Shown: in pieces, positions 1 through 64,000 of the stretch | Position numbering within the stretch: position 1 is the first letter of the stretch | Layout: every line of letters begins with the position of its first letter | NCBI GenBank assembly: GCA_005239895.1 | Contig: SBBB01000011.1 | Span: 24,957 to 88,956 of the forward strand | Direction: 5' to 3' | Source of the DNA: a bacterium | GTDB lineage: Bacteria; Patescibacteriota; Patescibacteriia; SBBB01 | DNA length: 64,000 nt | The notes under the pieces: model-generated | Seen by the model: the letters and a program-made list of their open reading frames with translations, nothing else | Databases searched by the model: none | Told to the model about the DNA's origin: nothing | Translations under genes and position numbers: made by a program

Positions 1-332
1 TATTTGGTGGTTAAAATTAAACTAATATGACAGGATCTTTTGCGAATAACATAAGCTCTTCCAAACGCACGCGGCTGCATTCTCTTTAAAGTCGATCCTT
101 GATTCACAATAACATTCTTTACATACAAATCATCTTTTTTGACTTTAAAGTTATGCTCAGCGTTGGCAATGGTAGAATTCAATAATTTTAATATAGGCTT
201 GGAAGCTTGTTTAACTATAAACACTAATTGAGATGTGGCATCTTTAACCGGTAACCCCTTAATAACCTGAGCTACTAAACGGGCCTTGCGAGCGGATATT
301 CTTAAATGATTTAATTTAGCTTTAATTTCCAT
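1..332 (-). CDS. rplV: 50S ribosomal protein L22 (3' end cut by window edge)
   Basis: ATG at 332-330 on minus strand. The translation MEIKAKLNHLRISARKARLVAQV...MQPRAFGRAYVIRKRSCHISLILTTK is L22-like and reads through position 1 without a stop. It lies downstream of rpsS as in the S10 operon. Confidence 0.85.
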   Translation of the reverse strand, partial: MEIKAKLNHLRISARKARLVAQVIKGLPVKDATSQLVFIVKQASKPILKLLNSTIANAEHNFKVKKDDLYVKNVIVNQGSTLKRMQPRAFGRAYVIRKRSCHISLILTTK

Positions 333-343
333 ATTTTAGAATA

Positions 344-652
344 TTATTTCTTAGTGTCAGCCGCGGCTTTTTTAGCGGCTTGTTCAGCCTCTTTCTGCAT
401 ACGACCACCGTGTTTAATAAATTTACGCGTAAAAGAAAACTCACCTAATTTATGTCCAACCATATTTTCAATAATTAAAACTGGAACATGAGTTTTACCA
501 TTGTGAACTCCAATTGTATACCCTACCATTTCAGGAATAATAGTACAATCTCTAGACCATGTTTTAATAATGGTTGGATCTCCCGTAGGCAATTTTTTAA
601 TTTTGTTTAACAACCTTTCGTCTATATAAGGACCTTTTTTAAGCGAACGCAT
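344..652 (-). CDS. rpsS: 30S ribosomal protein S19
   Basis: The ORF-track protein has S19 hallmarks ([19 protein letters not shown]) and sits between rplB and rplV. It has a short Lys/Ala-rich C-terminal tail. Confidence 0.9.
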
Positions 653-675
653 AATAATAAATCTTAAATCTTAAA

Positions 676-1530
676 TTAACGGTGTTTCTTTTTTCGGTGC
701 TGAACAATAAACTTGTTGGACATTTTATATTTCTTTCTAGTTTTTACACCCAAAGCTGGTTTACCGTAAACTGTTTTAGGACCAACTAAACCAACAGGCT
801 GATTACCTTCTCCCCCTCCATGCGGATGATCAATAGGATTCATGGCTTTGCCTCGAACTGTTGGTCGAAAACCCAATTTACGAATACGACCAGCCTTACC
901 CCAGCGAATATTTCTATGGTCCGAATTGCTTACCATGCCAATAGTGGCTAAACACTCTTTAGGTATAAATCTGATTTCCGTAGATGGCAAACGAACTTGC
1001 GCGTATTTCCCTTCAATACCCATTACCGAACATCCAACTCCTGCTCCTCGCACTAATTTTCCTCCGCACCCGGGTATTAATTCTACATTGTGTATCATAG
1101 TTCCAACGGGAATATGCTCTAATCTCATACGATTACCAACTTTGATTTCTAAAACATTTTGCGAAGTTTTAATAATATCATTTACAGATAATTTATCTGG
1201 AGCAATAATATATCTTTTTACATTTTTACCATCTAATGCATATTCCACTAAAGCTATGCGACTACTGCGACCAGGATCGTATTCAATGGAGCGCACGACA
1301 CCATCCGTATCCAAAAAATCTGTTTGTTTAAAATCAACAATTCTCAAGTACCTTTTAACACCACCACCTCTATGACGAACCGTAATTTTTCCTTGATTAT
1401 TACGACCAGCTAAAGACTTCTTTATTTTAATAAGACTCTTTTCCGGATGCGACTTAGTAATATCTGTAAAAGTATCTACAGATGAATTGCGTCTACCAGG
1501 TGATGTTGGTTTATAAATTCTAATTGGCAT
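676..1530 (-). CDS. rplB: 50S ribosomal protein L2
   Basis: 284-aa protein with L2 signature region ([24 protein letters not shown]). Position is canonical in the S10 operon. Confidence 0.95.
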
Positions 1531-1548
1531 ATAATAAGATTTAAGATT

Positions 1549-1590
1549 TCCTCCTTCGCTCCTAACGGAGCTACGAAGGACAAGTATGAT
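1549..1590. repeat. intercistronic nested hairpin (TCCTTCG...CGAAGGA with inner CTCC-GTTA-GGAG), copy 1 of a 2-copy family
   Basis: Inverted repeat read directly from the sequence between rplW and rplB. A longer related copy lies at 5369-5440 between fusA and tuf. Confidence 0.6.
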
Positions 1591-1640
1591 TTATTATTTT
1601 AACTTTTAACTTTTAACTTTCTACTTTTTACTTTCTAACT

Positions 1641-2033
1641 TTATAACTGTTTCAGCACCTCTCCAGTTTTTAAGGTTACATAAGCTTTTTTCCAATCACT
1701 GCGCTTGCTGCTTTTTCTTCCTCGATAAACTTTCTTGCCTAACATATGTATAATATTAACAGCCGTAGGGGTTACACCATAAAGTTTTTTAATCTCTTTT
1801 TTAACTTCAATTTTATTAGCCTTCAAAGCAATCTCAAACATATAACAATTATTTTTGTTCAACATTGTAACTTTTTCCGTGGCTAAATTCTTGATTAAAA
1901 TTTGAGAATTTAGTTTAGCATCCTTAGTAGTGGTTGGTTGAACTTGAGACTTGGTTACAGTTGTGTCTGGCGTTAAGGGCTTAACGTCAGGTTGTTTTTT
2001 ATTAGTTTTTTTAAAAGCATTCCAAAACGCCAT
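1641..2033 (-). CDS. rplW: 50S ribosomal protein L23 with ~40-aa low-complexity N-terminal extension
   Basis: The C-terminal 90 aa align to the L23 family (ATEKV...KKAYVTLKTGEVL) and the gene is in operon position. The N-terminus is Thr/Lys/Pro-rich. Confidence 0.85.
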   Translation of the reverse strand: MAFWNAFKKTNKKQPDVKPLTPDTTVTKSQVQPTTTKDAKLNSQILIKNLATEKVTMLNKNNCYMFEIALKANKIEVKKEIKKLYGVTPTAVNIIHMLGKKVYRGRKSSKRSDWKKAYVTLKTGEVLKQL

Positions 2034-2039
2034 ATAATA

Positions 2040-2708
2040 TTAGGAATTCGTAGATTTACCTTGTAACTTAATTTCTAAAGCTTTCAGAGCTTCCAAGGGA
2101 AGCATTAAATATTTAGATTTTAATATAGCTCCTAAATTTAATCTATCTATAACACAAGTTTTTACATTTGGCAAGTTTTGAGAGGCTTTAATAATATAAT
2201 CTTCCCGGGGACTTAAAGTTAATAAAACCTTGGACAGTTTATTGTCAATACATCCATTAGTTATAAAATTCTGAATCAAATTAGCCATAATTTTAGTTTT
2301 GGGCGGAAAAGCAACTTCTATCTTATCTAAAATAATTAAACGCTTATTTAAAGCTTTGTCCGTCAAAGACATTAACAGCGCTTGGTGTTTCATTTTTTTG
2401 TTTATTTTTTGAGTATAATTTCGATCGGATCGAGGTCCAAATACAATTCCTCCACCCTTCCATTGAGGAGCTCTAATAGAACCTTGTCTAGCGCGACCAG
2501 TTCCTTTTTGCTTCCAAGGTTTGCGTCCACCGCCTTGCACTTCCGAACGAATCTTGGTGTGCGCTACAGTAGGCCTAGCATTGGCCATTTGAGCCCGAAT
2601 AGCCTGATGCACTAAAGCTGGATTCATTTTTATACCAAAAATATTAGCCTTAAGATCATAAGACCCCACAGACTCACCTTTCTGATTATAAATATTAAAA
2701 CTTATCAT
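2040..2708 (-). CDS. rplD: 50S ribosomal protein L4
   Basis: 222-aa L4-like protein (GGGRKPWKQKGTGRARQGSIRAPQW) in operon position. Confidence 0.9.
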   Translation of the reverse strand: MISFNIYNQKGESVGSYDLKANIFGIKMNPALVHQAIRAQMANARPTVAHTKIRSEVQGGGRKPWKQKGTGRARQGSIRAPQWKGGGIVFGPRSDRNYTQKINKKMKHQALLMSLTDKALNKRLIILDKIEVAFPPKTKIMANLIQNFITNGCIDNKLSKVLLTLSPREDYIIKASQNLPNVKTCVIDRLNLGAILKSKYLMLPLEALKALEIKLQGKSTNS

Positions 2709-2712
2709 ATAT

Positions 2713-3321
2713 TTAGATCGCGGATTTAATTTTTACTAATCCGGTTTTAGCTCCGGGAATACCACCTTTTAACATTAATAAATTTTTTTCAATATCAATT
2801 TTAACAATACGCGTATTTTTAATCGTAATTTGATCGCATCCCATTCTACCACCCATGCGCGTGCCTTTTAAAACGTGCTGCATACCACCGGCCCCAATAG
2901 CTCCAGGCATTCTTAAATTATCTTTATGACCATGTGAAGCTGGCCCTCCTGCAAAATGGTGCCTTCTAACCACTCCCTGAAATCCTTTACCCTTAGATAC
3001 ACCCGTAACATTAACAACATCTCCAACTTTAAAAACACTGACATCTATTTTGTCTCCCACATTTAACGCAGATCCATCGTCAATTTTAAATTCTTTTAAA
3101 TAACGAAAATTTCCTGCGCCTTTTAAGTGCCCTAAAATTGGTTTGGTAATTGTTTTTTTATTTCCAAAACCAAATTGAACCGCTTGATATTTGTCTTTAT
3201 CCATGGTTTTAACTTGGGTAACAGTTATAGGACCAGCTTTCACAATTGTAACAGGTATAACCTTACCATTATCATCAAATATCTGAGACATTTTAATTTT
3301 CTCTCCTAAAATAAATTTCAT
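2713..3321 (-). CDS. rplC: 50S ribosomal protein L3
   Basis: 202-aa L3-like protein (GKGFQGVVRRHHFAGGPASHG) in operon position. Confidence 0.9.
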   Translation of the reverse strand: MKFILGEKIKMSQIFDDNGKVIPVTIVKAGPITVTQVKTMDKDKYQAVQFGFGNKKTITKPILGHLKGAGNFRYLKEFKIDDGSALNVGDKIDVSVFKVGDVVNVTGVSKGKGFQGVVRRHHFAGGPASHGHKDNLRMPGAIGAGGMQHVLKGTRMGGRMGCDQITIKNTRIVKIDIEKNLLMLKGGIPGAKTGLVKIKSAI

Positions 3322-3484
3322 AAATAAGTCCTAAAGCACTTAATAAATACTAGATTAAACTCTTTTTAACCCAAAAAACACCACGTTCCTCTCGTTTATT
3401 AGATTCAATATATAATACTAGATATTCACCAAATAATCAAGACTATCTAGATTATACAAAAATACACGAGATAAATATGGTGTT

Positions 3485-3976
3485 TTATATCTTAATGTCA
3501 ATATGCACACCAGCTGGTAAATTTAAATTCATTAGAGCTGTTGTCAATTGAGCATTGGGTTCTAAAATATCAATCAATCTTTTGTGGGTTCTAATTTCAT
3601 ACTGTTCACGTGAATCTTTATGAACAAATGGCGAACGCAAAACCGTATACTTCTTAATATGAGTTGGCAAGGGTATAGGACCAGCAATTTTGGCCCCATT
3701 GCGCATAGCGGTTTCTATAATATTTTGACAAGAATGATCAAGAATTTTATGATCATAAGCCTGTAATTTAATCCTAATCTTGGGTGTACCATTTTCAGTT
3801 TCTACCTTAGCTTGAGTTTTAGACGCAACTTCCGTATTAACAACAGAACTACTACTATCTTTAAAATCTAAATAAGAACTTTTTGGATTCTTTTTTTTAG
3901 ATTTCTCGGTTATAGATTTGGTCTTAATGTTTTTTTTAATCCCCTTATCTTTGTTTTCGATTTTCATGATGACCAT
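3485..3976 (-). CDS. rpsJ: 30S ribosomal protein S10 with ~60-aa Lys-rich N-terminal extension
   Basis: The C-terminal ~100 aa are S10-like ([14 protein letters not shown]...PLPT...[14 protein letters not shown]). The upstream part is K/S-rich low complexity. Confidence 0.85.
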
Positions 3977-4014
3977 AATTCTAATAAATTGTCAAAAATC
4001 TCATGTTAAATTTT

Positions 4015-5205
4015 TTATTTAATAATCTTAGTTACAACACCCGCGCCAACCGTATGACCGCCTTCTCGAATAGCAAATCTTTGTTTTTCTTCCAAAGCAA
4101 TAGGCGTAATTAATTTAACTTTTACATTTACAGTGTCACCGGGCATAACCATTTCAACATTAGCTGGTAAATCAATTTCACCAGTTACATCCGTGGTGCG
4201 AATATAAAACTGAGGTTTATAGCCTTTAAAAAATGGTTTATGTCTGCCACCTTCGTTTTGAGTAAGAATATAGGTTTCAGATTCAAATTCAGTGTGAGGA
4301 GTAATAGTTCCTGGTTTAACTAAGACTTGTCCTCTCTGAACATCTTCTTTTTTAATACCTCTTAATAAAATACCAGCATTGTCTCCGGCGCGACCTTCGT
4401 CTAATTGTTTATTAAACATTTCAATACCTATAACCACGGTTTGCTGCGTATCTCTAATGCCCACAATTTCTACGGGGTCATTGAGTTTAATTAGACCGCG
4501 CTCAATTCTACCAGTTACAACTGTACCGCGCCCTTCAATAGAAAAAACATCTTCAATAGACATTAAAAACGGTTTTTCAACATCCCTCTGAGGAACGGGA
4601 ATATATTCGTCCACAGCTTTTATTAAATCTAAAACAGGCTGAGCATCTGGACCCGTAGAATTTTCTAAGGCCTTTAAAGCTGAACCTCTAATAATTGGCA
4701 AAGTATCACCAGGAAAATCATATTTCTTTAATAAATCCTTAATATCTTCGACAACAAAGTCTATTAATTCTTGTTCTTTAACCATGTCAACTTTATTCAA
4801 AAAAACTACTAAATATGGTACACCTACCTGTCTAGCTAAAAGAATATGTTCACGAGTCTGAGGCATAGGACCATCTGTGGCTGAAACCACTAAAATGGCG
4901 CCATCCATTTGAGCCGCGCCCGTAATCATATTTTTTACATAATCAGCATGACCCGGACAATCTATGTGAGCATAGTGTCTAGTATCAGATTCGTATTCAA
5001 CATGAGCCGTAGCAATAGTAATACCTCTCGCCCTCTCTTCAGGAGCATTGTCAATTTGATCAATTTTTTTATCTTGAGCTTTTTTACCAGCGCTACGCAA
5101 GACTTGTAGAATAGCCGCGGTTAAGGTTGTTTTACCATGATCAACATGACCTATAGTACCAATATTAAGATGAGGTTTGGAACGATCAAATTTTTCATTT
5201 GCCAT
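4015..5205 (-). CDS. tuf: elongation factor Tu
   Basis: 396 aa with G-domain motifs [17 protein letters not shown] and NKVD. It follows fusA. Confidence 0.97.
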
Positions 5206-5368
5206 ATATTTATTAGATTATTTTAAATTTTAAAAATTAGAAAGACAAAATATATATTACCATAGATAAAAATTCCAGTCAATAGCTAAAAAATACTTTA
5301 TCCACAAGACTTTCTCCACCAAAATTTAATCAGTAATCAGTAACTCGTAAATCAGTAAACCGTAAATC

Positions 5369-5440
5369 TTACTTGTCCTCCGTAGCCCTCGCCGTTACGA
5401 AGCCGCTATGGCGAAGTACGGTTAGCGAAGGAGAAAACCC
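5369..5440. repeat. intercistronic hairpin repeat, copy 2 (longer variant of the 1549-1590 element)
   Basis: It shares TACTTGTCCTYCGTAGC...CGTTA..AGCGAAGGAG with the rplW/rplB spacer element. It lies between fusA and tuf. Confidence 0.55.
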
Positions 5441-5453
5441 TAAACCCTAAATT

Positions 5454-7544
5454 CTAAATCCTATTCTCTTCTTTCTTAGCATTGGTTATTTCATCTACAA
5501 CATTTTTAGGAACCTCGCAATATTCACTAAACTCCATATTATAACTACCACGACCTTGGGTTAAAGATCGCAACTGGGTCGCGTAACCAAACATATTTGA
5601 CAGGGGTATAATACTATCAATAACTTTAATATTAGCCCTATCACCTATATTTTTAATTTGTCCGCGCTTACTATTTAAATCTCCAATAATTTCACCTAAA
5701 AATTGATCAGGAACCACAACCTCAACTTGCATTATGGGTTCTAATAATATGGGATGAGCTTTACGTACTGCAGCTTGCAAAGCCATGGCTCCAGCAATTT
5801 TAAAAGCAATTTCCGAAGAATCAACTTCGTGATAAGAACCATCATATAAAGTAACTCTAATATCAACCAAGGGATATTCAGCTATAACTCCTTTTTGCAA
5901 AGCTTCTTTAACTCCTTTTTCAATAGCGGGAATATATTCTTTAGGAACAACCCCACCTTTTATACTATCCACAAATTCAAAACCTTGACCCCGACTTAAA
6001 GATTCAACTTTTAACCAACAATGACCATACTGTCCTCTACCGCCGGATTGTCGTATATATTTACCCTCAGCTTCGGCTGTATCTAAAATAGTTTCTTTAT
6101 ACGCCACCCGAGGATTACCAACATTAACATCCACATTAAATTCTCGTTTCATACGATCAATAATAATTTCCAAATGCAATTCTCCCATTCCCGAAAGAAT
6201 GGTTTGCAAGGTTTCATTGTCCGTGTGTATTCTTAAAGTCGGATCTTCGCTCGCCAACTTGGACAAAGCCACGCTAATCTTTTCTTGGTCAGCTTTAGTT
6301 TTGGGTTCAACCGCAATACTGATTACCGGATCGGGAAAAGTAATAGATTCCAAGACAATTAAATTTTCAGGATCGCATAAAGTATGTCCAGTTAAAGTAT
6401 TTTTTAAACCCACGGCCGCGGCTATGTCTCCCGCGTAAACATCGGAAATATCTTCCCGAGTATTAGCATGCAAACGAACGATTCTACCTATGCGTTCCGT
6501 TTCATTTATGGATGAATTATACACATAAGAACCAGCTGCTAAATGTCCGCTATACACTCTAAAAAAACATAATTTACCAATAAACGGATCAGTAGCTAAT
6601 TTAAAAACTAAACCTGTAAATGGTTCGCTGTCCGATGTCTGTCTTATCATTTTAGAGTTATCTTTAGGATTAGTGCCTTCCGTAGATTTAATATCTAGAG
6701 GAGAGGGTAAATAGTCTACCACAGCATCTAGTAAAAATTGCACACCTTTGTTTTTTAAAGCTGCTCCGCACAGTACAGGAATAATTTTTATATCTAAGAC
6801 TGCTTTTCTTAAAACGGTCTTTAAAGTATCTATAGAAATCTTATCTACCTCACCCGCTAAATACATTTCCATTAAAGCATTGTCTTGTTCCACAATTTTT
6901 TCTATTAAACGCAATCTATATTCTTCAACCATGGACTTCAAATCCTCGGGAATAGCGCGCTCTTCAAAACGAGTGCCTAAATCATCTAAATAAAAAATAG
7001 CTTTCCTTTCAATTAAATCAATAATACCTTGAAATTTATCTTCCGCTCCAATAGGCAATTGCATTAAATACGCGTCTTTGGTTAAACGCTCTTGAATGGA
7101 TGCAAAACTACCCAAAAAATTAGCCCCCAAACGATCCATTTTATTAATAAAACAAATTCGAGGCACGCGAAATTTATCAGCTTGATGCCAAACAGTTTCC
7201 GACTGAGGCTCAACTCCAGCTACGCCATCAAAAACCACAACTCCGCCATCCAACACTCTTAAAGAGCGCTGAACTTCCACGGTAAAATCAATATGGCCGG
7301 GCGTGTCTATAAGATTAAGTCGATGACTTTTCCAAAAACAAGTTGTAGCTGCGGCAGTAATGGTAATACCGCGCTCGCGCTCTTGCTCCATCCAATCCAT
7401 AGTAGCTTCACCTTCATGAACTTCACCAATTTTGTGTTTTTTACCTGTATAAAAAAGAATGCGTTCGGAAACTGTAGTTTTTCCAGCGTCTATGTGGGCA
7501 ATGATGCCAAAATTTCTAGTTTGCTCTAAAGAATATTCACGCAT
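5454..7544 (-). CDS. fusA: elongation factor G
   Basis: 696 aa with [17 protein letters not shown] and EF-G domain IV/V motifs. It lies between rpsG and tuf. Confidence 0.97.
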
Positions 7545-7546
7545 AT

Positions 7547-8038
7547 CTATACTTTGCTAACTGGTTTCTTAAAGCGTAAAAAATGAGCAAACGCTTTGTT
7601 GGCTTCAGCCATACGATGCGTATCTTGTTTCTTTTTGATGGCTACACCTATACCATTTAACACATCTAACATTTCTTGCGCTAACTTTTCTTGCATAGGT
7701 TTACCTTTACGCTCCCGCGCAGCATTAATCAACCAACGAAAGGCTAACATATATCTTCGTCTACCACTAACAGGCATGGGTATTTGATAATTAGCTCCTC
7801 CAATACGCCTACTACGCACCTCTAATAAAGGCGTAAGCGCTTTGACAACTTTATCAAACACTTCCAAGGGTTCTTGTTTAGAACGCTCCTTAACAATATC
7901 TAAAGCATTATAAACAATTTTTTGAGCCACGGTTTTTTTACCTCTTTGCATTATATAGTTAATAAATTTTCCCAGATCTACATTTTGAAATTTATAATCC
8001 GGAGCAATATTTCTTTTTGGAACTTGACCACTGCGCAT
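7547..8038 (-). CDS. rpsG: 30S ribosomal protein S7
   Basis: 163-aa S7-like protein in str operon position. Confidence 0.95.
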
Positions 8039-8058
8039 AATAAAAAATTAAAATAAAA

Positions 8059-8484
8059 TTAGGTTTTTTGTTTAGGTTTTTTAACACCATAAAGAGATCT
8101 ACCTCTTCTACGATCCGCAACGCCTTGAGTGTCATACACACCTCTAACAATGTGGTAACGCACACCCGGTAAATCTTTAACTCTTCCACCTCTAATTAAA
8201 ACCACAGAATGTTCTTGCAAATTATGACCAATTCCAGGAATATACGCTGTCACTTCCATTCCATTAGATAAACGAACTCTGGCTATTTTACGCAAAGCTG
8301 AGTTTGGTTTTTTGGGTGTAGTTGTGGTTACTTTTAAACAAACTCCACGCTTAAATGGACTACCTTTAGGCAATCTATTTTCTACGCGCTTTAAAGTATT
8401 AAAAACTGTCATTAAAGCTGGAGATTTAGATTTTTTAGTTTTAGATGTTCTGCCGTAACGTAATAATTGATTAATTGTGGGCAT
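8059..8484 (-). CDS. rpsL: 30S ribosomal protein S12
   Basis: 141-aa S12-like protein ([16 protein letters not shown]) at the head of the str operon. Confidence 0.95.
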
Positions 8485-8520
8485 AATTAAATAAAAAATG
8501 AGACTTTTGAATTATATAAT

Positions 8521-8575
8521 ATCTAAAAACATAAGTCAAGGATTGCAGCGCGCATCCTTGACTTAGTCAAAAAAG
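8521..8575 (-). terminator. stem-loop (AGTCAAGGAT...ATCCTTGACT) followed by a U-run on the minus strand; likely terminator of the pilin gene
   Basis: A 10-bp GC-containing inverted repeat sits directly 3' of the 8605 stop. On the minus strand it is followed by UAUGUUUUUAG. Confidence 0.55.
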
Positions 8576-8604
8576 GGTTTAAACCATTAATAAGCATAAT
8601 GATT

Positions 8605-10914
8605 TTAAGGGCTTGTAATTTTAAATTCATCAAACAAAATATTTACTTGGCCATAAGTATCAACAGCCAAACCAGCGTCTCCCGCATTAGTAATCGGACT
8701 AGATACATCTGTATAGGTAATACGAAGATCTTGTTCAGGTAATGGTATAGTAGTACCAAGATAAACCTTTAAAGTAACAGTCTCTGGAGGTCCAGCATTA
8801 GTTGTAGATGTTAATTTTAGCCAAACATAACTATTCAAATCTCCAGATATATTAGAAATAACAACTTCGTCTAATTTCTGACTAACACCATTTATTCTTT
8901 TATATAAAGATAATTTATCCGTAATAGCATTAAAAAACGCGTAATAACCATTTGAATCTAAGTTAGGAGCCAGGGTGTTTATGTCATCAATAACAAACTC
9001 GCAACCAATTCCCGTACTAGATACACATCCTGTACCAACAGCTTTAGTAATATACGCATATGATCCATCAATCGCTACACTCTTTCCATTCGTATCCAAA
9101 TCTTGTCCAGCTTTATATGTAACAGTAGTTGTGGGTGTTGTCACGTCAAAAACGCGCAATTCACAACCTGTTGATGTTGCATTGCTGCAAGTACCTGTGT
9201 TTGTATCACTAACCACATAAGCATAAACTACAGGATTAGAAGTCAAACCTTTGGCTACATATACTCCATTAGCATTAACACCTAAATCAAAACCATTTTT
9301 ATAAACTGAATTCGTTGCAGAAGAAACATCATGCACTAATAATTCACAACCCGTAGAAGTGGATGTGTCACAAGGTCCTGCAACCGCATTTCTAACTATG
9401 TAAGCATAATCACCATAAATATAAGCACCATTGCCAGGATCACTGGTTAAATTAATAGAACTATAAAATGGTCGCGGTATAGTGGTTGAACTGGCGTCAA
9501 ATATTGTAAATTCACAACCAACTGAAGTTGGGGAGGGTGTACAGTCTGCAGTACTAAATGGCCTAGATACATATATATAACTACATCCATAGGGAGCAAC
9601 TCCAGTAGCAGGACCACCCAAATCAACCCCACTATCAAATGAAAGCGTAGGCTTACTATTAACATCCATTCCTATTTTATAAATAATAAGTTCACAACCT
9701 GTGGGACCAGAACCACAGGTCGTGGTATTTTCATCTGTAGCCACATGAACATAATCACCTTCTATATAAATACCCTTGGCACTAGCGCCTAAGCTTTGAC
9801 CAGTAACAAAAGTTGGATTAGTAGAAGAAGCAATATCAAAAACACTCAACTCACATCCAGTCGAAGTTGTGGTATCGCAAGTACCAGTATTATTATCTTT
9901 CACTACAAAAGCATATTGACCTTTTATAAACACACCATTACCAGTGGTGTTTAAATCAAAACCACCTCTAGTTGCAACAGCTGGTGTTGAAGTTGGCGGC
10001 GTGTAATCAAATCTACGAGTCACAATACCCATATTAGTTGGCAAGATATTGTCATTATTATTTATAGCAACTTGAACTGAATAATTAGCTGATGTAGTTG
10101 CAACCTGCACAGCAGCTGGGGGAACATTTACAGTATTAAACCCTTCAGAAAAAACAAACTCTGCCGCACCTGGAGTTGTGGGAGTAGCAACACCCGGTAC
10201 AACTACTCCACTTGTACTTGCCACAGAAAATGTTCCTGATCTAGGAGTCACAAAACTGGTCGAAGGAGTAGCAGTATTGACCAAGGTAGAAGCTGCTGCT
10301 CTATTAAAAGTATCTGTGAATACTGGTGCTGGGGGTGGAGCCAAGGAACCACCTGAAACATTTTCTGCTTCTGTATCACAGGGTGCTGAAGTAATACCAT
10401 CTTGAGTGGCAAGATAACAACCAGCTTTATAAGTTCCAACTCCAGATTCAAGCGCAAATTTTATCCGATATTTATCCAATTCAGTTGTACCAGTAACTGG
10501 ATCAGTTTGGCTATACATATAACCACCCATTTTACCATTGGGTTGAGGATTTTTAGGAACAACTTCCATATAATGAACTCCATCATCCGTACCACCAGCA
10601 GCCACAAAACCACTGTCAGACAACACAACGCAATTAGTATTACCCAAACCTGACGCTGTGGTGGTAGTAGCATTACATACGCCTGTTGTATCAGCTGGAG
10701 CAGGTGGGTACTTCTGATTCGTATTAAAATATTGAGCTAAAGCAGCTTGAAATTGTTTAACATCTGCTAATCTTTTACTGTCCCTAGACACAGCGCGCAC
10801 CCTATTCACAGCAACCATACTTATACCAGCTAATATACCAACAATGGCTATTACTACTAATAATTCAATTAAAGTAAAACCTAATTGAAATTTAATATAT
10901 TTTTTAGTGCTCAT
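8605..10914 (-). CDS. giant type IV pilin-like protein (class III signal peptide) with repeated Cys-containing LVIVD-like beta-propeller modules
   Basis: The N-terminus MSTKKYIKFQLG/FTLIELLVVIAIVGILAGI is a textbook prepilin cleavage/methylation motif. The body has >=6 repeats of ...TGTCdTtTSTGCEL.VFDv.. resembling LVIVD repeats. Confidence 0.7.
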   Translation of the reverse strand: MSTKKYIKFQLGFTLIELLVVIAIVGILAGISMVAVNRVRAVSRDSKRLADVKQFQAALAQYFNTNQKYPPAPADTTGVCNATTTTASGLGNTNCVVLSDSGFVAAGGTDDGVHYMEVVPKNPQPNGKMGGYMYSQTDPVTGTTELDKYRIKFALESGVGTYKAGCYLATQDGITSAPCDTEAENVSGGSLAPPPAPVFTDTFNRAAASTLVNTATPSTSFVTPRSGTFSVASTSGVVVPGVATPTTPGAAEFVFSEGFNTVNVPPAAVQVATTSANYSVQVAINNNDNILPTNMGIVTRRFDYTPPTSTPAVATRGGFDLNTTGNGVFIKGQYAFVVKDNNTGTCDTTTSTGCELSVFDIASSTNPTFVTGQSLGASAKGIYIEGDYVHVATDENTTTCGSGPTGCELIIYKIGMDVNSKPTLSFDSGVDLGGPATGVAPYGCSYIYVSRPFSTADCTPSPTSVGCEFTIFDASSTTIPRPFYSSINLTSDPGNGAYIYGDYAYIVRNAVAGPCDTSTSTGCELLVHDVSSATNSVYKNGFDLGVNANGVYVAKGLTSNPVVYAYVVSDTNTGTCSNATSTGCELRVFDVTTPTTTVTYKAGQDLDTNGKSVAIDGSYAYITKAVGTGCVSSTGIGCEFVIDDINTLAPNLDSNGYYAFFNAITDKLSLYKRINGVSQKLDEVVISNISGDLNSYVWLKLTSTTNAGPPETVTLKVYLGTTIPLPEQDLRITYTDVSSPITNAGDAGLAVDTYGQVNILFDEFKITSP

Positions 10915-11121
10915 ATTTTAATAACGTAAAAATATAATTAAGGTATTATAAAAAATAAAAATTAATATTAGAAATATTATAACACAATTTTTTGAGTATA
11001 AACAGAAAAAAACTCTAGAAGATATCCACAGGAAGAAAGTTGAAAGTTTATCAAGTTATAAAGTTTAACCATCTCACTTTGTCATTCCCTACCATTAAAA
11101 GATCGCCTGAAAATAAATACA

Positions 11122-12516
11122 TTACTTTATCATCTCGCTAATTTTGTCACTAATGCGCCTCAAACGCGCTTGCGCTTTCTTGTCACCCTGCGCTTTTGCC
11201 TCCATTTCCATATCTACAAAAGTAAAAAGTAAGTCATCTAGCTGATTATCGTCCAGATCGCTTAGGTACGGTTTAATATCTTTATTAAAAGATGTATGTA
11301 AACTTTCATTTAATAAACAAGCTAAATACCTTTTTTCAAAGTCACTACCACAATACATAACAATTCGAACATCATCTTTTATTTTTCTAGTTATTTCTTT
11401 GTTCAATATTGAACCTCTAATACTAATAAATTCTCTAAAAAGAGAAACTACTCCATTTTTAAAAAGCTCAGGATAACCTTCTATGATCTGTTGTAAATCG
11501 AGGTCTTGAATCGCAGCTGATAAACGTAGGGTGGTAGATAAAACATCTCGCCACTTATTATGATCTTCAGAAATAAATGTAGCACAGAGCGTCCCTCTTT
11601 CGCCTCTATCTCTGATAATTCGAAAACCTAATTTTTCTAAAACTTCTGTTGAAAAATCCTGTCGATCTATTGCCCCCTGATAACCAGATTCAACATATCG
11701 AAACGATATAGTGTATTCGGGACGATCTTGATACATTTGAGCACTCATTTCAATATAATGTTTTCCAGTCGCAACTGTAAAATCAACAAAATCTTCTCCA
11801 ATAACTGAAATAATATCTCCTCTTTCTTTATTAAAAAAAATAGCATTTGAAAACACCCCTAATTTATTTAAAGTTTCATTAAAAATAATTTTACCAATTT
11901 CTGATTCCGACACTCCGTTTTTAGTAATATCTAATATCTTAATATGTGTATTTTTTTCTTCTGTAAAAAATAAAGAATTTTTTATATTCTCAACCTGAAA
12001 TTTAGATAGATTAACCGCTCGTGTTATAATTCCATGAAAAAACCTTACAGCTTCTTCTAAAGAATCAACTTCTTCCCATTTTAATAAGGGTGTCCCTTTG
12101 TCGTTTAAAATTTTTGAAAACTCATTATATGCTTCGCGACCTTTTTCTGAAAGATACGTTTTTCCATTTTCACTGACATCAACACTACCATCTCCATGTC
12201 TTAAAACATCGTTACTCCCATAACCAAAACGAGCAATCAATGAAATCTTTTCTGCATTCGTAGTAAACCTTGCAATTAAACCTTTAAGATCTATACTGCT
12301 TAACTCGGCACCAATTTTAAATCCACAAAAATTTGTAATGGCAAAAAACATGTCTTCGATTTTTTGTGTCACCCTTTTATAATCTTGCATAAATCGTCCA
12401 GCAGTCATTGAACTTGGTTCTGTGATGGCAAGTATCGCACGAGCCTGATCAGATAGTTTATTAAAATCAGAAAGTATTTCAAAATTTAAATCTTTGGCTC
12501 GACGAACACTTTCCAT
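11122..12516 (-). CDS. hypothetical protein (464 aa), no recognisable domain
   Basis: Long ORF in the same orientation as, and 40 nt downstream of, the 337-aa ORF. Soluble and acidic, with no motif I can assign. Confidence 0.5.
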   Translation of the reverse strand: MESVRRAKDLNFEILSDFNKLSDQARAILAITEPSSMTAGRFMQDYKRVTQKIEDMFFAITNFCGFKIGAELSSIDLKGLIARFTTNAEKISLIARFGYGSNDVLRHGDGSVDVSENGKTYLSEKGREAYNEFSKILNDKGTPLLKWEEVDSLEEAVRFFHGIITRAVNLSKFQVENIKNSLFFTEEKNTHIKILDITKNGVSESEIGKIIFNETLNKLGVFSNAIFFNKERGDIISVIGEDFVDFTVATGKHYIEMSAQMYQDRPEYTISFRYVESGYQGAIDRQDFSTEVLEKLGFRIIRDRGERGTLCATFISEDHNKWRDVLSTTLRLSAAIQDLDLQQIIEGYPELFKNGVVSLFREFISIRGSILNKEITRKIKDDVRIVMYCGSDFEKRYLACLLNESLHTSFNKDIKPYLSDLDDNQLDDLLFTFVDMEMEAKAQGDKKAQARLRRISDKISEMIK

Positions 12517-12556
12517 ACTGTTTTTAATAGAATCTTTTACTTCCTTTTCTTCTTTA

Positions 12557-13570
12557 TTATAATTTAAAAAAATCTCCTAAAATAACTTTTTCTTTTTGAG
12601 AAAAGAATTGGTCTAAATTGCTACTTTCCATCTTAAGCATTTCTTCGTAATGATCTGGTATTTCAAAAGCATTAAGAAAAAATTGCATATTAGTAACACC
12701 AGCCCCAAACAACTTAACAGCCAATCTTACTTGTTCATCCTTTAAATATAAATCAAGATCTTTCACTGACTGACATAATCGTAAAATGGTTCTAAATTTT
12801 TCTCCTAAAACTCTATTATCCGAAAAATATAATTGAGTATTTACATCTTTCGTATTTTGATCAGCATAAACATAATTGCTTTCTAAATTACGATTTGTAA
12901 ATAAATATTTTAACCACGCACCTCGAACATATTCCATACGCGCTGTTAAATTTTGGGAACTTTCATAACCAGAGGCAGTGTGTTGATAATTCAATACATT
13001 GGGTATAATATTTGTATTTGGTGAAAGAAAAATGGATAAAGACTCTTTGTGATTCCCTGGATCCATTATAATAGTAAATATTTCTTTGGATACACTAACT
13101 ATGGCTTTAAATCGATTTGCTATGGGTGGACGAAATTTTTGAACCTCGTCTTTTAATATTGCAATTAATTCTCTAATTTTAAAATCTTTTTCTGTTAACT
13201 GTTTAGGATCATTTATCTGAATTTTCACAAATTTATTTTCCAACAATACATATCCTTCCTGGGTAAAAGGTTTGCCAACCTCTGGAGCGTCTTCAATAAC
13301 CCTACTTAAATCGTGGGTTTCTAAAAAATAAGAAATAGTTTTTGAAATTGCTAATTCAAAACTTGGGTCATTTTTTTCAACATTTATATTCAAAACATTA
13401 TTTGGTATTAACGGAATTTTTTTAAGCTCATTTATTAGATCGTGACGTTTAGATAAACCATCATTTTTTGATTGTAAGTAGTACTTCCAAACAGCTATAA
13501 TAAATAATTTTAAATTATTATTTTTATCTTCTTCTTTTTCAATATATGGCTCGTGCTCGTATTCAGGCAT
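12557..13570 (-). CDS. hypothetical protein (337 aa), no recognisable domain
   Basis: Long ORF 46 nt downstream of the ferredoxin gene and co-oriented with it. Confidence 0.5.
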   Translation of the reverse strand: MPEYEHEPYIEKEEDKNNNLKLFIIAVWKYYLQSKNDGLSKRHDLINELKKIPLIPNNVLNINVEKNDPSFELAISKTISYFLETHDLSRVIEDAPEVGKPFTQEGYVLLENKFVKIQINDPKQLTEKDFKIRELIAILKDEVQKFRPPIANRFKAIVSVSKEIFTIIMDPGNHKESLSIFLSPNTNIIPNVLNYQHTASGYESSQNLTARMEYVRGAWLKYLFTNRNLESNYVYADQNTKDVNTQLYFSDNRVLGEKFRTILRLCQSVKDLDLYLKDEQVRLAVKLFGAGVTNMQFFLNAFEIPDHYEEMLKMESSNLDQFFSQKEKVILGDFFKL

Positions 13571-13616
13571 AATTTAAATTATTCATTATTAACTTTATTC
13601 CTCATTTTAAAATGAC

Positions 13617-13877
13617 TTACTTAATTTCCGGCCAGATTTGTTTACCATCATCATCGTAAACATATATAGCTAAAGTAGGACAAGATTTCGCAGCTTCTAA
13701 TATTAATTCAGCATCTTTTTCATTAAGATCTACATACTCAGTTAAATCACTAGAAGCTGAACCGTCTTTTTTTATAATAACTGATTTACCTTCTTGATCT
13801 AATTTAAAAACTAAAGGAGCAATCGCCACGCAATTAGCTGCCCCAATACATAAATCGCGATCAACTCTTAAGCGCAT
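13617..13877 (-). CDS. small ferredoxin (single Fe-S cluster type)
   Basis: 86 aa. The DRDLCIGAANC ... CP pattern is typical of 1x[3Fe/4Fe-4S] ferredoxins. Confidence 0.7.
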   Translation of the reverse strand: MRLRVDRDLCIGAANCVAIAPLVFKLDQEGKSVIIKKDGSASSDLTEYVDLNEKDAELILEAAKSCPTLAIYVYDDDGKQIWPEIK

Positions 13878-13894
13878 ATTTAAAAATTTAAAAA

Positions 13895-14308
13895 TTACAA
13901 ACTTGTGTGATGTTTCTTCTTTTTAACAATACGTAAATGCAATAAAGCTTTTTGCAAAGTTGCCTCAACTTCAGCTACTTCGATATCGGTTAGCTTGCCT
14001 TCTAATAATTTTTCAGCTCTAATTTTGGCTTCGTTTGCCTTAGTCTCATCTAATTCGTCAAAATGATCAGCGCTATCCGCTAAAATAGTAACTTTATTAT
14101 TTAATACTTCGACAAAACCCCCGGTAACCGCAAAATTAATATTATTACTTTGATCCGTTAAAATTCTCAACTCACCAGGTACTAACACGGATATTAATTT
14201 TTCATGACCATCCAAAACCGTAATCTCGCCATCCAAAGTGTTTAGGGTTGCGCTGACGGACGAACCCTGCCAAATTATATTATCCTGTGTAATTAGACAA
14301 ACATCCAT
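13895..14308 (-). CDS. atpC: F-type ATP synthase epsilon subunit
   Basis: 137-aa protein with an epsilon-like N-terminal beta-sandwich (ITQDNIIWQG...LDGEITVLDGH) immediately after atpD. Confidence 0.85.
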   Translation of the reverse strand: MDVCLITQDNIIWQGSSVSATLNTLDGEITVLDGHEKLISVLVPGELRILTDQSNNINFAVTGGFVEVLNNKVTILADSADHFDELDETKANEAKIRAEKLLEGKLTDIEVAEVEATLQKALLHLRIVKKKKHHTSL

Positions 14309-14345
14309 ATTGAAATAAGATTTAAGATTTACTAATTACTAATTA

Positions 14346-16837
<2,492 letters not shown>

Positions 16838-16906
16838 AATTTAAGATTTAAGATTTTGAGTTGTAAACACTTTCAACTCTCAACTTCAAAATTCAAAATT
16901 CAAGCT

Positions 16907-18823
16907 TTACTTGACCACTTCTCCTTCAATCGGCTCATCGTTTGGTTTGCTGCTGTCTGTCTCTGGAGAAGATTGAGTAGAACTGTCAGATGATGTTTTG
17001 CTAGCTTCAGCCTTAGCAGCTTCAGCTGCTTGATATAATTCTGCACCAACCTGCTGAATAACAGTATTTAAATCATTAAACGCAGTTCTGATTTGAGCTT
17101 CGTCATCACTGTCTTTAACTTTTTTTAAAGTTTCTAACTTTTCTTGCACTGTTTTTATAGTTTCTTCCTTAGCTTTATCTTTAGCATCCGCAAGCGTCTT
17201 CTCTGTGGTATAAATTACAACATCCACACTATTCCTAAGATCAATCAAGGCTCGTTTCTTTTTATCTTCTTCCGCGTGCAGTTGAGCGTCTTTGGTCATT
17301 TTATCTACTTCTTCTTTACTTAATCCTGTTGAAGCTGTAATCGTAATCTTTTGTTCTTTATTGGTGGCTTTATCTTTAGCAGAAACATTTAAAATACCAT
17401 TAGCGTCAATATCAAATGTAACTTCTACTTGAGGTATGCCGCGCGGAGCGCTAGGAATACCAGACAAAATAAATCTCCCTAAGGTTTTATTATTTTCCGC
17501 CATTTCTCTCTCTCCCTGTAAAACATGAATTTCAACCGAAGTTTGTCCATCCGCAGCCGTAGAAAAAACTTGAGATTTAGAAGTTGGAATCGTAGTGTTT
17601 CTTTCAATTAATTTTGTCATAACTCCTCCTAAGGTTTCTATACCTAAAGACAAAGGCGTAACATCTAATAATAAAACATCGTGCAATTCGCCTTGGAGAA
17701 CACCAGCTTCAACAGCTGCCCCGACTGCCACAACCTCATCTGGATTCACACTAATATTGGGTTTTTTATTGAATAACTTTTCTACGGTTTGCAAAACTAA
17801 TGGCATGCGAGTTTGTCCTCCCACCATAATCACTTCATTTATATCTGTAACTTTAAGACCTGCGTCTTCTAAAGCTTTCTTGCAGGGAACTAATGTCTTT
17901 TCCACTAAATCTCCCACCAATTCTTCTAGTTTCGCGCGCGTCAATTTAAGCAATAAATGCTTAGGACCCGAAGCATCCGAAGTAATAAAAGGTTGATTAA
18001 TCTCAGTTTCAACCACTGTAGATAATTCTATTTTAACTTTTTCAGCGCTCTCTTTAATTCTCTGTAGGGCAAATTGATCTTTGGACAAATCAATACCTTG
18101 ATCTTTTTTAAATTCATCAATAATCCAAGTTATCACTCTTTGATCAAAATCATCTCCACCTAAATGCGTGTCACCATTAGTTGCTTTTACTTCTACGATG
18201 TCGTCTCCTATTTCTAGCACCGACACATCAAAGGTTCCACCACCCAAATCATACACTACAATTTTTTCATTTTTCTTTTTATTAAATCCATACGCCAAAG
18301 CCGCGGCTGTCGGCTCATTAATAATCCGTTTTATATTTAATCCCGCAATCTGACCGGCGTCTTTAGTAGCCTGGCGCTGAGCATCATCAAAATAAGCTGG
18401 AACCGTAACCACAGCTTCGGTAATCTTTTCACCCAAACGTTCTTCCGCATCGGTTTTTAATTTTTGCAAAACAAAAGCTGAAATTTCTTGAGGAGTATAT
18501 TCTTTGTTATTCATCACAACTTTAATACCTTCTCCGGACTGTATAATTTTATAGGGTGTAAGTGACAAGTCTTTTTGCACCTTAGGATCATCAAACCTGC
18601 GACCAATTAAACGCTTTATAGAATATAAAGTATTGATTGGATTTGTTACGGCTTGGCGCTTAGCTAATTGTCCAACTAATCTTTCTCCGGACTTAGATAC
18701 AGCTACCACTGATGGGGTAGTTCGATTACCTTCTCTATTTTCTAACACCTTGGGCTCACCACCTTCAATAATCGCCATGCAAGAATTAGTAGTTCCTAAA
18801 TCAATTCCTAAAATTTTCGCCAT
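16907..18823 (-). CDS. dnaK: chaperone DnaK (Hsp70)
   Basis: 638 aa with Hsp70 signatures ([24 protein letters not shown]). Confidence 0.97.
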
Positions 18824-18885
18824 ATTTTCAAAAAATAAATTAAATAAAAAACGCTCGTGCGTTAATAAATATAAAACCCAAAAGA

Positions 18886-19467
18886 TTAAACGTTCTTAAT
18901 AATTACTTTAGCTGGTTTGATAACCTTGCCTTTACAAGTGTATCCCACTGATAATTCTTTAACCACTATTTGTTTAATTTTATTCTCAGTGTTATTGTCA
19001 ACTGTAATTGTTCCTTCCAGTGAATTTTGCTCTTCGCTTATCGCTTCGTGCATCTCGGGATTAAAAACACTATTAACACTATCCATGCGAACCACTTCCC
19101 ACTTTTTAAGCAAATTTTCAAACTGCTTGGACACTTGTATTATACCATCGTATAAGGCTTTGTCAATAGACTTATTATTAGATTCTAACAATTTACAAGC
19201 CATGCAAAAATTGTCGTAAACCTCTAAAAAATCAGACAATAAAAACATCTTAGCGGTTTCAATATAAGCTTCTCTTTCTTGATCCGTAGCTTTTTTTAAA
19301 TTCTGATAATCAGCCTTAGAACGTCTCCAGCCATCCAAATAAGATTGAGATTCGTTTTTTACTTTCTCTAGATCAGCCTTAAGAACTTCTAATACTTTTT
19401 CTAAGTCTGAATCCGATGGCAAAACACCATTAACCAAAGTATTGTTTGTATTATTTACATCATTCAT
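18886..19467 (-). CDS. grpE: nucleotide exchange factor GrpE
   Basis: 193-aa GrpE-like coiled-coil plus C-terminal domain, upstream of dnaK. Confidence 0.9.
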
Positions 19468-19554
19468 AAAAAAACTTTTAGCTTTTAGCTTTTAGCTTTC
19501 TAACCCTTCCGACCTAAAGATCGTCAAGACCTGCTACTTTCTACTTTCTACTTT

Positions 19555-19716
19555 TTAACTTATTTGTTTATCTGCAACAATCATCAAAGAAATAATAGTT
19601 ACTAATAAACCAATCACAATGTCATTTCCTCTAGCAAATCCACTATATCCCCATACAAATGGAGATAAAATTAACCAAATTCCGAGTAAAGTTTGAGCCC
19701 ACACTACAGGTTTCAT
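19555..19716 (-). CDS. small hydrophobic protein (53 aa, 2 predicted TM)
   Basis: ORF MKPVVWAQTLLGIWLILSPFVWGYSGF... lies below the ORF-track size cutoff. It is hydrophobic and speculative. Confidence 0.3.
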   Translation of the reverse strand: MKPVVWAQTLLGIWLILSPFVWGYSGFARGNDIVIGLLVTIISLMIVADKQIS

Positions 19717-19831
19717 ATGTTAAATATTTGTAACTTAAAAATTTTGGCGGGTTTAGTAGTCCGACTACTCATAAGTAGTCGGACTACTTTATGAGTCTAA
19801 TTCTTTATTCCGAACACACACTTTCTACATT

Positions 19832-21349
19832 CTACAACACTTTAGACACTAATGTCAAAATGGTTCTAACTCCAAAACCCGTAGCACCTTTAGCTATACA
19901 ACAGCCATGGATGGTTTCAGCCCAAGCTGGACCAGCTATATCAATGTGAGCCCAAGGTATGTTTTCTGTGAACTCCTCTAAAAATAATCCAGCGGTTATA
20001 GTTCCTCCATACCTGGATTTACTAGTATTCCGCACATCCGCTACTTCGCTCTTAATTAAACTTTTATATTCTGGTACAAGCGGTAGTTCCCAAATTTTTT
20101 CTCCACTTATTTTAGATGCTTTCTTAATCATTTCAGTTAACTTGTCATTATTACTCATTAAACCTGCTACCTGTTCTCCTAAAGCTACCATACAAGCTCC
20201 AGTTAAAGTAGCTAGATCAATCATATAATCTGGTTTTAAATTTGTGGCATAACACAAACTGTCAGCTAAAATTAAACGACCCTCAGCATCGGTATTCAAA
20301 ACTTCTATGGTTTTACCCTTCATGGTTGTTAAAATATCACCAGGTTTAATGGCTGTTCCGGATGGCATATTTTCGCAAAATGCCATAATTCCATGAATTT
20401 CTATTTTGGGCTTTAAAACTTGCAAAACCTTAAACACGCCTAACACGACCGCAGCACCAGCCATATCTAATTTCATAGTTTCCATATGGTCCGAACCTTT
20501 TAAAGACAATCCACCAGAATCAAATGTAATACCCTTACCCAATAAAGCGATTTTTTTACTAGATTTAACCTTTTCAGGTTTATAAATTAAATGCACAAAA
20601 TACGGTTCTAAATTAGAACCAGCTGACACACCCAAAACCCCACCCATTTTCATTTTTTTGATTTCATTTTTATTATAAACCTTAACTGTAATCATTTTAT
20701 TTTTTAAACCACTGGCTACATTTGCTAAATATTTAGGCGTAGCTATGGACGGCATTTCGTTTACTAAATCCCGCGTAAAATTTGTAGCGGAACAAAAAAG
20801 TTTAGAAATTTCAATTGCATTCTGCGTCTCTTTTAAATTTATTTTTTGTGCTGAAAAAACCAAAGAAACTTTTTCTGGTAACTGATGATTTTTTAACTCC
20901 TCGGTTTTATATTTCAAAAATTTATAACTACCCAAATAAAAACCATCGCTTAAACTAGATACTATAGTTTGAGCTTCAAATTTTTTAACTAATTCTTCTT
21001 CTATAACCAAACTTAAAGTTGAACATTTTAAAGATTTGGCCTTACTAATAATATAACTAGCCAAAACTCTTAAAGTGTCTGGTGTGCATTCTGAAAATTT
21101 ACCACCACCTATTAAAATAATTCGCTCGGTTTTTAATTTATCATTACCATAGCATGTTAATACTTGACCCACTTCAGCTTTCCAGAATTCAGATTTAATG
21201 GTTTTTACTAACGCATTATTCAAAAGACTGTTGATTTCTTGGCCTTCTGAGCCTAAATCAACCTCGTCTTTTTGATTTTTAAAAACTATTAAAACTAAAG
21301 CTTGACTGCTTATCGCGTTTAATTTGCTAGATTGTACTTTAATTTCCAT
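19832..21349 (-). CDS. pepA: leucyl aminopeptidase (M17 family)
   Basis: 505 aa with the NTDAEGRL signature and metal-binding residues of M17 peptidases. Confidence 0.9.
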   Translation of the reverse strand: MEIKVQSSKLNAISSQALVLIVFKNQKDEVDLGSEGQEINSLLNNALVKTIKSEFWKAEVGQVLTCYGNDKLKTERIILIGGGKFSECTPDTLRVLASYIISKAKSLKCSTLSLVIEEELVKKFEAQTIVSSLSDGFYLGSYKFLKYKTEELKNHQLPEKVSLVFSAQKINLKETQNAIEISKLFCSATNFTRDLVNEMPSIATPKYLANVASGLKNKMITVKVYNKNEIKKMKMGGVLGVSAGSNLEPYFVHLIYKPEKVKSSKKIALLGKGITFDSGGLSLKGSDHMETMKLDMAGAAVVLGVFKVLQVLKPKIEIHGIMAFCENMPSGTAIKPGDILTTMKGKTIEVLNTDAEGRLILADSLCYATNLKPDYMIDLATLTGACMVALGEQVAGLMSNNDKLTEMIKKASKISGEKIWELPLVPEYKSLIKSEVADVRNTSKSRYGGTITAGLFLEEFTENIPWAHIDIAGPAWAETIHGCCIAKGATGFGVRTILTLVSKVL

Positions 21350-21442
21350 ATTTATTTTTTAATATTAATTGATTGTGGGACGCAGCTTCGTATTATGCCT
21401 GCGTCCCCTTAAAATAAAAAAGTATTGTGCGCTATTATGGCG

Positions 21443-21895
21443 CTATACCAACATCAATGATTTTAGAGTTGCTGAATCATCAGCATAATACCGATAAACA
21501 GCAACAATCTCGTTGGCATTGTCGTGCCAACAAATTGAATCCACAATTGTCTCGGGCCTAAATTTAACCACAAACCTGGACTCATTTAATAAATATGCTC
21601 CACACGACGAGCACTTTGCATCCAAGCTAAATCCCCTACCCGAAGATTTTGTCAAATACTCCAGATTCAGAGGAGCATCAGCTCTTAAGACTTTAGGTTT
21701 TCTACGCCCATAAAACAAGCATTTCAAAATAATATCTCTGATTTCTTTGGGCATATTGTTGCCAAAAATCACATACCGAGGCAAGGCATCTTCGCTCACG
21801 CCCTGCTGGTTGTTATTCAACCTTGTTTGTAACTCCGTAAGCCTGAATGTAAACAAACTTGGAGTATGTCTAGTATTTGAAAAACCTGAAAACAT
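21443..21895 (-). CDS. hypothetical protein (~150 aa from SD-supported start; ORF-track start 21937)
   Basis: AAAAGGAGGCGACT-ATG sits 5 nt upstream of the internal Met at 21895. It is translationally coupled to the upstream 175-aa ORF. GC is visibly higher than the flanks. Confidence 0.45.
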   Translation of the reverse strand: MFSGFSNTRHTPSLFTFRLTELQTRLNNNQQGVSEDALPRYVIFGNNMPKEIRDIILKCLFYGRRKPKVLRADAPLNLEYLTKSSGRGFSLDAKCSSCGAYLLNESRFVVKFRPETIVDSICWHDNANEIVAVYRYYADDSATLKSLMLV

Positions 21896-21908
21896 AGTCG
21901 CCTCCTTT

Positions 21909-22436
21909 TCATATTGTACAACATTCAACATTGTCACTGATAAAACCCGTTACACCCTTATCAATCTTCCCTGAAGGATAAACAGTACAAAGACGATATA
22001 GATCGCCATCAAAACAATCTCCAGTAAGAAGACTTACAGGCTTCTCAAAAATACGAGAGAGTGCCAGAAACGGCTTAACATCTTTAGACATCCGAAATTC
22101 TCCTAACTGCTCGTAGGTTTCAATAGTGAACGGCAACTCCACCTCTACGATATTGTAAAGCTTCTCATTCAAACCACCCCAGCTCAAATTAAAAGGAAAT
22201 ATCCGTTTAATCTTCTTTTGTTGTGGATTAAACATGGGTCTTAACATCTGTGGTGTGATGCCAACGAGTGGTAACACTCTAGTCATTGGCAACATCCATA
22301 CAATCTCACTACAAGTAATAGAAAGAGATGAAACACTGTTTAACTGTCTTACAAATAAACTCATGCAGTCAGTTTTAATAAACTCTTCTCTAATGACTTG
22401 ATCTGTAACATCTTCTGGCTGTTTATATTTAAGCAT
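21909..22436 (-). CDS. hypothetical protein (175 aa)
   Basis: AGGAGA lies 6 nt upstream of the ATG. The segment is visibly GC-richer than its surroundings, and no domain was recognised. Confidence 0.5.
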   Translation of the reverse strand: MLKYKQPEDVTDQVIREEFIKTDCMSLFVRQLNSVSSLSITCSEIVWMLPMTRVLPLVGITPQMLRPMFNPQQKKIKRIFPFNLSWGGLNEKLYNIVEVELPFTIETYEQLGEFRMSKDVKPFLALSRIFEKPVSLLTGDCFDGDLYRLCTVYPSGKIDKGVTGFISDNVECCTI

Positions 22437-22588
22437 TGTTGTCTCCTGTTTTAGTTGTAGATACTTGATTGTTTATACAAATAATTTTACACGATCTATT
22501 TATAAAGTCAAATAATTTAACAAGTACAACTATTATTTACGCCCAACCATTTTAAAATTCACCATAAAATATGTTATAATACAAATAT

Positions 22589-22780
22589 ATGAATACTGAT
22601 AAAATAAAAATAGTTCTAGGTGTTATTATTTTTGTTCTTATATATCTTTTAATCGGAGAAACCATAGTCTGGTTATATTTTATACCTATTGATACAGGAT
22701 TTACCCTTGATAGTTTTATGTCCTCTATTCCTATAGCTATTATATGGCCTGCTACATTGCCATCTTTATTTTTCAAATAG
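22589..22780 (+). CDS. small hydrophobic peptide (63 aa), speculative
   Basis: Strongly hydrophobic ORF in an AT-rich spacer. The overlapping minus-strand ORF looks less protein-like. Confidence 0.25.
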   Translation: MNTDKIKIVLGVIIFVLIYLLIGETIVWLYFIPIDTGFTLDSFMSSIPIAIIWPATLPSLFFK

Positions 22781-22875
22781 AAACATCTAAAACAGTCAAC
22801 TAAATTACAAACAATACCAGACGTAATTACAAACAAAACTAAACGTATAAATTATATATATTATTAGTCTATTAC

Positions 22876-22909
22876 CGTGACGCTATATCTCGATCGTGAT
22901 GAAGTGTCA
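22876..22909. repeat. 34-nt palindrome GTGACg..atCTCGATCGTGATGAAGTGTCAC (family copy a, degenerate left arm)
   Basis: Inverted repeat with a CGATCG centre. Related copies lie at 30417, 48607 and 50395. Confidence 0.8.
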
Positions 22910-23001
22910 CAGTGCAAAATTAGTATAATTTAATACAAATACTAAAACTTGCCATATAACACCTAGGCGCGATCGAGCTTAAGAGTGATAGCGTCAAAAA
23001 G

Positions 23002-23304
23002 TTAAACTTTTAGTTTTTCTAAATATGCAGATACTTGATCCACATCCGAATCAGCTAAAATATGTCCATCAATATCTAAAGTCGGGGTTTTGGTTTGACC
23101 AGATTTTTGTAACATCTCTTTAAAAAATTCTTCATTAGTCAAAACATTTCTTTCTTCAAATTTTATTTTTTTCTTATTTAAATAATCTAAAACATCTTTG
23201 CACCACGGACACCCTGTTTTAACATATATAATTATATTCATATTTTTAATCATTATCGTCCTATAATTTACTCCAAGACTTATAAACTTTAAAAAAATTA
23301 TCAT
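23002..23304 (-). CDS. glutaredoxin-like protein (CPWC active site)
   Basis: YVKTGCPWCKDV thioredoxin-fold motif. The true start may be the internal MNIIIY (79 aa). Confidence 0.75.
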   Translation of the reverse strand: MIIFLKFISLGVNYRTIMIKNMNIIIYVKTGCPWCKDVLDYLNKKKIKFEERNVLTNEEFFKEMLQKSGQTKTPTLDIDGHILADSDVDQVSAYLEKLKV

Positions 23305-23466
23305 TTTGTCATCCTCGGGCTTGACCCGGGGATCCAGGTTATGTTTAATAATTCTATACTCTGACCAGATATGCTGTCGACCACTATTGAAACAATGATC
23401 GTAAACGTGCGCGCTCCTGGATTCCCGCCTGCGCGGGAATGACAGGAAAAACGCAGAAATGACAGG
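23305..23466. repeat. MITE-like ~150-nt palindromic element, copy A (TGTCATCCTCGGG ... TTGACCCGGGGATCCAGGTTAT ... GCGCTCCTGGATTCCCG ... CGGGAATGACA)
   Basis: GC-rich inverted-repeat element with no ORF. A second copy lies at 46353-46490 and a TGTCATTCCCT fragment at ~11072. Confidence 0.65.
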
Positions 23467-23496
23467 AAAAATTTTCTACTTTCAACTTTTTACTTT

Positions 23497-25683
23497 CTAA
23501 CTCTTTGATGTTGGCCATTTTTCAATTGCTAAAAAGGTTTTAGAGCCTAATAAACCCCAAATATATTCAGTGATAAATGGCATAAATGGATGTAATAATT
23601 TTAGAGACTGTTTTAAGCAATGAACTAAAATTAATTGCGTATTTTTAGCGAGAGCAGAATCTTTTAATTGAGTTTTGCTCGCTTCAATATACTTATCAGC
23701 TAAATTATGCCAAATAAATTGATAAATAGTTTGACTAGCGTTATTTAGAGAAAAATTCTTTATATCTCCCGTAACTTTTTTAATAGTATCATCTAAATCC
23801 TGTAAAATCAATTTATCTTCGGGAGTTAAAGCCACGGGCTGTTGAACTGACTGCAATATATTTTTGTCACAATTCGCAACTATAAATCTAAATATATTCC
23901 ATAATTTATTAGCAAAATGTTTCATTCCCTTTACTTGATCTTCGTCAAATTTTACATCATTTCCAAAAGCAGCTCCAGACATAAGTCCCATGCGCAATGC
24001 ATCTGCTCCGTATTTTTCAATCATTTCTACGGGGTCAATTCCATTACCAAGTGATTTACTAAACTTGCGCCCATTTTTATCACGAACTATTCCGTGAATC
24101 ATCACTTCTCGAAATGGAACTTGCCCCAAGTGAAAACCGCTCATTAAAATCATACGCGAAATCCAAAGCTGTAAAATTTCGTAAGCTGGAGAAATAAGAG
24201 AGGTTGGATGAAAATTTTTTAGATCTTGAGATTTTTCTGGCCAACCTAAAGTAGAGAAAGTCCAAAGACCTGAAGAAAACCAGGTATCTAAAGTATCAGG
24301 ATCTTGAACCCAACCCTCACCTTTTGGAATTTTAATATCACAACAAACTTCGTCTCCCCGATACCAAATCGGAATACGATGTCCAAACCAAATTTGACGC
24401 GAAATACACCAATCTTTCAAATTATCTATCCAATGAAAATAAATTTTCTGAAATCTTTCTTGACTAATTTTTACTGCGCCACTACTTACACTCTCGCGCA
24501 TTATTTCATTTAAAGAAACCTGACTACCACTTTTAATTCCTGGTATTTCTGAATATGGAATTGTAAATTTTTTATTAATATCAACCCACCATTGTAATTT
24601 AGGCAAAAGTTCAATAATTGCTCCAGTTCTTTCAGAGATTGAAACATTTTGTTGAATTTTATCTTCTTTTTCAAGTAAGCCTTGATCCTTAAGCCAAGAC
24701 ACAACAACCTCTCTGGCTTCCGATACTTTTTTTCCATCCAAGTGTCCGACAGTCATTTTAGCATATTCATTAATTATTTGAGGGCGAGGCAAATTATGCC
24801 TATCAGCTATTTCCCAATCTACTTGGCTGTGAGCTGGTGTTACGCCCAAGGCTCCGGTGCCAAAATCTTTTTCCACTGATTCATCAGCAACAATTTTGAT
24901 ATGAATGGGAATATCGCAAAAAATTAAATCAAATTCTTGTCCAATATATTTTTTATATCTAATATCATCTGGATGAACTGCGACCGCCGTATCACCAACC
25001 TTAGTTTCAGGACGAGTAGTTGAAATCGCAATCGGGAAATCTTTAGAATATTTAAAAGTGTACAACTGAGTTTGACGATCTTCATAAATTATTTCATCGT
25101 CCGAAATAGTGGTTTGACCCTTAGGATCCCAATTTACAATTCGGTTTCCACGATAAATAAGTCCAGCTTCATACATTCTTTTAAAAGCCGTATAAACTGC
25201 AAATTGACGTTTTTCATCTAAGGCATAAGCATAACGACTCCAATCTAAAGAAGCACCCATCCGTTTGACCTGAGTTAAAATCACTTTTTCGCTTTTGAGC
25301 GCAAACTCCGTAATGCGTCTAACCAATTCTTCCCGACCTAAATCATATCTGTTTTTATGTTCTTCTTTTTGAATATCTTTTTCTACCCTAGCTTGGGTTG
25401 CAATTGCGGCTGAATCCGTGCCCGGAATCCAAATTATCTTTTTGCCGCACATACGCTGATAGCGAATCAAAACATCTTGAAGAGAGTCTTCATAAGCATG
25501 ACCTATATGCAGAACTCCGGTTACATTGGGAGGTGGAAGAACCATTGAGAATACTTCACGTTTATTTAATTCAGGATCAACGCCCTCAACGCTACTAACA
25601 AAAATTTTAGCTTCATCCCATTTTTTATTAATCTCATCTTCAACTAAAACTGGATCATAGTTTTTAGGTAATGTTGTTTCCAT
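23497..25683 (-). CDS. valS: valyl-tRNA synthetase (short form, 728 aa)
   Basis: The PPPNVTGVLHIGHA HIGH-region and the KFSKSLGN KMSKS-region are ValRS-type. It lacks the long C-terminal coiled coil. Confidence 0.85.
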   Translation of the reverse strand: METTLPKNYDPVLVEDEINKKWDEAKIFVSSVEGVDPELNKREVFSMVLPPPNVTGVLHIGHAYEDSLQDVLIRYQRMCGKKIIWIPGTDSAAIATQARVEKDIQKEEHKNRYDLGREELVRRITEFALKSEKVILTQVKRMGASLDWSRYAYALDEKRQFAVYTAFKRMYEAGLIYRGNRIVNWDPKGQTTISDDEIIYEDRQTQLYTFKYSKDFPIAISTTRPETKVGDTAVAVHPDDIRYKKYIGQEFDLIFCDIPIHIKIVADESVEKDFGTGALGVTPAHSQVDWEIADRHNLPRPQIINEYAKMTVGHLDGKKVSEAREVVVSWLKDQGLLEKEDKIQQNVSISERTGAIIELLPKLQWWVDINKKFTIPYSEIPGIKSGSQVSLNEIMRESVSSGAVKISQERFQKIYFHWIDNLKDWCISRQIWFGHRIPIWYRGDEVCCDIKIPKGEGWVQDPDTLDTWFSSGLWTFSTLGWPEKSQDLKNFHPTSLISPAYEILQLWISRMILMSGFHLGQVPFREVMIHGIVRDKNGRKFSKSLGNGIDPVEMIEKYGADALRMGLMSGAAFGNDVKFDEDQVKGMKHFANKLWNIFRFIVANCDKNILQSVQQPVALTPEDKLILQDLDDTIKKVTGDIKNFSLNNASQTIYQFIWHNLADKYIEASKTQLKDSALAKNTQLILVHCLKQSLKLLHPFMPFITEYIWGLLGSKTFLAIEKWPTSKS

Positions 25684-25721
25684 TTTTATATTATTACGGT
25701 TTGGCGGGTTGAGCTTAAAAT

Positions 25722-28106
25722 TTAATTTTGAACAGATTTAGTATCTTGATCTTTTAACATTAATTCGATGATTTTTACTAGTTCCAAATCACTCAATTTA
25801 TTAATCTGAACATATTGATTAGAAAGAGTATAAAGATTATTATCAATATACAAACTCCTATTTATTTGAGTAGGTCTAGTATAATACATGTCTTGATTGA
25901 ACCCAGGATCTGATTTTATGTTCTTAGGTAAAGTATGAACAACCTTGCCCTTTAATTTAAATCCAGATGTGTCTACATTAAATACCATGGCTGAATATAT
26001 AGGGCTAATATCAGCTAGTTCCTCATTGCCACCAAATCTGGGTAAATTGTCAGCAATAAACCTCGTAAATGTCACGGGTATGACTAATAAATTCTTTGGT
26101 TTAGAAAATAAAAAGGCTTTATGATTATTTAGAGCTTCGGAAGATGTATAAGCATCTCCAATTTCATATTTATCTATTTCTTTCAAATTATTAACATCTC
26201 TCACATCAAATAATGATAATTTTAAAGCTGCATTCATAACTCCACCGTGCTCATTTTCCTTGGTCTCTCTTCCAAAACCTATAAGATAATTGTCATCGTA
26301 AGGATGTAAATAATTAGAGTAACCAGGAATTTTTAATTGACCTAGAACCGTTGGATTCTTAGGATCTTTAAGATCAATTGCAAACAATGGATCTACTTGT
26401 TTAAATGTAACCATATAAGCTCGGTTTTGCATAAATCTAACTGAATATATGCGCTCACCTTTAGCTAACCCCTCCACTTTTCCAACCACTTTTAAATTTT
26501 CATCTAAAACATACAAATTATTATAGGATTCTGTTGGTTTAGCGTCATCGTCAAAACGAGAAAATGACCAGCTTTGATTTTTAGTGGTGGCAATTCTAAA
26601 ATACCCCTTATCTTCATCCATTGAAAACTGATTTAAAACGTGACCCGTAACTTCTCCCACAGTCTGATATTTTAATTGCCCTTCTTTAATATTTATTTTA
26701 TGAATTATACTTTTTTCTAACTCTTTGGAAATATCAACATAAACAATCTTTGTCTTTTCTTTTATGGTTTCTTCAAGTTTGTCTTGTTCTTCCTTGGATA
26801 GTTCTTCAACATATTTTTCAATAATATTTTCAATTTTACTTAGTTTTTCTTCATTTGATAAAACAAGTTTATCAATACCTTCAATATAAATCACGCGTTC
26901 CCGATCTTTAGCTGGCAATAATGGATATACAACCTCTTTTAATATATTAAAAGTCAAATCATGTTCATTAAAATACTTGGTGTAAACAATATAAATATTA
27001 TTTTCAGAAACATACATATTCTGTCCACTATCCAACAAATAAACTTCATTCTTAACTGGATTAGTAATGTTTTTCAAGTCCAACATGGAAATACTCGTAA
27101 AATTATAACTACGGTAAGGTACATCAAAATAATATACATCTGGACAATTACACCTGGGACTGGTTTGGTCGTTGCTTAAAGTATTTCCATCTTCAATAAC
27201 CATAGGCAATACACGCTCATAATCTGAAATAGAATAAGTGTATTTATTAGTTATAAAATAAAGATGATCTTTAATCAAACGAGAATTAAAATAACTTCCT
27301 TCAAATTGAAAATCTTTAATTTTCTTAGGATTTTTACGATCCGTAATATCAAATACTTCTACAACTGTGTAATAATTGTTATTGTAATGATGTCGCCTAC
27401 TAGAAGGCTTAGAAATTGTAAAGGGTTGATAAGTATTGCCATATACTATTAACTTATTTCCACTGACATATAAACCCGATGCGGTTTTGTTTTTAAAATC
27501 TAAATTTGCCACTACTTCGGATTCTTGCGAAGGACGAGCTTTTAAAATCCACAGTTTATTATTAGCCAAAGTATAAATATAGTCACCATCGGTTTTAACC
27601 ACATCTGCTTCATCTACACCTGCTACTTGAATATTAGTTCTAGAATAATCATCGCCATCACTAGGCGGCGACCCAAGCCCAGTCTCCTCACCAGCTTCAA
27701 AACCCATTGGACCAACAGAATCAACACCTATACTCCTTGAACCCATACTATCTGATGACTTAAAACGAACTCTATCATATCTATACGAAGCCTGTTGGGA
27801 TAATTGATTATCTTTAAGATATTCAGTCAGTTCATTCAAATCTTTAAATTTTTTCATTTTCGACTGCTTGGCTAATTGCTGATTCAAAAATTGACTAGAT
27901 GTTTTGTTGCCATTCTTAAGAGCAACATACTTTTCGTCCGACATGCCTACCAACCTAGCGCTGGCTATAACAGCTACAATACCAACGATCAACAAACAAG
28001 CCATGGATATACTAAACAATATTTTATTTGTCGGTTGAACAGAGATTGTCCCGTCTTTGGAATTAAAATTCTTGTCTGAATGGTTAGATTGATTCATATA
28101 TTTCAT
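25722..28106 (-). CDS. membrane-anchored beta-propeller domain protein (PF09826-like)
   Basis: N-terminal TM helix. The C-terminal region IYSVRFMQNRAYMVTFKQVDPLFAIDLKDPKNPTVLGQLKIPGYSNYLHPYDDNYLIGFG matches the conserved core of the beta-propeller domain family, as I recall it. Confidence 0.65.
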   Translation of the reverse strand: MKYMNQSNHSDKNFNSKDGTISVQPTNKILFSISMACLLIVGIVAVIASARLVGMSDEKYVALKNGNKTSSQFLNQQLAKQSKMKKFKDLNELTEYLKDNQLSQQASYRYDRVRFKSSDSMGSRSIGVDSVGPMGFEAGEETGLGSPPSDGDDYSRTNIQVAGVDEADVVKTDGDYIYTLANNKLWILKARPSQESEVVANLDFKNKTASGLYVSGNKLIVYGNTYQPFTISKPSSRRHHYNNNYYTVVEVFDITDRKNPKKIKDFQFEGSYFNSRLIKDHLYFITNKYTYSISDYERVLPMVIEDGNTLSNDQTSPRCNCPDVYYFDVPYRSYNFTSISMLDLKNITNPVKNEVYLLDSGQNMYVSENNIYIVYTKYFNEHDLTFNILKEVVYPLLPAKDRERVIYIEGIDKLVLSNEEKLSKIENIIEKYVEELSKEEQDKLEETIKEKTKIVYVDISKELEKSIIHKINIKEGQLKYQTVGEVTGHVLNQFSMDEDKGYFRIATTKNQSWSFSRFDDDAKPTESYNNLYVLDENLKVVGKVEGLAKGERIYSVRFMQNRAYMVTFKQVDPLFAIDLKDPKNPTVLGQLKIPGYSNYLHPYDDNYLIGFGRETKENEHGGVMNAALKLSLFDVRDVNNLKEIDKYEIGDAYTSSEALNNHKAFLFSKPKNLLVIPVTFTRFIADNLPRFGGNEELADISPIYSAMVFNVDTSGFKLKGKVVHTLPKNIKSDPGFNQDMYYTRPTQINRSLYIDNNLYTLSNQYVQINKLSDLELVKIIELMLKDQDTKSVQN

Positions 28107-28116
28107 GAATTAAAAA

Positions 28117-30147
<2,031 letters not shown>

Positions 30148-30416
30148 TTAAAATTTTCCAACAAAATTAAGCCCTTTCAGGCATTTATATTATACTAAAT
30201 ATTTAACGTTTAGGCAAGTATAATTAGTACGACAAAATTTCAACATATAAATACACTCTTAAAATAACAAAAACCTATACATTGATATTAACTGAGATAT
30301 TTAATTTAAATAACATTTCACTAAATTATATTTCTCTCTTCGATCTTCGATAACATTTCAATGATATTTAACTTCGATACTTAGATATCACCTTACTTAG
30401 ATATCACCTTAAAACC

Positions 30417-30450
30417 GTGACAACCTATCACGATCGAGATGAAGTGTCAC
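30417..30450. repeat. 34-nt palindrome GTGACAACCTATCACGATCGAGATGAAGTGTCAC (family copy b); preceded by a 2x16-nt tandem ACTTAGATATCACCTT
   Basis: Read directly from the divergent spacer between gyrB and the plus-strand membrane-protein gene. Confidence 0.8.
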
Positions 30451-30718
30451 GGTCACTCAATAAATTATACGACAATTACATATCATAATAATAGTATACA
30501 ACATATACCATACTTCAAGGTTAAATTTAAAAAGGCGGGTTGCACTTTATTTAAAAATTAATATGTTTAATACTCGGGGTATCAAACATGTGGAAACCCT
30601 TCGGCTACGCTCAGGGTCTGCACCCCCATTCATCTCTGAAGTAAACTCCAAAGTGTTCTGGGAGTTTCGATCAACCCTGTTTGTTTTATCTAGATAATGC
30701 TAAAATAATGTAATTACT

Positions 30719-32203
30719 ATGATTCTAAATCTCATTTCCTTTAAACAACCCTATTTTAAAAATACAATCCTGTTTGTAGTACTTATAGAACTACTATCTC
30801 TTCTTGGTCATTTTATACCTGAACTAAACACTGTAGTTTTTGCGGTGATTATTTTATTAACTATAATTATTAGTTTAGAAAAACTAGAGTATGGAATCTA
30901 TATATTACTCGCTGAATTATTTATAGGATCAAAAGGTTATTTATTCTTTATTGAATATAATGGTGTAAATGTTTCTATAAGACTGGCTTTATTTTTAGTT
31001 ATTATCAGTATAGGTTTATTTCACTTTTGGAAAACTAAGCCTAGCATTCAACAATTAAAAGATAATTTAAAAACCCTATCTACTCTAAACAAAATCTATA
31101 TTTTGTTTGGAATCATACTGCTAGTTGGCGTTATCAATGCTATTCAAAATAATCACCCTTATAATAATATTTTCTTTGACAGTAATGGTTATTTATATTG
31201 GCTATTATACCCAATCATTCTTTTCGCATTAAAAAACAAAACACAAATTGAAAATGTATTACAAATCTTTTTTGCCACTCTCGTTACTATATCTACCAAA
31301 ACCTTAATTTTACTATTTTTATTTTCTCATAGCTCTCCTTATATTTTGCATCCTATTTATAGATGGATACGTATCACGGGCGTAGGTGAAATTGCAAACT
31401 TACAATCTGGTTTTTATAGAATATTTATGCAAAATCAAATTTATTTAATGCTCGGGTTTATAATTATATTATATCCATTATTAAAATTATTATTAAATAA
31501 AACCCCTAGGTCTGAAAATAAAAATATATGTGTTGGATTTTGGATGTTAATATTATTAGGAGCCAGTTTAATTACCAGCCTTTCGCGCAGCTTTTGGGTG
31601 GGCATATTACTAGCGCTTGTAGTTCTATTTGTGATTTTAGGTTTAAAATCTAAAAAAGAAGCTTGGCAGTCTTTATGTGTATGTATAGTTATAATATATA
31701 GTAGTATAGGCTTAATATTAACTATTATAAATTTTCCCTATCCAAGTAAAACTTATAACACCTATACCATAATTGATACTATTCAAGATCGAACCATTGA
31801 CACTAAAGAAGCAGCTGTAATGAGTAGGTGGAATCTATTACCAGTATTGTGGAATAAGGTTGTGGAAAAACCGGCCTTAGGTTTTGGTTTTGGATCTTTG
31901 GTAACTTATACAGCTACAGACCCACGAGTATTAGCTGTAAACCCAACAGGCGAATACACTACTTATTCTTTTGAATGGGGGTATTTAGATATTATGCTTA
32001 AAATTGGCAGTATAGGTTTAATTATTTATCTTATTTTTATGTTTTATATTGCTAAACCATTGTGGAGTTTTACATCTTTAAATTTTTTGTTAAGCTTGAT
32101 AGCATTATTAACAACGCATATATTTAGCCCTTACCTTAATCATCCTCTAGGCATAGGTTACTTAATAATGTTAATATTGATAGGCAAACACTTTGAAACT
32201 TAA
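30719..32203 (+). CDS. polytopic membrane protein, O-antigen ligase/Wzy-like
   Basis: 494 aa with ~12 TM segments and one large external loop. Family assignment is tentative. Confidence 0.5.
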   Translation: MILNLISFKQPYFKNTILFVVLIELLSLLGHFIPELNTVVFAVIILLTIIISLEKLEYGIYILLAELFIGSKGYLFFIEYNGVNVSIRLALFLVIISIGLFHFWKTKPSIQQLKDNLKTLSTLNKIYILFGIILLVGVINAIQNNHPYNNIFFDSNGYLYWLLYPIILFALKNKTQIENVLQIFFATLVTISTKTLILLFLFSHSSPYILHPIYRWIRITGVGEIANLQSGFYRIFMQNQIYLMLGFIIILYPLLKLLLNKTPRSENKNICVGFWMLILLGASLITSLSRSFWVGILLALVVLFVILGLKSKKEAWQSLCVCIVIIYSSIGLILTIINFPYPSKTYNTYTIIDTIQDRTIDTKEAAVMSRWNLLPVLWNKVVEKPALGFGFGSLVTYTATDPRVLAVNPTGEYTTYSFEWGYLDIMLKIGSIGLIIYLIFMFYIAKPLWSFTSLNFLLSLIALLTTHIFSPYLNHPLGIGYLIMLILIGKHFET

Positions 32204-32327
32204 TTTCCTTAGGCCTAAGGGCCATCAGGCCCTAACGGCATAATTCGTCCTGTAATATGATAGGACGACAAAGAACAAAAGTTACAAACTAAAAAGCTAC
32301 AAGCTAATTCCTAATTATATTTTTAAT

Positions 32328-33095
32328 ATGTCCATATTAATTGCAAATTGGAAAATGAATCCTGATTCTCTTAACAAAGCTGAATTGTTGTTTGCCCAAG
32401 AAATAAAAAATAACACCAAACATCAAATCATTATATGTCCACCTCATATTTGGTTAGAATCACTTTATAAAAAATACAAAAAATATATACAAAAAAATAT
32501 TGGACTGGGATGTCAAAACATAAACCATGAAGAAAATGGAGCGCATACCGGCGAAGTATCTATTAAAATGATTAAAGACAGTGGCTGCAAATATATTATT
32601 ATTGGGCATTCGGAAAGACGCGCCACTGGAGAAACCCAAGAAATAATTAATCAGAAGATTCAGCTGACCCTAAAACATAAACTTACTCCCATACTTTGTA
32701 TTGGAGAGCCTATGGTAATAAAACAACAAGGCCTGCAGTCCGTAAAAAATTATTTAGAAACCCAATTAATAGAATGTCTTAAAAATATATCTCTTGCGGA
32801 TAAAAAACAAAAAATTTTTATTGCGTACGAACCAATTTGGGCTATTGGTAATTTTGCCATACAGCATCTTAATCAAACTGAAATTTTAGAAATTAAACAA
32901 AGTATTGAGTTAACCTTGCAAAACTTATTCTCAACGCTAAATATTCATAAAACATTTAAAATTTTATACGGTGGTAGCGTGGATGAGAAAAATATAAAAA
33001 CTTTTGTGGGGAATAATTTAATGGACGGGTCTTTGATTGGAACTTCCTCTTTAAACCCTAAAACATTTCAAACAATTTGTAAGCAAATCAATTAA
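32328..33095 (+). CDS. tpiA: triosephosphate isomerase
   Basis: NWKMN, IIGHSERR, AYEPIWAIG and YGGSV motifs. Confidence 0.95.
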   Translation: MSILIANWKMNPDSLNKAELLFAQEIKNNTKHQIIICPPHIWLESLYKKYKKYIQKNIGLGCQNINHEENGAHTGEVSIKMIKDSGCKYIIIGHSERRATGETQEIINQKIQLTLKHKLTPILCIGEPMVIKQQGLQSVKNYLETQLIECLKNISLADKKQKIFIAYEPIWAIGNFAIQHLNQTEILEIKQSIELTLQNLFSTLNIHKTFKILYGGSVDEKNIKTFVGNNLMDGSLIGTSSLNPKTFQTICKQIN

Positions 33096-33601
33096 CGCTT
33101 AGTCCATTGAGGCGCGCGACGAGCTCGCTTCAAACCATACTTTTTTCTTTCTTTAATTCTCGCGTCGCGAGTTAATAAACCAGCGGATCTTAAAGATAAT
33201 CTTAAATTTTCATCTAAATTAACTAAAGCTTTAGCTAAGGCATTGCGTATACTGCTCACCTGTCCATTTATACCTCCGCCTTTAATATAAATTGTGCAAT
33301 CCATAATATCTTTCTTGCCGCACATAATCAAAGGTTGCAAAATCAATTCTTGAAGAGTTTTTTGAGGAAAATATTGAGTATAATCTTTATTATTAATAGT
33401 TATAGTTCCCGTACCATTTTGAAATACGCGCAAAGTACCAACAGCTGTTTTGCGTTTACCAACTGCATAAACATACTTGCCATCTGGTAATGATACGCCC
33501 TCTGATTTACCAACTAAACTGTCTGTAACCGGTTTTACTAATTTATCTTTTTTACTGGCTCTAATTTTTCTAATTTTAACTTTGTCGGTAGTATTTTTCA
33601 T
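33092..33601 (-). CDS. rpsI: 30S ribosomal protein S9 with N-terminal extension
   Basis: The C-terminal ...GLKRARRAPQWTKR is the S9 signature. The ~40-aa basic N-terminal extension is not typical of S9. Confidence 0.9.
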   Translation of the reverse strand: MKNTTDKVKIRKIRASKKDKLVKPVTDSLVGKSEGVSLPDGKYVYAVGKRKTAVGTLRVFQNGTGTITINNKDYTQYFPQKTLQELILQPLIMCGKKDIMDCTIYIKGGGINGQVSSIRNALAKALVNLDENLRLSLRSAGLLTRDARIKERKKYGLKRARRAPQWTKR

Positions 33602-33616
33602 AACTTTAAATTGTAA

Positions 33617-33982
33617 TTATTTAATAATTAACCTTTTTATCCTCTCTTTACGTAACTTATTGTTTGGTAACATATGTAAAACAGCGTTTTTTAAAACAAA
33701 ACCAGGATTAGTAGTCCACAATTCGTCTAAAGTCCTAGTTTTTAACCCTCCAGGGTAACCACTAAAATGAAAATATTCTTTTTGTTCAAATTTTTTCCCT
33801 GTAAATGTAGCTCGATTTAAATTTACAACCTCAACCACTTCGCTTCCGGCTATATTAGGAGCGTAACCAACGACATGTTTGCCCATTAAGATAACAGCTA
33901 TCTTGGTCGCTAAACGACCAATAGTTTTACCATCGGCATCAATAGTGTGGGTTTTTATATTTTTAGAAATAATTTTTGTCAT
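33617..33982 (-). CDS. rplM: 50S ribosomal protein L13
   Basis: 121-aa L13-like protein (DADGKTIGRLATKIAVILMGKH) upstream of rpsI. Confidence 0.9.
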   Translation of the reverse strand: MTKIISKNIKTHTIDADGKTIGRLATKIAVILMGKHVVGYAPNIAGSEVVEVVNLNRATFTGKKFEQKEYFHFSGYPGGLKTRTLDELWTTNPGFVLKNAVLHMLPNNKLRKERIKRLIIK

Positions 33983-33999
33983 AACCCTAAATAAAATAA

Positions 34000-34350
34000 T
34001 TATACAAACTCAATTTGACTAACCTCAGCCCCGTCCCCAACTCGTCTACCAATATTAACTATACGAGTATAACCACCCGAACGCTCATTATAACGCTTTC
34101 CTATTACATCTAACATTTTTACAACTGCTTTATTATCAAATACAAAACTTAATAACCTACGACGACTGGTTAAATTATTAACTTTAGCAATCGTTACTAA
34201 TTTATCCATAATAGGCTGCAAGGCTTTAGCTTTGGCTTTAGTGGTTTTAATTTTTTCGTGTATAATTAAACTCGTCGCCATATTTCTCAACATCATATCG
34301 CGAACGGATTTGCTTCGATCTAATTTAATTGTTTTTTTTCTATGACGCAT
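34000..34350 (-). CDS. rplQ: 50S ribosomal protein L17
   Basis: 116-aa L17-like protein (MRHRKK...LR.MATSL..HE.I.TT) downstream of rpoA. Confidence 0.9.
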   Translation of the reverse strand: MRHRKKTIKLDRSKSVRDMMLRNMATSLIIHEKIKTTKAKAKALQPIMDKLVTIAKVNNLTSRRRLLSFVFDNKAVVKMLDVIGKRYNERSGGYTRIVNIGRRVGDGAEVSQIEFV

Positions 34351-34353
34351 AAA

Positions 34354-35184
34354 TTAACTATTTTTTTTGGGTCTACCTCTGGTTTTTTTAACGAGTTGCT
34401 CATCAGTGTTAATATTTATATTACTATCGCTAGGTTTATCCGCGACTTCCGAACTCACAACATCTATCTCACAACCCACGGAACCAGCATTATCTGATTG
34501 TTTACATAAAACAGAAAAATTGTCAACAAGAATTTTACTAGCTTGCTCGCAAGCTTCACTGGGAGTTAAGCTACCATCGGTTTTAATATCTAATAACAAA
34601 CGATCATGACTCGTTCTTTCATCTATCATAATATTTTCAATTGAATAAGAAACAACCTTAATAGGACTAAAAACAGCGTCCATAGCTATAAAACCAATTT
34701 CACTATCATCTAATTTTCTATGATCAGCTGGTAAGTACCCATAACCTTTATTCACTAAAATATCTATCTCCATACGCGCGTCTTTGTGAGTTAAGGTGGC
34801 TATAACCAAATCCGGATTCATAATAGTTACATTATTAGGAGTAACTATATCTTTGGCAGTGACAGTTTTTACACCCTGAGCCTTTAAAAGTAATCTGGCT
34901 TTATCACCATCCACGATCTTTAATCTCAAATTTTTTAGATTTAAAATTATATTCAAAATATCTTCTTTAACATGTTCTAAGACTGATAGTTCATGCAAAG
35001 AAGGATTATTATTAATTTTAATACCTACCACAGCGCAACCTAATAAAGAAGATAAAAGTACGCGTCTAAGTGCGTTGCCCAAGGTTATTCCGTATCCACT
35101 CTGACAGGGTTCAATAATAATTCTACTGCTATTCACATTCTCGACGCTAATAACCTCTAGTTTATTAGGTAATTGTATAAACAT
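34354..35184 (-). CDS. rpoA: DNA-directed RNA polymerase alpha subunit, N-terminal domain only, with AT-hook-like C-terminal tail
   Basis: 276 aa with alpha-NTD motifs (EPCQSGYGITLGNALRRVLLSS). After ~225 aa there is only an acidic linker and ...KKTRGRPKKNS. No alpha-CTD was recognised. Confidence 0.88.
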   Translation of the reverse strand: MFIQLPNKLEVISVENVNSSRIIIEPCQSGYGITLGNALRRVLLSSLLGCAVVGIKINNNPSLHELSVLEHVKEDILNIILNLKNLRLKIVDGDKARLLLKAQGVKTVTAKDIVTPNNVTIMNPDLVIATLTHKDARMEIDILVNKGYGYLPADHRKLDDSEIGFIAMDAVFSPIKVVSYSIENIMIDERTSHDRLLLDIKTDGSLTPSEACEQASKILVDNFSVLCKQSDNAGSVGCEIDVVSSEVADKPSDSNININTDEQLVKKTRGRPKKNS

Positions 35185-35222
35185 ATAAAAATGTATTTAA
35201 AAATAAAAACTAATCTGTCTGA

Positions 35223-35813
35223 TTATAATCTAGAATAATACTCTACTATAAGGTGTATGTTTATTTCTCCCTTGACAGTGTTTATATCTGGCGAAGTTAA
35301 AATTTTCCCCGAACGATTTTCTTTATCTGTAAATAACCAAGTTGGAGTTTCATATTTTTCTAAAATTTTATCTCGATTTTTAAAAACCAAACTATTTTGA
35401 CTTCGAGGACGAATGCTTATAATATCACCAACGCTCACTTCGTAAGATGGAATATTTACAGCTTTACCATTTACTAAAAAATGTTTATGATTGATTAATT
35501 GTCTAGCTGTGTTTCTAGTGTTAGCTAAACCCAAACGATACACAACATTGTCCAGTCTGTTTTCTAGTTTCTGCAATAACATATCTCCTGTATCACCCTT
35601 AGCAATTTTTGCTTTTTCATAACAATTACGAAACTGTCTTTCGCGCATACCGTACATTTTCTTGCAAGCCTGCTTTTCGCGAAGCCTTAAAGCGTATTCA
35701 GTTAATTTAGCCATTCTTTTTTGAGGTTTAGCAGCATTAGCAGTTGTTTTATGTTCCGTGCGGACTTTTCTGGTTTTGGTTTCTGTAGTATTTTGCGTAT
35801 TTATATTATTCAT
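35223..35813 (-). CDS. rpsD: 30S ribosomal protein S4
   Basis: 196 aa with an S4 domain (RLDNVVYRLGLANTRNTARQLINH). Confidence 0.9.
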   Translation of the reverse strand: MNNINTQNTTETKTRKVRTEHKTTANAAKPQKRMAKLTEYALRLREKQACKKMYGMRERQFRNCYEKAKIAKGDTGDMLLQKLENRLDNVVYRLGLANTRNTARQLINHKHFLVNGKAVNIPSYEVSVGDIISIRPRSQNSLVFKNRDKILEKYETPTWLFTDKENRSGKILTSPDINTVKGEINIHLIVEYYSRL

Positions 35814-35818
35814 ATTAA

Positions 35819-36322
35819 TTATACTCTTCTGGCTCGGGGTGGTCTACATCCATTATGAGCCATGGGTGTTACATCTTTAATCTTAACAATATATAAACCA
35901 TTCGCATTTAAAGCTTTAATAGCTGATTCTCTACCACCACCTATACCACTTACAAAAACCTCTACTTCGCGCATACCATAGGGTTTTAATCTTTCCACAG
36001 CTTCTTTCACTACTTCGGAAGCTGCGTAGGGAGTTGATTTTTTGGGACCCTTAAATCCTTTCATCCCCGAACTCACCAACACCAAAACATCTCCCTTGGG
36101 ATTAGTGATACTAACAATCGTATTATTATAGGAAGCATGAATATGAGCTTGCCCGCGTAATATTTCTGGCTTAGCTTTATTTGTTTTTAAAGTATGCGTT
36201 TTTTTGCTATATGCCTTTTCTGACTTCAATTCTTGCAAATCACCACCTGGGGCACTAGTAGTAGTGCTATTGGCAGTATTATCAATTGTTGTTTTTTGGG
36301 TTGTTTCGATCAACATAATCAA
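35819..36322 (-). CDS. rpsK: 30S ribosomal protein S11 with N-terminal extension
   Basis: The C-terminal ~125 aa are S11-like (AHIHASYNNTIVSITNPKGDVL...). The ~40-aa N-terminal extension is Thr-rich. Confidence 0.9.
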   Translation of the reverse strand: MIMLIETTQKTTIDNTANSTTTSAPGGDLQELKSEKAYSKKTHTLKTNKAKPEILRGQAHIHASYNNTIVSITNPKGDVLVLVSSGMKGFKGPKKSTPYAASEVVKEAVERLKPYGMREVEVFVSGIGGGRESAIKALNANGLYIVKIKDVTPMAHNGCRPPRARRV

Positions 36323-36357
36323 ATAATTTTAAATTTATTTTTAATAATTGTCAATTC

Positions 36358-36747
36358 TTAGGTTTTCTGAGTGGCTGGTTTACGTCCACTACCAACAGTC
36401 TTACGAATATTGCCCCTTACAGTTCTAGAATTAGTCTTAGTCCTTTGGCCCCTCACAGGCAAGTGTTTGGCATGCCTTGACCCCTTATAAGAACCAATAT
36501 CTCTTAACCTCTTAATATTTAATAAAATATCTCTTTTTAATATACTCTCGGTTTTATAGGTATCATTAATAATATTTCTTAGTTTATTTACTTCAGGTTC
36601 AGTAAGATTTACAACGCGAATATTAGGATCAACCCCAGCAGCTACCAAAATATCTGTAGCCAATTTGGGACCAATACCATAAATATATCTTAACGCTATT
36701 TCTATTCTTTTGTTGGATGGTAAATTTATACCAGCTATACGTGCCAT
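36358..36747 (-). CDS. rpsM: 30S ribosomal protein S13
   Basis: [26 protein letters not shown] with a basic C-terminus. Confidence 0.9.
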
Positions 36748-36757
36748 AAAAATAAAA

Positions 36758-36871
36758 TTAACCTTGTCTTTGTTTATGTTTAGGGGTTACGCAAATTGCC
36801 ACAAGTTTTTTATGTCGCCTAACAACCTTACATTTATTGCAAATTGGTTTAACAGATGCCCTAACTTTCAT
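36758..36871 (-). CDS. rpmJ: 50S ribosomal protein L36
   Basis: Hand-translated 37 aa: [37 protein letters not shown]. It has the L36 zinc ribbon and lies between infA and rpsM. It is below the ORF-track cutoff. Confidence 0.8.
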
Positions 36872-36950
36872 AAAATAATTTTAATTACTTAAACTAAAAA
36901 ATAACCTATTTCCTAGGTATACAACAAAAAACCAAAGATCAAAGATCAAA

Positions 36951-37196
36951 TTAATTGCGATAAATAATTCTACCTTTGGTTAAATCGTAAGGAGTAAATT
37001 GAACCGCTACACGATCGCCCGGCAATAATTTAATTTTATATAATCTCATTTTGCCCGCTAAATACCCAATTACGTTCTGTCCGTTTTCTAAGCGAATTTT
37101 AAATTGCGCAGCTGGTAATAATTCTATTACTTCTCCATTAATCACAAATAAAGCTTTAGAATCGTCAACAGTTTTATCGGTAAATTTATTTTTCAT
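36951..37196 (-). CDS. infA: translation initiation factor IF-1
   Basis: 81-aa S1-like OB fold ([31 protein letters not shown]). Confidence 0.9.
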
Positions 37197-37258
37197 TTAG
37201 CTCTTAATTTATAATTTGATTATTAAAGGGTTTTAATTACTAGAATAAATGCAAAAAA

Positions 37259-37540
37259 TTAAAATGTGTCCGCAGTTAATTTAGAATCAAAGTCGTCAAT
37301 TATCTCTTCTACTTCCGTTATTTCTTTAAGTCCTATTTGCTCTAACTCGCGATCTTTGTAATTTACTAATGTTGACACAACCCCTTTGTTTCTTCCAATA
37401 TTCCAACCAATATCATTACCCATTAAAAACCCAATAAAAACACCTAAAAACAAACCACAGCAAAACAACAAAATAATTCCCGTAGTCCCTAGCACATTAA
37501 TATTAAATTGTTTCTTGTCCGTACATTTGCTAATATCCAT
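37259..37540 (-). CDS. small membrane protein (93 aa), hypothetical
   Basis: Single TM helix (GIILLFCCGLFLGVFIGFLMG) plus an acidic C-terminus. Confidence 0.4.
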   Translation of the reverse strand: MDISKCTDKKQFNINVLGTTGIILLFCCGLFLGVFIGFLMGNDIGWNIGRNKGVVSTLVNYKDRELEQIGLKEITEVEEIIDDFDSKLTADTF

Positions 37541-37614
37541 ATTATTTAAGAATTATAAATAAAAATTAATATTTTGTAATTCTATAATTAGATATTATAC
37601 TATATTTAGTATAT

Positions 37615-38865
37615 ATGAAACAAGCATTAAGTTATCCACAAAGCTATTATAACCTTATGACAAACTTATTGATTACCTTGGAATTTCCACCTCAGACGGG
37701 TGGAGTCGCCAACTATTATTATCATATTGTCCAAGAACTGTCAAGAAATTGTAAAATAATCACCCTTACCACCCCAAACCAACCTTTTATTACCGAAGAC
37801 AACCTAACAACCTCAATAGTCTTACGCAGACCATTACTTTTCACTAAATTTTGGCCCAAGTGGCTATTAACTCTATACCAAACCTTTAAAATCATCAAAT
37901 CATATAAAATTAAACTAATTATTATTGGTCATATCTTACCCTTGGGATATGTTTCTTTAATATTTAAAACAATATTTAATATTCCTTATATCGTATGCGT
38001 TCACGGTTTGGATATACTAGCTCCTCAAAAATCTAAATGGCAGACTTTCTGGTTAAAAAAAATACTAAAACAAGCTCATTGTATTACAAGTAATAGTAAT
38101 TTTGTTAAATTAGAGGTTATCAAATTAAATATTCCAGCCGATAAAATTATAGTATTATATCCAGGTTCAAATATTTTAAAAAATCATAATCAAAGACCTG
38201 ATAATGCAAATGCAAATGCAAATGCTAATGCTAATTTACAAACAACTCAAAATATATCTCCGGAAATAAAATACCGAACTAAACATAATTTGACTGAAAA
38301 CGATATAATATTATTAAGCGTTGGACGCCTTGTGGATCGCAAGGGTTTTGATATAGTAATTAAATCATTGCCGACTGTCTGGAAAGAACGCCAAAATGTA
38401 AAATATATTCTTTTCGGAGATGGTCCTGAAAAATCTAAATTACAAAATCTAGCCCAACAAATAATGTCTCAATCTGGTAAACCGCATCATATTATTTTTC
38501 CCGATTCACTTTCGGATCTAGATAAAGAATATTATTATAAATTAAGTGACATTTTTATTATGACACCTAAAGAACTTAAATACGATTGCGAAGGTTTTGG
38601 TATAGTATATTTAGAAGCTAGTCAATCTGAGCTACCATTAATTGGATCTAATTCCGGCGGCGTACCAGAAGTTGTCCTAAATAATATTAATGGATTGCTT
38701 ATAAAACCAGATGATATTAATGAAACTGCTGCGGCTATTATTAAGCTCGCGCAAAATCAGACTTTACGTAAAACATTGGGTCAAAAGGGAAAACAAAATG
38801 CTCTGGAAAAATTTCAATGGACCCAAGAAGTTTCCAAACTTTTGAATGTAATTCAAAACACTTAG
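37615..38865 (+). CDS. GT4-family glycosyltransferase
   Basis: C-terminal EX7E-type GT4 motif (EGFGIVYLEA...LIGSNSGG). It contains an internal (Asn-Ala)5 microsatellite insertion at 38205-38236. Confidence 0.85.
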   Translation: MKQALSYPQSYYNLMTNLLITLEFPPQTGGVANYYYHIVQELSRNCKIITLTTPNQPFITEDNLTTSIVLRRPLLFTKFWPKWLLTLYQTFKIIKSYKIKLIIIGHILPLGYVSLIFKTIFNIPYIVCVHGLDILAPQKSKWQTFWLKKILKQAHCITSNSNFVKLEVIKLNIPADKIIVLYPGSNILKNHNQRPDNANANANANANLQTTQNISPEIKYRTKHNLTENDIILLSVGRLVDRKGFDIVIKSLPTVWKERQNVKYILFGDGPEKSKLQNLAQQIMSQSGKPHHIIFPDSLSDLDKEYYYKLSDIFIMTPKELKYDCEGFGIVYLEASQSELPLIGSNSGGVPEVVLNNINGLLIKPDDINETAAAIIKLAQNQTLRKTLGQKGKQNALEKFQWTQEVSKLLNVIQNT

Positions 38866-38871
38866 TCCTAC

Positions 38872-38896
38872 TTAGTCGCCTTGCCACTAAGTAACT
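38872..38896. repeat. hairpin CTTAGT-CGCCTTGCC-ACTAAG; an inverted copy lies at 57697-57719
   Basis: The two loci share 23 nt (CTTAGTCGCCTTGCCACTAAGTA). Confidence 0.6.
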
Positions 38897-38897
38897 G

Positions 38898-39323
38898 CTA
38901 CAGCTTTTTATCAGCTAAACCTAGTTTTAATTTTGTAGATGTATATTTTGATAATTTATAGGGTGGAATGATATGAATTTTTAGAGATAATTTTTTACAA
39001 ACATCGTGCGCTAGAAAATCATTTCTTAACGCCATTTGATCGTACCCAAAACAAACCACATCTGGTTTATACTTTTCAATAATTTTATAACTACTTAACC
39101 CTTTGTCTCCCAAAACAACCAAATCAACCATTTTTAAACAACTAACAATTTTTGATCTTTCTTTTTCAGAAAACACAGTTAATTTCTTGTTTAATTTTAC
39201 TAAATTGTGGTCCCGAGCTATAACCACCATTAAATAATCTCCATATTTTTTAGCGCGATTTAAAAAATAAACATGACCAGGATGCAAAAGATCAAAAGTT
39301 CCAAAAACTAGTACTTTACGCAT
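38898..39323 (-). CDS. cytidylyl/adenylyltransferase-like nucleotidyltransferase (TagD/HldE-domain-II-like)
   Basis: N-terminal GTFDLLHPGH (HxGH) motif of the CTP-transferase-like family. 141 aa. Confidence 0.7.
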   Translation of the reverse strand: MRKVLVFGTFDLLHPGHVYFLNRAKKYGDYLMVVIARDHNLVKLNKKLTVFSEKERSKIVSCLKMVDLVVLGDKGLSSYKIIEKYKPDVVCFGYDQMALRNDFLAHDVCKKLSLKIHIIPPYKLSKYTSTKLKLGLADKKL

Positions 39324-39333
39324 AATTTAATAT

Positions 39334-40392
39334 TTACCACCAAATAATTTTTTTAACCAACTTGAAATACGCCTCAAAAAAAGGATTAGCAATATATTTT
39401 AAAATAGGATTATTAATATCTTGAAACAAAATACTACCAGTCATATAAGATAAAATATGTTTGTCTGACACCACGCGTATACTATTCACAAACTGCCTAC
39501 GTTTTTTAAGATATAACCAAGATTGGGCTTTTAAAAAAAATAAATAAGCTTTGAGTTTGTGAGTCCAAAAACCAGATTTAATAGAAAATAAAGAAGTTCC
39601 AAATTCCATAAATAAAAACGCTGGTAATAATAAAAATATAGTCTTTAATTTATAATTAGTAAAAAATACTATTAATCTATTGCGCTCCATCCAATAATAT
39701 TTTTTTATACTACGCATAAATTCATACTTATGATAAACAATAGATTTGGGTGTTAAAACTACTTTATATCCAGCTAATCTTAATTTCCAACTAAAATCTA
39801 AATCTTCATGATATAGAAAAAAAATATTGTCAAATAATCCAACCTGCTCTATCGCGCTCATGCGATACAAGACTGATGCTCCACTAGCATACCCTACGTC
39901 TGATTGTAATTGTGGCATCTCAAATAGTGTTTTTAAATATCCACTACTATACCCAAACCCTAAATAATGCAAGGCACAACCACAAGAATTAATTTTTTCT
40001 TTATCGGGCCACATCATCACCAAAGACTGACAAGCTCCAATATTTGGATCAGAATCTGCTGCTTCCACTAAGTACGTAACATAATCAGGCTCAACTATAG
40101 TATCTTGATTTAATAATATTAAATAATCAACGCCTAGCTCTCTAGCCTGTTTCCACCCTAAATTAACTCCACCGCTAAACCCTAAATTAGTTTTGGATTC
40201 TATAAGTTCATGAGACAAACTGTGCTGTTTAATTAAATCTACAGAACTATCAATCGAAGCATTATCAATAATAATAATCTGACATAAATGTTTAGGATAA
40301 GTAAGTTTTTCCAAACTATCCAAACAATCTGGTAAATATTTTTCACCATTAAAACTTAAAATAATAATTGCAACTTTTGATTTGTATACCAT
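39334..40392 (-). CDS. GT2-family glycosyltransferase
   Basis: N-terminal GT-A fold motifs (IIIDNASIDSS, DxD-like region). Confidence 0.8.
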   Translation of the reverse strand: MVYKSKVAIIILSFNGEKYLPDCLDSLEKLTYPKHLCQIIIIDNASIDSSVDLIKQHSLSHELIESKTNLGFSGGVNLGWKQARELGVDYLILLNQDTIVEPDYVTYLVEAADSDPNIGACQSLVMMWPDKEKINSCGCALHYLGFGYSSGYLKTLFEMPQLQSDVGYASGASVLYRMSAIEQVGLFDNIFFLYHEDLDFSWKLRLAGYKVVLTPKSIVYHKYEFMRSIKKYYWMERNRLIVFFTNYKLKTIFLLLPAFLFMEFGTSLFSIKSGFWTHKLKAYLFFLKAQSWLYLKKRRQFVNSIRVVSDKHILSYMTGSILFQDINNPILKYIANPFFEAYFKLVKKIIWW

Positions 40393-40399
40393 AAGCTAA

Positions 40400-40750
40400 C
40401 TACTTTTGATCATGATTATCAAAATGTTTTTCTGCGTCTTTTAGACTTAAATGTCTAGTAATAATAGTAATATTTTTATCTAATTCTTTTAAACGAATAA
40501 AAATATTAAACAACGTGTAAAAAATTAAAATAAATGCCGCGTACATTACCAAATCTGCCCCTCTTCCAATTCCAACTATATGAGCTATATAAGTAGTGCT
40601 GTGAGGATAAGCAACTACAACTACAAATATTAAATAAAAAATAATCCAAACCCCAAAACTAAATTGAGAGATTTGCTTGCGTTTAAATTTATCCCAAGCC
40701 TTGCCTAGCATGAACACAGCTATCAATAATAAAATAATTTGAATATACAT
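40400..40750 (-). CDS. small membrane protein, DUF2304-like (often paired with GT2 genes)
   Basis: 116 aa with 3 TM segments, between two GT2 genes. Confidence 0.45.
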   Translation of the reverse strand: MYIQIILLLIAVFMLGKAWDKFKRKQISQFSFGVWIIFYLIFVVVVAYPHSTTYIAHIVGIGRGADLVMYAAFILIFYTLFNIFIRLKELDKNITIITRHLSLKDAEKHFDNHDQK

Positions 40751-40761
40751 AATTTAAAAAT

Positions 40762-41541
40762 TTAATGACGATTACAATATTTATTATATATTTTTTCCCA
40801 TACTAAATTCCAAACAATACGATAAGCATTAAAAATGCTCTGACCCTTAGACTTAGAATATTTTGTATATCTAACTGTGACCGGCACTTCTTTAAATACT
40901 AAATTATTAGACTGAATTTTATCTAAAATTTCCGAAGCATGGGCCATGCCATCTTGATCAATTTTAATTTTTAAACTAGCTTGTCTAGTCAAAGCTCTTA
41001 AACCACAGTGCGAATCAGTTACCGAAATTCCCGAAAAAATACGCGTAAATAACACTCCGCCTTTTAAAACTAAAAACTTAGTAATATTTATATTAATGGC
41101 TTGTCCTAAAAATCGCGAACCCAAAACCACGTCACATTCTTTATTAAACAAAGGTAATAATAATATTTTTAGATCTTCACTGTCATGTTGACCATCCCCG
41201 TCCATATGTACAATAATATCAGCTCCCCTAGCTAAACTATAATTAATACCTGTAACCAGAGCTGCTCCTTGTCCCCGATTTACACAATGTCGCAATACCA
41301 TAGCTCCAGCCCCTTGCGCTTTAAACCCAGTTTGATCAACAGAACCGTCATCCACGACTACAATTTTAAATTGTAAATCTAAAAACTGCTTCCGGTCTAA
41401 TTTCATCAAAGACTTAGTAAGGTTTTGAACTACATCTTTGATTGTTGTTTGTTCATTAAAAGCTGGAATAACAACGCACACAAACATATACAAATTAAAT
41501 CTTGGAATGAAATAACGAACGAACTCCTTTAATATAATCAA
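40762..41541 (-). CDS. GT2-family glycosyltransferase (polyprenyl-phosphate sugar transferase-like)
   Basis: VVIPAFNE...VVVDDGSVDQT...DGDGQHD motifs. Confidence 0.8.
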   Translation of the reverse strand: MIILKEFVRYFIPRFNLYMFVCVVIPAFNEQTTIKDVVQNLTKSLMKLDRKQFLDLQFKIVVVDDGSVDQTGFKAQGAGAMVLRHCVNRGQGAALVTGINYSLARGADIIVHMDGDGQHDSEDLKILLLPLFNKECDVVLGSRFLGQAININITKFLVLKGGVLFTRIFSGISVTDSHCGLRALTRQASLKIKIDQDGMAHASEILDKIQSNNLVFKEVPVTVRYTKYSKSKGQSIFNAYRIVWNLVWEKIYNKYCNRH

Positions 41542-42520
41542 TTGTTTTTTTCAAACCTTGATTTAATAAAACAACTGGAAACCAGCCCAATAACTCAGTT
41601 GCCAGAGCAATATTAGGTATTTCTTGATCATGATAAGTTGCGGTTTGCTGATCATTAATAATAATCTCAGATTTTGAATTTGTTAAAGCCACTATTTTAT
41701 CTACGATATCTTTTATAGAATATTCCAAAGAATGTCCTAAATTAACTGGGTGGTTTATAGATGACCCCATTAAACGCAGCAATCCGTCCACCAAATCATC
41801 AACATAACAATAACTCCCTAAAATTTTAGAACTCGTACTACGAATATGAATAGGTTTATTTTCTAATGCTAATAGCACTGTATCGGAAAGAAATTTTCCG
41901 TCTTTTAATTTCATACGCGAGCCATAAGTATTAAAAACCCTAGCAATTTTAACATCTAAATTATGCTTTAAGTGATAAGAATTAACGAGAGTCTCACCAA
42001 AACGCTTGCTTTCAGCGTATAGATTATCAGGAGCCAAATGATCAAAAACTCCTAAAACATTTTCTTTAAATTCAACACCCTGAGTTCCAGGTCCATATAC
42101 CATACCCGATGAAACATATAAAAATTTAGCTTGATACTTAACAGCTAAATCTAAAGCATTCTTGGTACCATAAACATTGGCTAACAAAGTTTCTAAGGGA
42201 TACTTCTGACGATCTAAAGGACTAGATGGAGAAGCTAAATGATACACTTCTTGAATTCCTTGCCATTGAATTTTAAATTTTTCTAATTCCATAATTTGCT
42301 CTAAATCACAGGGCTCAATAATATCATGTTTTATAAATTCAAAATCCGAATGATTTAATAAATGATTAATATTATCTTCAAAACTAGTTAAAAAATTATC
42401 TATACATATAACCTTACTATCATTTAAAAGCCGATCGCATAAATTAGAACCAATAAAACCAGCCCCGCCAAAAACAACTACGCTCTTTTTATCAAAAATT
42501 TCTTTCATACTTTTTAGCAA
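41495..42520 (-). CDS. NAD-dependent epimerase/dehydratase (UDP-glucuronate decarboxylase-like)
   Basis: Rossmann GGAGFIGS, a catalytic YxxxK (YAESK) and the SSGMVYG motif. Its 3' end overlaps the next gene by 47 nt. Confidence 0.85.
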   Translation of the reverse strand: MLKSMKEIFDKKSVVVFGGAGFIGSNLCDRLLNDSKVICIDNFLTSFEDNINHLLNHSDFEFIKHDIIEPCDLEQIMELEKFKIQWQGIQEVYHLASPSSPLDRQKYPLETLLANVYGTKNALDLAVKYQAKFLYVSSGMVYGPGTQGVEFKENVLGVFDHLAPDNLYAESKRFGETLVNSYHLKHNLDVKIARVFNTYGSRMKLKDGKFLSDTVLLALENKPIHIRSTSSKILGSYCYVDDLVDGLLRLMGSSINHPVNLGHSLEYSIKDIVDKIVALTNSKSEIIINDQQTATYHDQEIPNIALATELLGWFPVVLLNQGLKKTIDYIKGVRSLFHSKI

Positions 42521-42536
42521 ATTATTAAAATTAATT

Positions 42537-44261
42537 CTATTTATAAGCTATAGCCCTTACGATATTCCAACCATACTCACTATTAGGGGTCTTTTTAAAT
42601 ACCTTACGAAACACTGTAACCGCTTGCGCTTCTTTGTTTAATGATCTAGTTGCAGGCTTCAATCCATAAACAATACGATCTACAGCTAACCAATCAGATT
42701 TACTATTTGGTGTTCGTTTAAAAACTATTTTAAAATCATTGATTCCTTTTTGCTCAGCTCGTAGGTTTCTCTGCAATGGTTTTAATCCTATTTGAATGTA
42801 AGTGTAATCTCGCCAATCTTCAAAACTATTGGGCAGACGACCATAAATTCTACCAAACTCAGCCAGAGTTTGCTTATCAACTCTAAATTTTACACTTCCA
42901 CTAGCCTTGGGTGATGTAACGGATGAATTATTTGGCAGTAGTGTAGGAGGAACTATATTAATATTGTTATTGGTAACATGAAATGAAACCTCACCCGAAA
43001 CTATAGAAGCCAGATTAAGAGCTGTATAAAGATTAATTTTACCACTTCCTAATTTATTAATAAAACCGGGATTTTTAGCATCAATGCTATCAGTAGTGTT
43101 TATAATAATTTCAGTTATTTGTTTAGCGCTTAAACCTGGTCTAAAACTTTTAATCAAAGCTGCTTCTCCTGAAACCACACCCGTGGCAATAGATGTTCCA
43201 CTCCAAAAACCACCCTGATATTCTTCATATCCGTGTTGAGGGCTATACACCTGCAAGCCGAAAAAACTTGATCCTGGAGCGCTAACATCAACGCATCTTT
43301 GACCAAAATTAAAAGACACTGGTTTTTGATCTAACGCGTCCAAACCTGTAACCCCCACAATCCTATTTACAGATTCACCAACATCATAACAAATAGGATA
43401 CAAAAGAACTTCGTCTAAATTTAAAAAATATTCTTTAGATTTATTACCAGCCGCAGCGACTAAAACGACATTATTATTATAAGCGTTTTTAATACTTGTA
43501 AAAATAGTATTACTATAACCTACTCCCACAAAACTCATATTAATAATGTGTGCACCATTCGCAACAGCATAATCAATAGCGCGAGCGACTGCTAGGGTAT
43601 CTCCATTGCCTTCATTATTTAAAACCCTAAGAGGCATAATTTTACTTTTCCAAGCTACACCCGTAACACCTTGTTTATTATTTCCTTCAGCTGCCACAAC
43701 GCCAGCTACAGTGGTGCCATGATTAATTCCCGTGGATGTATGCTTATCATCAAATACCGGATGAACATTATTAGTATTAGATACAAAATCCCAGCCATAA
43801 ATATCGTCAATATACCCATTCTTATCATTATCAATATTATCATTAGGAATTTCTCGAGTATTAATCCAGGTATTGTTTACTAAATCTAAGTTATTAATGT
43901 CAACCCCCGAATCCAACACCGCCACTACAACTCCACTGCCATTTGAAATATTCCAAGCCTCGGGAGCTTTAATTTCTGGTAAATACCACTGCTTATCATA
44001 ATAAGGATCTTGGGGCTCAAAAGAAGAATAATAAAGATAATTTGGTTCTGCAATCTCCACCTGCTGATTTAGCTTGTAATCTGTCGAAATATTATGAACA
44101 TCTACACCCTGATTAAATTTAAACTTATAAAGTTCTTGATAGTTTTTAAATTTTACTACCAACTGATTATCCCTAGAAGAAGCTAACTGTTGCTTATTAA
44201 TTTTTAAAAAATTGTAAGACAATAATCCTAAAAAAATAAAAATTATTAACCGCAACTTCAT
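42537..44261 (-). CDS. subtilisin-like serine protease (S8) with two C-terminal ~45-aa tandem repeats
   Basis: Catalytic-triad contexts VAVLDSGVD, HGTTVAGV and GTSIATGVVSG, plus an N-terminal signal/TM. The C-terminus carries 2x ...FK.FK+TPNS..W.....Y. Confidence 0.9.
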   Translation of the reverse strand: MKLRLIIFIFLGLLSYNFLKINKQQLASSRDNQLVVKFKNYQELYKFKFNQGVDVHNISTDYKLNQQVEIAEPNYLYYSSFEPQDPYYDKQWYLPEIKAPEAWNISNGSGVVVAVLDSGVDINNLDLVNNTWINTREIPNDNIDNDKNGYIDDIYGWDFVSNTNNVHPVFDDKHTSTGINHGTTVAGVVAAEGNNKQGVTGVAWKSKIMPLRVLNNEGNGDTLAVARAIDYAVANGAHIINMSFVGVGYSNTIFTSIKNAYNNNVVLVAAAGNKSKEYFLNLDEVLLYPICYDVGESVNRIVGVTGLDALDQKPVSFNFGQRCVDVSAPGSSFFGLQVYSPQHGYEEYQGGFWSGTSIATGVVSGEAALIKSFRPGLSAKQITEIIINTTDSIDAKNPGFINKLGSGKINLYTALNLASIVSGEVSFHVTNNNINIVPPTLLPNNSSVTSPKASGSVKFRVDKQTLAEFGRIYGRLPNSFEDWRDYTYIQIGLKPLQRNLRAEQKGINDFKIVFKRTPNSKSDWLAVDRIVYGLKPATRSLNKEAQAVTVFRKVFKKTPNSEYGWNIVRAIAYK

Positions 44262-44380
44262 AAATAATAATATTTTAATTACAATAAAATCGTTGATTCC
44301 ACAATCTCAACTGTATTTAAATTATATATCACTTGCTACGTCAAGTTTTTAATCTGAATCTAATGCTGTAGTTATTATGA

Positions 44381-44671
44381 TTACACTATCTGAAAATCAA
44401 TATGAATAATTTGCTCAGTTAAGGGATTACGTTGTAGTTCTTTTACTTTAACTTTCAAGGGTTGGTCTTGATCAATATACAGATCGCATAAAGAATCCTT
44501 TTTAATATTTAATAAAGGTTTAAAATGCGAACTATATTCCATCTCAATAGTTAAAGGTTTAAAATTTACTCCATAAACAACCGCAGGCATAAAACCACCT
44601 TTGCGCACAACTCGCACGGACTTACCTAACACTGATCTTTTTTTTGATTTAATAATAATAGAATCTGACAT
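44381..44671 (-). CDS. rplY: 50S ribosomal protein L25 (short, N-terminal-domain-only form)
   Basis: 96-aa protein resembling the short single-domain L25 form (RKGGFMPAVVYG...). Confidence 0.7.
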   Translation of the reverse strand: MSDSIIIKSKKRSVLGKSVRVVRKGGFMPAVVYGVNFKPLTIEMEYSSHFKPLLNIKKDSLCDLYIDQDQPLKVKVKELQRNPLTEQIIHIDFQIV

Positions 44672-44735
44672 ATAAATAATTAGGCTTTAGGCTTTAGTAA
44701 ATTAAAACTTGAAATTTGTAATTCTATCAAGTTTC

Positions 44736-45077
44736 TTAAATTTCTTCTTCTGTTAAAGTTTTTAAAAACTTTTTGGAATTTAATAATTCATGCAAATTTA
44801 GCACCTCATCCAAATGAACACTGGTTTTATCTTTTAATAATAAACTCTCTTCACTATTTAAATCTGTAACCAAACAAAAAGAACTGCTACCCAGCTGATT
44901 GTTTGTAACTAGCGCTAAAATAGAAGTACGACATTTCTTACAATTAACGTGCACTAAATACATGCCATTATTTTCTGCTAATAATTTAGCGCTGAATATG
45001 CCGTACTTAGTCTCGCAACTAGGACAACATGGAATTAAACCGTGTACTTCAGCGGATTTTTTATTTGCAAGTGCCAT
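44736..45077 (-). CDS. zinc-ribbon hypothetical protein (113 aa)
   Basis: CCPSC...CKKC four-Cys arrangement. No other assignment. Confidence 0.4.
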   Translation of the reverse strand: MALANKKSAEVHGLIPCCPSCETKYGIFSAKLLAENNGMYLVHVNCKKCRTSILALVTNNQLGSSSFCLVTDLNSEESLLLKDKTSVHLDEVLNLHELLNSKKFLKTLTEEEI

Positions 45078-45180
45078 AATCGTTTATTATTATCTTATAT
45101 AGTATAACATAAACTTTTGAAACGTCAACACTTTTATTGTATTACCAAAATTTGTTTAAAACCAGTGCATCAATATTGAT

Positions 45181-46296
45181 CTAATCAATCTTTTTAAATG
45201 CACCGTTACTGTAAGTTTTAACAACCAAATCAGCATCAAACGCGTGATTACCCAAATATAAGTATTGTCCAGCTGCGCCTTTAAAATCTTGGGCTAGAAA
45301 ATCAATTATCTCCGTATTAGTAGTTTTGCCAACAGATACAGCTTCAGTCAGTCTAGCCACAGCATCATAAACATGATCGCCCGCCACCCCCGGAAGAATA
45401 TTATATACTTTTTGATAATTTTCGGCATATACAAAATTATCATGCCCCACAATAAGCTGATTTTCAAATCTGCCTTCTGCAATTCTTACTTGATCACCAT
45501 CTTCCATATTTACATAACCAACTATGGGAATATCCCAACCAATATCTTTAATCTGTTTAGCTAAAAGGCCTGATTGCGGGAACACACTATTAACCAATAC
45601 ATCCGGATTTGCAGATTTAACTTTTAAAATAGTAGTTTTAAAATCATTGCTAGTTTTTTCAACAGATTCATTTGCAACTAATTCATAACCATTTTCAGTA
45701 ACAGCTTTAGCCACAGCTTCCGCAAAAGCCTTGGGTCCATCCGCTTTATTTGAAATAATAGAAACCTTTTTGTATTTACCTTTTAATAATAAAGCTTCTA
45801 AACGCACGGCTTCTTTATCTGGACTGGGCATAAATCTCAACACCCATTTTTTACCATCATTTATTTCTTTAGCAATACCAATGCCAATCAAAGGCACTTG
45901 TTTTTGTTCCGCAATATGAGAAGCAGCTATAGAAGAAGCTGAACTAAATGTTACCAGCGCATTAACCTTGTCAATATTTATTAATTTGTGTACAGCTGCT
46001 ACGGTCTTTTTGGTATCTAAAGCATCGTCTTCATAAATAATTTCAATTTTTTCTTTAACCTTGGCATCTAAATCGGTTAAAGCTAATTCAACACTATTTT
46101 TTCCAGATTCACCTAAAGACGGAGCTGGTCCAGTTAAAGGCAAAATAACACCAATTTTAAATTTTGACTGAACTTCAGTTGGACTATTTAAAAATCTATA
46201 CCCTACCAAACCAATAATTAGAAGCAACACTACGCCAAGAGCTATTTTCATATTTTTATTCGCCCAGTTAGAGGTTTGATTATTATCTATATTCAT
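45181..46296 (-). CDS. ABC transporter substrate-binding protein, branched-chain amino acid (LivJ-like) family
   Basis: N-terminal anchor, then KIGVILPLTGPAPSLGESGKN typical of type-I periplasmic binding proteins. Confidence 0.8.
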   Translation of the reverse strand: MNIDNNQTSNWANKNMKIALGVVLLLIIGLVGYRFLNSPTEVQSKFKIGVILPLTGPAPSLGESGKNSVELALTDLDAKVKEKIEIIYEDDALDTKKTVAAVHKLINIDKVNALVTFSSASSIAASHIAEQKQVPLIGIGIAKEINDGKKWVLRFMPSPDKEAVRLEALLLKGKYKKVSIISNKADGPKAFAEAVAKAVTENGYELVANESVEKTSNDFKTTILKVKSANPDVLVNSVFPQSGLLAKQIKDIGWDIPIVGYVNMEDGDQVRIAEGRFENQLIVGHDNFVYAENYQKVYNILPGVAGDHVYDAVARLTEAVSVGKTTNTEIIDFLAQDFKGAAGQYLYLGNHAFDADLVVKTYSNGAFKKID

Positions 46297-46352
46297 ATTT
46301 TATATTTAAAAATTAATTGAATACTATATACTTTGTGTTATTTCAATCATCT

Positions 46353-46490
46353 CCTGTCATTCCCTGTTTTTTCTGTCGTCCTCGGGTACATTCGGACATA
46401 AATGTCCTCAGTATCACGACTTGACCCGGGGATCCAGGTTATATTTAATTGTACGCGCTCCTGGATTCCCGATCAGGTCGGGAATGACAA
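46353..46490. repeat. MITE-like palindromic element, copy B
   Basis: It shares the modules TGTCRTCCTCGGG / TTGACCCGGGGATCCAGGTTAT / GCGCTCCTGGATTCCCG / CGGGAATGACA with copy A at 23305-23466, with different internal insertions. Confidence 0.65.
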
Positions 46491-46497
46491 AAGAGGA

Positions 46498-46692
46498 CTA
46501 ATCCGTTACTTCTATCCTCGTATCACCTTCATATTCGTATAATTTACCATTTTCTTCATCTTTAGTCTTTTTATGTGAGCCATCGCAAAGAGGTTTATTT
46601 TTAGATAAACCGCACATACAAATCCACTTACTCTCGCCACTTACTTTAATTTCACAAGGATGCTGCTCGTCATGTTTTATTAATCTAGACAT
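46498..46692 (-). CDS. CDGSH-type iron-sulfur domain protein
   Basis: 64 aa containing CMCGLSKNKPLCDGSH, the C-x-C-x2-S-x3-P-x-CDGSH consensus. Confidence 0.75.
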   Translation of the reverse strand: MSRLIKHDEQHPCEIKVSGESKWICMCGLSKNKPLCDGSHKKTKDEENGKLYEYEGDTRIEVTD

Positions 46693-46824
46693 ATTAATTT
46701 ATTAAAAACTTTAAACTTACAACTTTAAGCTTAATTAATTTTATCACTACTATACTTAAATTGCAAATTTTGCTTGTACGTTATCCAGGACATATGTAAT
46801 TTGATTTTTTTAAAATATTTTATT

Positions 46825-46841
46825 ATTCTATATAATATAGA
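46825..46841. promoter_or_regulatory. perfect 17-nt palindrome TTCTATATAATATAGAA overlapping a -10-like TATAAT upstream of the 115-aa gene
   Basis: Read directly from the sequence. It is followed by a GGGAGAG RBS and the ATG at 46886. Confidence 0.4.
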
Positions 46842-46885
46842 ATCTGGTATTAAAACCCAAAAGATAATGAACACAGGGAGAGAAA

Positions 46886-47233
46886 ATGAAACTATTTAAA
46901 ATATTGAAAAATATTCTGGATGCAAAAAATAGTGTACTGTATGACGGATTTAATGCTGTATATCATCTGAAAAATGATGATATTTATCAAGGAACAGCAA
47001 GATACGTTTTTCTTGTGCGAAATAAATTACAAATTTTACTAGCAGATGAATTTAGAAAGAAGCACTATTCGGGTATAGTAGTGGATATAGCTGTTTGTGA
47101 AGACGTGAATGTCCAGCAAGAAAAAATTGGTTATAAAAAAGCTAGGAGTTTTCACTCCTGTGCTAACGATAAAATGACAAAAGAAGAAATGGAGCACGCT
47201 GAGTATCGCAGGCAAGGAGGATGCGAAATATAA
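46886..47233 (+). CDS. hypothetical protein (115 aa)
   Basis: It has a good RBS and a strong downstream terminator. No domain was recognised. Confidence 0.5.
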   Translation: MKLFKILKNILDAKNSVLYDGFNAVYHLKNDDIYQGTARYVFLVRNKLQILLADEFRKKHYSGIVVDIAVCEDVNVQQEKIGYKKARSFHSCANDKMTKEEMEHAEYRRQGGCEI

Positions 47234-47251
47234 CATTATAAAAAACATCTA

Positions 47252-47292
47252 AGGGTCACCAGAGTATTTGCTGTGTGACCCTTCTAAAATTC
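47252..47292 (+). terminator. rho-independent terminator (AGGGTCAC ... GTGACCCT + U-rich tail)
   Basis: 8-bp GC-rich stem 18 nt after the 115-aa stop, followed by TCTAAAATTCT. A second GC hairpin (GTCTACA...CGCGGCCGCG...TGTAGAC) lies at ~47333-47368. Confidence 0.65.
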
Positions 47293-47398
47293 TAACCCGA
47301 ACTCAACATTTGTTCATTGTATGGGACAAACCGTGTCTACAACTCAGCGCGGCCGCGTTGAAGTGTAGACGCACACTGAAACTCAACCCTTTACGGTT

Positions 47399-48499
47399 CT
47401 AATCCAACCAGTCTTGTTTATCTTTCAAAAACTCTTTAATACGACCTAGACCTTCGGTAATTTTACTAACATCCAAAGCATAAGATAAACGAATATGGTC
47501 GGGCGCTCCAAACCAAGTGCCATCATAAACAATTACTTTATATTTATAAAAAAGTTCTGACACAACCCGGTTAGAATTTTTTATGTAAGGCAAAACATAA
47601 AAAGCTCCCTCGGGTTTACGAACTTTAAAACCCAATTGATTTAAACCTTTATAAATCAAATCTCGTCTTTGATGCCAAATTTTTACTTGCTGTTTAATAT
47701 AACTTTTCGGTGCTTGCATGGCAGCCACAGACATTTCTTGACCCATAATATTAGTGTTCATAGAAGTGTGCACTTTCATATCAATCACTTTTTGAACAAA
47801 ATTTTTATCAGGAGTCCAAAGATATCCCACGCGCAATCCACACATAGCATAAGTTTTAGAAAAAGAATTTATAGTAATTACACGCGGCCCTTTTATAATA
47901 TAATTTTTACGACCATAAATTAAATCCTTATACACTTCATCCGAAATAACCCATACTTTTAATTTTCGGCTTAATTTTTCAATTTCTTTTAAAGTGTTAA
48001 TTTCTTCAACCATTCCAGTCGGATTAGACGGTGAATTTATTAAAACTGCTTTTACGTGTTTAATTTTCTCTTTAAAATCTTTTAAATTAATACGCCCGTC
48101 TTGTAAATCCGTATAAACTGGTTCCATTTGGGCCAACCGAACATTAAAAGGATAAGAATAATAATAAGGCCTGCACAGAAGCACTTTTTGAGGTCCGGGT
48201 TCTGTAGCTAAAACTCGCATAGCTAAATCTAGAGCTTCAGAAGCTCCATTGGTAATTACAAAATTTTCACAAGAAGCATGGGGATATTCTTTGGATAACA
48301 GCTGACGAAGGTTTAGCTCCCCCTGAATCAATCCGTATTGAAAAAGACGATTATTTTCTAAATTTTTAAAAATTTCTTTAGGAGGAACAAGATCGGGTTG
48401 ACCAGAACCAAAAGAAATTATTCCATCGTTTCCGCCTCGCCCAATAAAAAAAGATGGACTATTAATAGGTTTTTTTGCTAGTTTATTTTTTGTAGACAT
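47399..48499 (-). CDS. class I/II pyridoxal-phosphate-dependent aminotransferase
   Basis: 366 aa with the PLP-lysine context SFSKTYAMCGLRVGY, typical of aspartate/aromatic aminotransferases. Confidence 0.85.
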   Translation of the reverse strand: MSTKNKLAKKPINSPSFFIGRGGNDGIISFGSGQPDLVPPKEIFKNLENNRLFQYGLIQGELNLRQLLSKEYPHASCENFVITNGASEALDLAMRVLATEPGPQKVLLCRPYYYSYPFNVRLAQMEPVYTDLQDGRINLKDFKEKIKHVKAVLINSPSNPTGMVEEINTLKEIEKLSRKLKVWVISDEVYKDLIYGRKNYIIKGPRVITINSFSKTYAMCGLRVGYLWTPDKNFVQKVIDMKVHTSMNTNIMGQEMSVAAMQAPKSYIKQQVKIWHQRRDLIYKGLNQLGFKVRKPEGAFYVLPYIKNSNRVVSELFYKYKVIVYDGTWFGAPDHIRLSYALDVSKITEGLGRIKEFLKDKQDWLD

Positions 48500-48606
48500 T
48501 TTTATAAATTCAATAATTATTTAAAAACCGATTGTGTTAAATAATACTAGTATTTAACTAATCTATCAAGGGTACTATAAAAATTTAAACATTTATTATT
48601 CTAGCC

Positions 48607-48640
48607 GTGACACTTCGTCACGATCGTGACGAAACGTCAC
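48607..48640. repeat. 34-nt palindrome GTGACACTTCGTCACGATCGTGACGAAACGTCAC (family copy c)
   Basis: In the divergent spacer between the aminotransferase and the 482-aa gene. Confidence 0.8.
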
Positions 48641-48799
48641 GCTCTTGTTCTTATGTTCTTCTATTTTGCAAGCTTTACAAATCCTTCTAACTAACAGGAT
48701 TGACAAAATAATACAAACTTGGTTTACTTTAAATAGGTATTGGATTTCTAATACTCTACTCGTAACTCGAAAACCAACTTTAACTTAAGGAGGACACTA

Positions 48800-50248
48800 A
48801 TGAAAACGGATGCGTTGAAACAAACAATTGGAAACAAGGTTACAAAACTCTTGCCAAACTATACAAAATTTATAGTCGAATGTAGGCATGAAGATGGTTT
48901 TGTATTCAATCGTATAATAGATATGATTCCTGGAGCAACTGCCTTGGCCAATTTAATGGGACAATCCCCGCTAGCAGAAGCTGAGGCTATCCTGCAATAT
49001 CCAAATGACGAATATATACTGGTACCGCGAGGCACACAGGTGTTGCAATTTATAATGGATAAGTCTGCTGAAGAAATCCCGATAGCCGCTATACTTGTGT
49101 GCGGCAATTCAATATTCAATGGAGTAGTCTCTGGACACAATGCGTATTACAGTATTTTCTCTTGGGAAGAACAAGAAAACATCAAAGAAAAAATTGCAAT
49201 TCAAAACAGTGTCTTGTTCAAAGAGTTTATTCCATCTAAATACTATCAGCATTCTGGTATCACAGTTAAAAATATATCTTCGCACCAAAGACACCCAGAA
49301 CAAAAACCAGTGTTGAGCTTGAACCTCTTTCGGGCTATGAAACAAAATCAACCAGATAGCATTGGCAGAAAGTGGAACTGGGATCATGCAAAAAATCCAG
49401 TGATGTTTACTCAAGGTGAACCACTGTCTCCAGATGGTTTTAATAGCCTGATTATTTGGTTTTATCATTCTACAACAAAACAATGGCTTGGGTGGAACTG
49501 CGAACATCGCACCAATATATCTGGGTTGTGCATTATGGGTGACCCAAATGTTGCAAGCTACTCAGAAAATGCGCCAAAAGATTATGTAGATTTATTGATT
49601 GAGCCAGTATTCATGGGTGTAAGCTTGACAGATTTTATCACTTATGTCGGCAGAATCTTTTCACCAAATAAACCAAATCAAGAACAATATCCAAAAACTC
49701 CTCAAGAGCTAGCTGAAAAAATGGCTGAAACACCTTACGGACGAGATCCACAACACCATTCTTTGTACGCGATTCCTACACCCATAAATAAATGGCGTGG
49801 ACAATGGGCATGGGTGTACGAAGTAGTGGAGCTATACGGAGAAGAACATAGATACCAATTAATTTGGCTCCCGAGCAACATTGTGTTTACACGCGGATTA
49901 CAATGCTTACCAAACCACTATGAAACAAATCCCCCACCACCGCTACTTGGTAAAGCTGTTGAACTTACAGAACCTAAATGGCTTAATGCAAGTATTGAAC
50001 TAGGAATTATTCTAAATCGCTCATGTGATCTTGATCCTCCCAATAATCCTGAGAATCCACCCAATAACAGTGGTTTCTTTAAAGCCATTGAATCAATACC
50101 ATCACTAGGGGCCTATCACAACGGAGCTATACAATTTGTGGAACCAAACAAATTGCCAGATTGCGACACTTCTAAGCCTGTGTATTGGTTACAAAACAGG
50201 GACAATAATCTATCAAAAGCACTATCTATTCTACAAGAAGTTACCTAG
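48800..50248 (+). CDS. hypothetical protein (482 aa), orphan, compositionally atypical
   Basis: Strong SD (AAGGAGG 6 nt upstream). GC is visibly higher than genome background. No TM or signal peptide, and no recognisable motif. A 9-Cys protein (contains CEHRTNISGLC, among others). Confidence 0.6.
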   Translation: MKTDALKQTIGNKVTKLLPNYTKFIVECRHEDGFVFNRIIDMIPGATALANLMGQSPLAEAEAILQYPNDEYILVPRGTQVLQFIMDKSAEEIPIAAILVCGNSIFNGVVSGHNAYYSIFSWEEQENIKEKIAIQNSVLFKEFIPSKYYQHSGITVKNISSHQRHPEQKPVLSLNLFRAMKQNQPDSIGRKWNWDHAKNPVMFTQGEPLSPDGFNSLIIWFYHSTTKQWLGWNCEHRTNISGLCIMGDPNVASYSENAPKDYVDLLIEPVFMGVSLTDFITYVGRIFSPNKPNQEQYPKTPQELAEKMAETPYGRDPQHHSLYAIPTPINKWRGQWAWVYEVVELYGEEHRYQLIWLPSNIVFTRGLQCLPNHYETNPPPPLLGKAVELTEPKWLNASIELGIILNRSCDLDPPNNPENPPNNSGFFKAIESIPSLGAYHNGAIQFVEPNKLPDCDTSKPVYWLQNRDNNLSKALSILQEVT

Positions 50249-50336
50249 TACTAAAGGAATAATAGTGCACATGAATTATAAGGCGTTGGGGTCGTATTTA
50301 TTCAGCGACCTCAACCCAACTCCTACCAATTCCTAA

Positions 50337-50370
50337 AACCCAAAAATTGTTTGGGTTTTATTTTTTTATA
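50337..50370 (+). terminator. rho-independent terminator (AAAACCCAAA-AATTG-TTTGGGTTTT + T7)
   Basis: Perfect 10-bp stem followed by ATTTTTTT, downstream of the 482-aa gene. It is preceded by a second hairpin (GTTGGGGTCG...CGACCTCAAC). Confidence 0.75.
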
Positions 50371-50394
50371 AAAATTTTTTATAATATTCTTAAC

Positions 50395-50428
50395 GTGACA
50401 TTTCATCACGATCGAGATGAAGTGTCAC
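50395..50428. repeat. 34-nt palindrome GTGACATTTCATCACGATCGAGATGAAGTGTCAC (family copy d)
   Basis: In the convergent spacer between the 482-aa gene and ftsW/rodA. Confidence 0.8.
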
Positions 50429-50501
50429 GTTCTTAAATTTTAACTTATTCATTTTCCATTTAATGAATCTGGTAACTATTTTGATAAACCTAATAACTTT
50501 T

Positions 50502-51608
50502 TTAATGTGTTGCAACCGATTTAATAATACTTTGAGCAATGCCTATACCTATCATGGAAGATATTAAAGAACTACCACCATAACTTAAAAATGGAAGAGC
50601 TATCCCCACTACAGGCAATAATCCTAAATTCATGCCAATATTAATTACAATTTCCATAAAGAACAAAGAAAAAATTCCTAAAATTAAAAAATACCCAAAA
50701 TCATTATCAATATTTTTTAAAACCCTAATTAAACAATGACAAAGCAATCCATAAAACCCAAACACAAAAATAATACCTACTAAACCAACCTTTTCGGTTA
50801 AGCTGGCAAAAATAAAATCCGTACTAGCTTCAGGTAAAAACCTCAACTGGGTTTGGGTACTCTCTAAAAAACCCTTTCCAAACCAACCACCCGAACCAAT
50901 GGCAATCAAAGACTGATTAACATTATAACTCCTCCCTAAAACATCGGCTGAGGGATGTATAAAACTCAATATTCTATCTTTTTGATAGGGTTTAAAAAAA
51001 ACAAACCAACTGGTGACAAACAGAACTGCCACAACCAAAAAAACCAATAATAACGAACTTTTTTTAACTTCTGAAAATAGAATCATCATTAACCAAATCA
51101 AACCCAAAATTAAAGCTGATCCAAAATCTGGTTCGGCTAAAACCAAAAATATAAAAGGAGAAATTAATAACAAACTACCAACGAAGTATAACCAATTATT
51201 TACAAACGTATTATAAATACTTAAATAATAAGCTAGTATAATTATTAAAAAAATTTTCACAAACTCTACGGGTTGAAAATTAAAGCCATAAAAAGCAAAC
51301 CATCCGGTTGTACCACGCATTGATTTTCCAAAATATAACACTCCAATTAATAAACCTAAACCTAAAATATACAAAGGCACAATATACGCTCGCAAAGATT
51401 GATACTTTATATAGCTAACACTAAACATTATGACAAAACCAATACCTATAAAACTGGCTTGTTTATAAAATAGTTTTAAATTACCAGGAATGTCCTGAGA
51501 TCTTAGAGCAATACTATAAAGAACCAAAAGACTAACCAGAGATAAAACTACCAAAGAAACGATTAACAACCAATCTAGGTTCTTAAACATCCACAAAAAT
51601 CTCCGCAT
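50502..51608 (-). CDS. SEDS-family peptidoglycan glycosyltransferase (FtsW/RodA)
   Basis: 368-aa polytopic protein with SEDS-family conserved segments (GWFGKG, PEASTDFIFA, LPVVGIALPFLSYGGSS). Confidence 0.85.
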   Translation of the reverse strand: MRRFLWMFKNLDWLLIVSLVVLSLVSLLVLYSIALRSQDIPGNLKLFYKQASFIGIGFVIMFSVSYIKYQSLRAYIVPLYILGLGLLIGVLYFGKSMRGTTGWFAFYGFNFQPVEFVKIFLIIILAYYLSIYNTFVNNWLYFVGSLLLISPFIFLVLAEPDFGSALILGLIWLMMILFSEVKKSSLLLVFLVVAVLFVTSWFVFFKPYQKDRILSFIHPSADVLGRSYNVNQSLIAIGSGGWFGKGFLESTQTQLRFLPEASTDFIFASLTEKVGLVGIIFVFGFYGLLCHCLIRVLKNIDNDFGYFLILGIFSLFFMEIVINIGMNLGLLPVVGIALPFLSYGGSSLISSMIGIGIAQSIIKSVATH

Positions 51609-51612
51609 ACTT

Positions 51613-52446
51613 TTAAAAACTATACTTGGTGAATAGGTTTATATCGGGCTCAATAAAAATTTCTGGACTCGTAGACGTTAGGGAAACGCCCGGTAACGCC
51701 ACAATAATGTTTCGTTTTTCTTGAGATAATAATTTACTTACGGCCAAACGGGTAATAAACTTTGGACGCTTAACATCATAAATTACAATATTTAAACTTA
51801 GTTCTCGCAAATCATAGGGTGTTAAATTTAAAATATCAAATTTAAGTTCAGGGGTGGTAGTAATCTGCTTTACCGTAACAGCTCTAGTAAATTTTTTATT
51901 TTCTATAATAATATTACTCGGTTTGCGCATATTAAAATCAACGGCATTCGGCAAACGCGTCCATTTTAAATTTAAAATTTCTAATTTAATATTTGACAGA
52001 GAGCCAAAAGACGGTTCATTAAATAACATAATATATTTTTCTTCTTGGTTGGCTATAAAACCCGAAGCCGTGGAACTCTGACGATCGCCATCAACAAATT
52101 TATAATCAAATGTTGCTACCTTATAAGGCTGGGGATTATTAATTCGAGCCGCAAAATTAAAACCATTATTACCTTGCACGACAAAAACATCTCTCACATT
52201 CAAAGATTGATCAGTATGAAATTGCCTCCAATCCATAAATTGGCTACCTAAATCAAACATAACCTGTTTATGCTGCTCAGTTCCTAAATAATATACTAAG
52301 CCTATGTACGTCAAAAAAATATATAAAACAATATTTGAAAAAATCATTATATAAATTAACAATTTTTTTAATTTTGTTTTGTTCCTAATATACCAATAAA
52401 GAATCTTTAGTTGGGAGTCATTAAAAGGTCGGCTAGAGTATTCCAT
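51613..52446 (-). CDS. membrane-anchored hypothetical protein (277 aa)
   Basis: N-terminal TM segment then a soluble domain. Immediately upstream of the SEDS gene. Confidence 0.45.
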   Translation of the reverse strand: MEYSSRPFNDSQLKILYWYIRNKTKLKKLLIYIMIFSNIVLYIFLTYIGLVYYLGTEQHKQVMFDLGSQFMDWRQFHTDQSLNVRDVFVVQGNNGFNFAARINNPQPYKVATFDYKFVDGDRQSSTASGFIANQEEKYIMLFNEPSFGSLSNIKLEILNLKWTRLPNAVDFNMRKPSNIIIENKKFTRAVTVKQITTTPELKFDILNLTPYDLRELSLNIVIYDVKRPKFITRLAVSKLLSQEKRNIIVALPGVSLTSTSPEIFIEPDINLFTKYSF

Positions 52447-52471
52447 AAATTACTTAATAATTAAAATAAAT

Positions 52472-53269
52472 CTAAGATTTGGTTTTTATTAAATATTTAA
52501 ACCAATCTATAATATGCATGCGGGTGGTTATATTTAATAGTTCTTTAAATATATTAGCGCCATACGAATCTCTTTTATGATAATGGACAAAATTAGCTTC
52601 GGTCACATACCATACTTCGTAATTGTTTTTCCATGCGCTTTGACACCAATCAACATCTGAAAAATATAAAAAATACCTAGAATCCATTAATCCAATTTTC
52701 TTTAACGCTGACCGAGACACCATTAAACAACTGCTTAAAACCCAATCCACAGACCTAGAATGATTATGATCAAAATCTTGCATTAAATAATGCGCTAAAT
52801 ATTTCTTACCAAAACCGGTTTTACCTAAAAATGTCCTTCTAAACAAAGGCATATAAACCGATGGAAATCTCAAACACGAAAACTGAACACTATAATCAGG
52901 ATTATATAATTTAGCGCCTGCCATTCCAACCTTGGGATGACCTACCATAAAATTATACAACCTATCAATTGAATTGTCATATATGACAATATCTGTGTTC
53001 AACAATAAAACATAATCACCCTTAGCTATTTGTAACCCCAGGTTGTTTCCACTGGGATGTCCTACATTCTTAGATGACGCCACAAATCTAATATGCGGTT
53101 CATTATGAGCAACATAATCTCTCATCATTTCAGCGCTACCATCAGTAGATGCATTATCTACAACTATAATCTCATAATTCATAGTGGGCGAATATTTTTT
53201 AATACCCTCTAAACAATTTTTCAACAGCCCACGAGTATTATAATTCAAAATAACAATGGATAAAAACAT
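52472..53269 (-). CDS. GT2-family glycosyltransferase
   Basis: LSIVILNYNT...VVDNASTDGS GT-A motifs. Confidence 0.8.
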   Translation of the reverse strand: MFLSIVILNYNTRGLLKNCLEGIKKYSPTMNYEIIVVDNASTDGSAEMMRDYVAHNEPHIRFVASSKNVGHPSGNNLGLQIAKGDYVLLLNTDIVIYDNSIDRLYNFMVGHPKVGMAGAKLYNPDYSVQFSCLRFPSVYMPLFRRTFLGKTGFGKKYLAHYLMQDFDHNHSRSVDWVLSSCLMVSRSALKKIGLMDSRYFLYFSDVDWCQSAWKNNYEVWYVTEANFVHYHKRDSYGANIFKELLNITTRMHIIDWFKYLIKTKS

Positions 53270-53276
53270 AATTGTG

Positions 53277-53352
53277 CGCAGCGAATGGGATTCGAACCCA
53301 CGATCTCCTCCGTGACAGGGAGGCGCTTTAAACCGGGCTAAGCTACCGCTGC
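53277..53352 (-). tRNA. tRNA-Asp (anticodon GTC)
   Basis: Hand-folded cloverleaf: acceptor GCAGCGG/TCGCTGC, D-arm GCTT..AAGC, anticodon arm CCTCC-CTGTCAC-GGAGG, T-arm GTGGG-TTCGAAT-CCCAT, discriminator G. CCA is not encoded. Confidence 0.85.
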
Positions 53353-53358
53353 AATAAA

Positions 53359-54402
53359 TTAAAAACTAATTTCGGTTTTGATATTACTCATTATTTGTTT
53401 GCGTTTCTTAAACATAACCCTTAGTTTCAAGAAAAAATCTTTTAATCCCAACAAAGTACTCCTTTCAAATATTAAAAGATACATAATTTTTTTTAACTCG
53501 TATGCTAAAATAAATATTCCGTATTTATACAATGCCGCTCTCGTAACATTTTTAACTAACACAAACAAATGATTTTTATAAGAATGATAATTGATAAAAT
53601 TGGATTTAAATTTACGATGTTTAAATGTAAATAGATCTCCCATTTGATGAGCTCCTTTAGCAGTACGATCATGATAAGCCAGAGCTAAATGCAAATATTG
53701 AAACTTCCACCCCAATAAATGCAAACGATAAGCCAAATCAATATCCTCTTTATACATATAAAAATCTTCATCAAAATATTCAGCTTGACCAGCTTGATTT
53801 ATAAATTTCACGCTTTCTAAAGCTTCCCGTCTATAAATAGCTGCCGCAGCTGAACATCCAAAAAGCTCTTTATCAGTATTATATTGTCCCGTATCTTTTA
53901 ATCCTTGCCCTAAATCTACAAATCTATGATTTTTAAAAAATCCTAATCCAGTAGAATCTATAATATCGGTTAATGAATCATCGCGCAAGTATTCATTGGT
54001 TATATCCGATGTAAAATTCCAACGCAACATTTTACCAGCCACACTGCCAACTTCGGGATGTTTAGTTATAAATTCCATTAAAATTAATAAAAATTTAGGA
54101 TCTAAAATAATATCTTGATTTAAAACTAAAACATAATCACTATTGTTTAACTTCAAGGCCTGATTGTGCCCCTTAGCAAAACCAACGTTTACAGAATTAT
54201 TGATAATTTTAACTTTGTTTTGTTTGTGTAAAAGATTTAAAGGTTGATATTCTTGACAATATTTTTGCGAACCATCCGTGGACGCATTATCAATAATTAC
54301 TAAAAACCAGTCTTTAAAAATTTGTTCAAAAATAGAATTCAAGCAGTGTGGTAAATATTTTAATCCATTATATGTAACTAAATGAATAGAAACCATTGGC
54401 AT
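53359..54402 (-). CDS. GT2-family glycosyltransferase
   Basis: VSIHLVTYNG...IDNASTDGS GT-A motifs. 347 aa. Confidence 0.8.
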   Translation of the reverse strand: MPMVSIHLVTYNGLKYLPHCLNSIFEQIFKDWFLVIIDNASTDGSQKYCQEYQPLNLLHKQNKVKIINNSVNVGFAKGHNQALKLNNSDYVLVLNQDIILDPKFLLILMEFITKHPEVGSVAGKMLRWNFTSDITNEYLRDDSLTDIIDSTGLGFFKNHRFVDLGQGLKDTGQYNTDKELFGCSAAAAIYRREALESVKFINQAGQAEYFDEDFYMYKEDIDLAYRLHLLGWKFQYLHLALAYHDRTAKGAHQMGDLFTFKHRKFKSNFINYHSYKNHLFVLVKNVTRAALYKYGIFILAYELKKIMYLLIFERSTLLGLKDFFLKLRVMFKKRKQIMSNIKTEISF

Positions 54403-54463
54403 AATAACTGTGTTAAATTATGTAAACAAGAATCAGTAATTAGTAATTAGTAATTTGTAGGGC

Positions 54464-55366
54464 CTAAGGCTTTTTACCAGAAAGGGTTGTCCAAGACACT
54501 AAAAGACAACTAGCTATAAAAATAGAAGAGTAAGTGCCGAACAATATACCTAGCATTAAAGCCAAAACAAAGTATTTAATAGAAACCCCTCCAAAAAAGA
54601 AACTAGCCAAAAGAACTAACAAAGTAACGAAAGATGTATTCACGGATCGCATCGCAGACTGATTAACACTAACATTTATAACCTCCTCAAAACTATCTCG
54701 ATTCTTAATAGCTCCTTTATGCAGTAAATTTTCGCGAATTCTGTCAAAAATAACCACTGTATCGTAAACTGAAAAACCTAAAATTGTTAACAACGCGGTA
54801 ATAAATAAAATATTAATTTCTATGCCATAAAAATGACCTAAAACTGAAAAAACACCAATGGGCAAAATAATATCGTGCATTAAAGCTATAATTGCAATAA
54901 CTCCATACTTCCAAGATTGCGTAGGATAAGATACTTTACGAAAAGCCCAACTTAAATAAATAATAATTGCCAATAAAACAAAAAATATAGCTAATATTGA
55001 TTTATGGCGCAATTCCGCTCCAATGGTTGGACCAATAAAATCAAATCTTTTTTCTTCTACGCCTTTGAAAGCGCTCTGCAAATCAGTTAAAATCTTTTGA
55101 TGTTTTTCCTCGTCTATGGATGAGGTCCTAATAACCATACCCTTATCACCTACGCTATTTAATATCAGTTCTAAATTATAAGGCTTTAGCTTTGTTTCAA
55201 CTTCTGTAATAGAAGGTCGAGTATTGGTAAACTCTAGCTCTATTAAACTGCCACCTGTAAAATCAATACCAAATTTTAGCCCAAATACTACTACGCTAAT
55301 AACGCTTAAAGCGCATAAAAATCCCGATATACTAAACCAAATTTTGCGTCTACCAATTATATTCAT
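54464..55366 (-). CDS. secF: protein translocase subunit SecF
   Basis: 300 aa with 6 TM helices and SecF conserved segments. Immediately after secD. Confidence 0.9.
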   Translation of the reverse strand: MNIIGRRKIWFSISGFLCALSVISVVVFGLKFGIDFTGGSLIELEFTNTRPSITEVETKLKPYNLELILNSVGDKGMVIRTSSIDEEKHQKILTDLQSAFKGVEEKRFDFIGPTIGAELRHKSILAIFFVLLAIIIYLSWAFRKVSYPTQSWKYGVIAIIALMHDIILPIGVFSVLGHFYGIEINILFITALLTILGFSVYDTVVIFDRIRENLLHKGAIKNRDSFEEVINVSVNQSAMRSVNTSFVTLLVLLASFFFGGVSIKYFVLALMLGILFGTYSSIFIASCLLVSWTTLSGKKP

Positions 55367-55373
55367 ATACTAT

Positions 55374-57032
55374 TTAATTATCTTTACTTAACCATAACCA
55401 GCCTAGTTTACCATGTCTCGCGGCTAATTTCAAAAATACCTTGGTTGTTAAAACCGCTGAAAACATACTAATAACAATACCAATGGCTAGGGTTAAAGCA
55501 AAGCCCTGAACTATACTATTTCCAAACCAAAACAAAATACCAGCGGTAATTAAACTGCAAATATTCGCGTCTCTAATAGATAACCACGCTCTACCAAAAC
55601 TATCTTCAACCGCTATACCCAAATGTTTATTATTTTGCAATTCTTCTTTTAATCGCTCAAAAATTAAAATATTAGCATCTACAGCCATGCCCATAGACAG
55701 AATAAAGCCTGTAATTCCAGCTAGGGTTAAAGTAATTCCAAAAATTTTCAAAACTGCAAAAGTAATAATTCCATAAATTAATAAACTAGCCACAGCCACA
55801 GCACCGGGCAAACGATAATACAATAACATAAATAAAGCCACTAATAATAAACCAATCACGCCGGCGTTTAAACTTTTTTCTAAAGATTCCATGCCCAACG
55901 AAGATCCAATTGTATTTTGACTCACTAATTTAATTGGAACTGGCAAGGCTCCGGCATTTAATCTCTGGGCTAATAATTTAGCGCTTTCCAAATCAAACTC
56001 TCCAGATATAACCGCCTTACCATCACTAATCGCGCTTTTTACAGTTGGCGCGCTAATTATACTACCGTCTAAAACAATGGCTACGGGTTTTTCCAAATTA
56101 CGAGCTGTAATTTCTCCAAACAATTTCTTTCCCTCTTCGTTAAATTCCAAACTTACTTCCGGATATAAATTGCTTGAGCCGGAATTAAACTGAACCGATG
56201 ATTTTTTTAAATGTTGACCGTTTAATTGAGTTTTGACCCACTGTCGAGCTGGTTGTTCACCGGTTTTATATATTAAATGAAAACCAAACTCAGTTTCCAC
56301 TGGACCCACAATGCTAGAAATGCTTTGAGCCGCAACTGCGTCTGAAAACGATTTTACCATTTGATCGCCTGTAAACCAGCCTAAATCTCCACCACTTTTA
56401 TCAGCCTTGGGTTCCGTGGAATGCTCTTTAACCAACGCCACAAAATTGTCTTTAGTGGCTTTCAATTTTAATTCATTAATTTTTTTACTTGCTTCTTCTT
56501 TGGTAAAATCTTTCTCACAGCGCACAGCTCCTTTATAACAAATTAATAAATGATTGGCTTTAAATTCTTTGCCACTCTCAATGGTTTCTTGAAACTCTAA
56601 AAACGGAGTATCTCCAATTTGTTTAATAGCCGATTGCACATCTTTAAGTCCTGCCAAAGCAACCAAAACGCGCCATTTATCAGCTGATTTAACAGTTTGC
56701 ACTAAAGGCTCTTGAACTCCAAATAAATTCACGCGCCTTTCAATCACATCTCTAATACCGTCTAGAGCGCTGGCTCTATCAGCAGGACTAATATTTTTTA
56801 CATCAGCCTCATAAATCAATTCTACGCCACCTACCAAATCTAGACCTAATTTAAAAGGCATCAATATAAATGGTGTAGTTTTGGGCTGTAAATCTAAAAG
56901 AAATGTTTTTTCTAAATAATTGATAGATTTATAATAAAAAGCTGGATAATCTATAAAACCAGCTGCTAAAGTTAATAATAAAATTAAAGCAAAACTAATA
57001 CGTAATTTTGCTATGGATGTTAATTTAAGCAT
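55374..57032 (-). CDS. secD: protein translocase subunit SecD with an embedded parvulin-type PPIase domain
   Basis: SecD TM/periplasmic architecture. Residues ~170-260 contain KADKSGGDLGWFTGDQMVKSFSDAVAAQSI...GPVETEFGFHLIYK, a PpiC/parvulin signature. Confidence 0.88.
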   Translation of the reverse strand: MLKLTSIAKLRISFALILLLTLAAGFIDYPAFYYKSINYLEKTFLLDLQPKTTPFILMPFKLGLDLVGGVELIYEADVKNISPADRASALDGIRDVIERRVNLFGVQEPLVQTVKSADKWRVLVALAGLKDVQSAIKQIGDTPFLEFQETIESGKEFKANHLLICYKGAVRCEKDFTKEEASKKINELKLKATKDNFVALVKEHSTEPKADKSGGDLGWFTGDQMVKSFSDAVAAQSISSIVGPVETEFGFHLIYKTGEQPARQWVKTQLNGQHLKKSSVQFNSGSSNLYPEVSLEFNEEGKKLFGEITARNLEKPVAIVLDGSIISAPTVKSAISDGKAVISGEFDLESAKLLAQRLNAGALPVPIKLVSQNTIGSSLGMESLEKSLNAGVIGLLLVALFMLLYYRLPGAVAVASLLIYGIITFAVLKIFGITLTLAGITGFILSMGMAVDANILIFERLKEELQNNKHLGIAVEDSFGRAWLSIRDANICSLITAGILFWFGNSIVQGFALTLAIGIVISMFSAVLTTKVFLKLAARHGKLGWLWLSKDN

Positions 57033-57267
57033 ATTTTAATAATTGTAATATAGTACCAAACCGGGTTTTAAAAAGCAAGCATACCGGGTAAAAGTAGAAA
57101 GTTATGTAGAAAGTTATAAAGTTTATCAAGTTATCAAGCAGAATCTGGATGCCATTATAATTCACTGCAATCGCAAAATTAATTGACAATATAAATATAC
57201 AAGAACAATATAAAACTTGATATAAAAAAATATTGAAGTGTTGAAATTTACAAGACAACTTATTTAT

Positions 57268-57567
57268 CTAGTTTCGATCTAATTTTGCGCGCTGAAACTT
57301 TAAACGATCGAGCTGTACCAGCAATTTTATTTTTTCTTCTTTAAGTTTTTCTACTTCGGAGCGTACAACTGCTTGTCTTTCGTGTGTAAATTCACCAATG
57401 TCAAGTCTTTTTTGCCAATCAGCCCAAACCTGCTGAATCTCGGCATCTATTTTTTCAACCTGTGTATCCAAAACAGAAATGTCTCGATCTAAAATAAGAC
57501 GATCTGTTGAAATAACCGGCTCTGGTTCTGTTATTCCGACCTCTGATCTTTCTGATCCTTCTCTCAT
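57268..57567 (-). CDS. coiled-coil hypothetical protein (99 aa)
   Basis: Heptad-rich ORF, somewhat GC-richer than the flanks. No assignment. Confidence 0.4.
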   Translation of the reverse strand: MREGSERSEVGITEPEPVISTDRLILDRDISVLDTQVEKIDAEIQQVWADWQKRLDIGEFTHERQAVVRSEVEKLKEEKIKLLVQLDRLKFQRAKLDRN

Positions 57568-57790
57568 AATTTTAATTACCTGCTAATTAATACAGGTAGT
57601 ATTAGTAATATAAGTTAATATAACATATACTATAACATTTTACTCTTTTTGCCTAGAGATACTATAAATAATTAAAATTACTATACTGACAAAAAACCTA
57701 CTTAGTGGCAAGGCGACTAAGTTTACTAATACGGTTGTTTATTATATAAAATATGCTATAATTAATAAACTAATATTTAAGTTTTAATAT

Positions 57791-59125
57791 ATGAATATTT
57801 TTACGTCTTCGTTAGTTTTATTTGTAACCCTGTCTCTGGCTTTACCAAGTGCAGCGTTTTCTGCGGAAGTTGCTGCAACCACTACAAAACCAGTTATAAA
57901 AAAAGGATTTTGCGTTGATATTTTAAAGCAACAAACAGTAATAAATAAAGAAATAAAAGATCAACAATCTAATGAAACGAACAAAATCAAAAAAACAAAT
58001 AATTTTTTCAAACAACAAACTAGGAACCAAAAAAATATTCTAAACACGCTAAAAACTGATACAAATAAATTATTTGCAAGACTAGAATCTCGGGCTAGCA
58101 CTGAAGTCCATAAAAACGCCTTAAAGCAAAGCAAAGATAATACTATAAAAATGATTGAGGAAAGGATAGTATCTGTTACGACCAGCGCTAAAGAACTTGA
58201 AGATACAGTGCAAAAGTTACTTGATGATCGAAAACCAGTGTTTGATAATGCTTTGAATAATTATAAAACAAATTTACAAAACAATGCTAAAACAGCTGAA
58301 ACCCAGTGTGCCAATAAAGCTGATGAAGCAAAAACCAAAACAGATTTCACGGCTGTAAACAAAAAATACAAAACAAGTTTCACTTCAGATATGACTACTT
58401 TGGGGAATCTGGATAATTTAATTAAAATAACTGAAAAAACACATAAAATAAAAACAACTGATCAAATTCAAGAATACAAAAATGCTGTTGAAAACTATAA
58501 AATCAATCCCTCAAATCCAACCCTGTCATCCGACGGGGCACGCACCACACCAACACCAACACCAACGCCAATCCCGACACCTACTCCTACTCCGGTTTCC
58601 ACCCCTACTCCAACCCCAACCCCAGTTCCTACTCCTACACCCACACCAACTCCTACACCAGTGCCAACCACCACGCCCACACCAACTCCGACGTCCACAC
58701 CCGTTCCAACCCCCACACCCACGCCTATACCAACGCCAATAACTCAACCAGAAATAGATCTTGAGCTACAATCCGTTTCTGTATCACCTGAGGGTAGCGC
58801 ATATTACATCAGCTTATATTTATGTGTTAAGGGTTCCAAAAGCATAAATGATATTAAAGCAACTAACACAAATATAACTGCCTTACCAATAGATTATCTT
58901 ACTTATACTACAGACAGCGTGCCCCACAAAACAAAGTTGTCGGGCGTTTCTTATCTTGATACCCTAAAAAGTGGAGGCTGTAGTAATATGGGAACCATGA
59001 TGTATAATAGTGATGCTATAACGCGTTTCAAGAATACCAAAAAAATAACAGTTACACTCGATGAAGCAAATCAAATCCCAGAAACTAATGAAAATAATAA
59101 TAGTAAAACCTTTATAGGTAATTAA
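57791..59125 (+). CDS. secreted surface protein with (Thr-Pro)n linker and C-terminal CARDB-like domain
   Basis: Signal peptide ([25 protein letters not shown]), a Lys-rich helical region, an ~65-aa PTPTPTP linker (58545-58740), and a C-terminal ...[15 protein letters not shown] ending. Confidence 0.65.
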
Positions 59126-59140
59126 AATATTATATTTTGG

Positions 59141-60397
59141 TTATTCTTGACGCTTAATAACTGCTCCTAGTTTGTTAAGCCTATTGGCTATATCTTCATA
59201 ACCTCTTTCAATTTGATAAATATTATCAATAGTTGTTTTGCCGCGTGCAACTAAACCAGCTAATACCAAAGCCATGCCAGCGCGAGCATCCGGGCTGATA
59301 ATTTCACGTCCATACAATTTTGTAGGACCATTAATTACAACTCTGTGTGGATCACACATAATAATTTTGGCATTCATGGAACTAAGAATATCCGCATAAA
59401 ACAATCTACCATCAAAAATAGTTTCATGAATTAAACTTAATCCTGTGGCTTGGGTCATTAGTACTGCGTAAGGAGCTTGTAAGTCCGTAGGAAAACCAGG
59501 ATATTGTTGGGTGGTAACATTAACAGCTTGTAAATTTTTAGCTTTTAAAACTTGAATATAATTTTTACCAATTTTAAAATTAGCGCCAACCTGCTGTAAA
59601 ATCGTTAATACTACATCTATATGCTCAGGGATAATATTCTTAACCAATAAAGAGCTGCTATTTAACACTCCAGCTATAACCAATGTTCCGGCTTCAATTC
59701 GGTCCGGCATTATAACTGCACTACTGGCGTTTATTTCTTTCACACCATCAATGGTAATGGTATGCGTGCCCTGCCCTTTTATTTTTGCTCCCTGTTGATT
59801 AAGATAATCTGCTAAAAAAGCTATTTCGGGTTCCATCGCAGCGTTTTTAATAATGGTTACACCTGGAATTAAAACCGCGGTCATCATAATAGTTTCCGTT
59901 ACCGTAACACTAGCTTGAGGTAAAACTATTTTAGCCCCTTTTAATTTACAACCAGTCACAAAATAATATTTTTCATTTTTAGTAACTTTGCAACCTAAGG
60001 CCTTAAAACTTTCTATAAAAAGATTAATGGGGCGCTGACCAATGCGACAACCACCAGGAAGAGGTATTTTAACTTCTCCAAAACGAGCTAACAAAGGACC
60101 GCTTAAAATTACAGACGCTCTAAACTTCCCTGAAATTTCTGAATTCAAAATAGTTTTATTTACAGAACTAGTATCAATTGTATATTCGTTTTTATTAATA
60201 CGCTGGATTTTACCACCCAAATCTACAATCAACTCAATCATGCGACGAATATCTTCAATATCAGGAACATTTTTTAAATGCATTATTTTTTTAGAAAGTA
60301 CAGCTGCTGCTAGAAATTTTAAAGCGGCATTTTTAGCTCCACCAATACTTACCTCCCCTTTTAATTCATGTTCTCCTTCAATAATAAATTTAAGCAT
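59141..60397 (-). CDS. murA: UDP-N-acetylglucosamine 1-carboxyvinyltransferase
   Basis: 418 aa with the N-terminal EGEHELKGEVSIGGAKNAALK motif and the active-site Cys region (GGCRIGQRPI). Confidence 0.95.
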   Translation of the reverse strand: MLKFIIEGEHELKGEVSIGGAKNAALKFLAAAVLSKKIMHLKNVPDIEDIRRMIELIVDLGGKIQRINKNEYTIDTSSVNKTILNSEISGKFRASVILSGPLLARFGEVKIPLPGGCRIGQRPINLFIESFKALGCKVTKNEKYYFVTGCKLKGAKIVLPQASVTVTETIMMTAVLIPGVTIIKNAAMEPEIAFLADYLNQQGAKIKGQGTHTITIDGVKEINASSAVIMPDRIEAGTLVIAGVLNSSSLLVKNIIPEHIDVVLTILQQVGANFKIGKNYIQVLKAKNLQAVNVTTQQYPGFPTDLQAPYAVLMTQATGLSLIHETIFDGRLFYADILSSMNAKIIMCDPHRVVINGPTKLYGREIISPDARAGMALVLAGLVARGKTTIDNIYQIERGYEDIANRLNKLGAVIKRQE

Positions 60398-60469
60398 AAT
60401 TTGAAAAATTTAGTTACACATTACCCAATATATTACGGAATTTAATTAATTCTGTCTAGGATAGCAATA

Positions 60470-60512
60470 CTTGGAAGTCGGACTTCCACTTGGAAGTCCG
60501 ACTTCCAAGTCA
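60470..60512. repeat. tandem pair of 15-nt palindromes (GGAAGTCGGACTTCC, GGAAGTCCGACTTCC) each preceded by ACTT
   Basis: Read directly from the sequence between the murA start and the GC-rich rRNA-like segment. Confidence 0.7.
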
Positions 60513-60574
60513 ACCACATTTAAAACAAAAGCCAGTAAAGTACTTTTGTTGTTTAAAAGTAATACTGGCTCATA

Positions 60575-61105
60575 AATAATGAATTGGTGGGGGCGGTGGT
60601 TTACTGTTCTTGCAAGCGTTGTTGACAACGATCGTCACGACAGCGCTAAACCGCCCCCATGTGCGAGAAGACATAACCTTTGCTCGCACCACAATGTAAT
60701 AATGAAATGGGGTGGATGGGTTTTGCTTTGTTATCAAGCGTGTGTTGGTGACGTGTTTTGGGGAACCACGGCAACACTAAACCCATCCTGCACGACTCAG
60801 TCAAATGTAAAACAGGTGTTCGCTCGCCACTAATAGCCTCACTTGACTGATTTTTCGTACCCCCAAAATAATCGGGACGGGGTGGTTTTGGGCCAGGTTT
60901 GTTACTGATGACTAGCACCAGAAACACGGACCTGAAACCACCCCTGTGCAATGCAATCCACGCGCAGCCTTCTACACGGATCAACCCGATGCCTATGACT
61001 GGGTTGTATGGCCACGCTTGCAATAATCGCGCATTGCACCCCTTCGATAAAGAAGCGATCTCTCCCAACCGCTTAGGGCACTCTAGAGAGAATGCTGTTT
61101 TTTTT
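60575..61105 (-). rRNA. 23S rRNA 5'-domain(I)-like fragment; truncated pseudogene or rRNA-derived structured RNA
   Basis: ORF-less, conspicuously GC-rich ~0.5 kb. The minus-strand reading contains UUAGUGGCGAGCGAAC, GGGGUGGUUUCAGG, UUGAUCCG and AAGAACAGUAAACC in the order of conserved LSU domain I elements. It ends in a GGGGGCGGU/ACCGCCCCC hairpin. No further rRNA sequence follows. Based on recall of LSU consensus, not on a search. Confidence 0.4.
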
Positions 61106-61314
61106 GCGAAAATCACTCAAAACGCAAAAAAACAAGAGATCACCTTAACACAACGAAGCTTTTTTCTTTCTATTTCCACTACTAACGCCACGTTGTGTTC
61201 TCTATCGTAAAAATCTCATCCTAAAAACATGATAATACATCATAACATATAGAATATTTTTTGTCAACCCCCACAATTTGTTCCCAAACCTAATCAGTGT
61301 TATAATAATAATAT

Positions 61315-62040
61315 ATGAAACTAGTATTTGACATTGAAACCGTTGGCGATGATTATGATTCTCTTGATCATGCCACCCAAGAAAATCTTATAAAATGGAT
61401 TAAAAAAGAAGCTGCTAATGAAGAGGATTATAATGAATTACTGGAAGAACTAAAAAATAATCTAGGATTCTCGCCTTTAACCGGAAGAATCGTAGTGATT
61501 GGTATTTTAGATGTCATCCAAAATACCGGAGTCATATACTACGACACCGACAATCCAGCCAACCCGCCACCTGATATTACGGAAGATAATTTTAAATTCA
61601 AGTGTGTTTCGGAAAAAGAAATGTTAGAAAAATTTTGGAAAGGCGCAGCTCAATACCAAGAATATATAAGTTTTAACGGCAGAGCTTTTGATGTTCCTTT
61701 TATTATGATCAGATCTGCGATTCACCACATTAAACCCACTGTGGATTTAATGGCGTATCGTTTTATAACCCTACCTAAAGTTAGTTCTAAAAATATTGTA
61801 CACATTGACCTCCTAGATCAATTATCATTTTACGGAGCTGTAAAAAGAAAACACAATCTACATTTATGGTGCCGCGGTTTTGGAATTAAAAGCCCTAAAG
61901 CCGATGGAATTACAGGAGACGACGTGTCTCGCCTTTTTAAAGAAAAAAAATTTATCGAAATCGCCAAATACAACACACACGATTTAATCGCGACTAAAGA
62001 ATTATACGAGTATTGGAATCAATACTTAAGAAATATTTAA
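61315..62040 (+). CDS. RNase H-like 3'-5' exonuclease-family protein (DEDD/PolB-exo-like), tentative
   Basis: The N-terminal LVFDIETVG (Exo I-like DxE) and later acidic motifs suggest a DEDD exonuclease fold. 241 aa. Confidence 0.45.
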   Translation: MKLVFDIETVGDDYDSLDHATQENLIKWIKKEAANEEDYNELLEELKNNLGFSPLTGRIVVIGILDVIQNTGVIYYDTDNPANPPPDITEDNFKFKCVSEKEMLEKFWKGAAQYQEYISFNGRAFDVPFIMIRSAIHHIKPTVDLMAYRFITLPKVSSKNIVHIDLLDQLSFYGAVKRKHNLHLWCRGFGIKSPKADGITGDDVSRLFKEKKFIEIAKYNTHDLIATKELYEYWNQYLRNI

Positions 62041-63236
62041 GGCTCTAATTTTAAATAAATGTGATCTGTAATGCCGGGCACATTCGTTACCCAAAACGGA
62101 GATAATTCAATTCTTACATTTTTTATTTCTTTAAAATTTTGTAGATACTTTGTAACCCAATCTGGACTTTTGTTAGCCAAATCTTCTTTGCGAATTAGTT
62201 CTATCACATTTTTGGATAAAATGTCCACATTAACTGTAACATCTAATTTTATTTCTTCTTTATTATCCATAGACAACACCCTGGTTACAACTGTACTTTT
62301 GTCTATACCCATATATTGCGTACTGGGATTATCTTTACTTATTCTAGTTTTTATAATTTCTTCCAGGTCTTTAAAATTAAAAGCAACATTATTAACTTGC
62401 GCCCCAATCTTTACTGTAAAATCCTTAGCTGGCATTCCAACTACAGGTTTTGCATCCACAGATTGTATTTCAACTAATCTTAGATCTTCAATAACAATAT
62501 CATCAGGATTTAATGTTTTTTTAAATTCCGCTGTGCCATTACTTAAGGCCTGTTTAACTAGAATATTTTCCGCTAATTTAATATCTTCTTTAGTAATTAT
62601 TTTAATGGTTTGTTCTATATTTTGACTAGTAGTATTACTGGTTATTTGGGCCTGAGATATTAATTCTCCGTAAATTTTAGATTGCAAACCTGTAAATAAC
62701 CCAGGGATGGTCAAACGTCCACTTGTCACTGAACTTTCCAGTAAGGGTTTATCGGAACGAACCGTAACTTCTATCTTACCATTGGCTGGAACAACCACCC
62801 CACTAACCAATCTAAATAATTTATCGTCTTTGGTTAAAAATCTAGTTTTAACTACTAAGGGTTGCGATTTGGGTGTTTTATTAAAAATAATAATATTTTT
62901 TTCTAGAACCCTAACGTCTTCTTTACCGCTGGGCATAAAAACACCCTCTTCATTCACAATTTTAGAAACAAAAGTACCAATTATTGTATTTTTATCACTA
63001 ACTATGCCGGCTGGTTTGGACATAACGGAAACCTTTAAACTAATAGGCACTTTCTGAACATTAGCAGTTATGAAAATTTCCGCCTTAGCCAAATAAAAAT
63101 ATAAAATTATAATGATTAATAAAGCAATGATTATAAAAAAAGTAACACTGATTTGTTTGTAAATATCAGTATCGCCAGAGGAACGATCACGCTGATTTCT
63201 TTTACTTCTTTCTAATTGTTGTTTTAAAGTTAACAT
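62037..63236 (-). CDS. membrane-anchored hypothetical protein (399 aa)
   Basis: N-terminal TM segment (VTFFIIIALLIIIILYFYLA) then a large soluble domain. No assignment. Confidence 0.45.
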   Translation of the reverse strand: MLTLKQQLERSKRNQRDRSSGDTDIYKQISVTFFIIIALLIIIILYFYLAKAEIFITANVQKVPISLKVSVMSKPAGIVSDKNTIIGTFVSKIVNEEGVFMPSGKEDVRVLEKNIIIFNKTPKSQPLVVKTRFLTKDDKLFRLVSGVVVPANGKIEVTVRSDKPLLESSVTSGRLTIPGLFTGLQSKIYGELISQAQITSNTTSQNIEQTIKIITKEDIKLAENILVKQALSNGTAEFKKTLNPDDIVIEDLRLVEIQSVDAKPVVGMPAKDFTVKIGAQVNNVAFNFKDLEEIIKTRISKDNPSTQYMGIDKSTVVTRVLSMDNKEEIKLDVTVNVDILSKNVIELIRKEDLANKSPDWVTKYLQNFKEIKNVRIELSPFWVTNVPGITDHIYLKLEP

Positions 63237-63271
63237 ATAAAAAAAATTTAAAAATTTAAGATTTAAGCTAC

Positions 63272-63325
63272 AAGCTAAGAAGCTAAGAAGCTAAGAAGCT
63301 AAGAAGCTAAGAAGCTAAGAAGCTA
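63272..63325. repeat. 8-nt microsatellite (AGCTAAGA)x6.5
   Basis: Perfect tandem copies between the dnaE stop and the start of the 399-aa gene. Confidence 0.85.
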
Positions 63326-64000
63326 ACCCTGAGCACCTAAACGCACTAAGGCCTGGTTAACAGTTTCGTGACTAAGTTCGTAAGCTGAAATACAGGTTAA
63401 TTTTACTTCATCATCTTTATGAAATATTTCTGCCTTCATTATAACACAGTTATCTTTATTCCACAAACTAGTGTTAATATTTAAAATTTTAGGGAAAACC
63501 ACAACCTCAACTTCCGAAAATTTATCAGCTAATTTTGCAAAAAGCATTTGTTCATTTTTTTTAGTAATAATCTTTTTTACGGAACTTAATATACCCGCCA
63601 CAATAATTTGCGCGCCATCCACATAATTACTAATATCAATTAAACGTATAGTAGCATTTTTAATAATTTCATAAAAATCCATAAACGGGTGCGCTGAAAT
63701 ATATAAACCCAAAAACTCTTTTTCCCAAGCTAATTTTTCCTGTTTAGTAATTTGAACTTCGGGTTGAGATGTAAAACCTAAAACCGCATCATTCGAATTA
63801 TTTTTAGAATTATCACCACTTCCACTATTATCACTCGCACTACCTGAATGATCATTATCTAACCAATCAAATAAACTTTCTTGTTTACTTTCTTTATCTT
63901 TTAAATAATCTTTATGATATTGCAATAATTTATCCAAATTAGAAATCATCAAACCCCTGTCAGCCAAAGTATCTAAAGCGCCACTTTTAATTAAACCCTC
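63323..64000 (-). CDS. dnaE: DNA polymerase III alpha subunit, C-terminal portion (5' end outside window)
   Basis: The reading frame is open to the window edge. EGLIKSGALDTLADRGLMISNLDKLL... and EKEFLGLYISAHPF are DnaE C-terminal motifs, followed by an OB-fold region. Confidence 0.8.
   Translation of the reverse strand, partial: EGLIKSGALDTLADRGLMISNLDKLLQYHKDYLKDKESKQESLFDWLDNDHSGSASDNSGSGDNSKNNSNDAVLGFTSQPEVQITKQEKLAWEKEFLGLYISAHPFMDFYEIIKNATIRLIDISNYVDGAQIIVAGILSSVKKIITKKNEQMLFAKLADKFSEVEVVVFPKILNINTSLWNKDNCVIMKAEIFHKDDEVKLTCISAYELSHETVNQALVRLGAQG

What the first reader, a model, noticed from the sequence alone, without database searches (positions are those of the whole stretch)
8605..10914. 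769-aa type IV pilin with Cys-bracketed LVIVD-like propeller repeats
The N-terminus is a canonical prepilin leader and hydrophobic helix (QLG/FTLIELLVVIAIVGILAGI). Instead of a ~130-aa globular head, the protein continues for ~700 aa with at least six ~45-aa modules of the form ...G-T-C-x(6-8)-G-C-E-[LF]-x-[VI]-[FYH]-D... separated by Thr-rich segments. The modules resemble LVIVD beta-propeller repeats with a disulfide-capable Cys pair in each blade. A propeller-headed major or minor pilin would be an adhesin-like tip, which fits surface attachment in an episymbiotic lifestyle.
Basis: partly seen in the sequence, partly recalled or inferred. Interest (0 to 1): 0.6.

Follow-up and report, generated by a model that had tools for sequence, protein, structure and literature searches.

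The report
Type IV pilin carrying a six-bladed propeller
This gene from an ultrasmall (Patescibacteria) bacterium encodes a pilus subunit with a six-bladed, probably disulfide-stapled beta-propeller attached, most likely a sticky module shown on the pilus; the design is real but already catalogued and has an experimental precedent.

Summary
ORF 8605-10914 (-) encodes 769 aa with a canonical prepilin leader (Pfam N_methyl 28.5 bits, cutoff 21.2; G-1/F+1/E+5). Residues 1-182 are a complete pilin module that aligns end to end with stand-alone 150-190-aa pilins.

Six repeats (period 54-61 aa, not ~45) each carry a C-x6-8-C-E loop. An alignment-based AlphaFold2 model of residues 305-660 (pLDDT 82, pTM 0.85) has 24 strands, and every top PDB fold match is a beta-propeller.

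The protein itself does not hit Pfam LVIVD. However, 18 of 22 aligned relatives do, so it is a divergent, Cys-stapled LVIVD subfamily; 92 of 152 retrieved proteins carry at least 3 such units.

Relatives with a prepilin-like leader plus these repeats lie inside type IV filament operons. The window holds no pilus machinery.

EF-G places the organism near Ca. Falkowbacteria. Pilin-LVIVD fusions (about 30 proteins, one from Falkowbacteria) are already listed by Raynaud et al. 2021. A propeller-bearing minor pilin, PilX2 of TM7x, is needed for full host binding.

Verdict: new member of a known kind. The adhesin role is inferred. Residues 183-314 and 657-769 remain orphan.

The parts
10976..10984 (-). 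Possible extended -10 promoter element TGTTATAAT, 61 nt upstream of the ATG. A second TATAAT lies at 10950-10945.
   Evidence: Read from the sequence. The consensus scan did not call it because there is no -35 match. The genome is AT-rich, so this is weak evidence. rpsL downstream has its own 11/12 promoter-like site at 8539-8511, which suggests the pilin gene is its own transcription unit.
10879..10914 (-). Prepilin leader peptide, residues 1-12 (MSTKKYIKFQLG), ending in Gly(-1).
   Evidence: N_methyl PF07963 28.5 bits (cutoff 21.2) and TIGR02532 29.7 bits (cutoff 16.3). Residue 13 aligns with residue 1 of mature pilins in solved structures such as Neisseria PilE, Geobacter PilA-N and GspG.
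10369..10878 (-). Complete pilin module, residues 13-182. It comprises the Phe1...Glu5 hydrophobic alpha-1 helix plus a globular head with Cys80/Cys95 and Cys166/Cys179.
   Evidence: 36-51% identity over residues 45-180 to many 150-190-aa stand-alone pilins. It aligns end to end with them, and they stop where this module stops. The nearest NCBIfam models are GspG and PilA major-type pilins, all below equivalog cutoffs.
9973..10368 (-). Thr/Val/Ala/Pro-rich segment, residues 183-314. It is either a spacer or the N-terminal half of an unrecognised domain.
   Evidence: Composition T 16%, V 13%, A 12%, P 11%. No Pfam or PDB match. Database alignments over this stretch are low-confidence compositional matches.
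8947..9972 (-). Six-bladed beta-propeller, residues 315-656. It is made of six 54-61-aa Cys-stapled LVIVD-type repeats at 315-372, 368-424, 426-485, 483-541, 538-601 and 599-656.
   Evidence: Repeat alignment and HMM. AlphaFold2 on alignment A1: pLDDT 82.2, pTM 0.85, 24 strands. All top Foldseek PDB hits are propellers, best E=2e-7. 18 of 22 aligned relatives hit PF08309. The Cys pairs are conserved.
8608..8946 (-). C-terminal orphan segment, residues 657-769, beta-rich by eye and ending ...AGLAVDTYGQVNILFDEFKITSP.
   Evidence: No homolog among 1.84 billion representatives; the furthest match reaches residue 683. No Pfam, PDB or hhalign match.
8605..8607 (-). Stop codon.

Best explanation
The gene encodes a modular type IV pilin of a Patescibacteria (CPR) bacterium. 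Shown: a 12-residue class III leader with Gly-1/Phe+1/Glu+5. Shown: a full-size pilin module (residues 13-182) homologous to stand-alone pilins. Shown: after a ~130-aa Thr/Pro-rich segment, a six-bladed beta-propeller built from a divergent LVIVD repeat. In each blade the loop between the second and third strand is lengthened to 14-16 residues and bracketed by a conserved Cys pair. Inferred: a prepilin peptidase cleaves after Gly12, and the alpha-1 helix inserts the protein into a type IV filament assembled by a PilB/PilC/PilM machinery encoded elsewhere in the genome. Inferred: because the 590-aa extension is too bulky for regular packing, the subunit is probably rare or tip-located. Inferred: the six Cys pairs form extracytoplasmic disulfides that stiffen six loops which, by the pseudo-sixfold symmetry, all project from one face of the propeller and form the ligand-binding surface. 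Inferred: the filament thereby presents the propeller as an adhesin toward a host cell or other surface, as proposed for modular pilins and for PilX2 of Nanosynbacter lyticus.
For: - Pilin identity.
- Propeller: six repeats; a confident model with 24 strands; only propellers among the top PDB fold matches.
- LVIVD relationship: 8 of 8 and 18 of 22 relatives hit PF08309 above the cutoff.
- Cys pairs: conserved in 23 sequences. Stapled units are widespread: 92 of 152 retrieved proteins have at least 3, with loop lengths peaking at 7 and 9 residues.
- Link to pili: P0039 (L083) and P0107 (L084, L085) have a prepilin-like leader plus the same repeats. They lie between T2SSE/T2SSF genes and PilM_2 plus an N_methyl pilin, flanked by small ORFs with pilin-type N-termini. 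P0148 lies directly after T2SSF and an N_methyl gene.
- Lineage: EF-G is closest to Ca. Falkowbacteria and other Patescibacteria.
- Literature: IPR012902-IPR013211(xn) architectures are listed for about 30 proteins, including a Ca. Falkowbacteria pilin (PMC8179133). IPR013211 is the LVIVD repeat (PMC10210494). Deleting PilX2, a minor pilin with a 7-bladed propeller, lowers TM7x host binding from 10.6% to 4.6% of hosts (PMC12206443).
Against: - No prepilin peptidase, PilB/C/M/T or other pilin is present in the 64-kb window. The gene sits alone between orphan ORFs and the rpsL-rpsG-fusA operon, and has no syntenic counterpart in the nearest genomes.
- The protein itself does not hit PF08309.
- The operon-embedded relatives carry different, minor-type pilin modules, whereas this one is major-type. 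All of these NCBIfam hits are sub-threshold, so context evidence transfers only for the propeller, not for the carrier.
- No model coordinates were available, so disulfide geometry, ring closure and the face carrying the loops were not measured.
- No ligand is known for any LVIVD protein.
- About 240 residues (183-314 and 657-769) are unexplained.
Confidence: 0.65

Rival explanations
1. The class III signal and pilin module serve only as a membrane anchor or short pseudopilus stalk, as in a T2SS/Com-type pseudopilus or an archaeal-bindosome-like arrangement. The propeller would then be displayed at the cell surface rather than on a long pilus.
For: The best NCBIfam similarity is to the GspG pseudopilin, and weakly to ComGC. 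No pilus genes are nearby. The long Thr/Pro-rich spacer could act as a cell-envelope-spanning stalk. Class III signals on non-pilus surface proteins are established knowledge for archaea.
Against: The whole globular pilin head is retained and is 36-51% identical to stand-alone pilins, which would be unnecessary for a mere anchor. Relatives with the propeller lie in operons with PilM_2 and a major-type pilin.
Confidence: 0.17
2. The protein co-polymerises along the filament shaft rather than at the tip. The major-type pilin module packs like the major pilin, and the ~130-aa flexible spacer lets the propeller hang off the side, giving a multivalent, decorated pilus.
For: The pilin module resembles major-type pilins end to end. 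There is a long low-complexity spacer. Raynaud et al. note that a location in the filament body cannot be excluded if the linker is flexible enough (PMC8179133).
Against: There is no direct evidence. The spacer may instead be part of a folded domain. A 590-aa appendage on many subunits would be costly. Characterised modular pilins are low-abundance (PMC8179133).
Confidence: 0.1
3. The propeller is an enzyme (hydrolase or lactonase-like) delivered by the pilus, not an adhesin.
For: The top fold matches include six-bladed enzymes: Sphingobium phosphotriesterase 5hrm, SMP-30/gluconolactonase-like 2p4o and paraoxonase 1v04. Modular pilins with peptidase modules exist (PMC8179133).
Against: Sequence identity to those enzymes is 10-12% and TM-scores are about 0.5, i.e. 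generic propeller similarity. There is no Pfam hit to any enzyme family. LVIVD proteins are annotated as cell-surface repeats (PMC2447325).
Confidence: 0.06
4. The ORF is an assembly or gene-fusion artefact, or a decaying gene.
For: It is a singleton at 90% identity with no full-length homolog. It is absent from the nearest genomes.
Against: The identical protein is recorded from NCBI and from Logan assemblies, and its Logan contig occurs in 2 samples. The 769-codon frame is intact. Each module is well formed and the Cys pairs are conserved.
Confidence: 0.02

Closest known systems
Modular type IV pilins with the IPR012902 (N_methyl) - IPR013211 (LVIVD) xN architecture, catalogued by Raynaud et al. 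2021 (PMC8179133, Dataset S1), including an 860-aa Ca. Falkowbacteria protein
   Same: A prepilin leader and pilin module followed by tandem LVIVD-type repeats. The lineage is the same broad one (Patescibacteria, Falkowbacteria-like by EF-G). The architecture is listed for about 30 proteins.
   Different: Those proteins were found because InterPro recognises their repeats; this one escapes PF08309. Its repeats are 54-61 aa with a Cys-bracketed loop, against the 42-aa canonical unit. None of the catalogued proteins has been characterised. I did not compare sequences with them directly.
PilX2 of Nanosynbacter lyticus TM7x (Saccharibacteria), PMC12206443
   Same: A Patescibacteria pilin-like protein with a C-terminal beta-propeller. 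It is proposed as the adhesin of a host-binding type IV pilus, and its deletion halves host binding.
   Different: PilX2 has a 7-bladed RCC1-repeat propeller, lacks a predicted PilD signal and lies in a T4P locus. The window protein has a 6-bladed LVIVD-type propeller, a canonical G/F..E leader and a major-type pilin module, and lies away from any T4P gene. No RCC1 Pfam hit.
Streptococcus sanguinis modular minor pilins PilB (vWA module) and PilC (ConA-like lectin module), PMC8179133 and PMC9934059
   Same: The design principle is the same: a carrier pilin module plus a grafted binding module presented by the filament.
   Different: The grafted folds differ (vWA and lectin, against a propeller). 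Those have short linkers, whereas here ~130 aa precede and ~110 aa follow the propeller. Those are experimentally shown adhesins; this one is not.
PilY1/PilC tip adhesins of diderm T4aP (IPR008707 propeller)
   Same: A beta-propeller displayed at a type IV pilus for adhesion.
   Different: PilY1 is not a pilin; it docks on a minor-pilin complex. Its propeller is 7-bladed and modified. No Neisseria_PilC/PilY1 Pfam hit here. The window protein carries its own pilin module.
Giant multi-propeller surface proteins with the same Cys-stapled LVIVD unit (P0005-P0030, 1,500-5,200 aa)
   Same: The repeat subfamily is the same: 32-47% identity over 270-330 aa, up to 28 stapled units per protein, and the conserved C-x7/9-C-E motif.
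   Different: None of these carries the pilin-leader motif at its N-terminus. They are far larger and probably contain several propellers in tandem.

Membership tests
Type IV pilin / class III signal peptide proteins (PF07963, TIGR02532) | N-terminal methylation/cleavage motif scoring above the curated cutoff | tested here: met
   PF07963 28.5 bits against 21.2. TIGR02532 29.7 bits against 16.3.
Type IV pilin / class III signal peptide proteins (PF07963, TIGR02532) | Short basic leader ending in Gly(-1), Phe(+1), Glu(+5), followed by ~20 hydrophobic residues | tested here: met
   MSTKKYIKFQLG|FTLIELLVVIAIVGILAGISMVAV. Residue 13 aligns with residue 1 of mature pilins of solved filaments.
Type IV pilin / class III signal peptide proteins (PF07963, TIGR02532) | Globular pilin head homologous to other pilins | tested here: met
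   Residues 45-180 are 36-51% identical to 150-190-aa pilins, with an end-to-end alignment.
Type IV pilin / class III signal peptide proteins (PF07963, TIGR02532) | Cognate prepilin peptidase and PilB/PilC assembly machinery in the same genome | not testable with these tools
   None in the 64-kb window. The rest of the genome could not be retrieved.
Type IV pilin / class III signal peptide proteins (PF07963, TIGR02532) | Processing, N-methylation and incorporation into a filament | not testable with these tools
   This needs experiments.
LVIVD repeat (PF08309 / IPR013211) | Direct match to PF08309 at or above the 20.2-bit gathering score | tested here: not met
   No hit at E<=10 for the whole protein. 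None at E<=0.01 for residues 305-660.
LVIVD repeat (PF08309 / IPR013211) | Significant homology to proteins that do match PF08309 | tested here: met
   45 proteins at E<=1e-30. 8 of 8 relatives tested and 18 of 22 aligned segments hit PF08309, best E=1.5e-36.
LVIVD repeat (PF08309 / IPR013211) | 42-residue repeat unit (Adindla et al. 2004, PMC2447325) | tested here: not met
   The period is 54-61 aa. The excess lies in the Cys-bracketed loop.
Beta-propeller fold | Four-stranded blades arranged in a closed ring | tested here: met
   24 strands in six groups, pLDDT 82.2, pTM 0.85. All 50 listed Foldseek PDB hits appear to be propellers, TM 0.5-0.6 to six-bladed ones. Ring closure was not measured because no coordinates were available.
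Modular pilins (sensu Raynaud et al. 2021) | N-terminal pilin module plus at least one additional module not specific to T4P biology | tested here: met
   Pilin module 1-182 plus propeller 315-656. The pilin-LVIVD architecture is listed in Dataset S1.
PilY1/PilC adhesins (IPR008707) | PilY1-type C-terminal propeller domain and no pilin module | tested here: not met
   No such Pfam hit. The protein has its own pilin module.
RCC1-propeller minor pilin (PilX2-like) | RCC1 repeats forming seven blades | tested here: not met
   No RCC1 Pfam hit. There are six LVIVD-type units.
Laminin_G_3 / ConA-like jelly roll split by the propeller (as in relative P0022) | The flanks of the propeller, spliced together, match PF13385 | tested here: not met
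   The window flanks give no Pfam, PDB, phmmer or hhalign match. For P0022 the spliced flanks match PF13385 over positions 1-150 of 151 at 81.8 bits.

The most novel reading that the evidence does not exclude
The Cys-stapled LVIVD propeller may be a portable binding cassette that has been grafted independently onto non-homologous carriers. Three carriers are seen: a major-type pilin module (this protein); minor-type pilin modules inside T4F operons (P0039, P0107, P0148); and a loop of a LamG lectin domain (P0022, shown). In the window protein the two orphan flanks (183-314 and 657-769) could likewise be the two halves of one jelly-roll domain split by the propeller. The pilus head would then be a composite lectin-propeller. 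The major-type carrier and long spacer could also let it decorate the filament shaft rather than only the tip.
Probability: 0.15. Interest if true: 0.55.

Novelty: new member of a known kind. Interest (0 to 1): 0.35.

Why it matters
How Patescibacteria recognise and hold on to their hosts is largely unknown, and type IV pili are the best-supported candidates. This protein adds a well-defined candidate adhesin from a Falkowbacteria-like lineage, where nothing is cultivated. It has a canonical pilin carrier fused to a confidently modelled six-bladed propeller. Its six conserved, probably disulfide-stapled loops mark an obvious binding face to mutate or to use as bait. It also shows that the Pfam LVIVD model misses a large Cys-stapled subfamily, so catalogues of modular pilins based on InterPro undercount this architecture. 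It does not reveal a new principle: pilin-LVIVD fusions are already listed, and a propeller-bearing minor pilin has been tied to host binding in TM7x.

Tried and rejected
- **Word-index homolog searches.** The full protein, residues 305-769 and the profile A1 returned almost nothing useful. They were swamped by the pilin helix and Thr-rich words. The exhaustive search was needed.
- **Single-sequence AlphaFold2 of the full protein.** pLDDT 37.9, unusable.
- **PDB sequence search with the propeller profile.** Only a spurious Caf1 match at E=0.02.
- **The search for related loci.** The leaderless protein found no relative in 185,579 species genomes.
- **Exact-sequence look-ups for organism names.** No names returned.
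- **Synteny in the nearest genomes (L002, L003, L018).** rpsL-rpsG-fusA is conserved, but there is no pilin and no counterpart of the two upstream orphan ORFs.
- **Split LamG/jelly-roll idea for the window protein's flanks.** No support from Pfam, PDB, BLASTP, phmmer or hhalign. It is kept only as a speculative reading.
- **Apparent homology over residues 99-300 with P0033, P0010 and P0028.** Rejected as low-confidence compositional alignment.
- **Relationship to the window's other propeller protein (PF09826, 25722-28106).** None detectable.
- **PilY1 or RCC1 membership.** No hits.
- **Context of P0019 and P0053.** Uninformative.
Full report
**Observation**

The minus-strand ORF 8605..10914 encodes 769 aa. 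The identical protein is recorded from NCBI and from Logan assemblies, and its Logan contig occurs in two samples, so it is not an assembly accident.

The N-terminus is MSTKKYIKFQLG|FTLIELLVVIAIVGILAGI. Pfam N_methyl scores 28.5 bits against a cutoff of 21.2. TIGR02532 scores 29.7 bits against 16.3. Residue 13 aligns with residue 1 of mature pilins from solved filaments: Neisseria PilE, Geobacter PilA-N, Thermus PilA and GspG. This fits cleavage after Gly12 and Glu at +5.

The protein has 17 Cys. Twelve of them form six C-x6-8-C pairs, each followed by E-[LF]-x-[VI]-x-[DK], at 346/354, 400/407, 458/467, 515/523, 576/584 and 630/638. A repeat HMM finds exactly six units, spanning 315-656.

**Anatomy**

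- **Residues 1-182** are a complete pilin module. They are 36-51% identical to many stand-alone 150-190-aa pilins. The alignment runs end to end, and those pilins terminate where this module ends. The closest NCBIfam models are the major types GspG and PilA, all below equivalog cutoffs.
- **Residues 183-314** are Thr/Val/Ala/Pro-rich and match nothing. Apparent alignments to giant proteins in this stretch are compositional.
- **Residues 315-656** are the repeat domain.
- **Residues 657-769** have no homolog among 1.84 billion representatives and no Pfam or PDB match.

**The repeat domain is a propeller of a divergent LVIVD subfamily**

Word-index searches failed. The exhaustive search with the leaderless protein found 273 proteins at E<=1e-3 and 45 at E<=1e-30. 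Most are 500-5,200-aa proteins that match residues ~305-655 several times over.

The window protein does not hit PF08309. In contrast, 8 of 8 relatives tested and 18 of 22 aligned segments do, with a best E of 1.5e-36; 11 also touch PF09826.

Most of the Cys pairs are invariant or nearly so in the 23-sequence alignment A1. Of the 152 retrieved proteins, 92 carry at least three stapled units, up to 28. The loop between the two Cys is most often 7 or 9 residues long.

AlphaFold2 on A1 gave pLDDT 82.2 and pTM 0.85, with 24 strands in six groups of four. All top Foldseek matches in the PDB are beta-propellers. The six-bladed ones (SMP-30-like 2p4o, paraoxonase, designed SAKe6) score best per target length.

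Mapping onto one search puts each Cys pair in the 14-16-residue loop between the second and third strand of a unit. That loop is short in the canonical 42-aa LVIVD repeat (PMC2447325). By symmetry all six loops lie on one face.

The strand order suggests that the first strand (315-319) completes the last blade, a velcro closure. This is an inference, because no coordinates were available.

**Link to pili**

The window contains no other pilin motif and no pilus machinery. The gene lies between two orphan ORFs and rpsL-rpsG-fusA. The nearest genomes keep that operon but have no counterpart of the pilin.

Relatives are more informative:

- P0039 (1,650 aa) and P0107 (957 aa) have a prepilin-like leader (Ala at -1) plus the same repeats. 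They lie in the gene order T2SSE - T2SSF - small pilin-like ORF - LVIVD pilin - two small ORFs - PilM_2 - N_methyl pilin. The small neighbours have pilin-type N-termini.
- P0148 follows T2SSF and an N_methyl gene.
- Their pilin modules are of minor type (weak ComGE, GspI and PilV hits) and are not homologous to the window's. The propeller has therefore been joined to different carriers.

**Lineage**

EF-G is closest to Ca. Falkowbacteria (71%) and a Patescibacteria MAG (68%).

**What is already known**

Raynaud et al. 2021 defined modular pilins and listed 1,219 of them. About 30 have the IPR012902-IPR013211(xN) architecture, and the text singles out an 860-residue Ca. Falkowbacteria protein with 12 such repeats (PMC8179133). 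IPR013211 is the LVIVD repeat (PMC10210494).

In Nanosynbacter lyticus TM7x, the minor pilin PilX2 has a seven-bladed RCC1 propeller. Its deletion lowers host binding from 10.6% to 4.6% of hosts (PMC12206443). Both the architecture and the proposed role therefore have precedents.

**Mechanism**

*Shown:*
- a canonical class III signal;
- a complete pilin module;
- a six-bladed propeller with conserved Cys pairs;
- relatives inside T4F operons.

*Inferred:*
- PilD cleavage and assembly into a type IV filament through the alpha-1 helix;
- low copy number or tip position, because of the 590-aa appendage;
- disulfide-stapled loops forming the binding face;
- adhesion to a host or other surface.

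*Rivals:*
- a membrane-anchored or pseudopilus display;
- shaft decoration through the major-type module and long spacer;
- an enzymatic propeller;
- an artefact.

**A side result**

In relative P0022 the Laminin_G_3 hit after the propeller covers only profile positions 42-150. With the propeller spliced out, the hit spans positions 1-150 at 81.8 bits. The spliced sequence also aligns with contiguous LamG domains elsewhere. In P0022 the propeller is therefore nested inside a lectin-type jelly roll.

The window protein's flanks read similarly by eye, but every test was negative. That reading stays speculative.

**Verdict**

This is a real, well-formed modular type IV pilin with a six-bladed, Cys-stapled LVIVD-type propeller. 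It is a new member of a catalogued architecture, with an experimental analogue in Saccharibacteria. It is of moderate interest as a candidate adhesin of an uncultivated lineage, and as evidence that current LVIVD models miss a large subfamily.

Noticed in passing
window 25722-28106 (-): A second propeller protein: 794 aa with a strong PF09826 Beta_propel hit (530.7 bits) and an N-terminal hydrophobic anchor. It is not detectably related to the pilin's propeller profile.
   Followed up: partly
window 11122-12516 (-) and 12557-13570 (-): Two ORFs (464 and 337 aa) immediately upstream of the pilin gene. They have no Pfam hit, are singleton clusters, and are absent from the nearest Patescibacteria genomes. 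Together with the pilin gene they look like a lineage-specific insertion between the ATP synthase genes and the str operon.
   Followed up: partly
L082 296-2650 (protein P0022): In this 784-aa relative with a weak prepilin leader, the propeller of about 390 aa is nested inside a Laminin_G_3 jelly roll. Splicing the propeller out restores a full-length PF13385 match (positions 1-150 of 151, 81.8 bits).
   Followed up: yes
L083 6633-17385; L084 6647-15274; L085 2084-10711: A conserved type IV filament operon with a giant LVIVD minor pilin sits next to T4SS-like genes (TrwB_AAD_bind and T4SS_pilin hits) and a response regulator.
   Followed up: partly
L008 422 and 8231; L009 2753 and 4203: Other Patescibacteria-like MAGs (some labelled 'uncultured Gammaproteobacteria') carry 340-460-aa pilin-leader genes directly beside fusA. 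Their pilin heads resemble the window's (29-33% identity over residues 12-180).
   Followed up: partly
proteins P0089, P0097, P0103, P0126, P0132: A domain like the window's pilin head (residues 45-175) occurs at internal or C-terminal positions of ~670-740-aa proteins, for example residues 611-716 of the 717-aa P0089. These may be multi-pilin-domain proteins or fused gene calls.
   Followed up: no
window 55374-57032 (-): SecD carries a PPIC-type peptidyl-prolyl isomerase (rotamase) domain at residues ~154-256, between its P1 N-terminal and P1 head subdomains. SecF follows at 54464-55366.
   Followed up: no
window 37615-41541 and 52472-54402: There are several GT2/GT4 glycosyltransferases, an NAD-dependent epimerase/dehydratase (41495-42520), a Wzy_C O-antigen-ligase-like protein (30719-32203) and a 574-aa subtilase (42537-44261). 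These are possible glycosylation or processing functions for Thr-rich surface proteins, but no link to the pilin was tested.
   Followed up: no
window 1-64000: Nearly all long ORFs are on the minus strand, and GC skew is negative in every 2-kb bin (cumulative -5.75). This is consistent with one replichore. Only one Rfam hit was found, a tRNA at 53277-53352 (-).
   Followed up: no

Follow-up and report, generated by a model that had tools for sequence, protein, structure and literature searches.

A family of 34-nt palindromes in the intergenic spacers of Patescibacteria, tentatively read as a REP-like DNA repeat

Results

Four related palindromes in a 64-kb stretch of a CPR genome

The 64,000-nt stretch of DNA analysed here (the window) derives from a MAG of an uncultured member of the Patescibacteria (CPR) and carries gyrB, grx, rodA, an aminotransferase gene and a gene encoding a 482-aa protein, in whose flanking spacers lie four copies of a palindrome (Table 1). 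A pattern scan of the window for GTGAC-N9-CGATCG-N9-GTCAC returns exactly these four matches, against an expectation of 0 and with no match in any of 100 dinucleotide-preserving shuffles, bearing out the four-copy family proposed by a sequence-only reading of this DNA, save that the first copy begins at 22877 and not at 22876. Neither a fuzzy search (up to nine substitutions) nor a covariance model (R1) revealed additional copies in the window or in the 7 kb past its left end, giving four copies in 71 kb, or about one per 18 kb, in the host. These searches were not biased towards the pattern of invariant blocks described below. The hexamer CGATCG itself occurs 11 times in the window, compared with 3.4 expected. 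One further palindrome, located between convergent genes, has TGAAGTGT in common with the family's right arm and is possibly related, with membership unproven; it does not match R1.

Table 1. Palindromes and associated features of the window
Feature	Coordinates	Strand	Sequence and position
Copy 1	22877..22910	.	GTGACGCTATATCTCGATCGTGATGAAGTGTCAC; right arm canonical, left arm degenerate at 6, 9, 10 and 14; 92 nt 3' of the grx (glutaredoxin) stop codon (23002), ~97 nt after a possible 63-aa ORF (22589-22780)
Copy 2	30417..30450	.	GTGACAACCTATCACGATCGAGATGAAGTGTCAC; left arm degenerate at positions 7-10; midway along a 574-nt divergent spacer (distance to gyrB start 273 nt, to Wzy_C-like start 269 nt)
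Copy 2, extended palindrome	30414-30453		ACCGTGAC...GTCACGGT
Possibly related 36-nt palindrome	47335..47370	.	GTCTACAACTCAGCGCGGCCGCGTTGAAGTGTAGAC, core GCGGCCGC; between convergent genes
Copy 3	48607..48640	.	GTGAC-ACTTC-GTCAC-GATC-GTGAC-GAAAC-GTCAC; two 15-bp sub-palindromes around GATC; divergent spacer, 108 nt to the aminotransferase start and 160 nt to the 482-aa gene start
482-aa gene	48800..50248	+	Bracketed by copies 3 and 4; rare family
3' hairpin of 482-aa gene	50285..50315	+	GTTGGGGTCG...CGACCTCAAC; first element of the family's conserved 3' module
Canonical intrinsic terminator of 482-aa gene	50334..50368	+	AAAACCCAAA...TTTGGGTTTT plus T-run; directly upstream of copy 4
Copy 4	50395..50428	.	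GTGACATTTCATCACGATCGAGATGAAGTGTCAC; best copy of the family; convergent spacer, 146 nt after the 482-aa gene stop and 73 nt after the rodA stop
Copy 4, extended palindrome	50392-50431		AACGTGAC...GTCACGTT

Constant blocks and compensated symmetry

Each copy is built from three constrained blocks (GTGAC, TC-N-CGATCG-N-GA and GTCAC) separated by two variable stretches of 6-7 nt that tend to change jointly on both arms. The conserved unit takes in a flanking C (CGTGAC...), a G follows GTCAC in three of the four copies, and the core of the family in the window is W-CGATCG-W, with TTCACGRTCGTGAA as a relaxed form of it. The earlier description of the arms as nearly perfect 17-mers is apt for copies 3 and 4, which have two asymmetric positions each, but not for copies 1 and 2, which have four and five, confined in each case to a single arm; the stems of these two copies are broken, yet the constant blocks are kept. 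Among the 18 arms of the two distant lineages that carry the full motif, GTGAC, C13 and CGA are invariant, and variation is limited to positions 6-12 and 14. Compensated symmetry, with changes on both sides, is found in 12 of 23 pairs, a level reached by none of 500 shuffles, and one paired change is seen within the genome, from CA/TG in copy 4 to CG/CG in copy 3. Every copy folds stably on either strand (-15 to -25 kcal/mol; z-scores -2.5 to -5.8), with the better-folding strand differing from copy to copy. Beyond the palindrome, the flanks are not conserved and contain no repeats, nor does a consistent direct repeat mark a target-site duplication.

Placement relative to genes, promoters and transcripts

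All four copies in the window are intergenic, as had been noted from the sequence (P ~8e-5 under random placement), and positional bias is not strong once spacer length is allowed for (P ~0.04). Divergent spacers hold copy 2 (gyrB / Wzy_C-like) and copy 3 (aminotransferase / 482-aa gene), and a convergent spacer holds copy 4 (482-aa gene / rodA); the assignment of two copies to divergent and two to convergent or 3' regions stands, with copy 1 counting as convergent only if the 63-aa ORF is real. When the second organism described below is included, the family spans divergent, co-directional and convergent spacers, with four of nine copies between divergent genes and seven of nine upstream of at least one gene.

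The conserved spacing to -35/-10 elements for which the sequence-only reading had suggested a check is absent, as is any common distance to start codons (36-560 nt). At copies 2 and 3 the palindrome precedes both predicted divergent promoters, lying 40-200 nt 5' of the predicted -35 boxes in AT-rich spacers where promoter scans are uninformative. A simple terminator scan flagged copies 3 and 4, on weak T-runs only, and not copies 1 and 2; no copy is followed by a proper U-tract, and none has the arrangement of an intrinsic terminator, namely a GC-rich stem-loop with a U-tract at the 3' end of a gene.

The genes near copies (gyrB, grx, aminotransferase, rodA, holA-like, alaS, nuclease) have no shared theme. 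The window contains no transposase, recombinase or transcription factor gene, and no RAYT/Y1, IS200/IS605, recombinase or other mobilising gene was found near copies in the sequence covered, which comprised 71 kb from the host and ~45 kb from the second organism; the Y1 domain is also absent from the copy-flanked 482-aa and PaaX-like genes. Logan contigs are identical to the window, with no alternative junctions at the copies, and all recovered contigs of each organism are 100% identical, offering no strain variation in which insertion polymorphism could appear. Two Logan contigs terminate within copy 2.

A positional orthologue beside a rare gene family

The 482-aa gene, correctly seen as bracketed by two copies, had also been called atypical; it is not unique, since 13 homologues among 1.84 billion representatives place it in a rare family. 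No match to its product is found in Pfam, NCBIfam, PADLOC or PDB, and the single-sequence AlphaFold model of this protein is unusable (pLDDT 33). In the closest relative found (L015), a 185-aa protein is 40% identical to it and RodA is 55% identical to that of the window. There, a diverged palindrome (1850-1891) follows the terminator of the 482-aa gene homologue and is the positional orthologue of copy 4; the order of hairpin, terminator and palindrome is identical in the two genomes, and the window's hairpin aligns with GTTGAGG...CCTCAAC of L015. A repeated, stem-loop-rich 3' module is also present in L015. The outer arms of the L015 palindrome differ from those of the window yet are still complementary. 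Its core, TCACGGTCGTGA, keeps TCACGRTCGTGA and has GGTC in place of GATC, so that the Dam-type GATC pointed out in the sequence-only reading is not an essential centre. Copy 4 and its orthologue are both 3' of a canonical terminator, outside the upstream transcript.

In L015 the unit of gene, terminator and palindrome precedes rodA and shares its orientation, whereas in the window it is downstream and inverted; relative to L015, the window has ~5.4 kb inserted between rodA and a 113-aa gene, and copy 4 lies at the junction on the rodA side. At the locus of another 482-aa homologue (P0123), from a GC-richer organism, the terminator is present and the palindrome absent; the contig of homologue P0129 is too short to judge its context. 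The more distant RodA relatives L016 and L018-L021 contain no family members. One of these, the Parcubacteria contig L018, has a loop-less palindrome family of its own, with two 32-nt copies in opposite orientation that are 32/32 identical, asymmetries included. Together with the L015 module, this shows that such repeats recur in this group. A perfect palindrome in L009 is similar only at positions required by the pattern and is probably unrelated.

The motif in a second, distant lineage

The second organism is a distant CPR bacterium (42% GC) with ribosomal proteins 39-47% identical to those of the host. It has five 46-nt palindromes that are identical or nearly so and carry a lineage-specific CTAAGC/GCTTAG extension, which puts its copy number at least at five on contigs totalling ~428 kb. 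Three of them, within 6.5 kb, surround a PaaX-like gene and a DeoR-HTH gene, one lying 36-72 nt upstream of the PaaX-like start; at this organism's locus L012, copy pairs bracket the PaaX-like gene and a block of 179-aa and 1638-aa genes. The copies Ga_A and Ga_L007 lie between divergent genes. A perfect canonical parS is situated 3 kb from a copy. No non-housekeeping protein is shared between the neighbourhoods of copies in the two organisms. The PaaX-like protein was considered and rejected as the cognate factor: it has no homologue in the window, a large database returned only the protein itself, and PDB matches were noise.

A scan of GTDB, with one genome for each of 185,579 species, gave no true match to a 20-base pattern, the sole hit being a non-palindromic chance match in an Acidobacteria MAG. 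Likewise, there was no match in IMG/VR or, for a 50-nt version, in a BLAST search against phages and plasmids. With Rfam, the whole window at gathering thresholds matched only a tRNA, and the region across copies 3-4 at E<=10 gave only noise, attC being among the families absent. The distribution is patchy, the motif being absent from the GTDB species scan and present in very distant CPR lineages. A literature search found no description of the motif or of CPR palindromic repeats. The palindrome family is real and undescribed.

Discussion

A REP-like repeat as the best explanation

The sequence-only reading left three options side by side: an operator, a REP-like hairpin and a recombination site. 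Among these, the family is best explained as a dispersed DNA repeat of the REP-like kind that forms hairpins and is recognised by a protein specific for its sequence, an assignment that we make tentatively and at slightly under an even chance. Most likely, the palindrome adds a new family to a known kind and does not represent a new kind of system. Short loop-less palindromes, capable of forming hairpins or cruciforms, would be scattered in non-coding spacers, and new copies would arise within a genome by copy-and-paste or conversion acting on the folded or duplex palindrome, the constant blocks of which would be read by a sequence-specific protein involved in the process. In REPs, such copying is performed by RAYT/Y1-type or other hairpin-recognising enzymes. 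Copying together with a block-reading protein would account for copies that are near-identical within a genome, lineage-specific extensions included, and for arms that differ between lineages yet remain complementary. Copies would persist only at harmless places, that is, in long spacers, and any effects on neighbouring genes would be secondary and exerted on the DNA, through protein docking or cruciform formation, and not via the transcript.

The intergenic location of all copies, their occurrence in every type of spacer, the lack of a conserved flank, the paired arm changes, the position of copy 4 and its orthologue behind a terminator, the patchy distribution, the recurrence of such repeats in this group and the stable folding all speak for a REP-like repeat. 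So does the 46-nt identity in the second organism, which is far beyond the need of a binding site. Several observations are counted against it: no mobilising gene was seen near the copies in the loci read, both a GTAG-type head and a target-site duplication are absent, the copy number is low, insertion polymorphism is not seen among the identical contigs, and divergent spacers, in which classical REPs are rare, hold four of the nine copies. Moreover, the blocks invariant across very distant lineages and the position-conserved pair of copy 4 and its L015 orthologue point to purifying selection, contrary to what would be expected of a purely selfish repeat. Of the two signs by which a selfish or neutral repeat was to be recognised, one was found, in that positional bias is not strong; the other was not, the motif being conserved in related and distant genomes.

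Alternative explanations

The main rival, which we find rather doubtful but worth serious consideration, is that a symmetric DNA-binding protein, bound as a dimer of dimers, uses the palindrome as its operator or as an architectural site. Each arm would constitute a 15-bp sub-site, GTGAC-N5-RTCAC, with sub-site centres 19 bp apart; pairs of sites flanking a gene could loop and silence it, and a lineage-specific winged-helix regulator, for instance the PaaX_M-domain protein flanked by two copies in the second organism, may be the cognate. The invariant arm positions, the blocks kept in copies 1 and 2 despite broken stems, the core retained in L015, the few and clustered copies near the PaaX-like and DeoR-HTH genes, and the seven of nine copies upstream of a gene are all in keeping with protein binding. 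However, copy 4 and probably copy 1 occupy convergent spacers with no promoter to regulate, copies 2 and 3 sit well upstream of the predicted -35 boxes and not over them, the neighbouring genes have no common theme, and the window encodes neither a DNA-binding protein nor a PaaX-like homologue. The 46-nt identity exceeds what binding requires, and symmetric changes within a genome would not be expected of half-sites that mutate independently.

A function in the transcript seems improbable, whether the hairpin is taken to stabilise a 3' end, to attract RNase III or to terminate transcription in both directions, and the mRNA-stabilising or terminating role once suggested for the palindrome loses ground accordingly. 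Although each copy can fold into a stable hairpin on either strand, two are flagged as terminators, copy 4 would fall in the rodA 3' UTR and copy 1 is downstream of grx, no copy has a proper U-tract after it, a canonical terminator already precedes copy 4 and its orthologue, and copies 2, 3, Ga_A and Ga_L007 are probably untranscribed, lying between divergent genes (copies 2 and 3 upstream of the divergent promoters). Moreover, the better-folding strand is inconsistent, a stem needs no sequence-invariant blocks, and Rfam has no match. We consider it just as improbable that the palindrome serves in site-specific recombination or marks a cassette boundary, such that bracketed genes can be excised, inverted or transposed. 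Its 34 bp, in which inverted arms of 14 bp flank a centre of 6 bp, are reminiscent of loxP, FRT and dif or of a folded attC; single genes or small blocks are bracketed in two organisms (the 482-aa gene; the PaaX-like gene and the 179-aa plus 1638-aa block); and the inverted, relocated unit and the ~5.4-kb insertion beside copy 4 would suit such a role. Nevertheless, any two dispersed repeats bracket something, and at 55% RodA identity rearrangements are expected anyway; the loci read contain no integrase or recombinase gene and no cassette array, the palindromic centre provides no directionality, the Logan contigs match the window exactly, and attC is not matched even at E<=10. Also unlikely, if marginally less so, is a palindrome serving as the DNA target of a horizontally exchanged CPR protein system that delimits, and moves or silences, single-gene modules. 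Such modules would include the rare 482-aa family, whose tail of hairpin, terminator and palindrome is conserved, together with the PaaX/Cas2-like gene and the block with the secreted nuclease; the whole would be a gene-cassette system bounded by palindromes, or a looping system, distinct from integrons and REP/RAYT.

Significance

CPR bacteria, which are not culturable on their own, encode very few recognisable regulators or mobile elements; to our knowledge, almost nothing is known of their non-coding elements, gene regulation or genome plasticity. The family provides a defined, searchable motif that is common to distant CPR lineages and conserved beside a rare gene family, and, with its constant blocks and co-varying arms, it can be used directly as bait in DAP-seq or pull-down experiments. 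The motif may also serve as a marker of strain-level rearrangements in metagenomes. Even a solely selfish REP-like repeat would be useful, since such palindromes break assemblies, as at copy 2, and mark variable spacers.

Comparison with known systems

The inner half-sites of the family, TTCAC / GTGAA, resemble those of parS (ParB), and the outer GTGAC / GTCAC equal those of matS (MatP), sites that are likewise low in copy number, clustered and placed independently of genes. The best window matches to parS (16-bp TGTTNCACGTGNAACA) have at least three mismatches, within chance, and the half-sites are too far apart, the dyad being 4 bp longer in the family; the canonical parS elsewhere in the second organism also disfavours this identification. 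The spacing of matS (GTGAC-RNY-GTCAC, 13 bp, N3) differs from the N24 overall and the N5 within the arms of copy 3, and MatP is not known outside enterobacteria and vibrios. CGATCG is common to the family and HIP1 (GCGATCGC, cyanobacteria), but HIP1 is a hyper-abundant octamer found about once per gene, including inside genes, whereas CGATCG here is the centre of a rare 34-nt element with the core W-CGATCG-W, occurs only 11 times in 64 kb and is not conserved in L015. A MITE would have terminal inverted repeats and a target-site duplication; the palindrome has no internal sequence and no consistent flank repeat.

Like a folded attC, the family has conserved outer and inner boxes and a variable middle, but its ends are GTGAC/GTCAC and not RYYYAAC / GTTRRRY, and its copies are kilobases apart, with no integrase and no Rfam match at E<=10. 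Its 14-6-14 geometry agrees with that of tyrosine-recombinase core sites (11-14-bp arms, 6-8-bp spacer) such as loxP, FRT and dif, as does its size of 34 bp. However, the family has a symmetric centre, the loci read contain no recombinase, and the junctions in the contigs do not differ. The operators of dimer-of-dimers or looping repressors, and CIRCE (HrcA), are also long palindromes with constant blocks and variable spacers, few in number and conserved across distant taxa, and two such sites can flank a gene. Whereas operators combine a fixed promoter position with a cognate protein, the CPR palindrome has no fixed promoter relation (start distances of 36-560 nt), coherent regulon or identified cognate, and one or two of its window copies lie in convergent spacers.

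The REP/BIME elements of Proteobacteria, associated with RAYT, are also short (~35-nt), extragenic, dispersed, hairpin-forming palindromes that are near-identical within a genome, different between lineages, and single or paired around genes, and the family agrees with their definition as imperfect ~20-40-nt palindromes repeated in extragenic DNA. The 5' GTAG/GTGG at the foot of the REP hairpin is missing (window flanks TACC, AACC, AGCC and TAAC; TAAGC in the second organism), and no protein scanned in 71 kb matches a transposase family. REPs number tens to hundreds per genome; the counts here, for parts of the two genomes, are 4 in 71 kb and at least 5 in ~428 kb. In contrast to REP/BIME, the CPR family has no loop and very few copies, occurs also between divergent genes and after terminators, and is common to very distant lineages.

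A family of intergenic palindromes

A search of the window with the pattern GTGAC-N9-CGATCG-N9-GTCAC returned exactly four matches, compared with none in any of 100 dinucleotide-preserving shuffles, and a chance origin of the family is excluded. As the sequence-only reading had claimed, all four copies are intergenic (P ~8e-5 under random placement); all four also occupy strand-switch spacers, a bias that is marginal after allowing for spacer length (P ~0.04). The nearly perfect arms described in that reading are a property of copies 3 and 4, which are near-perfect palindromes of 36-40 nt, but not of copies 1 and 2, in which one arm is canonical and the other differs at 4-5 positions. Fuzzy searches (<=9 substitutions), half-site searches and a covariance model revealed no further copies, either in the window or across the adjoining 7 kb on the left, and the window copies share no sequence with one another outside the palindrome.

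Positions of palindromes and associated features (window coordinates unless a contig is named)
Feature	Position	Context
Copy 1	22877	Downstream of grx
Copy 2	30417	Centre of 574-nt divergent spacer gyrB / Wzy_C-like
Copy 3	48607	Between aminotransferase gene and 482-aa gene, upstream of both predicted -35 boxes
Copy 4	50395	Convergent spacer 482-aa gene / rodA; 32 nt after canonical intrinsic terminator
Tandem 16-nt unit CTTAGATATCACCTTA	30381-30412	4 bases left of copy 2
Source-sample Logan contig ends	30422 / 30443	Within copy 2
GC-rich stretch	30530-30680	Leader of Wzy_C-like gene
36-nt palindrome, GCGGCCGC core	47335-47370	Between convergent genes
Double palindrome	19755-19788	Upstream of grpE-dnaK-dnaJ; ~38 nt upstream of possible small ORF
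20+20 palindrome	60469-60510	Spacer upstream of EPSP-synthase-family (murA-like) gene
Extended L23	1641-2033
Extended S10	3485-3976
Extended S9	33092-33601
Extended S11	35819-36322
Ga copies, L012	4161, 9955, 10648	Within 6.5 kb
Canonical parS TGTTTCACGTGAAACA, L008	4431-4446	Ga Mur-ligase gene, near holA-like gene
Stem-loop-rich module, L015	605-740, 1709-1850	After two unrelated genes
32-nt palindrome ACTGTCCATCCCGAAGCGTCGGGATAAACAGT, L018	4009-4040, 8520-8551	Flanking 238aa-346aa-rodA-L25 block; one upstream of gyrB, like copy 2
50-nt palindrome, L018	17261-17310	Directly upstream of Rrf2-family regulator gene
34-nt palindrome GTGACCGTAATTCCCGATCGGGAATTACGGTCAC, L009	824-857	Nitronate-monooxygenase/FabK-like gene

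Several further observations concern these spacers. The 16-nt unit beside copy 2 is an exact tandem duplicate, and the nearby leader stretch appears structured within an otherwise AT-rich spacer; Rfam gave no match to it at gathering score. The 36-nt palindrome has TGAAGTGT in common with the right arm of the 34-nt family. Family palindromes break short-read assemblies: in addition to the ends within copy 2, a Logan contig from a second CPR organism begins, at position 1 of locus L014, at the centre of a palindrome copy. At copy 2, which is imperfect, perfect fold-back does not account for the break.

Host and gene surroundings

The window has a GC content of 33%, uses the standard genetic code and carries the str/S10 and alpha ribosomal operons, dnaK-dnaJ, atpD, gyrB, rodA and secDF, together with genes for a type IV pilin-like protein, many glycosyltransferases and many proteins without a family match. 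No transcription factor, transposase or recombinase family was matched among the window proteins scanned. All named RodA relatives belong to Parcubacteria/Patescibacteria, the closest at only 52-55% identity; the host therefore represents an isolated CPR lineage. Ribosomal proteins S10, S9, S11 and L23 are each extended at the N-terminus by 40-70 residues ahead of the Pfam domain.

The gene bracketed by copies 3 and 4, previously singled out as atypical, is not a one-off: its 482-aa product has 13 homologues among 1.84 billion representative proteins. Conservation is concentrated at approximately residues 266-434, and shorter family members (185-217 aa) consist of this region only.

Copies in a second organism

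The strict 20-base pattern had no true match in one genome each for 185,579 GTDB species, the sole match being rejected as non-palindromic and consistent with chance; nor was the motif found in Rfam, literature, phage, plasmid or species-representative genome searches. In JGI metagenomes, matches fell on three long contigs from a single organism (Ga0210057, hereafter Ga; 42% GC), and a second metagenome contains an identical Ga locus. The Ga element is a perfect palindrome of 46-50 nt, CTAAGC-GTGACATTTATTCA-CGATCG-TGAATAAATGTCAC-GCTTAG, present in five distinct copies. Three of these flank a block encoding 179-aa and 1638-aa SNase/LTD proteins and a 200-aa PaaX_M (Cas2-like domain) protein, adjoined by a DeoR-HTH gene; of the other two, one occupies the divergent spacer between alaS and a 237-aa gene, and one lies upstream of a holA-like gene. 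Ribosomal proteins of Ga and the window are only 39-47% identical, and the palindrome is the only DNA they have in common. At positions not fixed by the search pattern, the Ga and window families still match at 5/7 per arm, and the relationship is therefore real.

Numbering each arm 1-17 from the outer end inward, GTGAC (1-5), C13 and CGA (15-17) are invariant across the 18 arms from both organisms, and all differences are confined to positions 6-12 and 14. In the window this invariance is not an ascertainment effect, because the search there would detect block mutants. In a ten-copy alignment, 12 of the 23 stem pairs have changed on both sides, and pairing holds in 85% of cells (76% in shuffles). 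The observed pairing and double-change values were reached by 0 of 500 shuffles, and pairing falls to 28-48% in slid registers. Some double changes occur within a single genome (CA/TG in copy 4 versus CG/CG in copy 3), and asymmetric changes are seen in two Ga copies (Ga_C and Ga_L007) and in copies 1 and 2. GTGA...TCAC is present in every arm; copy 3 can therefore be read as a pair of 15-bp palindromes, GTGAC-N5-GTCAC, with GATC between them and their centres 19 bp apart.

A counterpart of copy 4 in the closest relative

L015, the contig that carries the closest RodA relative (GCA_964395945.1), encodes a 185-aa protein 40% identical to the 482-aa protein (E ~2e-20 by tblastn; ~1e-24 by blastp). 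Downstream of this gene, a GTTGAGG...CCTCAAC hairpin, an intrinsic terminator and a 42-nt palindrome (ACATTCGCTATCTTTTCACG-GT-CGTGAAAAGTTAGCGAATTT) follow in the same order as in the window, and this palindrome is the positional orthologue of copy 4. A single base change in the core (TCACGGTCGTGA versus TCACGATCGTGA) removes both GATC and CGATCG, and the outer arms bear no sequence resemblance to those of the window family but still complement each other. Given this core, dependence on a Dam-type GATC is not supported. Compared with L015, the window carries an insertion of approximately 5.4 kb between rodA and a 113-aa gene; copy 4 lies at the junction, and the orientation of the gene-terminator-palindrome unit is inverted.

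The same contig carries two ~95% identical copies of a ~130-nt module that includes an intrinsic terminator. The two differ in the central bases of one stem-loop, the first is followed by a decayed form of the palindrome, and ACTCAAC-like words recur both in this module and around the 36-nt window palindrome.

Further palindromes

Other palindromes were encountered in the window and elsewhere. The element upstream of grpE consists of two 15-bp palindromes, AGTAGTC-S-GACTACT, separated by CATA (15+4+15, the layout of copy 3). It is a candidate heat-shock operator, distinct from CIRCE, whose spacing is N9. The perfect palindrome upstream of the murA-like gene is built from two 17-bp palindromes, TGGAAGTC-S-GACTTCCA, with centres 19 bp apart, and has the AGTC-S-GACT core of the grpE element. 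On L018, another Parcubacteria contig, the two imperfect 32-nt palindromes are identical at 32/32 positions and oppositely oriented. The perfect palindrome on L009, a pattern match, is probably unrelated to the window family; the surrounding gene is broken into two reading frames and is ~52 nt longer than a gap-free alignment to PDB homologues would give, and the palindrome looks like an insertion.

Discussion

Given the observed family, its relationships, its block and covariation pattern and its placement, our best reading, held tentatively at somewhat below even odds, is a REP-like dispersed palindrome. Such an element would act at the DNA level, would be recognized by a sequence-specific protein and may have spread by a copying mechanism. 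Consistent with this are near-identity across 46 nt, including a lineage-specific extension, the use of any spacer type with no regulon theme among neighbours, symmetry maintained through double changes, and a patchy phylogenetic distribution; L018 likewise has a separate loop-less palindrome family, and L015 repeats its 3′ module. Copy number is low for such an element, the loci read show no mobilizing enzyme, target-site duplication or polymorphism, and purifying selection, evident from the constant blocks and positional conservation, counts against it. Those same features, low copy number, block structure and conservation, together with the clustering of Ga copies around two putative regulator genes, would suit an operator for a dimer-of-dimers protein. 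We consider this possible but less probable, as some copies lie in convergent spacers, promoter distances vary, neighbouring genes are unrelated and identity between copies is in excess.

The earlier suggestion of a terminating or mRNA hairpin now appears improbable: a proper U-tract is absent after every copy, a real terminator already precedes copy 4 and its L015 orthologue, four of nine copies lie in divergent spacers, and the better-folding strand varies between copies. Similarly remote is a recombination site or cassette boundary; the palindrome geometry, the bracketing of genes and the position of copy 4 at the junction of an insertion with an inverted unit would fit, but neither a recombinase nor an alternative junction was seen in the loci read.

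Among named elements, parS is excluded by its spacing and by the perfect canonical parS in Ga, 3 kb from one copy, around which the Ga region may be origin-proximal. The defining features of matS, attC, HIP1 and MITEs were each tested and are lacking. Two points are unusual: very distant CPR lineages have the palindrome in common, and its link to the 3′ end of genes of a rare family is conserved. The family is new, but short dispersed extragenic palindromes or palindromic protein sites are familiar as a kind.

Follow-up and report, generated by a model that had tools for sequence, protein, structure and literature searches.

A candidate mobile-element cargo gene from a rare, unannotated protein family among native genes and dispersed repeats of a Patescibacteria-type bacterium

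When proteins without annotation lie between repeats in a bacterial chromosome, does the whole interval represent an acquired module or do its parts have separate histories? The question is raised by a patch at positions 46335–50430 of a 64-kb stretch of DNA (the window; GC 33.5%, gene-mean GC 33.9%) from a small-genome Patescibacteria-type (Parcubacteria-like) bacterium with about 33.5% GC. A preliminary description, made from the sequence alone, had taken the patch as compositionally foreign and as resembling an acquired accessory module. The GC content of the patch is 35.5% vs 33.5% for the window, and among its genes only that for a 482-aa protein deviates. Among the patch genes, atypical GC, GC3 and synonymous codons are confined to this gene, whereas the genes for a CDGSH protein, a 115-aa protein and an aminotransferase fall within ±0.7 sd for composition. 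Thus, GC and codon usage set the 482-aa gene apart and leave the other three native, and the patch as a whole is not foreign. On balance, it appears to be a mosaic and not one module. The features of the region are listed in Table 1.

Table 1. Features of the patch, its flanking genes and related repeats, with positions counted from the first nucleotide of the window
Feature	Position	Strand	Remarks
Palindrome, copy 1	22877..22910		Outside patch
MITE-like element, second copy	about 23300-23450		At a distance from the patch
Palindrome, copy 2	30417..30450		Between gyrB and Wzy_C gene
Zn-ribbon protein, 113 aa	44736..45077	-	Left anchor; TIGR02098 match
Periplasmic solute-binding protein (Peripla_BP_6), 371 aa	45181..46296	-	PF13458, 3.7e-36
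MITE-like repeat, 138 nt	46353..46490		Terminal inverted repeats TGTCATTCC / GGAATGACA
CDGSH-type 2Fe-2S protein, 64 aa	46498..46692	-	PF09360, 1.5e-09; native composition
17-nt perfect palindrome TTCTATATAATATAGAA	46826..46842	+	Holds TATAAT -10 box; upstream of 115-aa gene
115-aa ORF	46886..47233	+	Native codon usage; preceded by promoter-like site, followed by terminator
Terminator hairpin after 115-aa gene	47251..47283	+	-18 kcal/mol, z = -4.8
GC-rich hairpin centred on GCGGCCGC	47333..47372		Centroid helix, fold of 47290-47400
Class I/II PLP aminotransferase, 366 aa	47399..48499	-	PF00155, 2.6e-53; native composition
Palindrome, copy 3	48607..48640		Divergent intergenic region; hairpin -21.3 kcal/mol, z = -3.8
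Promoter-like site, unstructured leader and Shine-Dalgarno of 482-aa gene	48700..48793	+	Leader fold z = -1.06, not significant
Promoter-like TTGACA-17-TTTACT of 482-aa gene	48700-48728	+	Read from sequence
Shine-Dalgarno AAGGAGG	48787-48793	+	6 nt before 482-aa ATG
482-aa gene	48800..50248	+	Most divergent member of rare unannotated two-domain family
Two hairpins after 482-aa gene	50282..50360	+	-35.4 kcal/mol, z = -4.6
Palindrome, copy 4	50395..50428		Convergent intergenic, before RodA stop codon; -23.4 kcal/mol, z = -6.0
RodA	50502..51608	-	Right anchor; PF01098, 2.4e-84; 52% identical to L004 RodA

Two of the native genes bear out their proposed assignments, a minus-strand CDGSH iron–sulfur protein and a native-looking aminotransferase. 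The CDGSH protein scores 38.4 bits against its Pfam profile (gathering cut-off 29.5), and the GC z of its gene is 0.12. The 3Cys-1His signature C-x-C-x2-(S/T)-x3-P-x-C-D-G-(S/A/T)-H is legible in the translation as CMCGLSKNKPLCDGSH, that is, C-x-C-x2-S-x3-P-x-C-D-G-S-H. With a complete signature and a score above threshold, the protein resembles the mitoNEET/Miner-type CDGSH 2Fe-2S proteins, from which it differs in being a minimal single-domain bacterial form that lacks a membrane anchor. The aminotransferase match is full-length (profile positions 3–361 of 361), the S-x-S-K PLP-lysine motif is present in the translation as NSFSKTY, and the GC z of the gene is -0.14; matches to NCBIfam models of the aspartate/aromatic aminotransferase type all remain under the equivalog cut-offs.

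The repeats thought to delimit the patch exist, yet they are dispersed through the window. At the left edge lies a short, non-coding MITE-like element whose ends, written along the strand, read TGTCATTCC.../...GGGAATGACA and which folds at -56.2 kcal/mol (z = -5.5); no clear target-site duplication is visible by eye. Small-genome bacteria widely carry MITEs and short palindromic elements whose ends are of the GGGAATGAC type. The element shares with MITEs a length of about 140–170 bp, terminal inverted repeats, strong self-folding, lack of coding sequence, variable inner segments and a copy number of at least two, although only two copies of it are seen. Its presence at the left edge is confirmed, but the second copy at about 23.3 kb speaks against its being a boundary. 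The other repeat is a 34-nt palindrome, GTGAC-N9-CGATCG-N9-GTCAC, with four copies in 64 kb vs none expected, all of them intergenic and hairpin-forming. REP/BIME elements are the repetitive extragenic palindromes of enterobacteria and Pseudomonas, and HIP1 is a cyanobacterial palindrome, the 8-mer GCGATCGC, which also occurs inside genes. As with these, the window element is a short (34–40 nt) hairpin palindrome with several copies per 64 kb and a CGATCG centre; like REP/BIME, it is strictly intergenic and often found at gene 3' ends. Its sequence is unrelated to known REP elements, and unlike HIP1 it is 34 nt long and stays out of genes.

Copies 3 and 4 of the palindrome do enclose the promoter, gene and terminators of the 482-aa protein, as had been described, and they could be the functional ends (recombination or att-like) of a mobile cassette that brought this gene. 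The homologous gene in a relative, L004, is likewise flanked, by an inverted-repeat element (909–1000) and a palindrome whose core, TCACGGTCGTGA, is similar (1852–1889). However, the L004 elements differ in sequence from those of the window and one of them recurs elsewhere on that contig, the other two window copies flank nothing comparable, the palindrome has no match in any other family locus, and GC-rich homologues are not flanked by it. In a simulation, two copies flanked some gene in 12% of trials; with four dispersed copies and a chance probability of about 0.12, the bracketing does not argue for a boundary, and a role as cassette ends is most improbable. The palindromes and the MITE-like element would instead be genome-wide REP-like and MITE-like intergenic repeats and not insertion ends, and their hairpins may help termination.

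Comparison with relatives places the indel on wider borders than those of the patch. The conserved order is RodA, Zn-ribbon, L25 and S8 peptidase. L004 has RodA, Zn-ribbon, L25 and S8, its 116-aa ORF directly after RodA being 51% identical to the window's Zn-ribbon protein, and L005, L006 and L007 have a hypothetical protein, RodA and L25. In the window, 5.4 kb (45078–50501) separate RodA from the Zn-ribbon gene, and this block is absent there in L004–L007. The missing segment exceeds the patch and takes in the solute-binding protein gene, which is native in composition (GC z = 0.14) and has no homologue near RodA in L004, L005 or L006. Because RodA adjoins L25, directly or through the Zn-ribbon gene, in the relatives, the interval 45.1–50.5 kb is lineage-specific here. 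The indel nevertheless says little about recent acquisition, since even the nearest relative is just 52% identical in RodA; at such distances, ordinary rearrangement explains the absence of the block equally well. The genes for the solute-binding protein, the CDGSH protein, the aminotransferase and the 115-aa orphan would then be ordinary residents of a rearranged region.

These observations make it very unlikely that the whole 46.3–50.4 kb segment is one acquired module (defence, toxin or other) with the MITE-like element as its left end and a palindrome as its right end. The absence of 45.1–50.5 kb between RodA and the Zn-ribbon gene or L25 in relatives and the two unannotated proteins inside the block would fit such a module. 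Conversely, three of the four genes are native in GC and codon usage, both repeats recur elsewhere in the window and their flanking position fits chance, PADLOC matches neither the 482-aa nor the 115-aa protein, and no integrase or transposase domain is found by Pfam in the scanned ORFs of 44.4–52.4 kb. The genes also differ in direction, each has its own terminator, and the 482-aa gene has no recurrent partner elsewhere. The proposal of an acquired accessory module fails for the segment as a unit, given its native genes, dispersed repeats and lack of a mobility domain, and retains force for the 482-aa gene alone through its composition, its rarity, the mobile-element neighbours of its family and its absence from the equivalent site in relatives. 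Two specific forms of the idea also lack support. The patch is unlikely to be a genomic island, as its composition is not atypical throughout and neither a mobility gene, in the ORFs scanned, nor a tRNA lies at its boundary; the sole tRNA (Asp) is at 53276, past RodA and two further genes. Nor do the two unannotated genes form a type II toxin–antitoxin pair: the opposite-strand aminotransferase gene separates them and no partner recurs across loci. What had seemed a repeat-bounded foreign island would thus be ordinary host DNA with genome-wide repeats that holds one cargo gene gained by horizontal transfer and one orphan restricted to the lineage.

The 482-aa gene has the textbook Shine–Dalgarno sequence, the terminator and the raised GC with which it had been credited. 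Its GC is 0.393 (z = 1.5), above the gene mean, its GC3 is 0.323 (z = 1.4) and its synonymous-codon log-likelihood has a z of -1.98; the GC excess is modest and comes partly from codon positions 1 and 2, that is, from amino-acid content. The second of the two downstream hairpins (50334–50360) is followed by a T-run. With a promoter-like site, a strong Shine–Dalgarno sequence, the ORF and two terminator hairpins, the gene would constitute a self-contained transcription unit, and its composition differs from that of its flanks. The protein had been described as free of membrane segments and signal peptide. Residues 93–111 score 1.70, just above the threshold of about 1.6 for membrane segments, but this stretch is conserved and modelled with confidence as a beta-strand, and the protein has a hydrophilic N-terminus; for these two reasons it is likely cytosolic. 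The AlphaFold model, built with a supplied alignment (pLDDT 76, pTM 0.67), gave no Foldseek match with TM > 0.2 in PDB or BFVD and no convincing fold match.

The orphan status proposed for the protein does not hold. A word-indexed search of 5.8 billion sequences returns it alone, whereas exhaustive phmmer (HMMER) detects 13 relatives (E-values 1e-62 to 6e-4). Metagenomes add four more loci, about 20 family sequences are now known, and the family profile recovers exactly one copy per locus. Scoring every sequence thus turns an apparent orphan into an unannotated two-domain family of about 20 with no fold match in PDB or BFVD. A C-terminal domain of about 165 aa is conserved across the family (alignment A1) and occurs alone in about half of the members; the others add an N-terminal/middle module of about 260 aa. 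The motifs of the C-terminal domain are F-x-AIPTP-x-N-x-WGWVYET-x-SGRQLIWLP...TRG and EP-x-WL...R-P. As the preliminary description had noted for the 482-aa and 115-aa proteins, no recognized motif emerges: Pfam, PADLOC, PHROG, NCBIfam and PDB-sequence searches gave no match for either protein, for any family member or for the profile, and no PADLOC-DB 2.0 model matches any of 14 family members or the 115-aa protein. The family also has no match among INPHARED phages, PLSDB plasmids or IMG/VR contigs. Sparse sampling accounts for part of this orphan or near-orphan status, the best RodA match being only 52% identical.

The settings of the family elsewhere point to mobile elements. In 10 of 13 loci the family gene is richer in GC than its flanks (for instance, 0.59 vs 0.38 in L012 and 0.58 vs 0.465 in L009), and in the remaining three it is not. 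An integrative or prophage setting is found or suggested in four loci: in L012 the gene lies between a tRNA-Ser and a serine-recombinase ORF, in L014 it is 1 kb from a tyrosine recombinase, in L015 it sits on the margin of a block with 60% GC, 11 kb or more in length, that abuts housekeeping genes of 45% GC, and in L019 its contig also carries a small terminase subunit and numerous small ORFs, the GC of gene and contig being equal. Two DNA methyltransferases adjoin it in L016 and the PADLOC candidate PDC-S01 in L009, and elsewhere a MoxR-type island lies beside it. None of the neighbouring gene families is recurrent among the loci, and thus the family gene stands alone. Because the family repeatedly adjoins recombinases, a tRNA, a terminase and defence-type genes, it is a candidate cargo gene of poorly known Patescibacteria mobile elements.

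Phage and prophage morons are autonomous cargo transcription units known from the lambdoid-phage literature. The 482-aa gene is comparable: it is one ORF equipped with a promoter-like site and a terminator, differs in composition from its flanks and has no recurrent partner, and its family is found elsewhere between tRNA and recombinase or on a terminase-bearing contig. Unlike morons, the window copy lies outside any recognizable prophage or integrative element, and searches of curated phage, plasmid and IMG/VR collections did not recover the family. We lean towards an autonomous moron-like gene of mobile-element origin: it would have entered the lineage horizontally as cargo of an integrative element or phage and then been partly ameliorated.

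A rather unlikely alternative is that the 482-aa gene is old, vertically inherited, fast-evolving and lineage-specific and has long been located near RodA, its higher GC stemming from amino-acid content (Trp/Pro/Gly-rich motifs) and not from a foreign origin. L004, the closest relative, encodes the family member P0128 at a distance of two genes from RodA, which hints at old residence instead of recent gain, and the gene for P0128 also has about 40% GC in a background of roughly 32%. In the 482-aa gene, GC1 and GC2 are raised alongside GC3, and no mobility gene, phage gene or adjacent tRNA occurs among the scanned ORFs of 44.4–52.4 kb. However, P0128 is encoded on the other side of RodA, consists of the C-terminal domain only and groups in the C-domain tree with the GC-rich core (53–61% identity), not with the window protein (39%). 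The synonymous codons of the 482-aa gene are atypical too (z = -2.0), and the family is patchy elsewhere and adjoins mobile-element genes.

With respect to function, the neighbourhoods and the absence of catalytic-looking invariant residues weakly suggest that the family may be an accessory player in genetic conflict, for example in superinfection exclusion, defence or the modulation of the host. Trp, Pro, Gly and hydrophobic residues occupy most invariant positions, so the protein probably acts by binding rather than catalysis. The family resembles the single-gene candidate defence systems of the PADLOC PDC class in being stand-alone and patchy and in lying beside PDC-S01, DNA methylases and a MoxR-type island, and differs from them in that no PADLOC model matches any member. 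Several members, among them most of the GC-rich ones, are preceded by a conserved, structured 5' RNA of roughly 200–270 nt, which is absent from Rfam. This leader displays compensatory base changes, one of its strands can pair in two mutually exclusive ways, and a predicted helix sequesters the Shine–Dalgarno sequence; leader model R1 has no match upstream of the 482-aa gene in the window. A tentative extension is an undescribed mobile family, with the 482-aa protein as a divergent member, in which a new riboswitch-like or attenuator leader controls a new conflict or accessory protein. If so, the family would be horizontally mobile on integrative elements or phages of Patescibacteria-like hosts and would possess a fold without detectable counterpart in PDB.

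The 115-aa protein, in contrast to the 482-aa protein, remains an orphan in every search run: it matches only itself among 5.8 billion proteins and nothing in Pfam, PADLOC, PHROG, NCBIfam, PDB, phage or IMG/VR searches, and transmembrane segment and signal peptide are absent, as proposed. Its lack of homologues would fit a spurious ORF or the remnant of a gene in decay. This is unlikely, as its codon usage is native (GC3 0.25; synonymous-codon z = -0.02) and it fills a space between genes that would otherwise be empty, in an AT-rich genome in which chance yields few long ORFs. The palindrome with a promoter-like site and the strong terminator ascribed to it are upheld: the -10 box of the best promoter-like match of the region, TTTAAA-16-TATAAT (10/12), lies in the palindrome TTCTATATAATATAGAA, a GGGAGAG ribosome-binding region is present, and a strong terminator hairpin ends the unit. 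The further hairpin centred on GCGGCCGC sits between the 3' ends of the 115-aa and aminotransferase genes.

The region at 46335-50430 is mostly ordinary, with one probably acquired gene of a rare, unannotated family (encoding a 482-aa protein) and one true orphan (encoding a 115-aa protein). With 33.5% GC, the window is AT-rich, and the minus strand carries almost all of its genes. A preliminary description of the region had listed a MITE-like element, a CDGSH protein, two plus-strand ORFs, an aminotransferase and two palindromes, all of which are present at about the positions described (table). The same description had called the patch compositionally foreign. Composition was scored over 58 window ORFs by GC, GC per codon position and leave-one-out synonymous-codon log-likelihood; averaged over genes, GC is 0.339 and GC3 0.253. 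Judged by codon usage, the 482-aa gene is one of the four ORFs that deviate most, whereas the CDGSH, 115-aa and aminotransferase genes cannot be distinguished in composition from housekeeping genes; the whole patch has a GC content of 35.5%. Since these three genes are native-like, the term foreign fits the 482-aa gene alone, and moderately. The proposal of an acquired accessory module is likewise supported for this gene and not for the remainder of the patch. The aminotransferase, used as a query in a metagenome scan, had no match. Elsewhere in the window, a minus-strand ORF of 156 aa (60646-61116; GC 49%, GC3 0.52, z about 5) deviates far more than any other gene, and two overlapping minus-strand ORFs of 164 and 175 aa (21443-22436) have unusual codon usage (z about -2.1 to -2.2) and GC3, all without a Pfam match. 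A 444-aa protein encoded on the plus strand (57791-59125) has Pro/Thr-rich tandem repeats of 12 and 30 nt at 58545-58740 (CCAACACCAACA...); its only match, to CARDB, is weak, and a surface location is probable.

Features of the patch, with gene composition, and of the promoter and leader upstream of GC-rich homologues (L numbers are fetched homologue loci; other positions are those of the window)
Feature	Position	Strand	Description	GC	GC z	GC3	Synonymous-codon z
MITE-like element	46353-46490; second copy (B) near 23300-23450		terminal inverted repeats
CDGSH protein			64 aa; Pfam PF09360, above threshold	0.344	0.12	0.277	0.67
115-aa ORF		+	strong terminator 3' of ORF	0.328	-0.33	0.250	-0.02
Palindrome TTCTATATAATATAGAA of 115-aa ORF	46826-46842		holds the region's best TATAAT
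Aminotransferase			class I/II	0.334	-0.14	0.226	0.53
482-aa ORF	48800-50248	+	AAGGAGG 6 nt upstream; two hairpins downstream	0.393	1.5	0.323	-1.98
34-nt palindrome	48607, 50395 (patch); 22877, 30417		GTGAC-N9-CGATCG-N9-GTCAC
Promoter and leader	L011 1-207
Promoter and leader	L012 9730-10003 (= L013 about 1314-1587)
Promoter and leader	L014 1960-2156
Promoter and leader	L015 9600-9868
Promoter and leader	L018 60-341

The 482-aa protein had also been described as an orphan. A word-indexed search of 5.8 billion proteins matched the protein to itself alone. A HMMER search of 1.84 billion cluster representatives recovered 13 relatives (P0123 at 1e-62 and three others below 1e-19) and a metagenome scan added four further family loci, so that the orphan status is refuted. 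The family alignment (A1), together with a profile search against every ORF of the loci retrieved, defines two forms: a full-length form of 429-482 aa and a C-terminal-only form of 157-217 aa. The short forms appear genuine, since no remnants of the N-terminal domain were found upstream of them; a 226-aa ORF upstream of the family gene in one locus (L020) was considered as the missing N-terminal module and ruled out. The conserved core corresponds to residues ~266-434 of the window protein and contains the motifs F-x-AIPTP-x-N-x-WGWVYET-x-SGRQLIWLP, TRG and EP-x-WL...R-P. In the C-terminal domain the window protein diverges furthest within the family, with 31-41% identity to all others, which share 40-74% among themselves. 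AlphaFold gave a pLDDT of 33 for the protein as a single sequence, and the model was therefore rebuilt with A1. Invariant positions are mostly Trp, Pro, Gly and hydrophobic residues, the other conserved residues being limited to a single Glu, a single Arg and a few Thr/Tyr; because the former dominate, binding is expected rather than catalysis. The C-terminal domain might tentatively be given an accessory, conflict-related role; a literature search found nothing relevant.

In 10 of the 13 loci, GC is clearly higher in the family gene than in its flanks. For instance, gene and flank GC are 0.59 and 0.38 in L012, 0.59 and 0.40 in L013, 0.58 and 0.465 in L009, 0.47 and 0.35 in L017, 0.40 and 0.32 in L004, and 0.39 and 0.32 for the window gene (measured on L001, which carries the window copy). 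That the difference holds everywhere is ruled out by three short contigs (L018, L019 and L020). A multi-gene system is also ruled out, as no neighbouring gene family recurs over the 13 loci. Many of the neighbours, which vary by locus, are of types common in mobile elements or conflict systems. In L012, a tRNA-Ser gene is followed by the family gene and then by an ORF with Recombinase and Zn_ribbon_recom domains. A tyrosine recombinase lies 1 kb from the family gene in L014, two DNA methyltransferases are found nearby in L016, and the PADLOC candidate PDC-S01 is nearby in L009. On the L019 contig, whose GC equals that of its family gene, are a small terminase subunit gene and a series of short unknown ORFs. 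The L015 gene lies at the edge of a block of 60% GC, at least 11 kb long (1-11250), that borders housekeeping genes of 45% GC (EF-P, S6, Ddl, NYN). The block encodes a GNAT protein and a bpMoxR-type AAA ATPase, along with four large ORFs (450-880 aa) for which neither Pfam nor PADLOC has a match, and resembles a conflict-system island. Searches for the family in INPHARED phages, PLSDB plasmids and IMG/VR gave zero matches, which counts against a phage or plasmid home.

The GC-rich members in L011, L012/L013, L014, L015 and L018 share a conserved promoter (CTTGACAAA...TATAAT) and a structured leader of up to ~270 nt that ends at the Shine-Dalgarno sequence. The long hairpin of this leader shows compensatory changes between loci (e.g., GTGAGTAGCGC/GCGCTACTCAC versus ATGAGCAGCGC/GCGCTGCTCAT), and its middle strand has an alternative pairing with a downstream segment. 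The leader also has a conserved hairpin (CTCCTCG...CGAGGAG), of which L014 carries a compensated variant, and a predicted helix that sequesters the Shine-Dalgarno sequence. No Rfam family matched in a scan of L004 and L008-L013. A covariance model (R1) built from four leaders finds those loci only, plus a weak match in L009; it detects no such leader in L004 or upstream of the window gene, whose own leader is unstructured. Because there are just five distinct sequences, the leader is a lead rather than a demonstrated RNA.

The best matches to the window's RodA have source names of Patescibacteria/Parcubacteria type, and the closest is just 52% identical, so the lineage is very sparsely sampled; a RodA scan of the genome-contig collection returned matches from distant phyla only. 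Gene order is hypothetical protein, RodA and L25 in three of the relatives (L005, L006 and L007), and RodA, Zn-ribbon protein, L25 and S8 peptidase in L004, the closest. The window keeps the L004 order (identities of 52%, 51%, 37% and 53%, respectively), with 5.4 kb between RodA and the Zn-ribbon gene (45078-50501) containing the solute-binding protein, MITE, CDGSH, 115-aa, aminotransferase and 482-aa genes or elements. As this interval is unlike the relatives, the region is lineage-specific and reaches further left than the flagged patch. Relatives at no more than 52% RodA identity are too distant for it to be called a recent insertion; given that distance, the gene orders point to a rearranged or variable spot. 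Ribosomal protein L25 of the window (44381-44671, minus strand) has 96 aa, the N-terminal domain alone; its relatives have 184-226 aa, and the L005 and L006 forms carry a TL5 C-terminal domain.

Such sparse sampling of the lineage makes the orphan status of the 115-aa protein unsurprising. No relative was found in any search run, including phages and IMG/VR, and the gene has native codon usage along with the promoter-like palindrome and strong terminator described for it. The ORF is probably a real, lineage-restricted gene.

The most plausible reading of the 482-aa gene is a self-contained, moron-like cargo gene that came from a mobile element; this reading draws on the gene's composition, its patchy distribution and the settings in which its homologues lie. 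The gene would have been left isolated in the variable spot beside RodA and partly ameliorated. The main rival is an old vertical residence near RodA, since L004 also has a family member of similar GC two genes from RodA; that copy, however, lies on the opposite side of RodA, is limited to the C-terminal domain, and clusters with the GC-rich core and not with the window protein.

Insertion ends are marked by neither the palindrome nor the MITE-like element. The palindrome occurs four times in 64 kb, versus none expected by chance, and all four copies are intergenic and fold into stable hairpins, one of those outside the patch lying between gyrB and a Wzy_C gene; it behaves as a dispersed extragenic palindrome of REP type. 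The window has 11 CGATCG sites, versus ~3.2 expected from dinucleotide content, and four of these are palindrome centres. Two copies do bracket the 482-aa gene as described, but with four dispersed copies the bracketing loses its meaning as a boundary: when four copies were distributed at random over the 30 intergenic gaps that measure 60 bp or more, 12% of trials had a gene with a copy on either side. The MITE-like element is also dispersed, and its second copy speaks against its having formed the left edge of the patch.

Other repeats are present in the window. The 1-kb intergenic region beside the ORFs at 21443-22436 holds the first palindrome copy, a glutaredoxin gene and MITE copy B, and these surroundings are a second repeat-rich variable spot. 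A T-rich direct-repeat family (AACTTTTAACTTTCTACTTT...) is intergenic at 1594-1642, 19473-19560 and 23470-23504, one copy abutting MITE copy B. About eight tandem copies of an 8-nt unit, AAGCTAAG, lie in the intergenic stretch 63264-63327. The 24-nt sequence ACTTAGTCGCCTTGCCACTAAGTA, itself a hairpin, occurs at 38870-38893 and 57699-57722 in opposite orientation with 100% complementarity, and could be a terminator or a further dispersed repeat. L004 has a dispersed 92-bp inverted-repeat element of its own, in two copies (909-1000 and 6306-6397), and a 38-nt palindrome (1852-1889) whose TCACGGTCGTGA core resembles the TCACGATCGTGA core of the window; its copy of the 482-aa-family gene is flanked by the 92-bp element and the 38-nt palindrome.

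What the first reader, a model, noticed from the sequence alone, without database searches (positions are those of the whole stretch)
55374..57032. SecD with an inserted parvulin-type peptidyl-prolyl isomerase domain
Within the first periplasmic domain of SecD there is a ~90-aa segment (KADKSGGDLGWFTGDQMVKSFSDAVAAQSI...GPVETEFGFHLIYK) carrying the conserved parvulin/PpiC signature. This would be a fusion of the translocon motor with a folding catalyst. The organism may lack dedicated periplasmic PPIases such as SurA or PrsA, and this could compensate.
Basis: partly seen in the sequence, partly recalled or inferred. Interest (0 to 1): 0.55.

Follow-up and report, generated by a model that had tools for sequence, protein, structure and literature searches.

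The report
SecD translocon motor with built-in prolyl isomerase
The protein-export motor subunit SecD of this ultra-small (Patescibacteria-type) bacterium really does carry a complete, apparently active parvulin prolyl-isomerase domain spliced into its outward-facing arm; this turns out to be a widespread but apparently undescribed feature of that bacterial radiation, and this gene is a rare stripped-down version of it.

Summary
Observation confirmed. ORF 55374-57032 (-) is a 552-aa SecD, with secF 8 nt downstream. A parvulin (PpiC-type) domain lies at residues ~154-256 (Pfam Rotamase_3 E=1e-19, Rotamase E=3e-17), exactly between the Pfam P1-base N-terminal unit (94-149) and the P1 head (264-365).

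The Pin1-equivalent catalytic and pocket residues (H161, E207, L217, M225, F229, F249, H252) are present. They are 89-100% conserved in 120 relatives, and so is the proton-relay Asp (D452).

The fusion is not unique. It is typical of many Patescibacteria SecDs, which databases annotate simply as "SecD". No paper describing it turned up.

The family has three architectures:
- a circularly permuted single parvulin that usually keeps both catalytic His;
- that permuted domain, now without its His residues, with a second normal parvulin nested inside it (the commonest form among close relatives);
- the window's form (plus one sister cluster), which keeps only the inner, catalytic domain.

Most likely function: a folding catalyst or chaperone fixed at the Sec exit on the proton-driven P1 arm. 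This would be a covalent version of SurA-SecDF, PpiD-SecYEG, PrsA and the Mycoplasma "dome" complex.

The idea that it compensates for missing stand-alone PPIases could not be tested.

The parts
55374..57032 (-). secD, 552 aa, complete ORF including the stop codon
   Evidence: ORF. TIGR01129 secD 356 bits, above the 244 cut-off; 3AQP/5YHF SecDF E=9e-72. Foldseek top hits are SecDF 5YHF, 5XAN and 3AQP.
56949..57017 (-). TM1 (residues ~6-28). It places everything up to TM2 on the outer face of the membrane.
   Evidence: DSSP helix 6-28 in the AF2 model, with hydrophobic sequence LRISFALILLLTLAAGFI. Topology is by homology to SecDF (PMC5974789).
56577..56855 (-). P1-base N-terminal part (residues 60-152). 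It aligns to T. thermophilus SecDF residues 33-120.
   Evidence: PF21760 SecD_1st at 94-149. HMMER alignment to 3AQP.
56265..56573 (-). Inserted parvulin (PpiC-type) PPIase domain, residues 154-256, with normal (non-permuted) topology. Catalytic/pocket residues are H161, E207, L217, M225, F229, F249 and H252. An extra beta1-alpha1 loop carries the invariant pair C165 and C172.
   Evidence: Rotamase_3 E=1.1e-19 and Rotamase E=3.3e-17. SurA, PrsA, Pin1 and Par10 chains at E=1e-14 to 1e-7. BLASTP to Pin1 for the residue mapping; conservation in 120 relatives; pLDDT 92-97 across the domain.
55938..56243 (-). P1 head subdomain (residues 264-365), the precursor-binding swinging arm of SecDF
   Evidence: PF22599 E=2.3e-27; aligns to 3AQP residues 178 onward. 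Function from PMC5974789.
55428..55931 (-). TM2-TM6 bundle (residues 368-535), including D452, the equivalent of T. thermophilus D340 (essential TM4 Asp of the proton path)
   Evidence: PF02355; alignment, with residue count giving Tt D340 = query D452. D in 120/120.
54464..55366 (-). secF, 300 aa, 8 nt downstream of secD (probable operon). It keeps D202 and R240, the equivalents of Tt D637 and R671.
   Evidence: PF02355 E=4e-53 and Sec_GG. TIGR00966 279 bits, above the 160 cut-off; motif positions; secF lies downstream of secD in 77 of 81 related loci.

Best explanation
This is a genuine SecD subunit of the proton-driven SecDF export motor. A complete parvulin-type peptidyl-prolyl isomerase domain is spliced into it at the junction between the P1 base and the P1 head, on the outer face of the cytoplasmic membrane. 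Shown: the domain architecture, the intact catalytic and pocket residues, the intact proton-relay residues in SecD and SecF, and the family-wide conservation. Inferred: polypeptides leaving SecYEG are captured by the P1-head cavity as in canonical SecDF. The adjacent parvulin domain then binds them and catalyses cis/trans isomerisation of Xaa-Pro bonds (and/or acts as a holdase), so that folding help is physically fixed at the translocon exit and moves with the proton-powered P1 arm. In evolutionary terms the gene is the minimal end-state of a Patescibacteria-wide series. The series runs from a circularly permuted single parvulin in SecD, to a second normal parvulin nested inside it while the outer one loses its catalytic histidines, to (in this lineage) loss of the outer domain so that only the catalytic inner domain remains.
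For: Architecture and scores.

Insertion point: query 60-152 matches Tt SecDF 33-120 and query 291-544 matches Tt 178-432.

AF2 model: mean pLDDT 89.5, parvulin region 92-97. Two ~20-residue strands (145-164 and 250-271) run without a break from SecD into parvulin beta1 and from parvulin beta4 back into SecD. Foldseek returns SecDF structures as top hits.

Catalytic mapping to Pin1: H59/C113/L122/M130/F134/S154/H157 correspond to H161/E207/L217/M225/F229/F249/H252. Conservation in 120 relatives is H161 119/120, E207 107 E plus 7 D, L217/F229/F249/H252 120/120, M225 117/120 and SecD D452 120/120.

Family context: all top-120 homologues carry Rotamase plus SecD domains. Of these, 117 are the two-domain form and 2 are the window type. 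Among 80 GTDB genome loci, 38 are two-domain, about 40 are single permuted and 1 has none. Among the 150 best 50%-identity representatives, 68 carry at least one parvulin.

Permutation: moving the C-terminal 'ASHILI' strand to the front extends the PF00639 match to profile position 1 and adds 4.9-7.2 bits in three of three inserts tested.

Nesting: in the AF2 model of P0029, strands 253-275 and 361-384 are continuous across the domain boundaries.

Histidines: 43 of 60 single permuted domains keep both His by motif scan, against 2 of 181 outer domains of two-domain forms.

Functional precedent: SurA binds the SecYEG-SecDF-YidC holotranslocon, and AlphaFold places SurA's two parvulin domains on the SecDF P1 head (PMC9987972). 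PrsA-like parvulin lipoproteins form a dome over SecDF-SecYEG in Mycoplasma pneumoniae, with substrate density touching the active parvulin domain (bioRxiv 10.1101/2025.04.25.650208; 10.1101/2024.09.05.611430). PpiD/YfgM associate with SecYEG (PMC9643414).
Against: - No enzymatic or genetic data exist for any member.
- The Cys113-equivalent is Glu. Asp is known to work in Pin1 and other parvulins, but Glu is untested.
- Some parvulin folds with reasonable sequence conservation are inactive (my recollection: the PpiD parvulin and SurA P1).
- I could not read model coordinates. The orientation of the active site relative to the P1-head cavity, the pairing of the two long strands and the docking of the 'VSRILI' strand are therefore inferred from DSSP strings only.
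- The direction of evolution rests on an unbootstrapped NJ tree with short deep branches.
- The His counts come from regular-expression motif scans and miss domains with long linkers.
Confidence: 0.65

Rival explanations
1. The parvulin fold is kept as a non-catalytic module. It would serve as an extra substrate-binding or holdase surface, or as a structural spacer that enlarges or re-positions the P1 head. It would not work as a prolyl isomerase.
For: In the sister two-domain proteins, the outer parvulin has lost both catalytic histidines yet is retained, so non-catalytic parvulin folds are clearly useful in this position. The Cys113-equivalent is Glu rather than Cys or Asp. From my own knowledge, the PpiD parvulin domain and SurA P1 lack PPIase activity.
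Against: The domain kept in this gene is exactly the one whose catalytic dyad and pocket are 98-100% conserved. In single-domain relatives the catalytic His pair is also mostly kept, whereas it decays only when a second intact domain is present. That pattern is expected if one active site per SecD is under selection.
Confidence: 0.22
2. The isomerase acts in cis or on a dedicated partner rather than on general secretory clients. It might isomerise a proline in the SecD P1 hinge to gate the F/I-form swing. Alternatively it might serve one abundant client such as a pilin, an S-layer protein or the Pro/Thr-rich surface protein encoded next door.
For: The insertion sits at the base-to-head crossover, where the head swings (PMC5974789). 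A secreted protein with a long (TPTP)n linker is encoded 760 nt upstream on the opposite strand.
Against: The neighbouring gene and the 99-aa upstream ORF are not conserved beside secD in relatives (for the 99-aa ORF). The fusion is conserved across very diverse lineages with different neighbours. There is no conserved proline-rich hinge motif that I could point to.
Confidence: 0.08
3. The fusion is an artefact: a mis-assembled or mis-called ORF joining a PPIase gene and secD.
For: None beyond the general possibility in metagenome assemblies.
Against: The reading frame is uninterrupted, with SecD sequence on both sides of the insert. The identical protein is on an independent assembly. Hundreds of independent assemblies and 79 of 80 GTDB loci show an insert at the same position.
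Confidence: 0.01

Closest known systems
Canonical SecDF (Thermus thermophilus 3AQP/5YHF; Deinococcus radiodurans 5XAM/5XAN/5XAP)
   Same: Same TM bundle, P1 base and P1 head. The essential TM4 Asp (D452 = Tt D340) and SecF D202/R240 (= Tt D637/R671) are kept, and the gene pair is secD-secF.
   Different: About 103 extra residues forming a parvulin domain between the P1 base and the P1 head. None of the solved SecDF structures has any insert there (Tt residues 121-177 face query residues 153-290).
Patescibacteria two-parvulin SecD (e.g. P0029, P0003, GW2011 Parcubacteria P0083; ~685 aa)
   Same: Closest relatives (53-62% identity). The inner parvulin domain is the same, with the NHLLICY...RC...GGDLGWF...FGYHLIYK motifs and the CX6C pair.
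   Different: They also carry an outer, circularly permuted parvulin without catalytic His. It is split into a long N-terminal piece and a C-terminal 'VSRILI' strand, and the window protein lacks both pieces cleanly.
Patescibacteria single, circularly permuted parvulin SecD (Kerfeld-, Buchanan-, Magasanik-, Kuenenbacteria; ~555-595 aa)
   Same: One parvulin domain at the same site in P1. Both catalytic histidines are usually kept.
   Different: Opposite chain topology. They enter at helix alpha1 and leave after beta1 (a permuted domain), whereas the window protein enters at beta1 and leaves after beta4. Scaffold identity to the window protein is lower, at 42-50%.
PrsA (Bacillus subtilis 4WO7/1ZK6) and SurA (1M5Y)
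   Same: Extracytoplasmic parvulin domain of the non-phospho-specific type, with Phe at the Pin1 S154 position and an acidic residue at the C113 position. The presumed role is folding of exported proteins.
   Different: No NC chaperone (SurA_N / trigger-factor-like) domain and no lipobox. The anchor is SecD itself. NCBIfam PrsA and SurA models match only the parvulin stretch, far below their cut-offs (44 vs 361 bits; 40 vs 394 bits).
SurA-holotranslocon and PpiD/YfgM-SecYEG complexes of E. coli; Mdp444/436/489 'dome' on SecDF-SecYEG of Mycoplasma pneumoniae
   Same: A parvulin-containing factor positioned at the Sec exit, in contact with or next to the SecDF P1 head (PMC9987972; PMC9643414; bioRxiv 10.1101/2025.04.25.650208).
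   Different: Those are non-covalent assemblies of separate proteins. Here the parvulin is part of the SecD polypeptide, at 1:1 stoichiometry, and is mechanically tied to the moving P1 domain.

Membership tests
SecD (protein translocase subunit, RND superfamily) | Full-length match to the curated SecD model above its cut-off | tested here: met
   TIGR01129 scores 356.1 bits against a cut-off of 244.4 and covers 62-534. PF21760, PF22599 and PF02355 are all present.
SecD (protein translocase subunit, RND superfamily) | Essential TM4 aspartate of the proton path (Tt D340), and a partner SecF with the TM10 Asp and TM11 Arg | tested here: met
   D452 aligns with Tt D340 and is invariant in 120 relatives. 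SecF D202 and R240 lie in the SVYDTV and NQSAMRS motifs that match Tt D637 and R671. The residue roles come from my knowledge of Tsukazaki 2011 and from 'esAspIV/esArgXI' in PMC5974789.
SecD (protein translocase subunit, RND superfamily) | secF adjacent to or fused with secD | tested here: met
   secF at 54464-55366 lies 8 nt downstream on the same strand.
SecD (protein translocase subunit, RND superfamily) | PMF-dependent stimulation of protein export | not testable with these tools
   Needs biochemistry or genetics.
Parvulin-type PPIase (PpiC/Rotamase, PF00639/PF13616) | Domain model match above the gathering score, covering the whole fold | tested here: met
   PF00639 profile positions 1-95 of 97, 63.7 bits against 21.7. 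PF13616 71.5 bits against 22.5. The AF2 secondary structure is beta-alpha3-beta-alpha-beta2, as in parvulins.
Parvulin-type PPIase (PpiC/Rotamase, PF00639/PF13616) | Catalytic His pair, Cys/Asp-position residue and hydrophobic proline pocket (Pin1 H59, C113, L122, M130, F134, H157) | tested here: met
Conservation is 89-100%. Caveat: the C113 position holds Glu rather than Cys or Asp.
Parvulin-type PPIase (PpiC/Rotamase, PF00639/PF13616) | Measured cis/trans isomerase activity | not testable with these tools
   Requires an enzyme assay.
PrsA / SurA / PpiD chaperone-PPIases | N- and C-terminal chaperone module (SurA_N / trigger-factor-like) flanking the parvulin domain | tested here: not met
   No SurA_N-type Pfam hit. 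The parvulin is flanked directly by SecD P1 strands. The PrsA and SurA NCBIfam models match only residues ~156-265, far below their cut-offs.
PrsA / SurA / PpiD chaperone-PPIases | Own membrane anchor (lipobox in PrsA, N-terminal TM in PpiD) or a soluble periplasmic protein (SurA) | tested here: not met
   The domain is internal to SecD, between TM1 and TM2.
Patescibacteria parvulin-bearing SecD (unnamed family defined here) | Parvulin domain(s) inserted between the LEF(K/Q)E strand of the P1 base and the P1 head | tested here: met
   The insert is at the same site in the query, the top-120 homologues and 79 of 80 GTDB loci.
Patescibacteria parvulin-bearing SecD (unnamed family defined here) | Outer circularly permuted parvulin (alpha1...beta4 followed by a C-terminal beta1 strand) | tested here: not met
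   Both pieces are absent from the query and from P0002. The query is therefore a variant within the family, not the typical form.

The most novel reading that the evidence does not exclude
The parvulin domain is not just tethered near the exit but is mechanically coupled to the proton-driven swing of P1 through the rigid two-strand connector. SecDF in these monoderm, genome-reduced bacteria would then work as a 'powered foldase': each PMF cycle pulls a segment out of SecYEG and presents it to, then strips it from, the isomerase site. This would substitute for ATP-less extracytoplasmic chaperone systems. In parallel, the family would be a natural, still-living series of the permutation-by-duplication pathway (permuted single, then nested double, then unpermuted single) inside a membrane machine.
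Probability: 0.2. Interest if true: 0.8.

Novelty: new variant of a known kind. Interest (0 to 1): 0.58.

Why it matters
How proteins leaving SecYEG are handed to folding factors is an open question. Recent work could only infer transient contacts: SurA parvulin domains on the SecDF P1 head, PpiD at the lateral gate, and the Mycoplasma dome. A natural covalent SecD-parvulin fusion, conserved across a large part of the Patescibacteria, argues that the P1-head/parvulin partnership is functionally important. It also offers a stable 1:1 object for structural and biochemical study of translocation-coupled folding.

The fusion suggests how bacteria with ~1-Mb genomes and no outer membrane economise on envelope proteostasis.

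The three architectures are a clean natural example of domain circular permutation and nesting. Catalytic residues move from the outer to the inner copy, which is of interest for protein evolution and design.

Practically, genome annotations call all of these simply 'SecD'. Pathway surveys may therefore mis-score PrsA/PPIase presence in CPR genomes.

Tried and rejected
- **Genome-wide census of stand-alone PPIases:** not possible, because only the 64-kb window and +/-4-10 kb flanks of related loci can be read. A parvulin HMM search of 688 kb of flanks also found nothing.
- **Literature:** searches for any description of a SecD-PPIase fusion found none. That is an absence in the searchable open-access corpus only.
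- **Tsukazaki 2011 Nature paper:** not held. I used the 2018 review instead.
- **Foldseek of the full model:** gave SecDF and then RND pumps. Parvulin structures were swamped, so the parvulin assignment rests on sequence searches.
- **Model coordinates:** I could not measure the C165-C172 distance, the active-site orientation or the strand pairing.
- **First regex-based topology classifier:** too crude. It was replaced by an HMM-start criterion and a relaxed motif scan, which still misses domains with long linkers.
- **NJ scaffold tree:** has no support values and short deep branches. I use it only as a hint for secondary loss.
- **Own genome of the window:** not among the best 80 GTDB loci (highest best-segment identity 55%), and no source name exists for the exact protein. 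The organism is assigned to Patescibacteria only by its SecD relatives and low GC.
- **Rfam on the 60.3-61.4 kb gap:** gave only chance miRNA-model hits to a palindrome.
Full report
**1. Observation**

The ORF at 55374..57032 on the minus strand is real. It starts with ATG and encodes 552 aa. A 300-aa ORF follows 8 nt downstream on the same strand.

Pfam places five units along the 552-aa protein:

| Unit | Residues | Score |
|---|---|---|
| SecD_1st (N-terminal part of P1) | 94-149 | E=2.8e-12 |
| Rotamase_3 | 154-255 | E=1.1e-19, 71.5 bits (cut-off 22.5) |
| Rotamase | 161-256 | E=3.3e-17, profile positions 1-95 of 97 |
| SecDF_P1_head | 264-365 | E=2.3e-27 |
| SecD_SecF_C | 368-535 | E=4.8e-15 |

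NCBIfam calls the protein SecD (TIGR01129, 356 bits against a cut-off of 244). It calls the downstream protein SecF (TIGR00966, 279 bits against 160). An identical protein lies on an independently assembled Logan contig, and every close homologue has an insert at the same place. This is therefore not an assembly or gene-calling artefact.

**2. Anatomy**

- Against solved structures, residues 60-152 align with T. thermophilus SecDF residues 33-120, and residues 291-544 align with residues 178-432.
- The extra ~100 residues therefore sit just after the last N-terminal P1-base strand, where the chain crosses into the P1 head.
- An AlphaFold2 model built on 120 homologues is confident: mean pLDDT is 89.5, and 92-97 over the insert.
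- Helix 6-28 is TM1. The insert has the parvulin order of secondary-structure elements.
- Two unusually long strands (145-164 and 250-271) run without a break from SecD into parvulin beta1, and from parvulin beta4 back into SecD.
- I read this as a two-stranded connector that holds the parvulin domain on the P1 domain. That is an inference from the DSSP string, because model coordinates could not be inspected.
- Foldseek returns the SecDF crystal structures (5YHF, 5XAN, 5XAP, 3AQP) as the top hits.

**3. Is the isomerase site intact?**

A BLASTP alignment to human Pin1 gives 35% identity and E=5e-14.

| Pin1 residue | Window residue | State in 120 relatives |
|---|---|---|
| H59 | H161 | H in 119 |
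| C113 | E207 | E in 107, D in 7, G in 6 |
| L122 | L217 | 120/120 |
| M130 | M225 | M in 117 |
| F134 | F229 | 120/120 |
| S154 | F249 | 120/120 |
| H157 | H252 | 120/120 |

- Phe at the S154 position and an acidic residue at the C113 position are the pattern of non-phospho-specific parvulins such as Par10 and PrsA.
- Pin1 C113D is reported to be active (cited in bioRxiv 10.1101/2024.09.05.611430). Glu at that position is untested.
- The beta1-alpha1 loop is longer than in PrsA or Par10. It carries two cysteines, C165 and C172 (CX6C), that are invariant in all 120 sequences. For an extracytoplasmic domain this suggests a disulfide staple or a redox feature.

The motor side also looks functional. 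SecD D452 aligns with the essential TM4 Asp (Tt D340) and is invariant. SecF D202 and R240 occupy the positions of Tt D637 and R671 (roles per PMC5974789, and my knowledge of Tsukazaki 2011).

**4. Family context**

This changes the picture. Where they are named, they are 'SecD' of Patescibacteria, Parcubacteria, Falkowbacteria or Uhrbacteria. Most are ~685 aa and have two Rotamase stretches, and one (P0060) has three.

- **GTDB species genomes.** A scan returned 80 SecD loci from Magasanik-, Buchanan-, Kerfeld-, Falkow-, Kuenen-, Veblen- and Uhrbacteria and unnamed Patescibacteria. HMM counting classified 38 as two-domain, about 40 as single-domain and 1 as having none.
- **50%-identity representatives.** Of the 150 most similar, 68 carry at least one parvulin and 82 carry none. 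The insert-less ones include a cluster named Azambacteria/Patescibacteria.

So the insertion is common in this SecD clade but not universal.

**5. Three architectures**

Alignment of the insert region shows the following.

- **(a) Single, circularly permuted.** This form is seen in Kerfeldbacteria L012, Buchananbacteria L004 and L039, among others. The chain enters at helix alpha1 (LTxxEK..YNxxAK..ADFAxLA..SED), continues through GGDLGF, MVxEF and FGYHIIKK, and only then supplies an 'E-V-x-A-S-H-I-L-I' strand before the P1 head. That strand is the parvulin beta1 strand placed at the C-terminal end.
  - Test: moving the strand to the front in silico extends the Pfam Rotamase match from profile start 7-12 to start 1. 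It adds 7.2, 5.3 and 4.9 bits in L039, L012 and L004, and the Rotamase_3 start moves from 31-32 to 14-16.
- **(b) Nested two-domain.** The same permuted domain is present, but a complete parvulin of normal topology is inserted at its beta4-to-beta1 junction.
  - The AF2 model of P0029 (pLDDT 84) has continuous strands 253-275 (outer beta4 into inner beta1) and 361-384 (inner beta4 into 'VSRILI'). This is consistent with nesting.
- **(c) Inner domain only.** The window protein and its sister cluster P0002 keep only the inner domain. Both pieces of the outer domain are cleanly absent.

Motif scans show a division of labour. In 43 of 60 single permuted domains both catalytic His are kept, and several of the misses are long-linker cases. 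Only 2 of 181 outer domains of two-domain forms keep both; these typically read His2 to Asn and His1 to Arg.

By the HMM-start criterion, window-type proteins number 2 of the top 120 and 0 of the 80 GTDB loci. Fifteen longer representatives (510-1119 aa) also show a single normally ordered parvulin, but they were not characterised further.

An NJ tree of the insert-free scaffold places the window protein and P0002 as sisters within the part of the tree rich in two-domain forms. Single permuted forms dominate the other clades. This fits secondary loss of the outer domain, but the tree has no support values.

**6. Context in the window**

- secF follows secD here and in 77 of 81 related loci.
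- The 99-aa ORF upstream of secD has no Pfam match and no homologue beside secD in relatives.
- No other parvulin, FKBP or cyclophilin is detectable in the six-frame translation of the 64-kb window.
- No stand-alone parvulin lies in the 688 kb of fetched flanks.
- These are small samples, so the 'compensation for missing SurA/PrsA' idea remains untested.
- One paper states that all CPR classes have members annotated with PrsA (PMC9166423). Whether those calls are the SecD insert is unknown.
- Patescibacteria are proposed to lack an outer membrane (PMC12102498). The compartment is therefore the membrane-wall interface rather than a true periplasm.

**7. Mechanism**

Established for SecDF:
- The TM bundle conducts protons.
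- The P1-head cavity contacts emerging precursors.
- The head swings between the Super-F, F and I forms to pull chains out of SecYEG (PMC5974789).

Established or proposed for parvulin factors at the translocon:
- SurA binds the SecYEG-SecDF-YidC holotranslocon. All AlphaFold models place SurA's two parvulin domains on the SecDF P1 head in the I form (PMC9987972).
- PpiD/YfgM bind SecYEG (PMC9643414).
- In Mycoplasma pneumoniae, PrsA-like parvulin lipoproteins form a dome over SecDF-SecYEG. Substrate density there contacts the one catalytically intact parvulin domain (10.1101/2025.04.25.650208; 10.1101/2024.09.05.611430).

Inference for this gene: the parvulin domain, fixed next to the P1 head, receives the segment that the head has just pulled out. 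It then catalyses prolyl isomerisation and/or shields the segment, which makes the chaperone-recruitment step obsolete. I put this at ~0.65.

Rivals:
- A non-catalytic holdase or spacer role, ~0.22.
- A self-regulatory or single-client role, ~0.08.
- An artefact, ~0.01.

**8. Comparison and novelty**

- The protein is a member of SecD (all testable defining features met).
- It contains a bona fide parvulin domain (fold and catalytic residues met; activity not testable).
- It is not a PrsA/SurA/PpiD family member. It has no NC chaperone module and no anchor of its own, and the family models match only the parvulin stretch far below cut-off.
- It works like a covalent version of the SurA-SecDF, PpiD-Sec or Mdp-SecDF assemblies.
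- The architecture is visible in databases, where it is annotated simply as SecD. I found no paper that describes it.
- I rate it a new variant of a known kind. The specific gene is a rare reduced member of a large, undescribed subfamily.

**9. Verdict**

Interest is 0.58. The parts are ordinary. However, the fusion is a conserved natural experiment that bears directly on a current question, namely how SecDF hands substrates to folding factors. The permuted, nested and reduced series is also an attractive case of domain evolution.

Noticed in passing
window 60560-61260, minus strand (within the gene-free gap 60398-61314): A ~700-nt stretch without a credible ORF and with higher GC than its surroundings. 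It folds at -248 kcal/mol with z = -7.3 against shuffles on the minus strand, versus z = -2.9 on the plus strand. It contains several long hairpins with similar GGGG(U/C)GGUUU...AAACC(A/G)CCCC bases. There is no Rfam family at gathering or at E<=1, apart from chance miRNA-model hits to a 48-nt palindrome at 60462-60515. It is a candidate large structured non-coding RNA.
   Followed up: partly
window 56517-56540 (codons of C165 and C172 in secD): The inner parvulin domain has a CX6C pair in an enlarged beta1-alpha1 loop, the position of Pin1's phosphate-binding loop. The pair is invariant in 120/120 relatives and is not conserved in the aligned permuted single-domain examples. It may be a disulfide staple or a redox switch in an extracytoplasmic PPIase.
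   Followed up: partly
window 57791-59125, plus strand: A 444-aa predicted secreted protein has an N-terminal signal-like segment, a Lys/Asn-rich helical half and a ~90-residue (TPTP)n Pro/Thr linker. It is encoded divergently upstream of secD. As a proline-rich exported protein it is a conceivable PPIase client, but no link was tested.
   Followed up: no
window 57268-57567, minus strand: A 99-aa charged, coiled-coil-like ORF lies directly upstream of secD. It has no Pfam match and no homologue next to secD in 80 related loci. It is an orphan gene, or possibly not a gene.
   Followed up: partly
loci L005, L013, L015, L016, L020, L023, L024, L031, L068, L079 and others: Many GTDB record titles for contigs that encode clearly Patescibacteria-type parvulin-SecD read 'uncultured Gammaproteobacteria bacterium' (TPA binchicken/SRP assemblies). 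Others read Lysobacteraceae, Binatia, Bdellovibrionales or Bathyarchaeia. These look like placeholder or wrong taxonomic labels, not evidence that the fusion occurs in those groups.
   Followed up: no
proteins P0060 (793 aa) and P0129, P0151, P0153, P0164 (1015-1075 aa): Further architectures exist. P0060 has a third parvulin-like stretch (Rotamase_2, residues 93-170) ahead of the Sec_GG motif. Several ~1000-aa relatives, long enough to be SecD-SecF fusions, also carry one or two parvulin domains.
   Followed up: no
window 1-64000: Nearly all ORFs of 100 aa or more are on the minus strand, and GC skew is negative in every 2-kb bin. Together with ~33% GC this indicates a long co-oriented replichore segment of a small, AT-rich genome. 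The only tRNA is tRNA-Asp at 53276-53352.
   Followed up: no
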